64,000 nt of DNA, from assembly GCA_001662655.1 (NCBI GenBank), contig KV460221.1; one strand, 5' to 3'. The position numbers and the translations under genes were made by a program. The DNA comes from Pseudogymnoascus verrucosus. Lineage: Eukaryota. The number at the start of each line of letters is the position of its first letter. Positions within the stretch are counted from its first letter, which is position 1. Below, piece by piece: positions 1 to 64,000 of this stretch. The notes below the pieces were generated by a model, which worked only from the letters and a program-made list of their open reading frames with translations, ran no database searches and was not told where the DNA came from.

Positions 1-245
1 GCGAGTGCCACGGCGTGGGCGGTGTAGGTGCGGGAACCGATTGCGGCGGCGAGAGAGGTGGCATCGTGCTGGGAGGTGATCTCAAGCTCGAGGGGCGTGA
101 GGATATAGGACCTGTGGGGGAAGGAGATCACAGATAGGGGTGCTGGATGCGGGACGGTTATGCGCCATTGGGGGGGGATGAGAGCGTTCTGCTTGGCCTT
201 TTTGCGCGTGGCAATAGCTTTATAGGGAGGATCCAGAGAGGACAT
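1..245 (-). CDS. Amidase (acetamidase/AmdS-like), 5' part; gene runs off the window edge
   Basis: Manual translation from ATG at 245: MSSLDPPYKAIATRKKAKQNALIPPQWRI...ILTPLELEITSQHDATSLAAAIGSRTYTAHAVALA. Open to the edge and typical of fungal amidase-signature N-termini. Not in the ORF track. Confidence 0.75.
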   Translation of the reverse strand, partial: MSSLDPPYKAIATRKKAKQNALIPPQWRITVPHPAPLSVISFPHRSYILTPLELEITSQHDATSLAAAIGSRTYTAHAVAL

Positions 246-819
246 TGCAAGAGACAGCTGATAGAGAAGTCTAGTGTGGAGGTGCCTTGAAGATGGAAAT
301 GAGGGAGGTTATAAGCTTACCACGGCACCTACACATGTCCTCTTGGCGAATTCTAGCCATGTCCAAATTGGTTCTAGGCCGTAGACGGCAATACCCCCCA
401 CTATCTAAAATTGCTCTCCATGACCATACCTCGTCGTAATTGACCACCGCGTCGGCATTTCGGGGCCGAACAAGTTCCGAGGTCCCGGGGTTCCCATCAT
501 TCATCTTACTAGGTCGTTTATCAAGTATCTTTCCACCTCTCTGTCTAGAAAATACTACTGCGTGCTATATACTGAAAACTCTGCATGCACTTAATTAGTC
601 CAGGGGATATAGTATACGGGGTGGCAGATTTTGATTTGACTATATTACTATGTACGTACTGAAAGAATCGATATGGCCTCTCAGTCACCTTAGGGGAATC
701 CTGTAGGCAGAATAGGTCTAAGCGAAATGGGCACCTGCTTTACGCCAGACGTTGGTGTTGCAGATTATAAAGTGCTTTCACTTTTGACCACAAGCTTTAG
801 TCATAATCGCACCTAAAAC

Positions 820-1190
820 AATGCTAGCACTAACGCAAACTAAATCCTCTAATCAAGAGGATAGAATACTTCTAGCTATCCAAGCTACCAAACAAGGCCA
901 TATTCAGGCCGACTTTGTCTGGCTAGCAACAGAGCAACCTACGACGTTTTTCAAACCGTTTCATGCCGTTCGACCGGACGGAAGGTAGGATAACTCATGT
1001 GCCAGTGCTATATCAAAAGTCAACTGAACGGTTACGAATACTTGTGATTGCCTTTCACTTGCTGTGGGCTGCGATTCGGCCGACATGCGGCTGTAGAACC
1101 TTATTGATCTACAAGATCGTCACCAAACTATGCAAATATGCCGTAAGCAGCTGGATCCGTAAGCAGCTGGATTACGAGGGTGATCTAAGC
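820..1190 (+). mobile_element. Degenerate pogo/Fot1 transposase N-terminal remnant
   Basis: Translates NQEDRILLAIQATKQGHIQ...ATYDV, like the HTH start of Fot1-type transposases; frameshifted. Confidence 0.5.
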
Positions 1191-1294
1191 TGAGCGAAAC
1201 ATAGAGGTGGCCAACCACAAGTGGCCCACGCGAGCTGAAGTCTCGTCCAAAGAGTCCACTCAAAAGCCACTATCCCGTTACGTTTGATTACAGA

Positions 1295-1582
1295 TCATTG
1301 ACGGGCTGTACGTAGGGAACTGGCGTTTACTTTGAATATTCGAGCTGCAGTAGTTGGCTTTTCGGAGGGGTTTTCGGACAGGAACTGGAGGGCGTCATCT
1401 CTTGGATTGGCAGATATTTCGTTTTCAGCTTGCATTGTATTCGTTATAATAGGGGTTGTGGTATTGACATTAAAGAACAAATCATTTGCATACAAAATTG
1501 TAGAGGAACCATTTCTCGGTTATGTACCTGACACGTCTCACTTTGCTTTCGCGTCTCACTTTGCTTTCGCCGACCACCCGTA
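1295..1582 (-). mobile_element. 5' end of a pogo/Fot1-like DNA transposon (terminus plus truncated transposase)
   Basis: Terminus TACGGGTGGTCG followed by two tandem GCGAAAGCAAAGTGAGAC repeats. ORF ALQFLSENPSEKPTTAARIFKVNASSLR resembles an HTH-psq domain. Confidence 0.55.
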
Positions 1583-2314
1583 GGTGGTCGGTGCGGACAC
1601 CGACGATTACATATCAAGATTTTCATTATGAAAGCACGGCCTATTTTCCGCAATACATCTCATCAATATTAAGTGCTGCGTTACAAAAGTACGGTCAGAT
1701 TTCCGCATCTTTCAGCGTTTTGTTATGACTGTTCAGTAATCACTAGAGTCGTTCATAGTTGTGGGATTCTCATTCCGTGCCTTGGATAGGGGTGGCGATG
1801 CCGCCAAGTGCCAACACCGGCGCCAAGCTCAGTATCGCCCGACAATGAAGGTGATACTGGGCACCACTCCTCTGATACTAGCTCAGGGGTAGAATATTAG
1901 ACTATATTGAGTAAGTAGGGGTTGCGATGGAGTACCGCTTAGCTAATCGGGGTCGTCCCGAAATTTTCGGCTGGCATCCCGAGGCCCTAATTGATTATTC
2001 CCTGAGCCGACTTCAAGGTACTCGCGCTAAGAACGAGGCTGTTTGTAATCCGGAGACATGGATGTTAAAGGCATAAATTTTGTTGGACGTGGCTGCCTTA
2101 TTCTCCACGTAAAGTTCCAATATTCTTGTGGGTCTCTGATCTGTGTCATGAGTACTTAAGACGGCTTGCGCGAGAGGCCTGAACTTCTGCGTCACCTCTA
2201 AGCGCTTCTACGATTCTTGCTACTAGAAGATAAACATCTGAGAAACAGGTACGTAAACCATTCAACCCGTGTGCGCTATGTCACAATTCTGCCCAAGCTA
2301 AAGGCTTAGCTAGG

Positions 2315-3803
2315 ATGAATGCCAACCCGTCACCCTCGGAGTACACGGTGCCAGCTCAAATAAATGGCATAGACGTCATATTGAAACGTGATTTCCAAGT
2401 ATCATCACCATCTACTGGTAAAGGCCTGTACTTGTGCAGCAGTGCCTCCCCTGAAGATGCAATTATCGCTGTCTCTGCCGCACAAGCTGCCTACACACTG
2501 TGGCGGTTTACTTTACCGGGAGCAAGACGAGATATTCTGCTGAGAGCTGCAGCGGCGATGGAGAGCAGGGCACAAGAGTTGGGGCAGTACATGATAGATG
2601 AAACAGGTTCGAGCTCATTTTGGGCCCAAGACTTCAACATTCCCCTCGCTGCCGACATCTTGCGTGACGTTGCAGGGCGTGTCAGCAACATTGTAGGGAT
2701 GGTGCCAACAACGAACGAAGTTGGACGCAGTTCTATTGTATTAAAAGAGCCGTATGGGGTTATTATGGCCGTTGCTCCATGGTATGTCTGGCTGCGCTCG
2801 AATAAAAATGTTCCTAATATACTAACTTTGAGACTACAGGAATGCCCCATACATCTTAGGAGTGCGATCGATTGCGTATGCTATTGCTGCTGGAAATACT
2901 GCAATATTAAAGGGGTCGGAGCTGTCTCCGCGCTGTTTCTGGGCCATCGGTGACATATTCCGTCAAGCCGGACTTCCGCCAGGGGTCCTTAATGTCATAA
3001 TACATAAGCCCAGCGACGCAGCAGCTGTCACAAGAGCTGTGATTCAAGATCCAAGGGTCAAGAAAATCAACTTCACTGGCAGCACATCAGTTGGTCGCAT
3101 AATTTCGGAGCTAGCAGGGCGACACCTAAAGCCCGTGCTATTGGAGCTAGGTGGGAAAGCTCCCGCTGTTGTCTGGAAAGACGCCGACCTCGAGTTAGCA
3201 GCGGAAGAGTGCGCAAAGGGAGCTTTCCTACACAGTGGGCAAGTCTGTATGGCTACAGAGCGGATCGTAGTCCATCGTGATGTTTTTGAAAGGTTTCACA
3301 ACATTTTGGCAGCAGCCACGCATAAATTGTTTCCGAAGGCCAAAGTTCTCATTAACAAAGCTAGCGTGGTGAAAAACAAATGGCTAGTCGAAGATGCTCT
3401 CAGCAAAGGAGCTAGAGTCTTATATGGGGATTTTGACTCTAAGTCAAGCGTGGATATGGGGCCTATTATCCTTGAGGGTGTGAAGGATGGGATGGGAATT
3501 TATCACACCGAGACCTTTGGGCCCGTCGTATTCCTCATTGCGATTGATACAGAGGAAGAAGCCCTTCGTATTGCGAACGATACTGAATATGGTCTTACTT
3601 CTGCTGTGTTCACCGAGGACCTGAGAACTGGGTTGAGATTTGCTAAAGGCATTGAGGCGGGAGCCTGCCACATCAATAGTATGACGGTACATGACGAGTC
3701 CTCACTACCTCACGGTGGCATGAAAGGGAGTGGCTACGGACGTTTTGGTTCTATTGGGCTGGACGAATGGCTTGTGACGAAAACCGTGACTTACAAGGAC
3801 TGA
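2315..3803 (+). CDS. Aryl-aldehyde dehydrogenase (salicylaldehyde/vanillin dehydrogenase-like ALDH)
   Basis: Two exons; intron 2782-2839 (GTATGT..CTAAC..CAG) restores PWNAP. Motifs FTGSTSVG, LELGGKAP, GQVCMATE, ETFGP, PHGGMKGSGYGRF. Confidence 0.93.
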
Positions 3804-3950
3804 AGGCTGTATAGTAATCCTTCCCGCGATGCAATTTTTGAAAGAAGACATCGCAATAGGCCCAGAAATAGCAGAGCAAGTCTGAAAGGAGCCTTGAATT
3901 CATAGAGTATATATTCTGGCTTGCTAAGATTCCACCTTAATAAGTCACTA

Positions 3951-4793
3951 TTAACAGGTATAGCCGCCATCAACTGCCATTGAGATGCCGTTGACCCATA
4001 TTGCATCGTCGCTTTCATAAACGACTGTCACACTGGCAATGTCTTATCCATGTCGCCGAGTCTGAATGGCGGCATTGACGACATCTTCTCCACGGACTCG
4101 TCTCTACTGATTCCTCTGATAGATTCTCTGTCATTGTGGTATCGGTAGCTTTCTTGCAATTGGTAGATTCGACAAAGCGTCCGAAGATCAACTCCGAAAC
4201 AAGTCAAATTACGTTAGAATAGATTTGATACGTTCCAAAAATTCAATGCGGCAGTCAGCGTCAGATTTACCACTAAATACGATGAAGTTCCATACCATCC
4301 AATTAGACCGAGAGTCGATGCAGCGTTGGTGAATCAGACTCTGAGGCCTGCATACTTGCAGGCAAGGAATACCCAAATTGCTTATCCGGTGTCTCCCAGA
4401 TCCAAAAGGCCGCGGTGATCGGTCCGAGCGCTATGCCAGCAGTTTTGAACATCCTGAGACCCATATTAAATGGGATTTCGCGAAGGCTGGACGCAAGCAG
4501 GGACAATTACTCAAACCTCAACTTTACTAAAGTCGTTCACAGCTGTCTGCAACAAACTCTTGAGCACGTTGGGAATCGCGAACATCGACATTGACGCTAA
4601 TGGTTCGACCGCATTTTTCATTGATCATGTTGTGCCGGCTTGTGCCCTTCCTTCTGTAGCAGGCCGTGACAGTGATTCAAATCAGCGGAAAACTAAATAT
4701 GTTCCCTTTGAGCATATCTTAGTTTATTACTCGACCAAGCCTGGATGATGCACCCGTCACAATGGCTATGTTCCCGTTCAGCCGCTGAGACAC
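3951..4793 (-). pseudogene. SDR pseudogene, paralog of the SDR at 29250-30281
   Basis: Remnants SQRLNGNIAIVTGASSRLGR, GIA..IWETPDKQF and WVNGISMAVDGGY match the intact copy. Start codon reads GTG; frameshifts and stops present. Confidence 0.85.
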
Positions 4794-5455
4794 TGTGCGC
4801 GCTCAGTGTCTATTTAGTTTTTGAGTTATCGTATGTGGCTTGGGAATTACGTCTGCACAAATGGAATGATGAGTATGTTATCAAATGAGATGTCGTTTTA
4901 TTCTGTGCCAGATCGAATGGTCCAACATTTGCCGTCGCTCTCCCCGCTCAGTTCCCAGAGAGTGGAGAAGGCAGCTTTGATCACCCCTTTCCTGACGCCA
5001 GAGTACATTATGCAATATTCCAGGGTCTCTAGACTAGTGCGTAACCCGAATGCGACGAAAATATTCCATCTGTGTGGTGCCTGTTGCTTCCTGTTTGCGG
5101 GAGAGGGCTACAGATTTCATTTCTGCCCCGGAAGACGTCTTTTTCAATGACCAATTGCATCACAGAACGCCTGCTATACTATTTAACAAGGGCATCGCGA
5201 AGAATAAAGATGTAGACGTTTGGAGTTACTACCAGATCACGCTCGGCGAATTTTAGAGAGTGTTGGAGATGGGCATTTTAGGGGATAGAGCATATGGTCC
5301 TGTAGTGTTTATCCAAGGTATTGCAGTTATCTGAATTAATATAGATATTGCGCAGCATTATTCGCTTAATTTGGTTTATTACTGGGAAATATATATGCAT
5401 TACTAGATACTTCGCAGAGAGCGTAAATTGAAGCTGAGTCACATATTCATTGACA

Positions 5456-6470
5456 CTACTTCCCGTAGTACTGTTTCAGTCTCGGCCATAGCTCTAGAGA
5501 TCCATCAGTGTTAATCTCTTGCAGAAGACCTTTATTCTTGTACTCGAAAGCATCCAAACCATCCGTGTGATAAGTGATGATGCCAGGTCCAGCGTAAGGA
5601 TAGTCACTGCCGTACAACACATGGCCTGGCTTTGCAAACTTTTCCAGAATTGTGAGAACATTCTCGCTGCCAGCGACAGCTGTATCATAGTAAAAGTTTC
5701 GCGCCTCCTCTATGACATCTTCAGTGCAAAAGTCTTTGGACAAGTACGGCAAGACTGTTGCAGGGCGGCCAATGATGTATGGAAGAGTTCCTCCGCCGTG
5801 GGAAAGGATTATCTTGACGTCTGGAAAATCTCGAACAGTTCTTGATGCGAGGAGATCAACGGCCGTACGAGTGGTCTCGAAAGGGTAGTCGATTACCGGT
5901 TGAGGAAGTAACTTGCTGATTAAGTTGGTGTCTACCGGATGAGTTGGGTGGACGAAAACGACAGTCTTTCGCTTTGACACCTCTTCCCACGCGTACCTTA
6001 AATCAGGATGGCCTAGATAATGGTTGTCCGGACCATACCGTGTAAAAAAGGTAACTCCATCGGCCTTAAGCACGTCCAGTGCATATGACAACTCCCGGAG
6101 AGCGAGCTCTTTGTCGAGCAGTGAAGGCAGGGCGGCAAGAAACCCGTACTGGGAGGGGTTGTCATCTCGCATCTTGGCAGCATACTCGTTGGCATCTCGG
6201 GCAAGCTTTGCGGAGGCTTCTCCCTTGAGGATGCACGCTCCAGGGGCCGTAAGTGAGAGAATTGTGGTCGATACACCGTATTTCTTCATGAATTCTCTGT
6301 CGGACTCCTTCGACCACTGCGGGATCTCCCACCCTGAGGGATCTCCGCCTGCACCGAGCACAGCTATTTAAGCTTAGAGGAACCCTCTGTATGAGTTATA
6401 GAGAGAATTGCTCACCATCGCGGTAGAACTGCGGGACGAAGTGGTGATGAACATCCACGCGATTAGCCAT
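5456..6470 (-). CDS. Amidohydrolase-2 family decarboxylase (6-methylsalicylate decarboxylase PatG/YanB-like)
   Basis: Exon 1 MANRVDVHHHFVPQFYRD (HxH metal motif); intron 6364-6415. Exon 2 has VFVHP, DYPFETTR, ILSHGGGTLPY and LYGSDYPY. Confidence 0.9.
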
Positions 6471-6746
6471 TGCGGATGGAAGACAAAAGGGGCGTGAATA
6501 TGTCAAGGCTTTGCGAGAGGGCTGTAATTATCAGTTGAGCTCAATATTTATTTATTATTCAAATGTGTTGTTATTTTGAATGAATCACAATATATATAGA
6601 TTTCTGAGGCTCGTTCTGTTCGCAGGTCCCACGTAATTGAAAATAGAACGCTCTACACCTTGCATGCCGCCGACAAGTCCGCGCCCCACGGGGAAAACGA
6701 TATCCAAGTGCGGGGATGGAGCTATCCAGAAGACCGGAACAGACAC

Positions 6747-6819
6747 GCTACCGAATTTAAGATTTCGGGTTGCAAACCTTGTGGAACCGGGTGCATTCCG
6801 ACATCTTAAATTCGGTAGC
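6747..6819. repeat. Inverted repeat in the decarboxylase promoter
   Basis: GCTACCGAATTTAAGAT (6747-6763) and its exact reverse complement (6803-6819); the stem extends imperfectly inward. Confidence 0.85.
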
Positions 6820-7775
6820 CTCTCTCATGGTGGCCTAGATGGAAAGCATCCCATTGGCCAGCCCTGGACACCTACGGTCGATTCTAAATTGTGAGCTATC
6901 ATGCAAGACAAAAGTGAGACATGTGGGGATTACCACTAATAAAGTTACGGATTTCTCCCGCTGGCGCAGATCCTTCAATTCGAACCTGATACCTATCTCC
7001 GCAATAGCCAGTTTATGCCTTCCGACTGGACCTGGTGGAATCAGTGGCCTAGCTAGCCTCACCATCCCCACACAAACAATATGTAGTCAGAGATTGGTCC
7101 GTCGTCAATCGCTACAATGGTATTTGAGAACCTAAGCCAGTTCGGTACAGCAGCTAATGGGATATCACGCTGTGGAAGTAGTATTTGTCCATCACAAGAG
7201 GGTATTCTGTTGCTTACGCTCACGAGTAAATGGCTCAAAGCAAAAGTGTAGGCAATCCTAGGCACGCTGACAAAGTGCCGTAGAGTGGTACCTCGGTCCG
7301 GACGGCTGTCGCCAGCCAGTTTGTATGGTAGCAAAAATGCGGGGTAAGTACCTACCCTAACTATTCGTACGTTGCCGCAGAGAAAAAAAAGCAGGAGTAG
7401 AATCGCACCCGTAAGGGCCCATTGAATCAAGTGATAATGCATAGTAGATAAAGGTAGCTAATCTAACTATTCTATAGACTGTAGGCCTCTACCCCTGATC
7501 TAATCTTAGAGTAGGAGTGCTAAAGCTCGCCATCCTGGCCGCGGTCCAGCGGGTCTCATCACCGCGCACAGTGTGAGAATTCAACAAAAAGCTACACAAA
7601 CCCATCGGTTCTCATCACCGCAGCGTGCATATTTGATAGCTTTCACCTGGATATTATCTCTTGTTTTATGGGCTGATTAAGTTCAATCCGCATTTTCTCA
7701 GTCATCAATCATTGATTGTATTTATCAGGTGACATAGACAACCTTTATGGTCAAATCTGCGTGCAGAGATATATA

Positions 7776-8672
7776 TGTTCCGGCCCAACCGTAAGATCTG
7801 CCAGCTCGCGAACGGGCCGGCCCAACCATGAAGTGGCGGGGTTGTGTAGAATAGTATCGTATTGTAGAAAATTCAAATCCTATATCCTACAACTATAGTA
7901 ATTATGGCTACTATTGCATGTATTAATCCATTTCCACACGATATACGTAGTGCTTTTAAGGCCTATATAAGCAGTCCTACTTACTACAATCGAGAGCTAT
8001 AGCAGCTACTCAAAGAGCAAGGGTTTCTATGGTACGCAAGTATACTAAGAAGCATGATATCCAACACTTTGATATTGGATCTATAGTCTCTATAAAGGTC
8101 CCTCGCGAGGATAGAACTTCAACTAATAATAAGAGGCTCTTTGCACGCATTCTAGAAGAGCCTTACCCTCACAGATATCAGGTTCTTACATACTCTAGTA
8201 TTATACAACGCCTTATCCCTACGAAATCACTTGGAGTTGTAGAGCAAGCTCTATGGTCTGATATACTAATACCTCTTTCTACAAAGCAAGTAACGTTAGG
8301 GCTTGCAGCTAGAGAGGCTTCTACAAGCGCACGGGTTGTAATATCATGTCAATGTAAGGGTCAATGTAGTACAAAGAGGTGCCGTTGTTATAAGGAAGCA
8401 AAGGAGTGTAGCGTACACTGTCCTAATGACGACCATGACTGTGGCAATTTATCAGGTCTAGCTACTCGTACAGAAATAGCTCTAGTTGAGAGGCCTCGTT
8501 GGAAACTAGCACGGGCAGACAAAGCAGGAAACGTAGCTATATAGATCAATTGATTACTCCTACTTCTAATTACTCATACTCGCGAGTTGGCCGACCAGCT
8601 CGCGAACGGCCCGGCCCAACCGTAAGATCTGCCAGCTCGCGAGCTGGCAGATCTTACGGTTGGGCCGGAACA
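7776..8672 (+). mobile_element. Non-autonomous Ginger2/TDD-like DNA transposon (internally deleted)
   Basis: 36-bp TIRs TGTTCCGGCCCAACCGTAAGATCTGCCAGCTCGCGA (7776-7811 and 8637-8672), TGT..ACA ends, TATA on both sides. ORF 8029-8544 resembles KRBA2/Ginger2 transposase C-termini (FDIGSIVSIKVPREDR; CQCKGQCSTKRCRC..CSVHC). Confidence 0.75.
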
Positions 8673-8736
8673 TATATTATAGGGAAACAAGACTGGAAAG
8701 TTATATAAGCTTAAGACTATATTTTATCATACCATC

Positions 8737-9660
8737 CTATGGCCTCGCATCACCATGGCCAACGTCTACCGTCGCCGTCAAAACGATACACCTTGTCCGC
8801 CTCTCCACCATGGCCGTAAACAAGTCATCCCCCTTGGGAGTAATGTTTGCTAACATGAAGAGTGTTTTGCCATCATCTCCTCCAAGAGTACAAGCAGTCG
8901 CATGCCCATCAACCTTAATCATGTGCGTAAACATGCCTTTCTCCGGGTCCCTCCTCGCAAATACCTCATCGGCTAGCAAACTCAGCCACATCCCGTTATC
9001 TTTATCCATGCAGAAACCATCTACACTAGAAAATTTCTCAGATTGCGTCCCCCTAAGACGCGCCCATTCAGTTGCGTCCCAGACCTCCTGTCGATTCGTT
9101 AATTCCCCTGATTCAGAGAGGTTGAATTTATTTATCCGGTATGCGAATGTTTCTGCAATATAAAGGGATGTCCCTTCCCGGTCAATCGTAACTCCGTTTG
9201 GGAAGACCAAATTCTCGGCCGCTACCTTAACGCTACGGTCCGTGTCGACCACAAGGAGGCGGCCAGGACATGGTTTTTCTCCATGCAGGACTCGCGCACC
9301 TGTATCGTCGATAAAAACTCGACCGGCGGCGTCAATAACCATATCTCCGCAGTAGCCCGTCATCAAGCTAGACAAGTCGGCAAATAGTTCTATCTGGCCA
9401 TTGTAGTAGCGATAGAGTTTGGCGTCGAACATAGAAGAGTAAATCAGAGAGCCGTCTGGCATGAAGCACATTCCGTTAGGCTGGTTTGGGACCTCGAGAA
9501 AAACCTCCAGCTTTCCAGATAGGTCGAGGGCATAGATCTTCTGCCCAATCATGTCGGCAAAGAAGAGCTTTCCATTGTGCCAGCGGGGTGCTTCACCAAA
9601 ATAGAGGCCGGCTGATTCTGGGACGAGTATCTTAGGGGAAATTTCATGTAGGAGAGCCAT
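8737..9660 (-). CDS. SMP-30/gluconolactonase/LRE family beta-propeller lactonase
   Basis: Intronless 307 aa; FGEAPRW, PNG, FPNGVTI, DGFCMDKDNGMW motifs. Confidence 0.9.
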   Translation of the reverse strand: MALLHEISPKILVPESAGLYFGEAPRWHNGKLFFADMIGQKIYALDLSGKLEVFLEVPNQPNGMCFMPDGSLIYSSMFDAKLYRYYNGQIELFADLSSLMTGYCGDMVIDAAGRVFIDDTGARVLHGEKPCPGRLLVVDTDRSVKVAAENLVFPNGVTIDREGTSLYIAETFAYRINKFNLSESGELTNRQEVWDATEWARLRGTQSEKFSSVDGFCMDKDNGMWLSLLADEVFARRDPEKGMFTHMIKVDGHATACTLGGDDGKTLFMLANITPKGDDLFTAMVERRTRCIVLTATVDVGHGDARP

Positions 9661-10258
9661 TGTTTTTAGAATATGCCGTGTAGAAGAAGATCTAGTCGAG
9701 GGTTTAGATAGTATAGTCTCGCTATAAACTGCCCTGCTTTATGATCTTTATTCTGCATATCTAAACCCCGCACGAAGAGCTTCCGGTTTTCTGGGTTTAC
9801 AGGGGACATTTGTGGCGGCTTATAAATCAATCATAGCCCGAGACTCGGAAACTTTGATAAGTGACCATCGATCCTCGGAACCAGTCCCGAGATCACAACC
9901 CACACCCCTCACTTTCGAAACTGAACCCTGTACGTGCTACGCGCTAACTTTTGCTCGTGGTAAGCTGTAACTTTAGCACAGTTTCAATCCAGAACGCCCT
10001 TACAGGACTGTGCGCAGGGAATTTGGCCTCGTACATCAAAATTTTCCCGAAAGGTATTTTTCTATCCGGGGATGTTCACCCTTACCCAAATAGAAGCGCT
10101 GCCAACCCACGTATTTACAGCAGCTTCTTAGCAGGCTTTACGGGATCCTGGATATCTGTATATCCATACACCAGGACTTACCAACAGACCGTAAAATTCA
10201 AGTTTTTTTTTCAACCCGTATTCGAAGAATTATCGTTCAACGGACACTTTTTCTCATC

Positions 10259-11218
10259 ATGGCTCAGACTAGCAGGAAAGACGGCAGTAATAACTGGCGC
10301 TGGATCAGGAATTAACCTCTCCTTTGCTCAGCTTCCGTTACAGAAAGGGTGCAACGTGCTCTTCGCCGATCTAGCTCTTCGTCCCGAAGCCAAGTCACCC
10401 ATCTCCCAATATGCATCAGCCTCCTCGGGCCAGGGACGCGCTGTGTTTCTGCAAACAGATGTGAAAGAGTGGCCTCGCCTATCTCGGATGTTTGAAACTG
10501 CGAATGAAGAATTCAACGGCGCTGATATTGTGTTTCCCGGCGCTGGGGTGTTTGAACCAGTGAGCTCTTTGTTTCCGTCTTAAAGTCGGTAAAACAACCG
10601 ATACTAACCGCTTGTTGTCCTTCTCTAATTTCTGGTACCCTCCTGGTTTCCCACCATCTCAGGACAGTGTCGATCGATCCCGCTACGCAACCTTAGACAT
10701 CAACATATAACACCCAATCCGCGTGACACAGCTCGCCATCTCAAAGGCCAGGCTCAATCATCCACGTGTCTAGCATAGCGGGTCAAGAACTTTTCTTCCC
10801 ATGTCCATTATGCTCTGCATAAAAGCATGCCATAAACGGCTTTATGCGCTGTCTAGCCTCCCTGGAGCGTCCATCCCCCGATTTAAGCCTACCAGTTATT
10901 CGCGTGGTGGCTGTGGCCCCGGGTGTAGTGAAAACGGCTCTTTGGTTAGACAACCAAGAGAAGATGAAATTGGTTGGAGAGGCGACAGAGGAATGGGCCA
11001 CGCCGGAGATGGTGGCCAGGGTTATGGTGGAATTAGTGGAAAAGGATGAGTATGAGGGCGGAACGGTGCTAGAGGTTGGAAAAAGAGGGCAAACAAGGAG
11101 AGTGCAGGTGCATATGGATCCAGGTCCGAGTGGAGGAGAGTACACTCCACTTAACCAGCTAGAAGAGAGCAGAGATATCTGGAGGAGGTTAATACAAGAC
11201 GGAGCTGTTAGTGCTTAG
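10259..11218 (+). pseudogene. SDR pseudogene (15-hydroxyprostaglandin dehydrogenase-like)
   Basis: TGAGSGIN Rossmann motif is out of frame with the ATG at 10259. In-frame stops (INI*HPIRVTQ), and catalytic YxxxK reads CSA*K. Confidence 0.8.
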
Positions 11219-11535
11219 GTGATTTAGCAGATAAATTTTGCAGATATGAAATACTTCAACGTTCGGGAGGAGTATTAGATTAAACAGTACGTTAGTTATA
11301 TTCTAGCTCCCGCGCGGCTTTCGATGCTTTGCACCCGTGAAGCGAGAATGGAGCGCTATGAGTGGTTACGATAAGTTCTCCGATTCCATGCCCGTGGGAG
11401 CTGAGGCAGAAGAGGCACTTGACTCGAAGAGTGCTCGCAGACCAACAAAGCACCGATGCTGTTGGAAGTGCTTCCATTTTTAGTAATATAAGGTTATTGT
11501 TATAACCTTAGGAAACAGAAGCTCACTTACTGTAC

Positions 11536-13778
11536 TAAGTTAAGTTAAGTTAAGTTTATTTGTAAGCTTCTCGCTATATGCTATAAGCTATCCTAATTGT
11601 TCAAAGTGTTGGCCATCGATTCCGAGCTTAAAAACTCATCAGTCGCAACTGATCGAGCCTGGGATTTCCAGCATTGCTGCCTTCTTCTCCGGCGCCTTCT
11701 CCCCTAGCTGCCCCTCTATCTTCCTTCGCCTTCCATCTCAATTCTTTGCTGTGGTTGAAGTCTTCCGGTCGCTTTCACAAACTCTATAACCGCTTTGATT
11801 GCCATAATATCTGGCTTCCATTGATCCCAGTTGCCATCAATATGCTTTCCAGTTTGTCTCTCGATGCGCCCACTCCATACTCCTAATGGTGCGATACCGT
11901 TTCAGCCTCAGCTCCACATGGACATGCGGCTGAGTCAGCCCTATGAATTCGGGCCATATAATCATTCAATCCAACGTGACCTGTTCTTAGTTGTACTAGG
12001 GTGGCTGTATCCTGTCTATCTAGTATCTTATAGATCTTGGCCATGTGATCCCGCGGCAGAGCCTTGTCGATTGATCGTGTGAATTTACCTCCAAGCGTTC
12101 GTCGAAATAGTAGATCACGCTCTTTCAGAATACGATCTCGAGCTACATGATAGGCTTGTGATTTGAGACGTGGGGCCTGTTCGTCGATCACCTCACATCC
12201 CTTTTGGTAGCTTGTCGCGCCCATTTGTGTGCAAGCTCGTTGCGGTGAATCCCTTCATGGGCTGGCACCCATTGTAGGGTGATTTTCGTACCCTGCGACC
12301 GAAGTTCAGCGGTAATCTCTAGTATCTCCTGAATAAGGTACTGTCCACTCTGCTGCTGTGGTCTTTCCAGAGATTTTATGGCACTTAGACAATCGGTCAG
12401 GATCTTAATCATGCCTTGCCGCGACTGTGGTACTTGGGTACGAAGGATCCTGACAGCCTTCCGGATTGCCCTCAGTTCAGCGGCATATTCGTTATTGTCG
12501 TCCCCCCACGCCGCTGTTTCGTGTACAATGGCCCAGCCACGGTCGTATGCTTTGATTCCCCACACGGATTTGGGGTTGATGATGGGCAGATGTGCTCGAT
12601 GCCACACTACTGCATGCCCAGTAAGACCATTCCTTGCTGAGCCGTCAGTGTATATAGCCGGTACCGTTAGCGACTAAGACTTCCGCGGCTGCCAAGTCTC
12701 TGTCTGCAGTGATGATAATAGCTTCGAAAGCATTGCCAGCTGATGGATGCCTGGATGGAGGCCTGAGGAAAGGCTGGATGACCTCAAGAGTAGTCTTTTT
12801 GGGTCCTCTGACGTCTCTCTCGAATTCTTTAAGCATCCGCCGCAACGGTGACATCATCTTGGTGGTGGTGGGCCGGATGTTGCGCCTCAGCTGCCACCAT
12901 GGGCGAGAAGCTGGGAGCGTATGCAGCCCAATAGCATACCGCATCATCTTCAACCGAAGGCGGATGGTGATTGGAAAGAGCCCAGCTTCAGCTTCCAGGA
13001 TAACCCCAGCCGCCGTCTTGAAAGCGCCAGTCACCACCCGGGCGCCGAGTCGTTGGACACCTTCCAGCATCTTTTCGGCGAACTGTCCTCGATCTTGAAT
13101 CTTATATCATATTGATGCCGCGTAATCCATTTTCGAAGCTACTGTGGCGATATACAATTGCTCCATTGCTACGGGCGGAAGTCCTCGCAGCATGCCTAGA
13201 GAGACGCACTGCTTTGTCGCCCTGCGTGTAACTGCCTGCATGTGTTCCCTCATCCGGAGTTTGCTATCGGATTCACCCCGAGGACCTTCACCGTATTGCT
13301 TGGTGCCACATGTACCCCATTGATTTGTAGTGCTACATGTGGTTGTTGTGCTCTCTCCACACTCTTCGTGAAATGGATGAATTGGGTCTTACTAGCCTCG
13401 AAAGTGGCTCCACTTCGCTTTTCCCATTGTACGATTCTAGGGATGATTTCATTCTGGATTCTGTTTGTGTTTTCTTCTGGTGACGGGCCTGTGACCCAGG
13501 CTGTGTAGTCATCTACGAAGCCCATCTCCCCGCCCTGTAATTTACTATACCATGAAACAGTGTGGCATTGTAAACGATGTACAAGATCGGTGACAGTGGT
13601 GATCCTTGTGGCAGGCCAGGATATGTGATGTTCGATGTTGAAGAACAATAGCTACCAAAGGCTATACATGCATGACGATCACTACAAAAGCTGTAGATCC
13701 AGTGCCTGCAGTCGGTCCTTCAACACTCCTTTATTTACTCCATTGTAGGCTCCTTGCACGTCAAACGTTACCAAGCAA
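11536..13778 (-). mobile_element. 5'-truncated, degenerate Tad1-like LINE retrotransposon
   Basis: RT motifs FDVQGAY and FVDDYTAW; RNase H motifs YTDGS, AELRAI, TDCLSA, WVPAH; Cys/His finger LRTGH..CPCG..ETVSH. 3' tail AATAA plus (ACTTA)n at 11536-11560. Confidence 0.9.
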
Positions 13779-13919
13779 AAGGGCAGCAAAAAATGTGAAA
13801 CAAAAGAGGTGATTATGTGAGTATGTGAGAATGCGAGTTCTGGACTAATGCGCAGCACAAAAATCGAAAGTAAATATTAATGTATCGTTATAGGAGAGAT
13901 ATTTGACATACAGCTTCGC

Positions 13920-14035
13920 ATATTTGTTTCCCACCGCGTCCTTTGCTTTTAACACACTGGTATCGTCTGTGACGTCTAGCGCCACGACATCCATAACGCC
14001 GAGCTCCTCGACGACTTTGTCTCCGTTTCTTGTGA
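13920..14035 (-). pseudogene. Short SDR (carbonyl reductase-like) fragment
   Basis: Translates GDKVVEELGVMDVVALDVTDDTSVLKAKDAVGNKY. Confidence 0.4.
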
Positions 14036-14067
14036 GCGGCAGGCAAAGATATAGGTCGCATTAAGAA

Positions 14068-14105
14068 CTCTCAAAACAGTATGTAGATACATACTGTTTT
14101 GAGAG
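14068..14105. repeat. Perfect hairpin, 18-bp arms, 2-nt loop
   Basis: CTCTCAAAACAGTATGTA-GA-TACATACTGTTTTGAGAG. Confidence 0.9.
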
Positions 14106-14783
14106 ACTGCATGATAGCGCGGGTAACACGGAAGATGGGTGACATTACGTGCTCGAACGACGTTTTAGACACCAAGTACTAGAAGCAGATCAAGAATCTC
14201 AACTCGCATTGACTGGGAGCTCTGCTTTTGGAGAATCACCAAAAGAATACCTCTATTGGGCTGGAGATGCCCTTTTTCTCGTGCGATATTCCAGGATCAG
14301 TGGAGACTTGTTATGGTGTCCAGTCTAAAAGCGGCCGAGGCGCTTTGAGGCTATCCTTTCACAGAGGTCTAGGATCGGAGGAATTGTGGCAACGAGTTGT
14401 GCCGGATCGGGGGAGAAGTGTCTACCAACGAGAGCATCAACGGACGGGAAATGAGCCTACACCTTGATATTGGACTTCGGATGGCTGGGAGGTCGCTCCG
14501 GGAGGATCTTCAATCTCTTGACGCCGTGAATGATATTTAGTCACGTCGTCCTCTCCTCTGCTGACCTCCGCTACCCTACGGATTTAAATCCAATCCTGCT
14601 CGCCGTCTTGACTCCTGTTTCGCGTTGCCTGAGTCAAATCCGCATTCAAATCCCCAACGGGCTTCGGGGACTTGCTATATTTGAATTCGCATTCATCGGA
14701 CCCGGACGCAGCGGGATCCCGAGATTGTGCTCGGTAGCTTCGCGAGGGTTGTCAATAGCGCGAGATATCCAGGCGGCCCTGAT

Positions 14784-16035
14784 CTACATGTGCCCGGCCC
14801 GGTTCGAGTGGGAGTAACCTCGTAAAAAGGAGCGGAAGAGCGGGCGGAGCGTGTATGCAGAGGCTGCGATGATACCGAGCCCAGCTTCAACGGTGGACCA
14901 GATGTTGACGTATCTGAAAAGCGGTTAGCGGTAGAATATGGAAGGTAAGGTGGACTTAGGTCTCTATTTACGCTGCGATATAGAGGTAGTCATTCGTGAA
15001 TTTGAGCTCTTGGAGGTATGGAATGCGGATCATCGCACTCACTCCGGCACTATGGTTAAGTTAGTGTAGTCCAAGAATAAAGAAAGGGGCTGGACGAGAC
15101 TAACAGAATACCTAGAGCTAGAATAGCGGCTATGGACATCTTCGTGCGCCGCTCCATTTGAATATTCCAGATAATAACGATAGGAAACAGTCCGAGTGCC
15201 CAATCTGCCATAAAGGAAACCACAGAGTAGGCGATGTTTGCGTCTGGTAGAGCATTTGTACAGCTCCCTTGGCCGCCCTCGTATCCTAGTTCATCGACAC
15301 ATCAGCGATCGTCTAATCAGGATGTAAAGAGCGAAGGTGCCTCCATAACCCAGCATAGAAATGGAGGAATAAAAGTAATCCTAGCGAGGCCTACTCTTCC
15401 AGTAATAGTTGACAGGAGAACATTGGAATATGCTGAAAAAGAAGTAAACGGTCGAGGAGATGACTAGCATTGTCATGATCCAATAGACCATTATTTTGTG
15501 TGTACGTGTAACGCATATCCTAATTAGAAACACGGAAATTGAGAGACGGATAAGGACGGTAATTAGTGCATATAATAATCTAATTATGAAGTCAGCAGCT
15601 GCTTTATTAAGGTGAACGGTTTGACAAGGAGTTCTAATTCCAAGACCTACTTACTCACACACGAACCAAAAACTAAATGCCTTGGAAATATTTTCAGGAG
15701 GAATATTTGAGAGATGCCTCCCAGCGCCGTGCTTGACTGCAAGGAACCCAAATGTACAATATAGGGTGAAGAGTATCTGCATTGAAATTAGACAACGGAG
15801 AGCAGCCAAAAGTCCCAAGTGGCAGCGATAACCCACCATAGAAATGATAACAAGCATATCATCTATCCCCCAACTGCCAGTGATACAGCTTCTCACATAT
15901 ATTCGAAGGGAAAAGAAGATCCATGAGAGTCCCAAAAAACCCCCCGCCACACCAGCTAGGCCCCATGGTCAGCTCGCCCGATGTGCCTTCATGAACATAC
16001 TCACCAACCTGAGGGCCTCTGTCATTTGCAGCCAT
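14784..16035 (-). CDS. PTH11-like (fungal rhodopsin-domain) 7-TM integral membrane protein without CFEM
   Basis: Manual splicing over six GT-AG introns gives an open frame: MAANDRGPQV, LRIYVR..WGIDD, HGAGRH, FQCSPVNYYW, DWALGLFP..IWNIQM..K, WSTVEAGLGIIAAS..LRPLF. The TAG at 14784 may be premature. Confidence 0.8.
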
Positions 16036-16989
16036 CTTATTTCGACGCAAGGACTGTTGCTTTTCGGTCGTAAAGCAATAACATCATCAAGTCAACGGGA
16101 GAGAATTTTAAGGCATGACGTCACTTGTGATGGACTGAATCTGGCTGCCTGCTGTTTGGTAGGTACCGGCTATGATCCGAGGGCGGAAGCTGCACTAAAT
16201 CAGGCAGCATCAAAATTCACGGGATACTATGTCCAGAGCAACTCCTCCTCTGAGACTTTGGAGCAGCCATCCGAACCCAGTCCCGGTGATATAACAGGAT
16301 TTTTTTTCCCCAATGGCTTAAGGTATGAACTAATCAGGACTAGTGGTTTGAGTGGCGTTATCGCTTCCGAACGTGACTTGATTCCCAATGAGTTCATCCA
16401 CCAAGACGAAAGAAGAAGCGTTTGCCAATTGATCATCGCGATTGATTTGTAAATTATCAATGGGGGGTTGGGGAGGTCGTAGACTTGGTGATCGTTGAGT
16501 TTTGAAGTGGATACCAAATTTGAGGTTGGCTGCCCTCGGGATGCTTCCGAGCGTATTCGAAGCAAGCGTTTGGTTTGCGTGTTGTCCCCGATTGGCTACA
16601 CGGAATTATATTCATGTTTCCAACAGTGTTCATCCCTCAGACATACCAAAATTTCCACAAATTTCCACAAAATGGGACAAATAATCAAGAGTTTGCCGCC
16701 TATTTGAACTACTATACAATATTTCTATGCCAATTTGAGAAGATCATGTTATGTCTGGATTTCAAATAATCATCTCCAACTATGGTCCCTTGACGCCAAA
16801 CAACTAAAGCTTGGATTGTTTGGTCGTTCCCCGAACGTTGCTGAAGGATCGTACAGAAAGTTCAAACGGCATTCCAGAATCCCAACTGCATTTACTGCAC
16901 TAGGCTCTCAGTATCTGACCACTCGCTGGACGAACTTCTTCTGCGAGCCCCACCGCAAGCTAGGAATTCTCCATCAATCCTCAACCATA

Positions 16990-17961
16990 ATGGACAGCTC
17001 AACGGAGACAAAAAAGTCACCCTTCACCCCAAACTTAACCGAAGTCCTGTCTTCGATTCCTTGTGTTCCAGATCTCAGCCACAAGAGGAACCTCGCATCG
17101 CACCGTAAACTGTTCGAATGGACACCAGAACAGGCATTCACTGATCCTCAGATCTCGCACGTGGAGAAACGAATTCCTGGTCCTGACGGTGACATCGCAT
17201 TGACTATCCTCCGAAAAAAAGGTCCCAGATCAACAAGTCGGCCCGGAATTTACTTCCTTCACGGAGGTGGACTGGTAATGGGAACGCGATATACCTTCCT
17301 GCAAGCCGTGTTCGAATGGGTAAAGCAGATCGACGCGGTCGTAATCTCTGCCGAGTACAGATTGGCACCAGAGCATCCATCTCCAGCAGGGTTCGAGGAC
17401 GCGTATGTTGGCTTCCAATGGACGGCAGATCATGCAGCGGAGCTTGATATTAATCCGAAGAAGCTGTTGATTGCCGGTGCTTCTGCTGGAGGCGGTCTTG
17501 CAGCAGCTGTTGCGCTCAAGGCACGTGATGACAAAGGTCTAGAACCGTGCGGACAGCTATTACTCTATCCAATGCTGGATGATCGCTGTGCTACGAAATC
17601 GATGGAACAATTTTCTACGGATGGCACGTGGACAGGTGTAGCGTCCAAGGCAGCGTGGGACTTGGTGCTTCCTGGAAGGCGAGGAAGTGATAAGGTCAAT
17701 GTTTATGAGGCGCCAGGACGGGCCATCGACCTGAGTGGACTCCCACCAACTTTTATCGAGGTTGCTTCTACTGAACCGTTTAGAGATGAGTGCGTAAATT
17801 ATGCGAGTAATTTGTGCATAAATGGGGTAGAAACCGAGCTTCATCTGTGGCCTGGAATTTTTCATTCCTCTGAGGTGTTCGCGCCAGATGCATATCAGTC
17901 TCAAGGTGCGTTTGCGACGAGACTAGCTTGGGTCAAGGAATTGCTGCTCGAGCGAGATTAA
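16990..17961 (+). CDS. Alpha/beta hydrolase, HSL family esterase/lactone hydrolase
   Basis: Intronless; HGGG, EYRLAPEHP, GASAGG, YPMLDDR, FRDE, WPGIFH. Confidence 0.92.
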   Translation: MDSSTETKKSPFTPNLTEVLSSIPCVPDLSHKRNLASHRKLFEWTPEQAFTDPQISHVEKRIPGPDGDIALTILRKKGPRSTSRPGIYFLHGGGLVMGTRYTFLQAVFEWVKQIDAVVISAEYRLAPEHPSPAGFEDAYVGFQWTADHAAELDINPKKLLIAGASAGGGLAAAVALKARDDKGLEPCGQLLLYPMLDDRCATKSMEQFSTDGTWTGVASKAAWDLVLPGRRGSDKVNVYEAPGRAIDLSGLPPTFIEVASTEPFRDECVNYASNLCINGVETELHLWPGIFHSSEVFAPDAYQSQGAFATRLAWVKELLLERD

Positions 17962-18481
17962 TCCTGTATTGATTCCTAATCCAACATGTTAAATTCCTTA
18001 TGCGGAATTAATAGGTTTCTTTTGACCTCAGTTATTCAAAATAGGAAATATAAAGCAATATGAAGCGAACTTAGGCTCTGTTCTCGCAAATCGTTAGTGG
18101 CTAAGAGGACATCTGAATTTGACTGATTGCTAATGAACTCTCCTACGAGACAGCGTGAATCTAGAGCCTATCGAAAACTTGGATGCCACCCGAGTGTAAA
18201 ATATCCGCATAATGCCCTGCTGCACGGGAAGCACCCTACACGCGTTACCCCACTTTCACGTGCAACCCAGTATCACAAGTGAGTAGCTCGGGACAATTCT
18301 GCGTCCTTCAAATCTCCATTCTAAGGCATTATCTAAGTATAAGAGCATCTCGCCAACTTTTTAACCCAATCTTTCTAAAGGCTAACATCCAAGATCTCTA
18401 GATTAGAATGACGACCAGTAGCGCACCTCCATTTCTCCCTGCCTCGTCGGTGACAAATGTGGTAACCCTTCCGGTTAGAGT

Positions 18482-21350
18482 TCAAGAATGGTTCTGAGAA
18501 AGCAAGTCACCCCAGCCAGTATCATCCAGGTTCCATGGAGGTTGCAATGCCATATTCTGAGAGATCATATCTTGGATTTGCACGTCAGTGAGCATATAAT
18601 CGTTACTGACAGGGGGCTGGGCGTCAGCTGCTTCGTAGAGTCCTATCTGTTGAGGAATCTGTACGCCAGTCTCTATCGCTGTGGGATAAGTAGATGTCGT
18701 TGTTCCTGAAATATGGGTGATAGGATTACGGGCAGCTTGAGCTGTTTATGTCTTAGCGGAAAATCGTAGATTGACGAAGGATAGCTCACTATTTGACTTG
18801 GAAAACACTTGCTGATGCATGCTGCTCAGGGTTTTGGCACATTGCTTTGCTGCATCGTTGTGCCGGCTCATTCTTTCCAAAACTCTCTGGCATTGGTCCC
18901 AGGACTGTCGAACGCTGCCAGATTTTTCAGGCTCTAGAACGGTGGGACAAAGTTCCGCCAACACAAGCACCATTGCTGATGAAAATAAATCTACAAGAGT
19001 TCGTATTGATTAGTAGGCGTCTATTAGTGTATTGGCAAATATTACTCACAGAACAAATTGTACCACCAAGCACCTGTGGCAGTCGTCTGTGAGGCATGAT
19101 CGATAATATCTATCAGCTCTTCCGCAGCTCCTACACATGCCACCGCACAGTGTGGAGCCAAGTGAGAGTAGAGCATATTGTTTGACATATCCTGGCGTTC
19201 AGAATCGCCAGATGGCCCTTTCGAGCATCCCATCTTTGACTCTATACATAGTTGGTTGAATATAGGGCGATATAGATGCATCTTGAGATGCGTGAATCTG
19301 TAATTTTGGATCAATCATCATTGTTAGAAAATCAAAGTATAAAAGAAGACCAACCTTGCATGAAGAACATTAACCTGTCGGTCGACAATTTCCGTGCGGT
19401 CAAGAGTTGGATCTCGCCGAGTCCAATGGAGCTGACTCGGCACATTCGACTCAAAATCCGATAGTGTATAATCTAGCCTGATTATCGTGTCAAAAGAGTT
19501 GTTCCTGAGCTGCTGACCAATCTTGTTACGCCTGCCCAAGCGACTCCAGGGTTTATAAACATCTGTGAGTATCTCCGCAAGTATTTTATTAAGTTTTACT
19601 GCTTGGACAAAGAATTCAAGGAGTGGCGGGTTGACGCTGTTTGGTGAGAGAAAAGCCGTGGATGCTACGTCGAGAGAATCGTCATTGACTACCATAGGCA
19701 ATGGTACGTCTGATTGACCCGAGGTGATCGTAGGTCTGCCGAGGGTCATGCTGACAACTCTGCCGGAAGTAATTCAGTCTTGCAACATAAAACCAGCGAA
19801 CCGAAGAACTTGGAAAGGGCCGTGGAGAGCAACTCACGTATCAAGCAACACACAGCCATACCATGCGCGTCGTCTCATTTCTATTTCAAGAGCAGAACGA
19901 TTCTCGTTGGATTCGTCAAGATACAATCCAATACCTTGAGCCACCCGGCAAGCTAACCCCACCATGTTCCAGCATCGATCAGGGTAATGGGTACTTTGAA
20001 GAAACTGTGCCATGATAAGAAGCGACTGGACAAGAGCCAAATCTCCATCATCCAAGATATCAATATGTAAGTAGTGCTTACCACGACGAAAGAATGTATC
20101 CGTAAGCGCTTCTCTTTCTTCCGGAGCCAAGTCAGAGAATTGACAGCCTAGAGCAAACATAGCATTCAATGCGCAGGAGAAAGTGTCCAGTCCAAAGTTG
20201 GAGCCACCAAGCCCGATAGCCTGACGCGAACAGTAATCATCTCTTTCCGCGGCACTCTCGCGAGCCCAAAGTTGCTCATAGCTTCTGAGAAAGCTCGGCT
20301 TGTGCACAAACGGGTATAGACAATGGACTCTATTCCAGTACAGATCTAACAGGTGATCTGCAAGCGCGCGAGGAGGTAGAGCGAGCGCTTCCAGCTTGGA
20401 CCTAGAACATTGGTCTAGGAACGGGGATAGAGCGTTTGAGGGTTGTTTTAGTCGTTTCATTATTGATGGCTGTGAACGGACAAGGTCTGGTTCGCCCGTG
20501 GATCGCCGAAGGGTTTCCTGGACTTGATGTTGGAATGATACTGCAGATGAGTTCCCGTAAAAATGTTCTTGCGCAGTAGTCACTCTGTCCGAAATATGCG
20601 ACGCTGCACCCATAGCACTCACCGCATCGTCACGGTTTTGGTGCTTCTCCCGGTCCGATGATGAATCTCTAGACGATTGTGGCACTTCAAGACCAAAGAG
20701 CACTTCTGGCTGGCTGTTATGACTCGGTTGGTTTCTAGCTGCAAGTAGATGTTCGCCTGTGAAAGCATATTCGAACGCGGATCGCAAAGGCTCAGGTTGT
20801 CCATGAGAAGATGACAGTACAAGTGGAATCGCATTCACCTCGCGCAGAGTCTCCGGTGTTGGAAATGGGTTGTTGTCGTCGCGATTGACCTCAGTAAGAC
20901 CGGACAGACCAGTTCTACCTTCTGGCTGGTCGTTCTCAAGCTCGTGAATTCGATTCCGCAGATGTTGTATGTACCTAAAGATATAATTAATCACTGACTG
21001 CTTTTAGGGATGGGTACGTACTCTCTTTCGCTCAAAGATCTAAAATGGTCGGAAGTATAGGCACAAGGATTTTCAGGTTCTTTTCGTCTTTGACAATTGC
21101 CGCAGGTTGGCTTCTGTCCATCGCATCGGATTTTTCTTCCTCTACAAGTAACGCAGGCAAGTGCAACCTTTTGACGTTTATGGGGTCCTGTTTGGCGCCG
21201 TCCAGCTCCGGTTGCCTAACCACCATCAGCTATGATTTGATTCGATTCCCTCAACACGGCATGAAAGGCGCAGATTAGATCAGATGCTGAGACAAGTTAG
21301 GGTATGTATACATTGTGCTGCAATTTCTGACGCTGTACACTCCCTTCCAT
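18482..21350 (-). CDS. Zn2Cys6 transcription factor with fungal-specific middle homology domain (TF-A)
   Basis: ACVTCRGRKIRCDGQKPTCGNC..C at ~21065-21160; YPFVHKPSF, AQGIGL, EMRRRAWYGC, MTLGRP. Multi-intron; start inferred from a short exon 1 that parallels TF-B. Confidence 0.88.
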
Positions 21351-21835
21351 CCTGGTGCGCTGCGGTTGGCGGCGAATGCTATCGGCGATCAACACATGGA
21401 GGAAGGGCCACTCTAAGGCGGATTGATTGATTGATTGATTAGTTACGCGGTAGGACGGATTGCGCGAGAGAGTTTAGGTTATCGTTGAAGCAGTGGCGTC
21501 GTTAGGTAGACTCTGGCTCTGAAACTGACAGTCACTCTGTGCCCGACATCTCGGCATGTGGGAAATCAGCCACGTACAAGTAGTTGAGAAACGAAAAGCA
21601 CATCGAAATGAAATCGTGGACAGAAACTGTGGAGTGCGGGGTAAGTCCCACTAACAAGAGTGGGGCGCAAATGGGGCGAAAGTGGGCCTCACGATTACGA
21701 GGTTGACCGAAAGTATTCGTCAGATTCGTCAGATTCAATGCCATTGACTTCCTAAGCCTTACCGACTTGACTTTTAATACCAGTTCCTTAAACAACTAAA
21801 ATTATCCATCTATCTTCTAAGAAGTACAATAATGA

Positions 21836-23822
21836 TCACCTTTGAACTCTTCCCCAGCCACTGAAAAATCCCCTCAAACCATCGTGGTCCTCAATTGCGG
21901 TAACCATTGATACATCTATACCTGTTAGGGACAAGATGACGAGTTGTGAGAAGAAAGATTGCCTACATTGGTCAGGGCGAACGATTACTGCAGCACCCTT
22001 ATTGCTGTCAACGCCGTAAAAGTCGTACGCGGTGCCGCACCCTTCATCCTTGATTTCTTCGTCGACAAAAATCTTGTGGATATCTTAACTGGTATTAGTA
22101 ACGGGAATGGAAACTTGCGAGAGGACATATGCTGACCGCTTATGCGCCATTTGCCAATTATTGGGGAGAAGACCGAAGGGATCTGCCCTGCATCGATATC
22201 ATGGCGTACTCCGGAGAGGACGACGAGGACTTCGATGAAGCTGTCGATGTCGGCCGTTGGCGGCGTGTAAGTCTGTACTGGGCCAGTCTCGGAGAACAAA
22301 AATTCACCCAGCTGACGACAGATCAGTACCAAGACATTATTGTGTGTTTCACTCGTAGGCATGCAAACTGACCTTCTTCAGTTTCTCTGCTTTAGCTGCA
22401 TCGCGGATGTCGCCAGCGAACAGCACGATGCGCCACCGACCATCTGAAGGCATTGCTGTGACCAACTGCATCACACGCGCATCACACAACCGTACTACCG
22501 GTGTGCTGGGGAATCGCATTCCTACCGTCAGCTCTGCTGCAAGATGTTGTGTACTGCCAGACACATTTGTAATTGAAGACTCATCGTACTTCGCAGTGAG
22601 GCCAGCAGTATATCGACCCGCCCTGATAAAGCGCTCAATGAAAGACTCGGCGTCGGTATTTTTTGATGAAAATGATTTGGTGAAGGCCCGATCAAAGTCT
22701 ATAAGAGTGGCTGCGACCTTTTTCCGCTCGATATTATACGTGTAAAGAAGATCAGGAGAGGCCTGGCCTTTGAGTATACTCGCTAACTTCCATCCGATAT
22801 TATATCCATCCTGCAAGCTCACATTCATACCTTGACCAGCTTTGGGAGAATGGGTGTGGCATGCATCTCCGGTTAGGAAAACACGATTATCCTTTGAAAA
22901 GTGATCTGCCAGTCGTTGTCCGATGGAGTATGCTGACCACCAAAATGTCGACGCTATATCCAACTTGAACGGCGACAGTATACGGGCTGCTGCAGAATGT
23001 AGATCATCAAGCTTCACCTCTTTTGCGATGACCCCTCGCCCAAGCTGGATATAGAAGCGTACCATAGATCCCCCTTCGCGTGGGATGATTAGGAGGCTGC
23101 CGTGGGGTGATTGTATTACCGCTTTTTTCCGAATATCTGGGAAATCGGTGCGTGGAAATATGTCCATGACTCCCCACACATCATTTGTAGAGTCTCCAAT
23201 CATGGTATAGCCCAGCGATCTCCGGACAGTGCTATGTGCACCGTCACAACCCTGTCAAGTTGTCAACCAAGTAAACAAACATATGGTGTCTGGTATATAA
23301 TATCCCCACCAGCACGTATTTCGCGTCTATCTTCTCATCTCTTCCGTCCTTTGTTGCAATGACTGTCACGCAGTGGGCCTCCGGGTCTTTGGCAGTAGCA
23401 CTGTCGACTTGAACACTCTTCACAGTATATCCATATTCAACCTCCTGTCCGTTAAAGGAGCGCATAGCGTCGATCAGGATGCCATGAACGCGAGCTTGGT
23501 TGATGATCAAATGTGGCTGGTGTGAGAGACCCGCGGGTGTATCTGCTATACGGTTTGTTCGAATCAGTTCATCTTGGGAGTTGGCCGACCAGAAGCAGAC
23601 TTCCAGCACATGGTATGACTCTCGCAATAACTCTTCGGCAAGGCCAAAGCTTTCGAAGATCTCCACAGTGCGGCATTGAACACCATCAGCCTGACCATTC
23701 AACAGGGGACCAAGGCGTGAATCGACAATTTTACAACTCAAACCACATCGTGCTAGCCAGGTCGCAGCACAAACACCGGCGGAGCCGCTTCCGCAGATCA
23801 AAACATCGACTTTCTCCGCCAT
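21836..23822 (-). CDS. Phenol 2-monooxygenase (FAD-dependent PHHY family)
   Basis: DVLICGSGSAG, GQADG, GCDGAHS, VFLTGDACHTHSPKAGQGMN, C-terminal IVRPDQYV; four introns. Confidence 0.93.
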
Positions 23823-24669
23823 CTGCGTGGAATACTTTTGGAAGCCTGGGTTATGGCAGTGACGATGATAAAAAGAAGAAGACCGATAATCTCTCGAGAA
23901 GGGCCTTCAGAGATGGTGCCGACCTCGCGAGCACCAACAATATATAAGTTATATAATAGGCGCCCTCGGCAGTCAAAATGGTAGAAGACTCTGCTCCGCA
24001 GTCATAGGGACTATGTAAATGCGTGATAATTAAGGCAAGAATATTTAGCATGCGCTAGAGCCCGCTCGGTGAGCCGTCGCCGGCTTTCTGAACTAGGTAT
24101 TCTGGGAGTTGTCGCATTCGGCACGGATACCTTTCCAGCTCTTCCGTACATGATTCGAGAAATGGAACGTGCCTCGAGGGCTACATACTATTGTAATACA
24201 TTGCCCAGTCTGCTGCGTTGCCGTCGGGTGGCTTCCGCACCAACTCTTACCCGTACACTTCTTAATTCTCCATAACTCCGTACCCTCTTCCCGCTAATCC
24301 TGGCTTTCCGATCATTTTCCACGAGTGATTGGAAACCCCTTTCGTTCAAGCCAATGTCCTAGTAAGAGAGATGGGACTGATCTTGTGCAGTTCGGCTTGG
24401 ATTCCGCTTTGCACTCTCGTCGGGATCAATCCAGACATACCCCTGTCCAGCCCACCATCTCGGGTGCTGTCCCGTCTCCATAAAACGTTAGAGGCTAATA
24501 AGCGAGGTGGGTCCTTTTATGGGAGTCGACCGGATTTACCGTTGGTATGGGCAGCAGATGGCAAGCGTGCAAGTTTGTTATCTACAAAGGAATTATTATG
24601 ATGGCCAATTAATTAATCAACTGTCCTGTTAAACACAACACGCCAAGAATAAAATTACAACCCTCTGAA

Positions 24670-26512
24670 TTAGCTTGTCACAAAACCTTTTATCATGCAT
24701 GCCGCAAAGATTGCAGGGGCCGCCCAAAATGCCAATTTCGCGTATTGCGACTCCTCCACGACCCGGCCAATATGCAACTTCTTCTCCTTGTTGGCCATCC
24801 CGGCACCTCTGCCCGTCATATCGTAGGCTGACCAGTCAATGTTCGACGCCCTCTGCTGATACTCAACCACCGTACCGCACCAGTTGTTGGTGACGGTGCC
24901 GTCGGCAGCCTTGTACCAACTGTGACAAGCCGGATTCGCAAAGCTGGTGAGTTTGAGGCGCTCCTGGATATCCTTGTTGTAGTACGCCATTGCTTCCGCC
25001 TTTACCATGATCTCCAACTTCTCACCGCGTATAGAGGCTTTCAATACTGTAGATATCATGGCGCTAATGTACCGCGACTGAGCTTCTACCATCAGAATGA
25101 CAGAGTTGTGTCCCAGATTAGTGTTCGGACCGTACAGCATTGCAAAATTTGGTAGTGACTCGACAGTCATTCCCAGGTACGCTCGCGTACCACTTTGCCA
25201 AATGTTGGCGAGAGAGCGGCCGAATTTGCCATAGATCTTGATTGGGTACATGAACTCCAGTGTGCGAAAGCCTGTAGCGAAAACGATTACATCGACAGGG
25301 TGTTCGGTATTGCCCTCGACAACTATTCCGGATGGTGTGACGTGTTTGATACCATGTGTCTCGAGAGTGACCTGTGGCTGGGTTAGAGTTGACAAGAAGT
25401 CGTCAGACATGATGATCCTCTTGCATCCAGGAGGGTAGCTTGGGATAAGCTTCTCCTGCAATTCTGCATTGTCCGGTAAATGCTCCTCTAGCAATGCCAA
25501 GCACATCTTTTTTAACTCGGCCTTGGCATCTGAGTTTTCAACGACACTGGCTTGATAAATAGTCTCTCGTATATCCATCAATTTTGCTCGATGGGCCTTC
25601 CGAACGCCAGGTATGTAACGGTATGCTTTCCTCCTTATTTCGCTAATCTCGGTGTTGAACTTTGGAACCACCCAATTTGCCGTCCGCTGAAAGACAGTTA
25701 ACGTATTACAGATCTTTGCCAATTCTGGGATAATTTGTGCTGCAGTCGCCCCGTTTCCAATAACTGCGATCTTTTTGCCATCCATTGGATAGCTCCAATC
25801 CCATCGCGCAGAGTGCATGACCTTCCCTTTGAAGGAGTCGAGATTTGGCAGCTCCGGGTATGATGGCACGTTTAGCTGCCCTACTGCAGAGACGAGGTAT
25901 TGTGAGTTAATTGTATACTCCTTTCCGAACTCTGCTTCTTTGTCGCCAGTGACTTGTACTTGTGTCTTCCAGAGGCCTTCTGCATCATCCCAACGCGCTT
26001 CAGAGACGGCAGTATTAAACCTGATTTTCTGGAAAAGCCCCCATTTTTGAGCGACATTGACCAAGTAGTGAAGAATCTCTTCTTGACCAGCATATTCACG
26101 ACTCCAGTCCGGATTTGGGTCGAAAGAAAAGGAGTAGAGGTGGCTCCAGACTGTGGTTGTAGTGAATCAGCTACGTTTCACTACGACCCTACAGTGCAGG
26201 TACAGACCCAAGGGGTCCAAGTAAAAGACAGCTTTGTAGAGAAGGTAAAGGAAAGGGACCATACTGTCACAACAGCATCCTGGATACTTGTTGTCGTTCC
26301 ACGTTCCACCAACTTGACTACCCTTCTCAACGATAATAAAATCATGGGATTTGTTACGCCGAATCAGATCAATGGCAGTGCATATTCCTAGAAGTGTCAG
26401 CTGGTTAGACCTTTTAACATTGTCTTCACTCGGTTTTTTGGTTTAGCTTACCTGATATGCCAGATCCAATGATGAGAACTGGCGTATTGGTGTGAGACCT
26501 CCTTGTTGCCAT
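24670..26512 (-). CDS. Type I Baeyer-Villiger monooxygenase
   Basis: N-terminal IIGSGISG and GGTWNDNKYPGCC; fingerprint FKGKVMHSARW; VIGNGATAAQ, GCKR, ATGF, GPNTNLGHNS. Two 5' introns; hydrophobic C-terminal tail. Confidence 0.92.
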
Positions 26513-27234
26513 GGTTGTTATGAGAAAATATTGTGACAACTTTTTTCGTAAAAAAGGTTATAGGTTAATGGCCTTTTATGTGGAAGGAAAGTCGCAGCCT
26601 GGGGTATTTTGCAATAGCAGTGAGTCTATGGATGATAATTTGGTGGGCCTTGTGTCGTCGACTTAATCAAGTCTGGAGTACCCCATGCAGGGACATCCAT
26701 GAAGCACCACTTTGCCGGGGATTGGACCCCACACAAGCACACACTTTAAAAGTAGACAGCTGCTGCCAGGAACCGAGTCTGACCATAGTCTTCCGTGGCC
26801 CGGCACTACAAAATCGGAAAGAATCCCGTCCAGCAGTTGGTCTTCGGAGCTCACCCGATTCGACCTTCATTACTACCCCGCTTTTGAGCTGCATCTCTAG
26901 ATGCGAAGGCAAATAAATTGGTGTGGAGCACGCACCCTCGGAACTGTAGCCGAACACTCTTCTGATTGATCGGGGAACTGAAAGCTACCGACCTGAAAAT
27001 ACGGTACAGCTCATGTCACCAGGACTACGTTATCCCATGTGATGCGCTAGTCTATTAGTTACAGAGTAATGAAATTTGCAAAGGAGCAGGATAATCTTAT
27101 TTAACGCTCCTTTTGGACTGCAGCTTCAGACATGTCAAGGGCAACAAGGACTAGACTTCATTGCAATTTTTTGGCTTACCTTTGGCAACGTCCCAAGTTC
27201 GTCCTTCTCTACTTGACTGAGTACACATAACAAG

Positions 27235-28198
27235 ATGTCGCACCGTAGCAACGCTCACTACAACTATGTCCCAGACATCTACCGCGACGGTGAGCATCCA
27301 CAGGACACCCGGATTTTATGAAACTAATGCCGGTTTGAAGATAGCGGTCTTGTGGCGGGAGGAGATCCCTGTGTATAGGGGATTCGCCTGTGGTCAGAAG
27401 AGGCCGACGAAGCAAATAACATCTGGAAAGAAGTTTCCGAGAGAAAGGCTGTTGTCATTGTCCACCCCACTCACCCCGTCGACAACAACCTAATTAGGAG
27501 ATTGCTTCCTCGGCCTATCATCGACTACCCATTCGAGACAACTCGCGCAGCTGTTGACTTCATTGCCTCTAGAACAGTGCGCGACTTCCCGGATGTCAAG
27601 ATCATCTTTTCCCGTGGTGATAAAGCTCTCACATACCTCATCAGTCGCCTAGCAACTGTTCTACCTTACTTGTCTAAGGACTTCAATCCAAAAGACGTGC
27701 TTAAGGACGCGAGAAGCTTCTACTATGACACTACAATTTCCGGCAGCGAGAATATACTCCTAGTTGTCACGATCAGGAGTCGACTGACCCCTTTCTGCAG
27801 AACGTGATGTTAGCTGACGGTTATCTAACCGTTAGGTAACGGTTAGCTATCCTCCAGCCATCGCCATGTCAGCGCTATGACACCAGGTCCACCAAGACCC
27901 TACAACTCTCTGCCCTCGCCTAGCGCACACAGACAATATAAGTAGCAAGGAGCTGGCTTCAATAGGAAGCCAGCGGCTAGTTTTGACAGCTACCTATGAA
28001 TACACTATGATCGCCCGTTGAAACCCATGCTGCTTACCTGTCTTGGATCACTGAGTGATATGACTCTCACACTAGTCCTAGAAAGATTTCCTAAGACAGG
28101 CCACCTGTTTACATGATAGTGACTACCTATATGATTTCAACCAACACTGATGGGTCCTTGAGTTATGGCCAAGACTGAAGCAGCACTAAAATAAGTAG
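27235..28198 (+). pseudogene. Amidohydrolase-2 pseudogene, paralog of 5456-6470, interrupted by a solo LTR
   Basis: MSHRSNAHYNYVPDIYRD with the same intron position; VHPTHPVD, IIDYPFETTR, FYYDT, WPRLKQ. Has deletions and stops. Confidence 0.9.
27765..28071. mobile_element. Solo LTR (307 bp) with 5-bp TSD CTAGT
   Basis: TGTCAC..CTCACA ends; CTAGT at 27760-27764 and 28072-28076. Removing it restores ENILLVLERF of the pseudogene. Confidence 0.88.
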
Positions 28199-28702
28199 GC
28201 TAGCCATGTGCCCACCGGACCTTCGCCGTCGAGTCGGTTTGTACAGATACCTTTCAATATAAATTGTGAAGTTTAAATATCTGTTCGTATCTTATGAGTG
28301 ATTTTGTAGGAACAAGAAATTTAGGAATGATGGCAAATAGCCGTCGTGGTCCATGATAATGTGGTCTAGCCTACTCACCTCCTTGGAGCATAGCAGCCTC
28401 TGGAAGTTATCTGCCTTGGAGATACGCTCTCCAAAGTGGTTGTGGATGGCTTTCACCAAGAGAACCTTTATTAAAATCCGCTGCGTACACATCTAAAATA
28501 GACCTGAGACTTTCTATATATAGCATTACGACCAAATACTATGACCTGGCAATATCTCCATCTGCCTGGATTATCTATCTGACCGTAAAACTGTTCAACA
28601 TAATCGAGCAAACCCAACTGGAATACTGGAAATATTTCACAGCAAGGAGGTGAGTTTCATCTGTTATGCGATCAAAATAGTTATAGTAGAACGATATCTA
28701 AC

Positions 28703-29122
28703 ATGGGTATCAAGTCAGCGGCTGATTATACAGTCCCCAGCATCATCAATGGGCAAGATAAAACTCTCAGAGACTCATTTCAAGTCGTGCCCTCATCTAC
28801 CGGCAAGGGTCTATATAGTTGTAGCAGTGTATGGGCCGCAGAGGCTGAGCAGGTTGTATCTGCGGCGCAAACTGTGAAGCCTGTGTTATTGGAGCTTGGA
28901 GGAAAGGCCAACGGTTTCTGTAATTCGTATCTAGAGCGAGGAAGAAGCCCTTGAGCTTGCGAACGATACCGAGTATGATCTGACTACACCCGTTTTCAAT
29001 GGTATGACAGTACACGATGAGATATCTCTGCCACATGGTGGCATAAAGGCGAGGGATTACGGTAGTTTTGGCTCTGCCGGCTTAGACGAATGGCTAACAA
29101 CGAAGGCGGTCACGTACAGATT
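28703..29122 (+). pseudogene. ALDH pseudogene, deletion-collapsed paralog of 2315-3803
   Basis: Joined blocks YTVP..STGKGLY, KPVLLELGGKA, LANDTEY, MTVHDEISLPHGG, GLDEWLTTKAVTY. Confidence 0.9.
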
Positions 29123-29249
29123 ATATATATACTCAGGACGTTCAGCTGTAGGTGTAAAATACCGGAAATAGTCCCTGGATGTAGCTCATCCGCCTGCCTC
29201 CATAAAATTAAAATATGGGGGAAAGCCGCACTCCATCTCCCAAATGCCA

Positions 29250-30281
29250 TTATTGTGCGGTGTAGCCCCCATCAACTGCCATTGAGACCCCCGTAACCCA
29301 GTTTGCGTCCTCACTCGCAAAGAAGACTGCTACCCTCGCAATGTCTTCTGGTTGCCCAAAGCCTTTCAGCGGATGCATTGCCGATACTTTATTGACGATA
29401 TCTTTGTTCAAGCCTTCAATCATTACACTATGAGTATCTGTGATACGAGAGTTAGCAACATTCAACGCTTCTAAGTTTTGGACTTACAGCCTGGGCAAAT
29501 GGTATTGCAATGAATCCGGTGCGGCGCGAAATCTAATGCAGCCGCTCTAGTTAGATTCACAACACCTCCTTTAGCTGCGGAATATGATGACGTTCCGTAC
29601 GTCCCAACCAAACCCAATATTGAGGCTGTATTGATAATCCATCCCCGGTCGCCGCTCGAGTGCGGTTCTTGCTTGAGCATCTGAGCGCCAGCATACTTGC
29701 AGCCCAGAAATACCCCCCTCAAGTTGACTTGCTGCGTCATGTCGAATTGGTCATCCGGGGTTTCCCAAATTCCCAACGGCCGCGGCGCTTTGGTCTCAAA
29801 CGCAATCCCTGCGTTATTGCACATGCTATGCTGCTTTAGAAGATGAACCTTGGTGCTATGGGAACATAGGGACTCACATATCAACTCTTCCGAATTCCTT
29901 CACAGCTGCTTGCACCATGTCTTGAACGCTTTGTGAATCGCTCACGTCTACTTTTACGGCAAGGCTCCGCACGCCATCCTGCTCCTTAACGAGCTCATGG
30001 GTTGCCTTGCTGGCTTGAATACCAATGGCAGACGGGGCGAGCGGCCTCAGATCAGCGCAGACGACGTGCGCCCCCTCTTGAGCATACCTTAGAGCAATGG
30101 CACGGCCAAGTCCAGAGGATGCTCCTGTGACAATCGCAACCTTGTCTTTAAGTCTCTGAGATGTTTGAGTCCGGCTTCTACTCGCGTAACCTCGTTTTGT
30201 TGACCAAGTACGAGTGCATTGATTCAGAGATTTGGAGGGGCTTTGAAGCAACCTTGATAGACAACTTAATTTGTGAGCCAT
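29250..30281 (-). CDS. Classical SDR oxidoreductase with a probable mitochondrial presequence
   Basis: TGASSGLG, NNAGI, YSAAK, VDGGY; two introns; Arg/Ser-rich N-terminal extension ending KRGYAS. Confidence 0.88.
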
Positions 30282-30905
30282 TGTTTCTGTTTGTTTCGAT
30301 GCTTCGAGTATTGGCTAGAAAGTAGCAGCTGAAGTAATAGAAATTATAAAATAGTGAGGTGGGTAGAAAAAGTAAATACATTTATAGTGAAGTTTATATG
30401 TGAAGCGAAGGTACTTATTTCATCATGCTTCAAAGGCAAACTCATCGTTAAAACTGCTACCTCCACTAATTCTTCATTATAACTGCTACTATTAATTTAT
30501 GCTACAATCTATGTCTTATCGCCGCCTTAGCATCTAAATTTATTTTGTAAAAGTTGTCCTCTGTCTGTTCGGAGGGCGCTGACCACGAGAATGATGTATA
30601 GTGTAAATTACCGACCATGAGCGAAGCGAACAGGAGGGTTGCCGTTAACCCCGTTCCGTACCAGATCCCCACCAAGAACCGGATTCTGGAGTCGTTCCGA
30701 TTCGCCACTTTCCTCCTCGGTGCTGCTTCCGATTCGAGTCCCTCAACCAAATTGCACAGCCAAGCACCTAGCCAGGTACAGTATCGGCTTACCTTACTTA
30801 GCTCAGAGGAGTTGGCGCGAGAGCCACGCTGTGAAATTGAATAATACTTTGTTTGTATATTATTGAATCTGTCTCAAGGTTTTGAAAAATATACATCCAG
30901 CTGAA

Positions 30906-32161
30906 ATGGCATTTCCTGATAGACAAATCCCGACTAAGGCTTTGGTGGTGGAAAAGGCGGGCTCGCCTTTTGTCCTGCAGGACATTACACTGGACGAGGT
31001 TCGTGATGGGGAAGTGCTTGTTGAGATGAAATACACTGGACTGTGTCATACAGTAGGTTCTCTTTACCATTCTTCGGCAAGTTCCAATTGACCACGCGTG
31101 GTAGGATATCGTGGTGCAGCAAGGACTTATGCCAGTTGGAGGTTTCCCCGCTATTCTCGGTCACGAGGGAGCTGGCATCATTCGAAGACTCGGGGGTTCT
31201 ATGAAAGATAGCTCCCTGAAAGTTGGTGACCAAATACTCCTGTCTTTCAGCTCTTGCACAACCTGTTCATTCTGCAGCCAAGGTCGAAATGGTTCTTGTC
31301 CTCATATCACAGCGATCAACTTCACAGGAACTAGACTTTCCGATGGCAGTAACCCGGCAAGTTTGGCTGATGGCACGCCTGTCCGCAGCAAGTTCTTTGG
31401 GCAATCATCCTTTAGCAAGCTGGCTGTTGTTTCCGAAACGTCTGTCGTTAAGTGTGCGTTCAGCAGCGAGGAATTTGCCATCATGGCTCCGATGGGATGT
31501 GGGTACTTTACCGGTGCGGGCACGATTATGAGAGTTTTGAAACCCTCAAAGAAAACGACGGTAGCAATACTGGGTATGGGAGCTGTGGGGCTGAGTGCTT
31601 TGATGGCAGCCAAAGCTATAGGGGTCGAGAGAGTAATAGCTGTCGACATCGTGGATGCCAAATTGGAACTCGCTGTTTCTCTCGGAGCCACCGACGCGCT
31701 CAACTCTGGTAGAATCACCAGCCTCGCAGAAACCTTGAAAGGGCTAGTCAGCGATGGAGTCGATCAGATTGTCGACACAACTGGTATCTGCTCCCTGATA
31801 GAAGAAGGTATCCGTGGTCTAGGCCACGGTGGTGTCTTTGCCCTGGTCGGAGTGGCCCGCCCTAGCCAAAAGGTTTCTGTTGATCCTTTGGACATGCTTC
31901 TCTCGTGCAAACGCCTAATCGGTGTCATCGAGGCATTATCAGACCCCGTCGAGGTGATTCTTAAAATGCGCCCAGTGATAAAAGATCGAACTGCTAACCA
32001 CCAAATAGTTGATTCCTGAGCTTGTGAAATTGCAACGGGAAGGCCTATTTCCCGTTGAAAAATTATCACGGGCATACCCTGTTGCTGATATCGACAAGGC
32101 TATTGCAGATCTCAAGGCAGGTAGAGTTGTAAAGCCAATACTTTCATGGGAATCTGTGTAA
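30906..32161 (+). CDS. Zn-dependent aryl-alcohol dehydrogenase (MDR; benzyl-alcohol dehydrogenase-like)
   Basis: GLCHTD, GHEGAG, CTTCSFC..C, FFGQSSF, PMGCG..TGAG, GMGAVG; two introns. Confidence 0.92.
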
Positions 32162-32511
32162 TTAGCTAGCTATAGAACGAGACTAATTTTATATTTACAT
32201 TATGCAGCCGAACAAGGGTGTACAAAGGCGGAGCGGTCTTCTGTGGAGAAATTTTCTAGGATCTATCCAAGAGACTGGAATTTCGCTCGTTTCCACTGCT
32301 TGGTGTGGTAGCCTGGTCCAATCGACACTGTGTTGGCCGATTAGCTGCACTACTAGCAGCCAACTTAACAGGGCTAATTAATGATTAATATGCCTTCTTT
32401 CTTAATGTCGCAAACAGTCTGATCGGATTAATGGTAAGATATTTACAGCATCGACATAAGCAGGTTTAATGGCCTATAAGATGGCAAAGTTTTGTCTTGG
32501 TTTTGCTAGCC

Positions 32512-33135
32512 ATCCATTTTATTCACGCTGGTGAACTGATCATGGGCACGGGGTACACTTTTCTCTCCGCTGTGTTTGATTAGGTCAAGCAGCTCGATGC
32601 TGTAGTGGTCTCTGCGGATTACCGTCTAGCCCTGGAAAATCCACCTCCAGCTGGATTTGACGATGCATATGCCGGACTAAATGGACAGCAGATCAAGCAG
32701 TTGCGCTCGGAATTAATCCAAAGAAACTTGTGATAGCGGTGCCTCTACAGGGGGCTGTCTTGGGGCGACTATCGCACTCGAAATACGGGACCACGGCAGA
32801 CCTGATCTATATGGCCAGATGCTGATCTACCCCATGGTAGATGATCAGTGAATTACAACCTCAACTTAGTAATTCGCGTCTTATGGAACATGGACAGGTA
32901 TAGCTTCGACTATTTCATGGGATCTAGTCCTTCCAGGCCGCCGAGGGACTGGTGGTGTCGTACTTATGAGGGCCCGGGACGGGCTACCGCCCTGGGTAGA
33001 CATCCGCCTACTTATATTGAGGTGGGGTCTGGGAAGCCTTTTGGGATGAGTGTGTAGCATACACCTGCAGGCTGTGTGAGCACTTTCACATGTGGCCGGG
33101 GTTGTTGCATGCTTCGGAGATTTTCAATCCACGAA
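32512..33135 (+). pseudogene. Esterase pseudogene, paralog of 16990-17961
   Basis: HFIHAGELIMGTGYTFLSAVFD*VKQLDAVVVSADYRLALENPPPAGFDDAY, YPMVDD, PPTYIEV, WPGLLHASEIF. Has stops and frameshifts. Confidence 0.88.
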
Positions 33136-33179
33136 CGTATAGCCTAACAGGACTTAAAGTAGTATTCTTAAGAATGGTT

Positions 33180-35901
33180 TTAAGAAAAAATATTTCCCCA
33201 GCCAATATCATCCAAGTTCCACGGAGGCTGCAATCCCGAATTTTGAGACAGCATGTCTTGGAGCTGAAGGTCGCTAAAGAGGAACTCGCTATTTACCACG
33301 CCTCGGCCGTTGCTTGTTTCATAAAGGCTGGTCTGCAGGTAATCTGAAATGTTACCTTCTGTAGAGTTAAAATCTGACTTTTGCGTCATCTGAGTGGGCG
33401 ATGCCCGAAGATCTGTTATATATTAGCACAAATCGGAAGAGGCAGAGGACTACTCAACGAATCGAGGTGGGATAGATTTGTTGATGCATGCTGTACAGCG
33501 TCTTGGCGCATTGATTAGCTGCATCGTTATGCAAACCCATTCTTTCCAAAGCTCTCTGGCACTGGTCCCATGACTTTTGAACGGTGCTAGGTACTCTAGA
33601 CGCAAGGACTGTAGGGCAGACCTCGGCCAAAATAAGCACCATCGCAGATGAAAATAAATCTAGGAGAAACATTTAGCAGTTGGGTTTCTGAAATATAACG
33701 TGAGCTTACAGAATACATTATACCACCAAGCATCAGTTGCGGCGGTTTGCGACGCATGGTCAACGATATCTATCAGCTCTTCTGCAGCTCCTACGCAAGC
33801 TTCTGCGCAGCGTTGAGCGAAATGCCCGTACAACATATTACTTGTCGCATGCTGCCGTTCACGGTCGCTTGAACCTTTCGCTGCGACTCCTAGCTTTGAT
33901 TCTACACATAACTGGTTTAATATAGGTCGATATAAAAGAAGCTTTAGGTGGACGAATCTACATAGTGTGTTAACCATCATTTTGGAGGATTAATGTACTA
34001 GTAATAGAGACTAACCTTGCATGAAGGACATTGCGTTGTCGGGTGACAATCTCGGTCGACCGGTGTGCTTGATCTCGCCAGCCCCAATAGAGTTGCTCAG
34101 GCACGTTACGTTCAAAATGAGATAGGTTATTGTCGAGATCGATTATGACATCAAAAAAACAAAATCTAGGTTGCTGGCCGATCTTATTACGACCACCTAA
34201 GTGACTTAAGGGTTTGTAGACATCTGTGAGGACCTCGGCAAGGATTTTATTAACTTTTAGAGCCTGCACGAAGAAGGAAGTAACAGGCACGTTATCTGCT
34301 GAGGATGCAGATAGCGAGATGAGGGAGTCGTCATTGCTGGCAATTGGCAGCGGTATATCGGACTGTCCAGTAGTAATAGATGGTCTTCCAAGAGTCATGC
34401 TCACAACACTGCAGCATAAATTTAGCTTTGGATTCGCATCCACGAATGGAAGAGCAAGGTTCACGAAAAGGAAACTTACGTATCGAGCATTATACAACCG
34501 TACCATGCACGCCGCCTCATCTCTACTTCAATAGGAGAGCGATTTTCGTTTCCGTCGTCAATATAGAGCCCAATTCCTTGTGCCACCCTGTAGGCTAGTC
34601 CAACCATATTCCAGCATCGGTCAGGATAGTGCGTACTTTGAAGAAACTGCGCCATGATCAGAAGGGCCTGTACGAGAGCTAGGTCTCCTTCATCCAAAAT
34701 GTCGATATGTAGAAAGTACTTTCCACGGAGAAAGAATGTACTTGTGAGCGCTTCTCTCTCTGCTGAGGGTAGGTCTGAAAATTGGCAGCTAAGGGCAAAC
34801 ACAGCGTTCAGAGCACAAGAGAAAGTGGCAGGTCCGCAGTTTGAGCCTCCTAGGCCAACAGCTTCTGTCGAAACGTGCCTATCATCGACTGCACTATCGC
34901 GAGCCCAGATTTGTTCGTAGCTTTCAAGAAAGCTCGGCTTGTGTATAAACGGATATAAACAGTGTACTCTAGCCCAATATAGGTCTAACAAGTGATCTGC
35001 TAGAGCTCGAGGAGGTAAAGTAAGGGCTTCAAGTCTCGAGCTGAGTCCCTCGCCCAAGAATGAGGATAATCCATGGACTGCAGCTCTAGACTGCTTGGTT
35101 GCTGGTAGTTTTGGGTAGACAAAGTCAGATTCTCCCGTGGACGCCCGAAGGGTCTCTCGAACTTGGTGTTGAAAAGACACCGCGGATGAGCTCCCGTAAA
35201 ACAGCTCTTGTGCAGCAGTCACGCTGTCAGAGATATGCGAGGCCGCCCCCATTGCACTAACAGAGCTGCAGGCCACGTGTCCGTCTTGTTCTGGGAATGG
35301 GCGGCCGTCTGGCCCCTGTAGTCGGTCGTCAAAGGGGCCCAATGGGCTTACGGTTGATGTTGGCCGGTCAGACGGATGGGCCTCTGCCTCGGCGGATAGG
35401 ATGTCAAGGTTCCTGTTCGAAATGGGGGGGACCGACGGCACTTCATCCGCTCGGTGAAGAGCCGCCAGCTCGCTGTGGCGTACGGCATGTGCTATCCTAG
35501 AAGGACTTGCCTGATCACTTTCAAGCATGCGAATTCGGTCCTCCAGGTACCGCACATGTCTGATTAAAAATCAATGAGCTCAAGATCAACCCTCAGAGCA
35601 TGGGTGTAACTATACATACTCTCTATCGGCTGAGGCACGAGAAGAGTCCGAGACGTACTTGCATCGGTCTCCAGCCTTGTGCTTTCGTTTGCAATTGCCG
35701 CAAGTCGGTTTCTGCCCATCACATCGAATCTTCTTCTCTCTACAAGCATCACATGCGATGGCAATCTTGTGACGTTTGGGGGGCCGCGCTCGTCGTTGTG
35801 TGGCCTGCTTTACATCTGTTAGTTACGGGCAGACGCCGGCTGTCAGCGCGAAGAATTCGAGACAATACATTTTGCGGTGCTCCCTGACCCTGAACTTCCA
35901 T
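33180..35901 (-). CDS. Zn2Cys6 transcription factor (TF-B), paralog of TF-A
   Basis: ACDACREKKIRCDGQKPTCGNC..C; same exon layout as TF-A; shared LPPRALADHLLDLYW, QFLQSTHYPDRCWNMVGLA and LQPPWNLDD. Confidence 0.88.
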
Positions 35902-36546
35902 CTTCGGGCACTGCCCTGCATTCACCAGCACGCTGTAACAGCAGCGATTGATAGTGGTAAGAGAGCTAGCACAAGGTTGGTGAAAGAGTTGGAGAAAGAA
36001 GTGCAGCTTGATGCAGAGTGGCTGACTGCGAGGAATCCAGAATAGCGGAGCTCGGGAGGAGGGGAACATGGAGAAGATTACGTATAAAATCCCCAGATAA
36101 AGTACTTGCAAGGATTATCTGTGGTAGAAATGTGGATACGAGCGACATCACGTGTTAATATTACTCAGCAATGGACCGTCCTGTCTACCAAGTTCAAAAG
36201 CGAAGATCCAGTTCTCTATTATGCCCAAAGTTTCATAGATACTTAGCTACTAAGTCTTCAAGCTCCTTGTTACTCATGCCCTTGATGCTGATCAGCCCGT
36301 CGTCAAGATGCGCTGAGAAGTCTCATCCGAAGCCCTCCCTCCTAAGGGCTGAAATATGAAGCAGCCCTACGGAAACTTAGAATCTTAATAACACCTTAAT
36401 AATGAGCATAGTGATACTAGCATTTTTATATTATAGTAGATTGTAATATAAGGAGTTAATGTACAAGAACTCTAAAACGAGTAATTAAGTTTTTTGTTTT
36501 TGCCAATATAAGTACCTTTACATATAAATTTGTATGTAAAGTACAC

Positions 36547-36795
36547 TAGTCTCATTACGCCAGTAGTCTCATTACGCCACGACCTACGTTAGTCATAACC
36601 ACCTTGCCAAGAGAGCCGAATGAGCCTTCTACATCAAGTGTAGTTTGTTCTAGAATCTTTAGAATCCCAAATACTTCTTCACGGTGGGACCATTCGTCAA
36701 TAGTCAAAGTGTCATCCCAAAGCTCGTCCTTGTGCGCTGAGCAAAACATCTGAATTGCAGGCTGAACGCCAGGCCGTAGAGCGCAGCCAATCATT
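36547..36795 (-). mobile_element. hAT-like transposon remnant
   Basis: Terminal tandem TAGTCTCATTACGCCA x2. Peptide ALRPGVQPAIQMF..DTLTIDEW..ILKILEQTTLDVEG resembles a hAT transposase core. Confidence 0.55.
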
Positions 36796-36920
36796 CAGCC
36801 AATCATTCACACCCCAGATATTATTAATGCGACACATCAAAAATTCGATCGCGATACCATAATAATAATGCCCGTAGCCTCACTCTTCACTATGACCCTT
36901 TATCCCAACTAAAACACTCA

Positions 36921-37062
36921 ACTATGACCCTGACCCTCTCGCCTCCCTATAACCCTGACCCTCGCGCCTCTCTATAACCCTGACCCTCTCGCTCCCTATA
37001 ACCCTGACCCTCGCGCCTCTCTGTAACCCTGACCCTCTCGCCTCCCTATAACCCTGACCCTC
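36921..37062. repeat. ~25-bp tandem repeat (about 6 copies) built on telomere-like TAACCCTGACCCT
   Basis: Unit CTATAACCCTGACCCTC(T/G)CGCCTC(C/T) read directly from the sequence. Confidence 0.85.
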
Positions 37063-37265
37063 ATCACGAACACGCTCCGCGACGGGGTTATAACCTTGCT
37101 ATCTCTGAATTTATGCATTGAAAACTCTTCTTCACCTATCACACTGCTTACTGAATACCATTTCCATTGCCTTGTAAACTCCTGTCTCGATTCTTCCCTC
37201 ACCCCCTTCTTTGTTCGCTCCTCTGCCCCCTTTCCCCTGAACTCTCGTCTCGTAACTCTTTCTGT

Positions 37266-38219
37266 CTAATACATAACTACCCAATCCTCGGCCATTTCAT
37301 CCCATCCCGCTTGTTCGGCCTCCCTCCACCTCCACCCAAAACAATCCCCTTCCCACCCTTCGAAATTTTCCTTCTCCTTGCACCCCTCCCCCTCTTCTTG
37401 ACCCTCCTCTTCACTCCAACTTTCGCTATCCTCTGTAACATCATCTGGAATTTTCTTCGGATCCATCTCTCTCGCTGTGTCCTCCTCTGCTGCTGCATCA
37501 TCCATCGCTGCCTCCTCTGCTGCTGCATCATCCATCGCTGCCTCCTCTGCTGCTGCATCATCCATCGCTGTCTCCTCTGCCGGTGCCGCCTCTTCCACCG
37601 CATCCTTCTCTGCCGGCGCCGCCTCCTCTGCCACCTCCACTATTCCCTTGCCCCCAATACATTTCCTTTCATCCACAACCCAACATTCATACGTTCCTTC
37701 TCCACCCCACTACTGTACCGGCACTTCATCCCATATGTGACCCTCCGTCTCCCTATGCATCTCATACAAATGATGTTCAACTTCCTCCACCGTCCTCGCC
37801 GGTAACTCATTGCAAAACCGGCACTGAAACCTCTTGAACACCTCCAACCCTTTCTGCGGGCCCAAACCATTCACTGGTAATCTCTTATTACTCGGTCTCC
37901 AACGCCATCCCACTTCTTCACCAATCACGTCCGCAATCCTCTTCGACAAAACCCCTTCCACGTTGTGTCTCCTCTGCAAATGCCTTTGGACCGCCTGTGC
38001 TTTGATTGCCTTCCTGCACCCTTCGCCAATGCAAATTACTTTGTTGTACTCTTCATTCATGATAAAAAATCTCTCCAACGCTGCTTGCACCTGCTGCGCT
38101 GTCCGCGACGTGTCTCCGCCTACTAACAATCCCTGCTGGTTGCTCATCTTGCGCTCCTGCTCATGTCCGTTGGGTTGATATGATGTTGAAATAACCTCCT
38201 CGATCACCCCATTCCACAT
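37266..38219 (-). pseudogene. DUF3505-like double C2H2 zinc-finger gene with acidic repeat tail; one in-frame TAG at 37710
   Basis: VICIGEGC..RHLQRRH, FQCRFC..HHLYEMH, VPVQ*W continuing in frame into 30-bp repeats encoding EEAAMDDAAA. Confidence 0.65.
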
Positions 38220-38540
38220 ATCCTGATGCGGCTCCTGACGTCACCTCCCGTCCCATACCCGTCCCGTCCTACATGCTGTGATATCACTTACTACAACAAC
38301 CAACCTGCCTGCGCCCCTGAAAACAACTGCTATTTCTCTGCGGATCGTATTTTCGGGTCTACCTGCTTGTCCTGCAAATATCCCTAACTCTTCACCCTCC
38401 ATGTTATAAACGCGTCTGGGCGGCGTTGTCAAATGATTCAAAAACGGGAAACCGAACGTCCCTACCGCCTTTCCCTTTGTTAAATCTGCCCCCCTTCTCA
38501 TCTACTTCCATCCGAAACCCTTGCCAATTTCCACCATCTT

Positions 38541-39119
38541 CTACGCAACTACCCATTCGTCTCCCAACCCAACCCTTTTCAATCCCTCCTTGATTATCTC
38601 CAACTGCCAATCGCCAAACTCTTCTGTGTGCCCCTTCTGAACCTGGCAATCCTTCTCCCGCTCTTCCTTCTCCACAACCCATAATTCCGGACGCTTGCCC
38701 TCCCGACCAACCCACGACTGCATTGGTACTGCCTCTATCGAACATCCTTTCATCTCTCCATGCCCCATCAACTTCCAATGCTCTTCCACCTCCACTACTG
38801 ACCTCGAATTGAAATTGCGGCAAAATTTGCATCTGATTCCATCAAACACGTCCAACCCTTCCTGTGCACGCTTTCCATCCTCCGGCTTCAACCCTAAACA
38901 ATCCACCCAACCCCAATGACTTGCACGTATATGCTTCTCGACCTTGTTTGCCATATCCATCTTAACCCCGTGCTTCTTCTTCAAATGCTTCCCTATAAAC
39001 CCCACTGTCACCCCCACCATACATTCCTTGCAAATCAACCTCTGGTACTTTGCGTTATCTATGAATAACGTCGACCACTCCTCCAATAACTCCAACATTT
39101 GCTTATCGCTGTCGCTCAT
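38541..39119 (-). CDS. DUF3505-like double C2H2 zinc-finger protein
   Basis: LICKEC..KHLKKKH, GIRCKFC..EHWKLMGH, VPMQSW. Paralogous to 37266-38219 and to the N-terminus at 44114-44662. Confidence 0.65.
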   Translation of the reverse strand: MSDSDKQMLELLEEWSTLFIDNAKYQRLICKECMVGVTVGFIGKHLKKKHGVKMDMANKVEKHIRASHWGWVDCLGLKPEDGKRAQEGLDVFDGIRCKFCRNFNSRSVVEVEEHWKLMGHGEMKGCSIEAVPMQSWVGREGKRPELWVVEKEEREKDCQVQKGHTEEFGDWQLEIIKEGLKRVGLGDEWVVA

Positions 39120-39949
39120 TGTCGGTTCTCGCACTGCCTTGCTTGCTTATGTCGGTATAACTGGTGCTGTGCTGTGCTGGGCTTGTTGGAATATATATCC
39201 TACCCCAACCCCCTTGTTTTTACCCACCCCAAAACCGCCGCCCTCCTATGTCTCACTGTCATGTATGTCTCGTGTTGCCTGCGTCAATTAACCAAAATCC
39301 TAAACATCCTCTACGCCTTTGCCTGGATGGATGGATTTGGGCTATGGGTTGGAATGTGCCTACCCTCTTTCCACTTCCGTCCATAACTCCAACCCTACAA
39401 TTAACCCCTTTCTTATTCCGTGACCTCCCGGCTGTCGCCATTACATGCTCTCGACGCCTGTGGTTGCCGTGGCTGGGCCTCACTGGAATGCAATCCTCAC
39501 CCTGTCATCCCAATATAACCCATCCCTTGCTGACCTCTTATGCTGACCTCATGTTGCTGACACCAAATGTATCATCAATCTTAAAAACGTATATACGTCC
39601 ATGCGGACAACCCTCCAAATTCTATTTTAAACGCCCAATGTGCTTGTCATCATTGCACACGTTGAACCCATGTCTCTCTCAATTGCAATCGCCCCATCCT
39701 ACATTCTCCACCAAATTCACCAACCCCCAATTGTAAAATACACTCCTACGGTATCCTAAACAAATCCTTGTCCTTATTATCTCTAACAACCCGTGATTGA
39801 TATTATTCGCATATTATCAAATATGATTTTATTATCTTATTATTTCAAATTTTTCCCACAAAATTTAAAAATGACCTACTTATTACATTCCGTTAATTAA
39901 ACTATGCAATTTTTCAATATCGTCTATCCAACCATGTTATTCCCGTCAA

Positions 39950-42900
39950 TTAATTATTCCAACTCTCTTCATCTGAATGCTGGCTGGCTAACTCCTTGAA
40001 CGCCCTGATCAAATTATTACCCTCGATCCCTCCCCACTCAACCTTCTTCCCCAACCACTGCCTTTCTGACTCCATATCATCCCGGATGTCATATCCGTCT
40101 CTCTCTGCCCTTTCGTACAACCAACCCAACGCTGCTTGCCCCGTAATCATCATCATGCTCCAAAATGCCGGCACAATCACATTTGGGTATTGACACTCCT
40201 GACTGTCGTCTTCCTCCCACTGTCTGCGCTCTTCCTTGTCCTCTTTATGCTTCCAATGCTCGCAAATCGCTTGGGGTGTATAACAACGCAAACAACACGA
40301 AAACCTCTCCATACTCCTCTTCTGCTGAACTGCTCTAATAAAATCGTCGATCCATTTCCGAACGCCCTGCACCCCGGACGCTGTACACTGCCCAATTAAA
40401 TGATCCGTGCTGGTATACTTGCAAATATAACAATACACACACCGCTTGCTGAACCTCTCCAATTCCCGCTCCAATTCCTCCACTTCATATATCTCCTGCT
40501 TTTCCTTCTACTGCACGGTGAAATCAATCCAATCCCTCTCCCTATCCTGTCAATTGAATTCCATTTCTTCCCAGCTTACAAACCCTAGGCTTCCTTCTGG
40601 GCTGTCTTTGGACGCTTCATACTCGATTAACTCCCTGGCTTTTGAACGTTGGCACAAATCACACCACTCCTCACCCTCCACACAACCTTTCCGGTGCAAA
40701 TTGTCATCCATCACCCGATCGATGACTACTCGCCGGCATCTGCTTCAGACGTACTCCTCAACCTCACGCGCCATCTCCTCCTCCTCCCTATCCCCCGTCT
40801 CCTTTTTATGCCGGTAAACGACGGGTCGCGCCCCACCTAACTCCCGGCTGTTAATCCCCCTTCGGCGCTTAGCTGACTCCTCTGGTAATAATACAATCGC
40901 CTCGCTAGGCAACCCATCTCTCCCCGCCCGTCTGCTGTCCTGTACATAATTGGCCAAATCCCGTGGCATTCCGGCATGCACAACCGCTCTGGTGTCTCCG
41001 GTGTCGATTCCCAACCCTAATGCATTGCTGGCCACCACAACCCGCCTCTCTTTGCTCCCGCTCTTCCACTCGCTCAATCTCTTGTCCTTCCCGCTCCGGT
41101 CGTACACCTTGGCATGATACAACATGTCCCTAATGCTTCGCTCAACTTCTCTGCCTCCTTAATCTCCTGGCTGTAAACAATGATTTTCGCCGGTGCGGGA
41201 TACTTGATCTTCAACTGCTCCACCAAATCGACAACGGCGCTGATTACACTGTCGTCTGCCTCCCCCCCTTCCGTGCGCTTGTATGTTCGGATCTGATACT
41301 AGATATTCGGACGGGTTGTGGCCTCTCGGATCTTGAAAACCCCTGGCCCAATGATGTTCATGCTCTGGCAAATCTTCTCCTCATGCCGCGGCTGTAATGT
41401 GGCTGTCAAAAACACCACCTATGTCCCTATACGCACTAATTTACCTAAATGCTGCATTGTTAGCCAGAATGTGGCACTGCTAGCTAATACTGTCTGACAC
41501 TCGTTGATAAAATCCGATCTAATCGATGCGTGTCCCGCAACAATCTAATAAAATCCTAGAACCCCTTTCGTAACACTGACTCTAGCGTGACGAATACAAT
41601 CGATGCTAGCTTAATCGTCTTTCCTGATTGCTAAATCACGCTGGTAATCCTGCACCTATCACATCGGTCTTTCATGTCCGTCTGTAATGACTGTAACGGG
41701 ACAACGACAATGGTCGTCCCTCCTTAGATGCAAAATGCCAGCAACATGAACAACAAACTCTTCCCGGAACTAGTGCCCATCACCACTAACATTAGGCTTC
41801 TTCCCTAGAAAATGGCCGTGATGGCCTTCTTTTGCTCCCCGCGGAACTGGCTGCCTTCACCCATATATGCCTCAAATTCCTGCTGGACATTCACCCGCTG
41901 CATGAACTGCCGCCGTCGAATCTGCATCTGCTGCATTGCCTCATCGTATAATGACCGGGTCGGCCTCACCCTGCCCAAATTGCCCACCTTGCTACCCGTC
42001 GATGGAAACTTCAAAAACTGGTGCCACTCCTAGCTAATAACCCGAAACTTCATCCGTTGGCTCCCCCTTTCCCCTAGGGCTTCTGTTATTAACCTCCTAT
42101 ACATGGCCTCACCCATCTGGGCTGAATGCCCAAACTGCTCCTCCTAAATCTCATCTGCTTCATCTTTCCACTCCTCGTCTAAATCGAATTCGAATGGGTG
42201 CTGCAAAAACCTCTAGCCAATGGCCTCTATAAAATTCCTCTATGCGTTGATGTTCATCGCGACGTTCATCCCCTTCCTACACTCCCGCCGAATGATGCCC
42301 CGCATTCGCGCGGATGTCCATTCCCTCTTCTAAATACTGGCTGACTTGTAAACCTCATTGTCAATGATCTCCAACCCATCTCTCCGTACGGGTGGCTCCG
42401 CCTCCTCTAAATCATCTCCTTTCTCCTCTGACTGTACAGGCTGCTTTGCTGCCTTCGCTTCCTCCCTTTCTCTCTTCTCCTCTAATGCCGGTCTCCCCTA
42501 AATAAACGGGCTACCCTAGAATCCCAGATCGACCGAAATCTGGACCCTCTCCCAAAACGGCAATACTAACCACAAATAATACATCGTCAACTCCCTAACC
42601 TCCCGTGGCAACCAATGATGCACAATCTTCATATTGCCTGTTTGCATGTAATTCTTATCCGCTCGGGGGGGTTGCTGGTGTTCTAGTGCCGAACGCTCAA
42701 TATGCTTAGGGCCCGACATGGCTGTCCTCCGGTGAAATGCCAACCGAACAACATCAACTCCTGCAATCGAACTAAATCGCGCTCGAATTTCATGATTCTT
42801 CGTTGCCGCCACCTGATGGGATCTGTCGACTAGACAAACTGCCGTTTCAAATCGGGCCTCTGCATGATTCGCCTCCACAACCACCACGGTCCGTCGATAT

Positions 42901-44662
42901 TGGATTGGTTTCGAACATCATCCAAAAACGACCACCCAACCCGGCTCTCGGCCATATTATCTCGTAAATTAGCCCATTCAATCTGCGGAACCTGACCCTC
43001 GTTGATGTCGCTAAACGCGTCTAACGGGATCATCATCAAATCCCGCATCAAAATCATCCGGGCCTCCCTCACCACCCCATGGATCGTCGTCTACAACTGG
43101 CCCATGTTGAACTCCATCTAATACCTAAATATTCTATCTCTAATCCACGAAATCTCACCATCCGCGGTCGTATTCGCTCGGATCGCCATCCTGTATGTTC
43201 TTTTGCTAATGATCCAATCCATTAGGCTGGGATCTCTCGTCCCACCCTCCAACCCCATGAACCGGTCTACCATTTGCCAGATCAACTAATACGGTGACTC
43301 GGTGGTCTCAATCGCCTCATCTTCCTCAATTCCAACCAATTTGCATGCGGCAATCTTTCGGGTCCACGTCTGATAACCCTCTTCCACCACCAATGCCTGG
43401 GCAATCTTGATGATGGCGGAATATATTGTCGTGTAATGGATGGCCGCAACCTACGTCTCTCCCGGCCTAATGCCCAAAATGGACAAACCGCTGATGATTG
43501 CGCTGTCATATGGGTTGCCCACCAACCGGTGGTCTAACAACTCGATGCAAAACCTCAAACACGCGCGGTCCAACTCCTCTATCTGCTCTCGTTCCTCCCT
43601 GCTCAACTCCTCCTTCACCTCCACCCCTTCGAAATCCTCGGCCTTCTGCATCAACTTAACGAATGCCTTCCCCTGACCTTGCGTGAATCGGTACGGTGGC
43701 CTCTCCTCCTTCTCCCAATCCAACTCTACATGCACAACGAAACTCAACATCTGCTTCTAATACGCCTGGTAACTCAAATGGGTGCGGTCCTTTAAATCCA
43801 TATAAAACGGGTTTTCGCCTCTCTTTCCATACTCTGTGGCATTGACGCGGAATAACGCGGCCTCTCCTACCACTTCTTCAACGACATGCTTCTGGCACTC
43901 GTCCATCACCCTGTCGAAACTCTGATGGATTATTACCAACTCTTCCTCCTCTTGTGCATCAACGGGTTCGATCAACGCCCTCAACTTGTCCCGGTCTAAC
44001 CCCCGTAAATTCTCGTCAAATTTGACCCGCCTCAACCACAGATTGGGCTCCTGGGATTTGTCCGACACCTCGATCTTCTTCTTGACCTCTCTGTTCACCT
44101 TGTCAATCCGACGCTAGATCTCCTTCTCCATCTTCACCTCGGGACCTTCGGGGCTGGGTGCGGGCTTCTTCTTGTCCTCCACCCTGAATAAATTTGAATG
44201 CAAACCGTGGGTGAAAAACCTCTGGCAATGAACCCCCTTCTCCCACAGTACTTCCTTCTTGGAATCTCGTTTGGGCCGGCCTTTCCTGCGTGGATTAACC
44301 CAACCGTGAACATCCCGATAATGTTCCCGTATGGGTTGCTCAAACCGGCTGACGAATGGGCACTTCTCCCCGTCTTTCTCGAATGTGCAACCCAACCCAT
44401 CGGTCTTCGGTTCCTCTAACCCAGGGATTGCTTCCGTATTTCGGTGTTGATATTTGAATTCAACCTGACCTAACATATACTTGTTTCGTATTAACCCCTC
44501 TATCTTTGCCACCTTTTCGAAAATGCGCTTCCGGCTCTCCTTGCTTAATCCATGCACCGGCTCTCTTGTGAAATGGGCGTCGATCTCACTAGGCAATACT
44601 GCAAACTGGCACTTCTTGCAAATAATCACTCGAAATTCCGGCAAATGGATGAACTGATCCAT
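39950..44662 (-). pseudogene. Telomere-linked-helicase-like multidomain gene: DUF3505 zinc fingers, tyrosine-recombinase-like domain, RecQ helicase and Cys-rich tail; RIP-type stops
   Basis: IICKKC..DAHF; HFTGGQPCRA; A*RNF; QFGHSAQMGEAMY; Walker A MGTSSGKS; NECQ (degenerate DECH); LTAT; SNALGLGID; QDSRRAGRDG; RQC-like CRR..C..CDLC. Confidence 0.85.
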
Positions 44663-44961
44663 TTTGAATGCTTTTACTACACTACGTACGGGCTCTAGGC
44701 CCTACTTTAATTCCTACAAAACCCTTATGATTCCCCTATTTCACCTTTAATTGATGTCTCACCCAACCCGCCCTTGTAAACGCCACTCGCTCCGTCCCGC
44801 CTGGTAACCCTAACCCCAACGTGGGGTTAACTGTTCCCCGAATAACTCAACAACCAACGTTGATCTCGTAATTCTGCGACCGGCAATGGCTTCGGACGGG
44901 TTGACTTACCTATAATCCAACTTGACGGGTTCTGCGGGCTTCAATTGGGTAACTTACTTTT

Positions 44962-45052
44962 AAATAAAATCGACCCCCTGGTTTAAATGAAATCGACCCC
45001 TGGTCTTTTGACCGCCCGATTCTGCCACCCACCCATTTTAATGAAATCGACC
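44962..45052. repeat. Three short direct repeats AAT(A/G)AAATCGACC upstream of the helicase gene
   Basis: Copies near 44963, 44986 and 45040. Confidence 0.7.
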
Positions 45053-45699
45053 ACGATTTCTTTTACCTTTAATAGTAGATTAGTACGACGGTGCGCACAG
45101 ACACGCCGACGTACTCTTCACTAGGAAAGTGTGGCTGCTGAAGATTCCGCGTTCCACTCCTTTCAGAACTGATCTGTGGCTTGTCACGGAATAACTTGAC
45201 CACGATTGTCTTAGTCAGCGTCTTCATCACTGTCACCAACTAGGCTCTGCGGATATAAGTCTTACCTCGGACAACATGTGACGACCACGGCATCGCTTCA
45301 GACGAAAGAATGGCAATAGCATGGCTACAAGCATCCATGTGGCACTGCGGAGTTTCTTCTATAATTAGGGAACCCCCCTCTCACGGCAATGGTTACTGGC
45401 TGCTTGTTTGCAAGAAGTGGCAATTCTTCTGTCATGCAATACTCGGCCCTTCTGCTCTATAAACTACCAGAAGGTAGTAGCTTTCCCTTTTTGGCGTTAT
45501 CGTTCTTACCTCTTTCTCGATTGGGCGTTGGCTCTTCCTGTGCCTGGCGTTCAGCCGCTCCCTCACGTGCATGAGCGGGGTTTTCCTAGGAAAGAGGCTC
45601 GTATCGAAGCCTTCCAAGACGCCTCTCACACATTATGGCTGCCACGCTGTGCCCTGGGGTCGACTAGGCGAGTATACTCATTGGTTGGGATACCATGTA

Positions 45700-46030
45700 A
45701 TAGTGAAACCTCCTGGAGTGCGCATTGACATACCTTCTAGAGTGCGCATTGACATGAAATGTGGAATCTTTTGGGCATGTACGAAGTACTTAAGGCCCCA
45801 ATCCTTAATCTCCTAATGAGTTTGGTTAAGCCAGTGGCAGTACTTCTATTAAAATACCCTATTATCTTCGTCATGGAGGCTCAAGAAGGCCCCAACGTCT
45901 TATTACCCCTACAACGAAGCTTATTTTCCTGGTTAAAGCCTGTTACTTTCGAGCTAGCTCAATCTCCATTGCTGTATGCCAAGCTTCCTACTGTCGAATG
46001 GTGGAAGGAGATAGAGTTTCCAGTTTAAAC
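45700..46030 (-). mobile_element. Possible pogo-type transposon end
   Basis: TA followed by tandem GAGTGCGCATTGACAT x2; degenerate stop-ridden adjacent frame. Confidence 0.35.
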
Positions 46031-46256
46031 ACTAGTTGTATAAAGGTGTTTTGCTATCACCTAGTGTTTTCCCTCCACTATTTTACAAACAACTTCATTC
46101 TTTTGTTGTTTGGGTTGATTTCACATCTCCGTACTTTCATTACTGCTGCATCAGATATTTGCACCTACATTCGTTACTAGTTCATGTTATTCCGAGGTCT
46201 TCATCGTATCAGTATATTTAACAACTCACGATAATACAACGATCGAAAAAGCGATC

Positions 46257-48855
46257 ATGAAATCCCTCCTATACGGCTTGGCCGCCTTTTCGCTTTGGCA
46301 GACTGGTTTAGCGGTCAAAGACTCGAATGGCAACTACATTCTCAAACCTGTCACAGATCCGAGTCTTCTTAGCGTGAGAGATCCAGAGAGAACAATCACC
46401 ATCTTGGAACCAATCCTTCCAAGCGAGATGGGACTTCACCGAAGGGCCGGCCATTTTCCAGTCGGGCTTCAAAATGACACTAGCATATTCTGGGGACAGG
46501 GTGGCAATGGTATGGCGTTCCTCCTTCACGCAGTAGAAAAATATCTAACACTGACATAGGCTCCAACGTGATGGTCAATTTGACGCTGGCAACCGGCGAA
46601 ACCCAAATGATTCTGTCGATGGACCACTTCAAGGAAGAACTTGCAAGTGTGATCTGCGATGATGATCTAACCCTTACTTTCAAGGACGAGACGACGTACC
46701 AAGACGCCATAGACGACTGGGAGTGGGTCAACTTCGAAGAGAAGCGCACATTCATCATGATAGTCAACTACGGTGGTTGCTCTTCAGAAAGTGGTCGACA
46801 ACCCTGGGTTGTGACCGCTGCCACATACGATAATGCAAACTTTCGCGTCGAGTTCACAGCCAATCAAACGGAATGGTATGACCTGAACAATCCATACGAG
46901 ATCGAGTGGGGGACATACACTCCTCTCAGTCAATCTGCACTTGCAGCTCGCTGGAATCCTTTCGACGCTCTCAACGACCTCACATCGCCAAATTCGAGCC
47001 CCGAGTTCGATGTAAATCTCGCACACAGTATCCCAGAGACATTATGGGAGAAGACTACAGCTTCAGGTTTGGATCTTACCATTGGCTGCGATGCATGCGG
47101 AACTACAGGAAAAATCACAATCGCTGGCAAGCTCAAGGGATCGCTTCTGAGACTGTCCATCGACGAAGCTTACGTCCAGGCGATCCCGTCAAACATAAGA
47201 GCTGATTTCAACCCCTCCTTCACTGTTGCTGGTGAGTTGGTAGGGGGCTGGAAGAAGAGCTGGGACATTCTCAAAGTTCCTCTTTCCGAATTTAGCATTC
47301 CTCTTGTCTTCAGCGTCGGTCCTGAGTTGAGGCTCAGTGCTGGGTTCGAGTTGAGCGGGGTGCAAGGTTCTGCAACAGTTAAGACTGGCATCTCGGCCAG
47401 GATTCCGGATTCTGCCACAGCCAAAGTAGATTTCCATGGCAGTGGTACCCACGTTGATGGATGGAAGCCCGATATCACGACGAAGCCCATCACCTTTGAG
47501 GCAGAGGTTCAAGGTACACTAGCAATTTATACTGCTATTGGCGTTGATATTGGCATGACGGTCTTCAGTAAGCATATGTCCCCCACGCTATCGTAGAAAT
47601 AATTTACTAACTCTCGTTGTAGAGAAAATCGACTTTGGTGTTGGTCTCGAGCTGCAAGTACCGAAAGTCACAATGACGCTTGGCGCAGAGTTCAGTGAGT
47701 ATCAACGGATCGTATCAAACATAGCCTGAAGCTTATATTTTAATAGACTCAGCAGGCGAGGTTTGCCCCAACCGCCCCGAGATGTTTGGAGTCAAATTTG
47801 ACGCGAGCATTGGTGTTGATCTCAAGATCCAAGGATGGAATGGCGACAAGGACAGGCCATTCTTTGAGGAGGACCTCTGGAACGCTCCAGACCTCTACAA
47901 GTTTCCTCACGTCTGCATTCCATTTGAGTTCGGTACCAAGTCTCCCATTAGCTTGACCAAGTTGGTATCTGTTCCAACATCAACCAAGGTTGCATCAACT
48001 ACTTCTGAGACACCAGCTCTAACGAAGGAGCCTGTTACCACTGGGGAGCCTAGCAAAGCCACCTCTACTAAGGAACCCGCTACAATTGAACCTAGCAAGC
48101 CCACGACCAGCACAAAGCTTACTTCCGAGGAGCCAAGCAAACCTACAACACTCATTCATTCTACAACTGAGGTTACCACAATTGAGCCTACTAGAAATCA
48201 AACCGCTATCACCGTCGTTGAACCAACTACCACAGGGGGATCTAGTACAGGGACTGCCAACCCTACTTCTATTGAGCGTACAACTACCGGCCATCCCCCC
48301 ATTGGCACTGGACCCATAGTTCCTTCAGGAACAGGCCCCGCAGTAAATACTTATCCTCCGACCAGTGGTAAGCCAGGTGGTCCAATCCTCTCGAACTCAA
48401 CTGGTATCTGGATCTCAAAGCAATCGTCCCCGACAACGACTCCAATCATTGGGTACTTCCCACAGCCACCTACGACTGTAACTGCACCTATCACCGACTA
48501 CTTCCCTGAGTCAACTGCGGGCCCCTATAATCCTGGTAAGCCAGACGGTAATCAACAAGGTCCTGGCGAGGGAGATCCCAATACAGGCCCAACCACCACC
48601 ACTATAACAACCTCACCAACATACCCAACGCTCGTTCCCGGCCCCGGCAAACCACCAGGAAATTACAACTCCACCATCACAACTAGCACCTTCACATCCA
48701 GCTACAATATCTCCACATCAGCTATCCATTATACCACGCCGCCAGTACCTACGACTAGCTTGCCGGTGTATGGGTATGGTTATGGGAATGGGGGACCTGA
48801 GGATCATACGAAGGGTTATAGACCCAGGGGACGCTTGGCGAGACATTTGGTTTGA
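46257..48855 (+). CDS. Secreted beta-rich protein with Thr/Pro-rich tail (recalled as DUF7029/DUF7223-like)
   Basis: Signal peptide MKSLLYGLAAFSLWQTGLA; introns 46510-46559, 47568-47622, 47695-47746; AIDDWEWVN, GC..RQP, CDACGTTG; mucin-like C-terminus. Confidence 0.8.
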
Positions 48856-49937
48856 AAAATTCATAGTGGTGGACTAAAGTGTCGAGATGGGATGTGATTA
48901 ATTCTATTGTGTAGTTTGAGTGGGTTATAGAATTTGGGAATGTTGGGTAATAGATGGGATTATAGATACCTGTAGGATATGACATGGGGCGATCTTAGAT
49001 TCGAGAGGGAAGGTCTTCTTGTAATATTATACTATACTGCAGTGTGATAATAATTCTAACGAGTTACAGTCAGACTGTTCACATTTTGAGTTCCGATAAT
49101 TAGTAGAAGTTTGTGAAAAGCGCCTATCAAATGCATTGTTCTTCTCTACTGCTGTAACTATTATATAGCTACAGTAACTGCAGTCAACGATGCTCATCCT
49201 CCCCCTGTATTGCATTCTGCTATTCACAGGTGCAACTTGGAGTGGTCAATATTAGCCATGAAAGAAAAGATCATTGCTACCGGGACGATCCCAAAGAGTG
49301 CATAGTTCACCATTGCGCAGGTGGTCTCAAGATCTTGATGCTGATGACACGATGAGACGGTTATATGATGATACCAGCGAACACCACCCAATAATGACCG
49401 CATTGAGCTGGAGTTGTGCTATACGCACGAAAGAATGAAAGGTATGATTCTCTGGAAGAGCCACCAGTTGCACATTCATTTCCGCGATGAAGACGCAGAG
49501 GCATTTCGACGAGATCCTACGGTTCAGTTTCTCTAGCACAACGTTAATAGTACGAGGACATATGTGGGATTAGTCTATATATTAATAAATTGACTCTCAT
49601 CTCCTTAACTTAATAACTTCATTAAATAAAGTGTCACTGTCGATGTCCCCTATTTTATGTTAGTATTGCTGAGATACTGCGTTATAAAATTCCTCATTTT
49701 TAGTGAGAAATGGCGAGATTACCGTGATGTGGGATGGGACCACCAGAAACGTCAAGCCCTCAGCCTTGACAAGACTTCCCCATGCTCATGATTTGGCTGC
49801 TATCGCATTGCAACTCGGCCTTTGTTTACATAACTGAATAACCGAATAATGTGCTTCTCTTATTCTTAGACTAGAATCTCCCTGCATTCAGCTGTGATTT
49901 CTTCCTGGTGCTCCTGTATACAGTTCTTCCAGGTTCA

Positions 49938-51225
49938 CTAAGTGCACCTTTTGTCTAAAGGTAAAGGCCATTTTCCATGATACATCTGAGTGATAGCACT
50001 CCAATGATCGGAGCCTCGGAATGGAGCCACTGCTCCTCCAGCGATTGTGCCCTTACGGTCGTTATCAAAAATCTGGAAGAAATGGCCTGCTGCAGTGCTA
50101 CCCGTGCGCATTAAGCATTCCACCTCCTGGAGCATCTGTGCGTAGTCATATTTAGTGCTCAGAACGCCTCCCTCACCAATATTTTCGTTGAGGAGGAAGT
50201 CAATGCCACCTTTAGTAAAGTACTGGTGATTGAATATTTCTCTTCCCTTGACAGGTACAACACCAGGACCAATGCCAAACTTGAACGCGAATTGCTTTTT
50301 CCCGTTACCATCCATATTATCCAAGTGTCCCAAGAAGGAGAAGTGCATAGGGAGGCCTTCTGGACTTGTAAATCCAAAAACATCAATTGGATCTTTTGAC
50401 GTCCGCGTGCTGAGGGTACCATTAAGTCCAAGAGGAGCAAAGTCGAAAGCGCCTAAATGGGTTACCGGGCTTGAGAGAATCGTGGAGAGATTGTCAAGCA
50501 GCTCTAATCCGGCTTCATCACGCTTGAATCCCCCAAATTGTATAGCGTTGTTGCTGAGCCAGACCTGGAGCCTGCCAAAGGTCTGCTGACCTCCCCAAAA
50601 TGCGCCTGCAGCTGTTATGGCGGTTGTTACAGCGCCCCAAACGCAATTGATTACGTTTGAAGCATCGCTAAAGTCTTTGCAAGCTTCGACCATATTCCAC
50701 CACGCAATGAACTGATTAGCCGTCCAAAAACCCGACATAGCTAAGATCCACCATCTGTTTCGATCTTCAAGATGGGTGCTAACTTCGCCTATTCGAAGGT
50801 CAGCGTGATCTTGTCTAGTCAAATCAAGTATACGTACTAGTTGGTCGAACAGATAAATCCTTCGATTCCTTGAAATCAGCCCCTCGGACTTCAATTTTGC
50901 TTTGTCGAACAACCACTTCAGTTGACACCGGTGAGCTCGAGGTAGGTATCAGCTTTGCAACCTCAATGGGCGGAGGTAATTCTACCATCCGTGGAGCATT
51001 TATAGCCGTACAGTATGTACTACATTCAGCTGGACTTGGCTTGCACGGATAGCGGATCAGTCCATACATCAAGACGAAATTCCCAAGAACCGCAAAGAGG
51101 AGGAACAATGCGGTCGACTTTGCGACTCGAAGCCAGTGCAACAACTCTTTCACTTTGTGCTCTTGATTGGCAAAAGGATAGTTCGGCTTGTTATTCATTG
51201 GAAGTTCGTTCGATAAGAGACGCAT
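49938..51225 (-). CDS. Hypothetical membrane/secretory precursor protein with Kex2-like sites
   Basis: Intron 50789-50837 (GTACGT..GCTGAC..TAG) joins the two ORFs in frame. N-terminal TM segment; LEDR, FKR and KGR sites. Confidence 0.75.
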
Positions 51226-52189
51226 GATGGATGAATTGGAGCCTGTTTGGGGCTGATGAGTGACAATGAGAATAGACAGAGCAGATGCTTCACTTACGAG
51301 TATTATATGCTACATGTGGCAGTTTGTGTCTGTCCTATAGTGCCTAAACGAGCAAAGTTTGTGAAAAGAATGCGCGCACGAATCCTGATGACCTATGCAG
51401 GCAATATCGAAAATCACCGCTAAAGCGACGAAATCAGTAATTTAGTTAACCAACAGAGTTGGGCCCCACTTGGGCCTGTTGACTTGTAGCCTGTACAAGA
51501 TTTTCCCTCCACGAAATCAACAGTAAGTTATTTTCCAACTGAGGAGCTAGGCCAGATCCTAGTACGCACTGTGGAGAAACGACGGCGAGGCGAAGCAACA
51601 TTTTCATGTCAGTTCCGCGCTATTATCGTAATAGTGCCGGGGGTTGGCCATTTTAGCTTAAATATTTGCAAAACGAAGCTTTGCCATTTTCTCAGTGTGC
51701 ATAATAGGTGGCGCTAACTTGATCCGCATCTTGGTAGCGACATTGAAGCTTTACGCCTTCCTCGGCGGCGGCGGCGAACAGACCACCCGATCTTGCGAGG
51801 CTTCAAGCAATGTGAGGGTTCCAACGGTGATGGTGATGGATTTCCGAGGTTCCTCAGAACGAACGGTCTGTTAGCTGTTCGCCGATACCTGTTGGATATG
51901 CGCAGAACGCAGTCCAGCTGCAACTTTTTTTAGCGGGCGGGAATGGCATCCTTGCTTCCACCCGACGCACCTGCATCCGAAAATTGTAGATCGGCTACAA
52001 GGGCTGGAGTGATAACTCCACAGTTGGTGCTCAAGTATTCTGCCTATTGGCCATGTGTAGCGCAGCATTTCTCGTATCACTCGCCCTGCTCATCCCACCC
52101 CACTCAGCCTGCTCAGCCTACTCACCCCCTGGCTCACCTAGCTCACCCTCGCTCACCCCTTAGACAGCAAGGGGCCTCAATTTCGCGAT

Positions 52190-52920
52190 ATGCCTATTGA
52201 CACAATTGAGACTATTATCCAGCAAGATATTCCCCGGAATATCTTGCCTCCAGCTTATGAATTCGACAAGGCAGAGGCGCTTGCCACTTTGAAAGCCTTT
52301 GGTTTTATTAAAAAACGCCACGGTGGGGCATCATATGATATACATCGGTTAGTTCACACAACAAAATTGGCTAAACCTCAAGGACGAATGGGGGACTTGG
52401 AACGAAAAGACCTTGAGGCAGATTACAAGTGTTTTCCCACGGTCCCAGCATAAGAATAGAGATGTGTGGATGATGTACCTTCCTCATGCGCAGTGTGCTA
52501 TTGCTAATTTTGAAAAGAGATTTGGTGAAACAAAAGACCTGCTGTGGAACTTACTGAACAAATTAGGAGTGTGCTCTCACATGCAAGGAAAATACGCAGA
52601 GGCCGAGGCGCTGTAGCGGCAGACGCTTCAGCTCAAAGAGACTGTGCTCAGGAAGGACCACCCAATCACGCTCGGCACCATGATGAACCTCGCAACATCG
52701 CTTAGCCAGCAGGGCAAGTACGGAGAGGCCGAGACGATGCAGCGGCAAACGCTGCAGCTCCAGGTGACCGTGCTCGGGAAGGACCGCCCAGGCACGCTCA
52801 TGACCATTAACAACCTCGCATAGTCGCTTCGCCAGCAGGGCAAGTACGCAGAGGCCGAGGCGATGGACCAGCAGACGCTACAGCTCCAGGAGACCGTGCT
52901 TGGGAAGGACCACCTGGCGC
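52190..52920 (+). pseudogene. NLR-like remnant (winged-helix region plus kinesin-light-chain-type TPR repeats)
   Basis: YDIHRLVH, YLPHA, and 126-bp repeats QGKYAEAE..RQTLQL.ETVLGKDHP.TL; has stops. Confidence 0.8.
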
Positions 52921-54670
52921 TGGTAGCCTACCGATGTCGGCCACTTTTGACAGGCCAATTCTACCACTCGGTACGTACCTCCCTCTGTACCTCCACGGTA
53001 CATGTATCTGCAAAGCCACAACAGGCCACAGGTCTACCCCACACTCTCACAAATAAAGCTGTCTAAAAATTCCACGACGCCCAATTCGCCTTCTACTGTA
53101 CCTCTGCAAAAGAGAGGCCAGAATAGAGTAGACAGAAGCTATAAACAGCTTACGCAAGGGCTTAAGGAGGCAAGAATTCACTTCAGAAATGTATTGTTAG
53201 ACTAGTCATAGTTGCCCTATCGGGTTAGCCGCCGGGCGTAAATAAATTGTGTGTGTGTACCTCTGCAGGCTCATACTCGAATTTTATCAATGCTGACTTC
53301 GTCTTGCTGACCTGAAATATGCTGACGCGACCAAACTTGCTCTCAATTTGATAACCGACAACCCCATCCCCATGCTGACACAACCTTTAACCCCCTATTT
53401 CTAACGCCCCGCACCTCATTGTCATTCTCATTTATCTCGCCCTATATATCGTTGCGTCTACCGCCCCGCAATATGTTTTACGCCAATCGTATCCCAATTC
53501 ATATACTGTAATTAACTTGATTAATACAGTAGCACTCGAAACCGCCTTTCCCAAACACACTCTCATATAATATTGGGCCCCACCATTACTAGTGCAAGGC
53601 TTTTCGCTTCTAGTAAAGCGCAATGCAATGATATTCCTTCGATGAACTTCCTCGTCCAGGTTCTTGTCATCGCCCATTTTGATCTCTCGCAGTCACTACG
53701 CATAAACGTAGGATCCCACAGACATCCTGAGCGATCTGTTCGTCAATATCATCAGCCTTTGTAAGCTCGTGATATCGTATAGCTGACGTGCACGAGGATG
53801 TAGTTTAGAACTCGAGCAAGGCAGTTTCCACCATACCATCTGTCGCTTATTTAACCAATGATATACGGCGTTCGCTCGAATGTGTAACTGAGTTGTACAT
53901 TCGAACATAGCGTAATGGGAAATAAATGCACCCTGCTTAGTCTATGTGATTTAAGAAAGTTCGACCGTGAATGGAAAAATAAAACTAAGGTTTTAGTGCT
54001 CGAGACACTGGATTACATCACTTCCTTTAGTATTGTGTGCGGCTCATACTCTGACATTGGCAGCCCCGATCGATTGTGGGGCAGAACCAAGCCACGCCCG
54101 TCTTGGTCTCAACTTTCGAATAATCAGCCCCACCTGATGATTCCCAGTCAGCTAAACCTTAATTCTACGGTATTCCTCTTATGCGACGCTATTTATGGTA
54201 CAGCCTTTCCGTGGTGATGTGGTCGGAGCGGATCGGACACTCCCTGCTAGCGCAGTTGGGTTGTTAAGCCACCTCAGACTGCAGCCTCGCGCGCCTGGCT
54301 CTTAGCGCACCGCGACATACAACAACCGCTCAGGCAATGGCCTCTTTCCCAGAAGCTCGTCGCACGGAGCCTGGCCTTGGATATACGGATTAACGTCCAC
54401 TGTGGATAGAGTCCTAACTTGGAGGTCCTATACCTTGGTAAGTGCCAGGCGCTCCAGTCTCGCACAGCCCAATCTCGGCTCCAGGCTCAGCCCATCGCTA
54501 TGTGACGGCACAGAAGCTGCATCGCCAGGCTGAAGGCAAAGCAAACACTCCTTACCGTACGAAGTCCATCGCGGCAGAGGTTCTCATCTACAAAGTTGCT
54601 TGCTGCTCTGATACAAGTACTTTGTTAGCCTTTAGAGTAACATCATTCCCAAAATTCTCGAGCAACCAAT

Positions 54671-55081
54671 ATGGATCCACTCAGTGTCACCGCAAGCGTT
54701 ATTACTATTGTGCAGCTCACCAGCATTATCATCGGATACCTCAACGATATAAAAGACGCATCCACGGATCGTAAACAATGTGCACTCGAAATATCAAACG
54801 TCTCTAATCTTCTTGTAACCCTAATATACCGCCTCGACGAAGCGTCATCAGATGGCGGCTAGTATACAGAAGTGGAGTCTCTTGCTGCCGCCGGCGGGCC
54901 TATTGATCAGTACAGGTCTGCACTTAAACGGCTACGGTCAAAATTCACATCGACCGCTTCTAGTGGATTGAAAAAAATTGGCAGTGAGCTCACCTGGAAA
55001 TTCTGCAAAGAAGAGGTTACCAACATACTAACGAGAATTGAGCGGCTGAAACCACTCACCCAAACACTATGTTGCAACTAG
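54671..55081 (+). pseudogene. Fungal STAND/NLR N-terminal (HeLo-like) domain fragment
   Basis: MDPLSVTASVITIVQL, GG*Y, LTWKFCKEEVTNILTRIERLK; truncated. Confidence 0.75.
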
Positions 55082-55209
55082 AGTAGGTGTCGCCTTCATC
55101 TGTACATATATCTATTCCTTTTTTTCGGCGAAAAACTAGCTATTTTTGTGCCTACTAGCTTTCGGACGACAGCCTTTCGTTAGCTAAACCCTGACTACGA
55201 AGCAGCCCT

Positions 55210-56737
55210 TTAGAACTGCTTCCACACTCTGACATACCGCTTAATGGTCGTGATGTCCATCTAACTATTAAACGGCATGTTTGTCTCTTTCTCTACCTCC
55301 TTATTATTAGCCTTAAACAACGCCTGCTAGCCGACGACCTCGCAGACGGCTTTATACTATGCCTCTTAAATCAACCACTTGAATGCTGTGCACATTATAG
55401 CCAAATGGGGTTTATCCTTTTCGTTAACTAGCTTAACAAACTCTCGCACTTCCTTCTAGTCGACCCTAGCTAAATGGGGGATGCACCTAACACGCCTCAA
55501 CTACAGACTCGGCTCTTTAGCTTCGTCAGTCTCCTTAATCCGACGGTTCTCCTCCTCCTTAGCCTTCTTAAATGCGCGCTGCATCTCCTGCTTAGCTGCC
55601 TTGAACTAGTCTGTCCATAACGCTATTCGTAGGGTTAGGCGTAGCCTAGTCTTAACAGGTTAGACCTTAAAATACTGTTATTTGTGTCCCTACTTAAAAA
55701 ATCGCTAGTAATGGATCCTGTGTTACGGCCCTCGGGGAAACTATGGACCGTGCAGGTTTCCGATATTAGAACAGAGTATCTGCTGTCGGAAACCAGACAG
55801 CGTACGACCTTGTTGGGTCGAACGACTGAGCCGAGCGCCAGAACATCAGTGGCGCCAGACCCAATCGGGCCTGGGGACTGAGCCGGGCGCACGACCCGGG
55901 AGCGTAGGAACCAAGTGGCTCCCACGCCCCGCGGTCTTAAGAGCAGGGGACGTCGCGGGATTGGTTGGCTCTGGAGACCTCTAGTCCCCAGACCTAATCA
56001 CATCGCAAGACCCACGTGATGGATAACAACGATATGTTAGATATTTGTTATCCATGATATCTTCGATATCCTTTGGCACGACGCCACTATATAAGTAGAT
56101 AGTTAGTTCTTAGATAGGAGCTTCGTGCTCAACTCAATATAGTATTTGTTATATACTGTAACGTGTTTTACGAAAGCCTTTGTGTCTGATCCCCTGCCTC
56201 CTCTGTTAAGTAAACCAACGCAACGAAACCTCTGTGAGTCTTATAGTTTAAGACCTAGCGTTACATCCTAGCCTACTACAGCACTCTAGGGGTTAGTTGC
56301 GGATTAACCTTTCTAGGTCGTCCTCCCTACTCTTTGCTTTTCTACTAATGAACATTCCTGTAATGCTCTCGCATCTGCTCTAACGAACAACATATATATT
56401 AGCATTCTTCCTTACCTATCTTAAATGTACATTACATTGCATTGGTTTTAGGTGACCCTAATGTAGGAATGGGTGCTACTATTAGTAGTGGGAACAGGAA
56501 CTCACTCTACTATAATGCTCTAGGGTTAGGGATTAAACACTTAATCTAGGCTACATCCTGTTTACTTCTCTTACACATCGCTTTACTTAACCTATAGGGT
56601 TTCTTAGTTGCCTTTTTCTCCCTATAGGGTAACTAGGGTAGAAAATGTGCATTGATCTAACTAGGTAATATAGCATATTAGCACTTTTTACATATAATAA
56701 TGTAGAATCTAGGCAAATGAATTAAAAATTAGTCTAT
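55210..56737 (-). pseudogene. Second, heavily RIP-mutated copy of the DUF3505-helicase element gene (N-terminal part), interrupted by a solo LTR
   Basis: Manual translation: ID*FLIHLP..IICKKC*YAILPS*INAHF, CTF..EC*YIC..MREHYRNVH, HY*RFF, EPSL*LRRV, EVVG*QALF. Colinear with 43757-44662. Confidence 0.82.
55721..56265. mobile_element. Solo LTR (545 bp), TSD TCCTG/TCCTA
   Basis: TGTTAC..GTTACA ends; TATA-like TATATAAG inside; flanks 55716-55720 and 56266-56270. Confidence 0.8.
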
Positions 56738-57239
56738 CTTTCTAGTTCTTAGGTTCTACTCTAACTTTAACTTTAACCCTCCTTAAACTTACCTTTAATA
56801 TACCTTTATACCTTTCCTCTAGCTTACCATTTTATTTCCTTTTCTTTACCTCTTGTCTTATATTAATTTTAGGGTGCTAGATGCGTTCTGCAATCCTTGT
56901 TCTTACATGGCCTTTATAAATCCTAATCTCTATATACATAACTTACCCTAACGTCAACCCTAACCCTAACGACACAAAAAACGTAGAATTTATGCATTCT
57001 AACGACGGAAATTGACTCTATAGGGTCACTTGCCTTAATAACTAATCTTCTAACGCCTTTTTTTAGGTTTTCTAGGGTATAATCAAAACCTACAGGCTGT
57101 AACCTATAGGGTGCCCATTTTGCGTAATTTCCACAACTTAACTAGGGTTGCTATTAGCCATAAACCCGCGGACTATATAGCCTAGACACAACATTTACTT
57201 ATAATTACTACTTATTTATTAAGCTTACTAGTTTTAGAA

Positions 57240-57514
57240 ATCTTTAATATAAAGGTACTTAATATAGATTCTAAATAAGAGGCTCTACTTACTATAGTAC
57301 TCTTTATCCTAGTAGATTTAAACTCTCTAAGTAGAGTAGTAGTTATAGTAGTAGTTGTAGTAGTAGGTATAATACTATTAGTAATAATAGGAAGTAGTAG
57401 GTTTAGTAGGAAACTATTACTACTAAGTTTAGCACGTGTACTACATGTATACTACGCGTTAGAAAACTTAGTACTACACGTGTACTACACGTGTACTACA
57501 CGTGTACTATTCTG
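57240..57514. repeat. RIP-degraded AT-rich transposon end with 11-bp tandem repeats GTACTACACGT
   Basis: Extreme TpA enrichment; three perfect copies at 57471-57503. Confidence 0.6.
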
Positions 57515-57867
57515 TTATCTAATCGATAGAGTCCCTAGCAACCGCGCTAAACGGGACAAGGCAGGTACATATTTAAGTTGCATATCACACTACCGATCGC
57601 GCATAGATATCCAATCGAAGAATAAACGTGGGCGGTTGACAGCTTCCTGTCTCGAGCGGGAAGACGTTGATCTTACCCAACTTCATTTAAGTCTAATGTA
57701 AGTCAGATTTACGGTATAGTATAAGAGCGCCTCGCATTCCCCCCCACATTTCTCGAACATCGCCCGCGTCTGTCTTCGCCGTTTCTGCATTGACGCGTCC
57801 CTCTAAGACGCTGATCCCCCGTCCTGCGTATATTCCCATCTTCATTGACGCGCGAACATTTCCCAGG

Positions 57868-60083
57868 ATGGTTCAACACTTGTTCCAATCCCTTGCCGTT
57901 GCGGCTTTGGCAATCACTCGTGTCACGGCCTGCGACGAGTGTTACGGGCCCACTGACTTCATCACCCACGAGCGTATCGTTCGTCGCATGCAACCGGATG
58001 CGCAGGGTGCTTCATATGGCCCGACGCAAGAGCTCGAATGGGGCCAGATCAACTTCTTGCAGACGACCGATACGCATGGCTGGCTTGAAGGCCACATCAA
58101 GGAGCAGAATTATGGCGCCGATTGGGGAGACTTCGTGTCGTTCACGAGGCACATGAAGGCCAAAGCCACAGCGATGAACGTTGACCTGCTGCTGATTGAT
58201 ACTGGTAACTCTACCCTCCTACGGTTCTGGCGATTCATTACTGACACACTCAAGGCGATCTTCATGATGGCAATGGCCTGGCCGATGCTACCACTCCTAA
58301 TGGAGCCGCGAGCAACCCAATCTTTGAGAATATCCCTTACGACGTCCTTACGATTGGCAACCATGAGCTTTACGTCTCTGATATTGCCTATGAAACGTTC
58401 GCAGACTTCTCCACGTTCTATGGCGACCGCTATGTGACCTCAAACGTCCAGATATTCAACCAAAAGACCAACAAGTATGAGTATGCCGGATCAAAGTACA
58501 GATACTTCACCACCGACCATGGCATTCGCATCATGGCATTCGGAGTCCTATTTGATTTCACAGGTAACTCCAATGCCAGCATCGTCACTCCTGCTGCGAA
58601 AATGGTCAAAGAGCAGTGGTTCCTCGACGCCCTGAATATTGACCGCCCAATTGACATGTTCCTCGTCATCGGACATAATGCAATCCAAGGTTCTACGAGC
58701 ACCACTGGCACGGTCCTGAACGCAATTCGCGCTGTGCACCCCGACAAGCTTATTCAGGTTTTCGGAGGCCATACCCACATTCGCGATGCTGTCATTTATG
58801 ACCATGCTGCTGTTGGCATTGAGAGTGGAAGGTACTGTGAGACTGTCGGATGGATGGCGATTTCTGGAATTGAGTCGGATAACTACTATGGCGCCAGCCT
58901 TCCCGATGGAGTCCCGCATCCGACAAAATCCGCATTTGATAAGCCAAAGACGACATCGACTTCCACCGCAAGCTCAACAACCTCAACGGCTGCTACCACG
59001 CAAGGGAAGAAAGATAAACCCGACCACCCTGATCACCCCAAGCACCCCGATCACCCCAACCACCCTGGTACCCCCACCACCACCACCACCGCCTCCCCCG
59101 CCCCAACTCCCAGTGGTTATCGCTTTGCTCGTCGCTACCTTGATTGGAACCGTCTCACCTTTGCCTTCCACGCTGAGACCTCCCAAGACAAGTCTTTCGA
59201 TCTCCGCCAAGGTATCGATATAACCAATCACATCACGGACACTCGCAAAAAGTTGAACGTGACGTCTGTATATGGATGTGCTCCCCAGACGTGGTGTATG
59301 TCCTGCCTACCTTTCGGCTCTCCAGGAAACATCTATACTCTCCTTAGCAAGGCTCTTGCAGCTGTGATAATCAACCCTGAGAGGTCGACAATTCCCAGGA
59401 TTGTCATAGCGAATACAGGCAGCGTTCGCTTTGACTTGGTCCAGGGACCTTTTACGTACGACGATTCGTTTATCGTGTCGCCATTTACGAATACCTTCAA
59501 ATACATTCCTGACATGCCTTGGTCTGTTGCCTCTAAGCTTCTGAATGTTTTAAACGGCGGCGCATACCAGCGACGAGATGAGAGACAGGAGACAGATATG
59601 GATCTCGGATATCAATTCCCAACTCGGGACAACACAGAGGCGTGTCTTGATCCAGGCACGGTCTCTCCAGAGTTGTCGAAACGCTCTACGAGGGGAATAG
59701 TGCGCAGGCAGAGCAGCACTTTGACGCCTGGATACAACACCACCGATGATTTCGGAAATGATGGTGACGATACCAAGCACAGCGAGATCCCGTACTTCCC
59801 CCAGCCATACGACTTCCAGGCTAATGCATCTTTCCCCGCCGACGGGTCCGCGCCTGCGACAGTCGACGTAGTCTTCCTTGACTTCATCGGCTCTTACATT
59901 ATTACGGCCCTGCGCAAGATTCCGGGCGGAGAGAAATACACCAGTGCCGACTTCAAGGACTATCTACCCCCCACCTTCCTTTCCAACCAGTACCTCCCAG
60001 AGTATGCGAAGATTGCTCCCGACTGGCAGAAGGATATGCCGAATTGCCCAGTTGGAAAGGGCGTTGGTTTTGCCAAGAATTGA
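57868..60083 (+). CDS. Secreted calcineurin-like phosphoesterase / 5'-nucleotidase family
   Basis: Signal peptide; TTDTHGW; intron 58205-58254 gives DTGDLHDG; IGNHEL, GGHTH, ESGRY. Confidence 0.9.
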
Positions 60084-60421
60084 AAAGATATTATGCTGGT
60101 GTAGACAGGTTTAAGAGGATGTACTTCTAGGGGGTGACAGATATACTCTGATTTATTTGGTGTGGGAAAGATAATATCAAGGTCGTTCTGCGATACGTAT
60201 TTGGGCTGAAAATGGGCCATTCTAGGCATCTCAGACAGTGACCCGATGTTTCCCCGTAAGTCGAATACCCCTTTACACAACATGTAATTGTCTCGTAGAA
60301 CCGGAATATACACGCAACACATTGTACAGTAGCAATTTGTAACATGGCGGAAATTTAATTTCCATTGAAAATTGTAGAACGGTTTAAAAAAATGCGCCCC
60401 TGAAAATATGCCCATATCCAC

Positions 60422-63271
<2,850 letters not shown>

Positions 63272-64000
63272 TCAGAAATGCCGCTCTTGTGCCACTGCTG
63301 ATTGGAGGCTGTGATTGGCTGGCTACTTATCAGCGACCAGAATATACAGACAAATGGGGGAAAATATACACAATTCGCTCCAAATTAAATAATAACCCCC
63401 GGTGACCGTCCCAATGGTATATTTGATTGTGTTTTGGGGATTTTTGTGTTCAGTTTTAAGAGTCAGAGTTTCTTGGTGCTGTTCCTTCAGCCGAAGTCGC
63501 AGCCCAGGAGATCGGCAACCCGATTGGCCAAGAGCCGTGGTTATCCTTTTGGTCTCTGAACTGGTGAGGAGCTGAGCACATTTCTTTTTTTTTAAAAAAA
63601 AGGCTGCAATATAGCTACATAGGATATTGACGGGGATTAATGGGTGGTTGAGGATATGGATCTATTTGTATGGACAACTGTGTGCTTGTAGGATTATTTG
63701 CATGGGGTCTCAATACGGGGGCCGTGTGGTTACTCTGGTGATGACTTCACGCCTAGACTACTCTACACGCATATGTCAGGGCCGATCATACCATTACTGC
63801 CTCAGCGGCCGAATGCCTTGGAATACACGTATCGCACGTCACCCACATATCACGCCGATGTGACCATGAGAAGGTGGTTTGTCAAACCTCGATTTGGGCA
63901 CGAACTTGAAAGCAGAAGTGACCGAGATAATACACGCAACTCAATTAGGTGGGCAATCCTCCTGCCGCAATGATAGATACATAACGCTGGGTCGTCTCTT

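What the first reader, a model, noticed from the sequence alone, without database searches (positions are those of the whole stretch)
2315..35901. Putative uncharacterised aromatic-catabolism gene cluster with two funnels toward a phenol hydroxylase
Seen: aryl-alcohol dehydrogenase, aryl-aldehyde dehydrogenase, amidohydrolase-2 decarboxylase, phenol 2-monooxygenase, SDR, BVMO, esterase, lactonase, a PTH11-like receptor and two Zn2Cys6 factors. No PKS, NRPS, transporter or ring-cleavage dioxygenase is present in the window. Established chemistry of these families allows two routes: aryl alcohol to aldehyde to acid to phenol, and secondary alcohol (SDR) to aryl ketone to aryl ester (BVMO) to phenol (esterase). 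Both would end at phenol hydroxylation. Inference: an upper pathway for plant- or lignin-derived phenolics or competitor polyketides. The substrate cannot be read from sequence.
Basis: partly seen in the sequence, partly recalled or inferred. Interest (0 to 1): 0.72.

Follow-up and report, generated by a model that had tools for sequence, protein, structure and literature searches.

The report
Fungal cluster degrading phenolic lactones
A soil fungus carries a compact set of eight enzyme genes, apparently under one control signal, whose chemistry fits a single chain breaking mellein-type phenolic lactones down to a common, digestible aromatic acid; this route is predicted from sequence and untested.

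Summary
The cluster is real: 8 intact enzymes, a PTH11-like receptor and two Zn2Cys6 factors, with no PKS match on the 505-kb contig. It is a mosaic of an old tandem duplication with six gene relics. Its non-coding DNA is enriched in CGG-N8-CCG, 13 sites in 14.9 kb versus 15 in 139 kb, which points to one regulon. The 'two funnels to a phenol hydroxylase' reading is doubtful. The hydroxylase keeps both carboxylate anchors of 3-hydroxybenzoate 4-hydroxylase (His104, Lys214), which the genome's true phenol-hydroxylase-type paralogue lacks. The decarboxylase is of the 6-methylsalicylate type. Best reading (inferred, about 45%): one linear route using each enzyme once. Mellein-type lactone → 6-(2-hydroxypropyl)salicylate → 3-(2-hydroxypropyl)phenol → arylacetone → benzyl acetate → alcohol → aldehyde → 3-hydroxybenzoate → protocatechuate. 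The decarboxylase–hydroxylase pair recurs in Microthyrium and one actinobacterial lineage. The whole cluster was found nowhere else, and no expression or activity data were available.

The parts
2315..3803 (+). Aryl-aldehyde dehydrogenase, 476 aa, 1 intron
   Evidence: nearest solved: salicylaldehyde DH E 1.6e-112, vanillin DH E 2e-108 (95)
3957..4790 (-). Relic paralogue of SDR2 (stops, frameshifts)
   Evidence: letters agree with source-run contigs
5456..6470 (-). Amidohydrolase-2, 6-methylsalicylate-decarboxylase (PatG) type, 320 aa; H8/H10, H157, H207, R218, D272
7771..8677 (.). Multicopy transposon scrap bounded by a 47-nt inverted repeat
   Evidence: depth 3-13x the flanks
8737..9660 (-). 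SMP-30/gluconolactonase-family lactonase, 307 aa; only match in the genome
10259..11218 (+). Broken SDR (frameshift near start, internal stops)
   Evidence: letters agree with source-run contigs
11883..13651 (-). LINE-like retrotransposon remnant (RNase H)
14257..14358 (-). Scrap of an esterase paralogue
14784..16035 (-). PTH11-like fungal rhodopsin-domain receptor, 281 aa, 6 introns, short tail
16990..17961 (+). HSL-family esterase, 323 aa (HGGG, GxSxG)
18482..21350 (-). Zn2Cys6 transcription factor TF1, 827 aa
21836..23822 (-). Group A flavin hydroxylase, 587 aa, with 3-hydroxybenzoate-4-hydroxylase anchors D46, H104, K214, Y238
24670..26512 (-). Type I Baeyer-Villiger monooxygenase, 554 aa (fingerprint at 168, Arg306)
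27235..27768 (+). Relic paralogue of the decarboxylase
28715..29120 (+). Relic paralogue of the ALDH (large internal loss)
29250..30281 (-). Intact SDR2, 309 aa; basic, acid-free 42-aa N-terminal extension
   Evidence: nearest solved for exon 2: 2-(R)-hydroxypropyl-CoM DH, E 1e-18 (96)
30906..32161 (+). Zn-dependent aryl-alcohol dehydrogenase, 382 aa
   Evidence: benzyl alcohol DH 1f8f E 2e-48, second of 3 hits
32512..33152 (+). Relic paralogue of the esterase (5 stops in the main match)
33180..35901 (-). Zn2Cys6 factor TF2, 791 aa; 57% identical to TF1, same six intron phases
1589..1981 (.). Four CGG-N8-CCG sites upstream of the ALDH (1589, 1637, 1692, 1968)
9876..9889 (.). CGG-N8-CCG site between the lactonase and the broken SDR
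24393..24474 (.). Two CGG-N8-CCG sites upstream of the hydroxylase
26815..26952 (.). Two CGG-N8-CCG sites between the BVMO and the decarboxylase relic
30718..30731 (.). CGG-N8-CCG site between SDR2 and the alcohol dehydrogenase

Best explanation
One TF-controlled upper catabolic pathway that takes an 8-hydroxy-(dihydro)isocoumarin such as mellein, or a related 6-(2-oxygenated alkyl)salicylate or resorcylate, to a ring-cleavage substrate, using each of the eight intact enzymes once. (1) The lactonase opens the lactone to 2-hydroxy-6-(2-hydroxypropyl)benzoate. (2) The 6-MSA-type decarboxylase gives 3-(2-hydroxypropyl)phenol. (3) The SDR gives 3-hydroxyphenylacetone. (4) The BVMO gives 3-hydroxybenzyl acetate. 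(5) The esterase gives 3-hydroxybenzyl alcohol. (6) The alcohol dehydrogenase and the ALDH give 3-hydroxybenzoate. (8) The MobA-type hydroxylase gives protocatechuate, cleaved by dioxygenases elsewhere in the genome. TF1/TF2 act through CGG-N8-CCG. Shown: genes, families, residues, motif enrichment, duplication. Established family chemistry (recalled unless a paper is cited): each reaction type. Inferred: the order, the substrate, and that the motif is the TF1/TF2 site.
For: Hydroxylase: nearer to 3-hydroxybenzoate hydroxylase than to phenol hydroxylase in both exons. It keeps His104/Lys214, described as carboxylate salt-bridge anchors (PMC3546652 passages); own-genome PHHY-type paralogue has Q/R and a second has E/R. 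Decarboxylase: named relatives are auto-labelled 6-methylsalicylate decarboxylase, as are the three Atlas clusters shown, scores 0.96-0.98; catalytic residues are conserved. ALDH, alcohol dehydrogenase, SDR and esterase have nearest solved relatives of fitting chemistry. CGG-N8-CCG lies upstream of ALDH, lactonase, hydroxylase, BVMO and SDR2/alcohol dehydrogenase, so both 'funnels' share it. Decarboxylase and same-subfamily hydroxylase are four accession numbers apart on one Microthyrium scaffold. In 2 of 80 prokaryote loci the decarboxylase relative lies with a hydroxylase keeping D/H/K/Y plus P450 and ferredoxin, one also with ALDH and ADHs: the layout expected for 6-methylsalicylate → m-cresol → 3-hydroxybenzoate. 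The fungal cluster lacks the P450 but has lactonase, SDR, BVMO and esterase, which reach the same alcohol. The genome has intradiol dioxygenase matches at 9 places.
Against: The route was assembled after the fact; no substrate is shown. His/Lys are subfamily-wide (110 of 120 sequences each), and I found no characterised fungal member. Lys alone is not diagnostic: TvMNX3 and PhhA have it too. The 'decarboxylase' labels are automatic; the nearest solved relative is only 28% identical. The full cluster was not found elsewhere: 1 of 4 species pairs linked for decarboxylase/hydroxylase, 0 of 6 for ALDH pairs (25, 27, 29, 31, read by eye from top-120 lists). The Microthyrium hydroxylase is only 54% identical and groups with Venturia/Tothia. 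The two bacterial loci are one lineage (88% identical; 2 close matches in 158 genomes), and 0 of 22 further loci had this hydroxylase type while 5 had other flavin hydroxylases. BVMO, lactonase, alcohol dehydrogenase and hydroxylase have no relic twin, so they may be later additions. The decarboxylase and esterase promoters have only the 7-spacer variant, which is not significant after correction. SDR2 has a presequence-like N-terminus and may be mitochondrial.
Confidence: 0.45

Rival explanations
1. Core route only: 6-methylsalicylate or orsellinate (for example freed from depsides by the esterase) → m-cresol or orcinol → methyl hydroxylation by a P450 encoded elsewhere → alcohol → aldehyde → 3-hydroxybenzoate or 3,5-dihydroxybenzoate → protocatechuate or gallate. 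BVMO, SDR and lactonase handle side substrates.
For: Same hydroxylase and decarboxylase evidence; matches the Geodermatophilaceae layout directly. A lichen-derived Burkholderia plasmid carries the decarboxylase relative beside a two-component hydroxylase and a dioxygenase-type gene.
Against: No P450 among the Pfam hits of the window ORFs. Leaves three enzymes, two or three of them with motif-bearing promoters, unexplained.
Confidence: 0.2
2. One reading: two parallel funnels (alcohol → aldehyde → acid → phenol; secondary alcohol → aryl ketone → aryl ester → phenol) ending at a phenol or hydroquinone hydroxylase, as in the 4-ethylphenol route of Aspergillus fumigatus.
For: Uses all families. 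The 4-hydroxyphenyl acetate → hydroquinone route is described for A. fumigatus (PMC3727088 passages). Three actinobacterial loci place the decarboxylase before an MhpA-like hydroxylase. The shared motif fits it equally.
Against: His104 instead of the Gln/Glu of phenol and hydroquinone hydroxylases. The A. terreus member of the subfamily is down 17-fold on salicylate (log2FC -4.1, supplement row); it is a homologue, not an orthologue, so this is weak. The lactonase is left without a role.
Confidence: 0.13
3. Hydroxylase before decarboxylase: gentisyl (or 2,3-dihydroxybenzyl) alcohol → aldehyde → acid → 4-hydroxylation to a trihydroxybenzoate → decarboxylation to hydroxyquinol or pyrogallol.
For: Fits the carboxylate anchors and the usual need for an ortho-hydroxyl (recalled). 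A locus with dioxygenase and Fe-ADH (maleylacetate-reductase-like) genes exists on C15.
Against: Leaves lactonase, SDR, BVMO and esterase unused. The bacterial loci with P450 point to decarboxylation first.
Confidence: 0.1
4. An accidental pile-up of decaying modules near a contig end, no longer one pathway.
For: Six relics and two transposon remnants; helicase/OrsD-type elements on both sides; no conservation found in other Pseudogymnoascus among the top hits.
Against: Exactly one intact copy of each duplicated enzyme survives. Both TFs are under purifying selection (dN 0.29, dS about 2.2). The motif is enriched.
Confidence: 0.07
5. Tailoring genes for a polyketide made by a remote PKS.
For: PatG-type decarboxylases are best known from biosynthetic clusters (recalled), and some hydroxylase relatives carry the automatic name terD.
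Against: No ketosynthase match on this 505-kb contig among 31. The bacterial relatives inspected lie in catabolic or non-biosynthetic settings.
Confidence: 0.05

Closest known systems
3-hydroxybenzoate 4-hydroxylase MobA/MHBH, Comamonas testosteroni (PDB 2dkh)
   Same: Best solved match for both exons; Asp75, His135, Lys247 and Tyr271 all kept as D46, H104, K214, Y238.
   Different: Fungal, intron-containing; activity untested.
Phenol hydroxylase PHHY (1pn0/1foh), hydroquinone hydroxylase TvMNX3 and A. niger PhhA clade
   Same: Same clade and domain layout; Asp/Tyr pair kept (PMC12915361 passages). Linking 8r2u to TvMNX3 is recalled.
   Different: PHHY has Gln/Arg at the two anchor positions, as does the genome's C1 paralogue. 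PhhA's residue at the His position was not seen.
6-methylsalicylate decarboxylase PatG/YanB/OrsB type
   Same: Automatic name of most named relatives and of the three Atlas clusters shown; amidohydrolase-2 fold and metal ligands (84, 62).
   Different: Known members sit beside PKS genes (recalled); here there is no PKS and the setting is catabolic. No characterised member was available for direct alignment.
Geodermatophilaceae P450-ferredoxin-MobA-decarboxylase loci (L078, L082; uncharacterised)
   Same: Same decarboxylase/hydroxylase pair, plus ALDH and ADH in L082.
   Different: P450 and ferredoxin in place of lactonase, SDR, BVMO and esterase; MarR regulators.
4-ethylphenol/4-hydroxyacetophenone route (A. 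fumigatus; Pseudomonas fluorescens ACB)
   Same: Ketone → Baeyer-Villiger ester → hydrolysis logic (PMC3727088 passages).
   Different: Ends in hydroquinone via an aryl ester and uses no decarboxylase or lactonase.
Fungal phenylpropanoid-degradation cluster class anchored on phenol 2-monooxygenase (10.1101/184242)
   Same: Synthase-free catabolic cluster with this anchor family (part 1 and passages read, 56, 59).

Membership tests
3-hydroxybenzoate 4-hydroxylase (MHBH/MobA) | Group A FAD hydroxylase with C-terminal dimerisation domain | tested here: met
   PF01494 + PF07976 (12)
3-hydroxybenzoate 4-hydroxylase (MHBH/MobA) | His135 and Lys247 carboxylate anchors, Asp75/Tyr271 | tested here: met
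   H104, K214, D46, Y238
3-hydroxybenzoate 4-hydroxylase (MHBH/MobA) | Converts 3-hydroxybenzoate to protocatechuate | not testable with these tools
   needs an assay
Phenol 2-monooxygenase (PHHY type) | Gln/Arg at the two pocket positions, no carboxylate anchor | tested here: not met
   His/Lys here; Gln/Arg in 1foh/1pn0 and in the C1 paralogue
PatG-type hydroxybenzoate decarboxylase | Amidohydrolase-2 barrel with HxH, His, His, Arg, Asp | tested here: met
PatG-type hydroxybenzoate decarboxylase | Closer to characterised PatG/OrsB than to other amidohydrolase-2 enzymes | tested here: inconclusive
   only automatic names; no characterised sequence on hand; the Cladonia enzyme has the ExH motif of another subgroup
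PatG-type hydroxybenzoate decarboxylase | Decarboxylates an ortho-hydroxybenzoate | not testable with these tools
   needs an assay
Type I Baeyer-Villiger monooxygenase | FxGxxxHxxxW fingerprint, N-terminal Rossmann motif, catalytic Arg | tested here: met
   BVMOs are the nearest solved relatives
Type I Baeyer-Villiger monooxygenase | Substrate class (arylacetone versus acetophenone) | tested here: inconclusive
   cyclohexanone and phenylacetone monooxygenases score alike, E about 1e-41 (22); Atlas names generic
Fungal catabolic gene cluster | No backbone synthase linked | tested here: met
   0 of 31 ketosynthase matches on the contig (45); NRPS checked only through Pfam of window ORFs
Fungal catabolic gene cluster | Shared regulatory site | tested here: met
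   motif found and tested on the same DNA
Fungal catabolic gene cluster | Gene set conserved across species | tested here: inconclusive
   one two-gene link in Microthyrium; no fungal genome collection to search
Fungal catabolic gene cluster | Co-induction by substrate | not testable with these tools
   needs RNA-seq under induction
Patulin/yanuthone-type biosynthetic cluster | 6-MSA synthase in the cluster | tested here: not met

The most novel reading that the evidence does not exclude
A complete fungal pathway and regulon for degrading mellein-type dihydroisocoumarins (widespread fungal and plant antimicrobials; recalled) to protocatechuate. It redeploys a biosynthetic-type decarboxylase for catabolism, shortens the side chain with a Baeyer-Villiger/esterase pair in place of a P450, ends in a fungal 3-hydroxybenzoate 4-hydroxylase, and was assembled by reciprocal loss from a duplicated cluster. 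Six exact phrases for mellein or isocoumarin degradation found 0 papers, and none of the 30 listed of 244 papers in a looser search mentioned mellein.
Probability: 0.35. Interest if true: 0.82.

Novelty: new variant of a known kind. Interest (0 to 1): 0.62.

Why it matters
If right, it supplies genes for a degradation route I could not find in the searched literature and makes it testable with eight small enzyme assays. It also offers a candidate for the fungal 3-hydroxybenzoate → protocatechuate step. A 2025 review says A. niger performs that step, and no enzyme for it appeared in the passages and table rows I saw; the candidate subfamily is widespread in Pezizomycotina. More generally, 'phenol 2-monooxygenase' and '6-MSA decarboxylase' labels can mislead about order and role. 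Even if the substrate is wrong, this is a clear case of a duplicated cluster resolved by complementary gene loss with a readable TF site.

Tried and rejected
Metagenome scan with the decarboxylase: 14 loci, 12 of them 33-39% identical, no second fungal cluster. Sequencing-run search: no RNA holder listed; only the probable source sample. TF1 against 50%-identity representatives: best hits 72% and 68% are unnamed short-contig records; the named ones among 10 looked up (44-49%) did not tie to the species carrying the decarboxylase or hydroxylase relatives, e.g. Rhinocladiella Z518_07523 versus Z518_10780. The database model P0121 fuses hydroxylase and TF1. Rejected as a probable annotation error: the hydroxylase has its own stop, TF1 has its own start and zinc-cluster exons, and TF2 shows the same exon plan; not tested with RNA. 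RIP as cause of the relics: dinucleotide indices do not show it, except perhaps for the 7.8-8.7 kb scrap. Separate origin of the second block: rejected for the decarboxylase relic and TF2, whose best matches are their window twins; undecided for the ALDH relic, whose twin was not among its 16 best matches. Horizontal transfer: the hydroxylase is sister to a Mollisia protein (support 1.0, 36) and the decarboxylase clade is patchy, but no topology test was run, so no claim is made. CCGAGG enrichment (6 of 7 promoters versus 7 of 84 windows) is marginal and was not pursued. Family and phylum searches for more bacterial operons gave no new MobA-type pair. Earlier-findings look-ups returned nothing. 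Paper searches found no description of this gene set.

Full report
Setting. The window is G000:C16:62001-126000 of a 30.2-Mb fungal assembly. Database proteins identical to the window's are labelled Pseudogymnoascus verrucosus. The cluster lies 64-98 kb from the contig end, between two OrsD/RecQ-helicase-type elements. Left of it are an amidase, an S9 peptidase and an MFS transporter; far right lies ARG5,6 (12).

Observation. Eleven genes were modelled with GT-AG introns and open frames: ALDH 2315-3803(+), amidohydrolase-2 6470-5456(-), lactonase 9660-8737(-), PTH11-like 16035-14784(-), esterase 16990-17961(+), TF1 21350-18482(-), hydroxylase 23822-21836(-), BVMO 26512-24670(-), SDR2 30281-29250(-), alcohol dehydrogenase 30906-32161(+) and TF2 35901-33180(-). 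Pfam confirms every family (12). Three models match database proteins exactly and two more ORFs are on record. None of 31 ketosynthase matches is on this contig (45). Intradiol dioxygenase matches occur at 9 other places (12 matches).

Hidden structure. Self-comparison shows five paired segments at 67-79% nucleotide identity. Block A keeps ALDH, decarboxylase, esterase and TF1 and has an SDR relic. Block B keeps SDR2 and TF2 and has relics of decarboxylase, ALDH and esterase. TF1 and TF2 share 57% identity and six intron phases, with dS about 2.2 (near saturation) and dN 0.29. The decarboxylase relic's best match is its window twin (70%); the ALDH relic is too decayed to assign. So an old duplication was resolved to one intact copy of each enzyme. 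A further, unrelated SDR at 10259 is broken, and source-run contigs agree letter for letter over both SDR relics.

Co-regulation. An open dyad search of 7 promoter regions against 84 background windows put TCGG-N8-CCGA and its variants first among 4-mer pairs (4 of 7 versus 0 of 84). Restricted to 240 Zn2Cys6-type classes, CGG-N8-CCG stood out: 13 sites in 14,947 non-coding bases versus 15 in 139,079, p=6e-7, corrected 1.5e-4; no other spacer survived correction. The strict form occurs 6 times in the window, all between 1.5 and 31 kb, against 0.71 in shuffles and 522 in the genome, which predicts about 0.6 in 36 kb. Sites precede ALDH, lactonase, hydroxylase, BVMO and SDR2/alcohol dehydrogenase; three more lie in or beside relics. 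The decarboxylase and esterase promoters carry only 7-spacer variants. Discovery and test used the same DNA, and binding by TF1/TF2 is inferred.

The hydroxylase. Both exons match Comamonas 3-hydroxybenzoate hydroxylase better than Trichosporon phenol hydroxylase (290 versus 268 bits, 98 versus 86). A review states that this enzyme adds His135 and Lys247 as salt-bridge anchors for the substrate carboxylate (PMC3546652, passages). The window has His104 and Lys214 there. The genome's C1 paralogue, which lies beside an intradiol dioxygenase, has Gln/Arg like phenol hydroxylase; the C13 paralogue has Glu/Arg; the C12 and C75 paralogues have His/Lys (90). His and Lys each occur in 110 of 120 aligned subfamily sequences. 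Limits: the Lys is also found in TvMNX3 and PhhA (PMC12915361, passages) and in HxnV, which has Ile for His and acts on a non-acid (PMC9304392, passages). The His is therefore the telling residue, and I found no assayed fungal His/Lys member. The A. terreus member ATEG_05011 falls 17-fold on salicylate (PMC7842363, passages and one supplement table, 76, 77, 79).

The other enzymes. The decarboxylase has the amidohydrolase-2 fold (pLDDT 94.6; nearest 2f6k and dihydroxybenzoate decarboxylases) with conserved ligands, and automatic names say 6-methylsalicylate decarboxylase. The Cladonia orsellinate decarboxylase (PMC12967840, parts 1 and 3 read, 63, 69) has a different metal motif and does not settle the substrate. 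ALDH is nearest salicylaldehyde and vanillin dehydrogenases. The alcohol dehydrogenase is near benzyl alcohol dehydrogenase. SDR2 exon 2 is nearest 2-(R)-hydroxypropyl-CoM dehydrogenase, a family-level hint only. The esterase is HSL-type, the BVMO is a true type I enzyme of unresolved class, and the lactonase is SMP-30-type.

Mechanism. If the hydroxylase wants 3-hydroxybenzoate, the ALDH product is not decarboxylated, and a 6-alkylsalicylate decarboxylase must act first, giving a meta-substituted phenol. Without a P450, the side chain must arrive already oxygenated. A 2-hydroxypropyl chain locked as a lactone, as in mellein, needs exactly lactonase, decarboxylase, SDR, BVMO, esterase, alcohol dehydrogenase, ALDH and hydroxylase to reach protocatechuate, and these are the eight intact enzymes. 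The reaction types are established chemistry (recalled); the order and substrate are inference. Hydroxylated melleins, isocoumarins and 2-oxoalkyl depside acids would enter the same chain.

Elsewhere. In Microthyrium microscopicum the decarboxylase relative (68%) and a same-subfamily hydroxylase are KAF2671831.1 and KAF2671835.1 on one scaffold. This was 1 of 4 species shared by the two top-120 lists; 0 of 6 pairs involving the ALDH were linked. No other Pseudogymnoascus is named in the decarboxylase top 120, and other Pseudogymnoascus ALDHs and hydroxylases are only 63-71% identical over the exons searched, so the cluster looks accessory. Of 80 prokaryote loci (the best of 504), 2 from Geodermatophilaceae place the decarboxylase relative by a 42%-identical hydroxylase with D/H/K/Y, a P450 and a ferredoxin; one adds ALDH and ADHs. 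They are one lineage. Of 22 further loci none had this hydroxylase. Both layouts are catabolic and fit the decarboxylase as the entry step.

Literature. Ten searches found no description of this gene set, and six exact phrases on mellein or isocoumarin degradation found 0 papers. The library lacks most subscription journals. Also read: PMC12388069 (passages), PMC3727088 (passages), PMC13653839 (passages and one section) and 10.1101/184242 (part 1 and passages, 56, 59). The supplements of the last, which list cluster models, were closed and could contain an overlapping model.

Verdict. A real, probably co-regulated, accessory catabolic cluster. A single mellein-type lactone → 3-hydroxybenzoate → protocatechuate route is the most economical reading (0.45), with a simpler 6-MSA/orsellinate route next (0.2). 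It is a new variant of a known kind. Interest is 0.62, and 0.82 if the lactone route holds.

Noticed in passing
window 36900-45060: Broken element on the minus strand with three OrsD (PF12013) domains and a helicase, strong strand skew, a 25-nt tandem array of telomere-like units at the left end and three 19-nt repeats at the right. Similar OrsD-like and helicase sequence lies at the contig start (L006, L044), so the cluster sits between two such elements.
   Followed up: partly
window 1-245 and L001:8719-9999: Amidase-signature gene divergent from the ALDH; the four motif sites lie nearer the ALDH. Membership undecided.
   Followed up: partly
L008 (G000:C75:115001-125000): Hydroxylase paralogue (His/Lys kept) beside a TF 36-38% identical to TF1/TF2, a SnoaL-like gene and a GMC oxidoreductase: an older TF-hydroxylase unit (19, 90, 108).
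   Followed up: partly
L037-L038 (G000:C15:255001-275000): Separate catabolic cluster: Fe-ADH (maleylacetate-reductase-like), FAD monooxygenase, P450, aryl-alcohol dehydrogenase paralogue and intradiol dioxygenase.
   Followed up: no
L034:1716-4289 (G000:C74): Divergent pair of decarboxylase paralogues (54% and 46%) at a contig end, one with a stop inside the match.
   Followed up: no
window 18482-23822 (P0121): The public annotation fuses the hydroxylase to TF1 and drops the zinc cluster; probably an error.
   Followed up: partly
window 33180-33182: TF2 ends four codons earlier than TF1; probably harmless.
   Followed up: no
L078, L082: Uncharacterised Geodermatophilaceae loci (P450, ferredoxin, MobA-type hydroxylase, PatG-like decarboxylase, MarR) that look like a 6-methylsalicylate degradation operon.
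   Followed up: partly
L164 (Burkholderia plasmid, lichen isolate): Two decarboxylase relatives beside a two-component hydroxylase, FAA hydrolase and VOC-family gene; 3 of 29 plasmid records list lichen as source and a fourth lists Usnea. Possibly orsellinate/orcinol catabolism.
   Followed up: no
window 46250-51300: Secreted DUF7029/DUF7223 protein with a Thr/Pro-rich tail, and an unannotated 336-aa ORF on the minus strand (9, 12).
   Followed up: no
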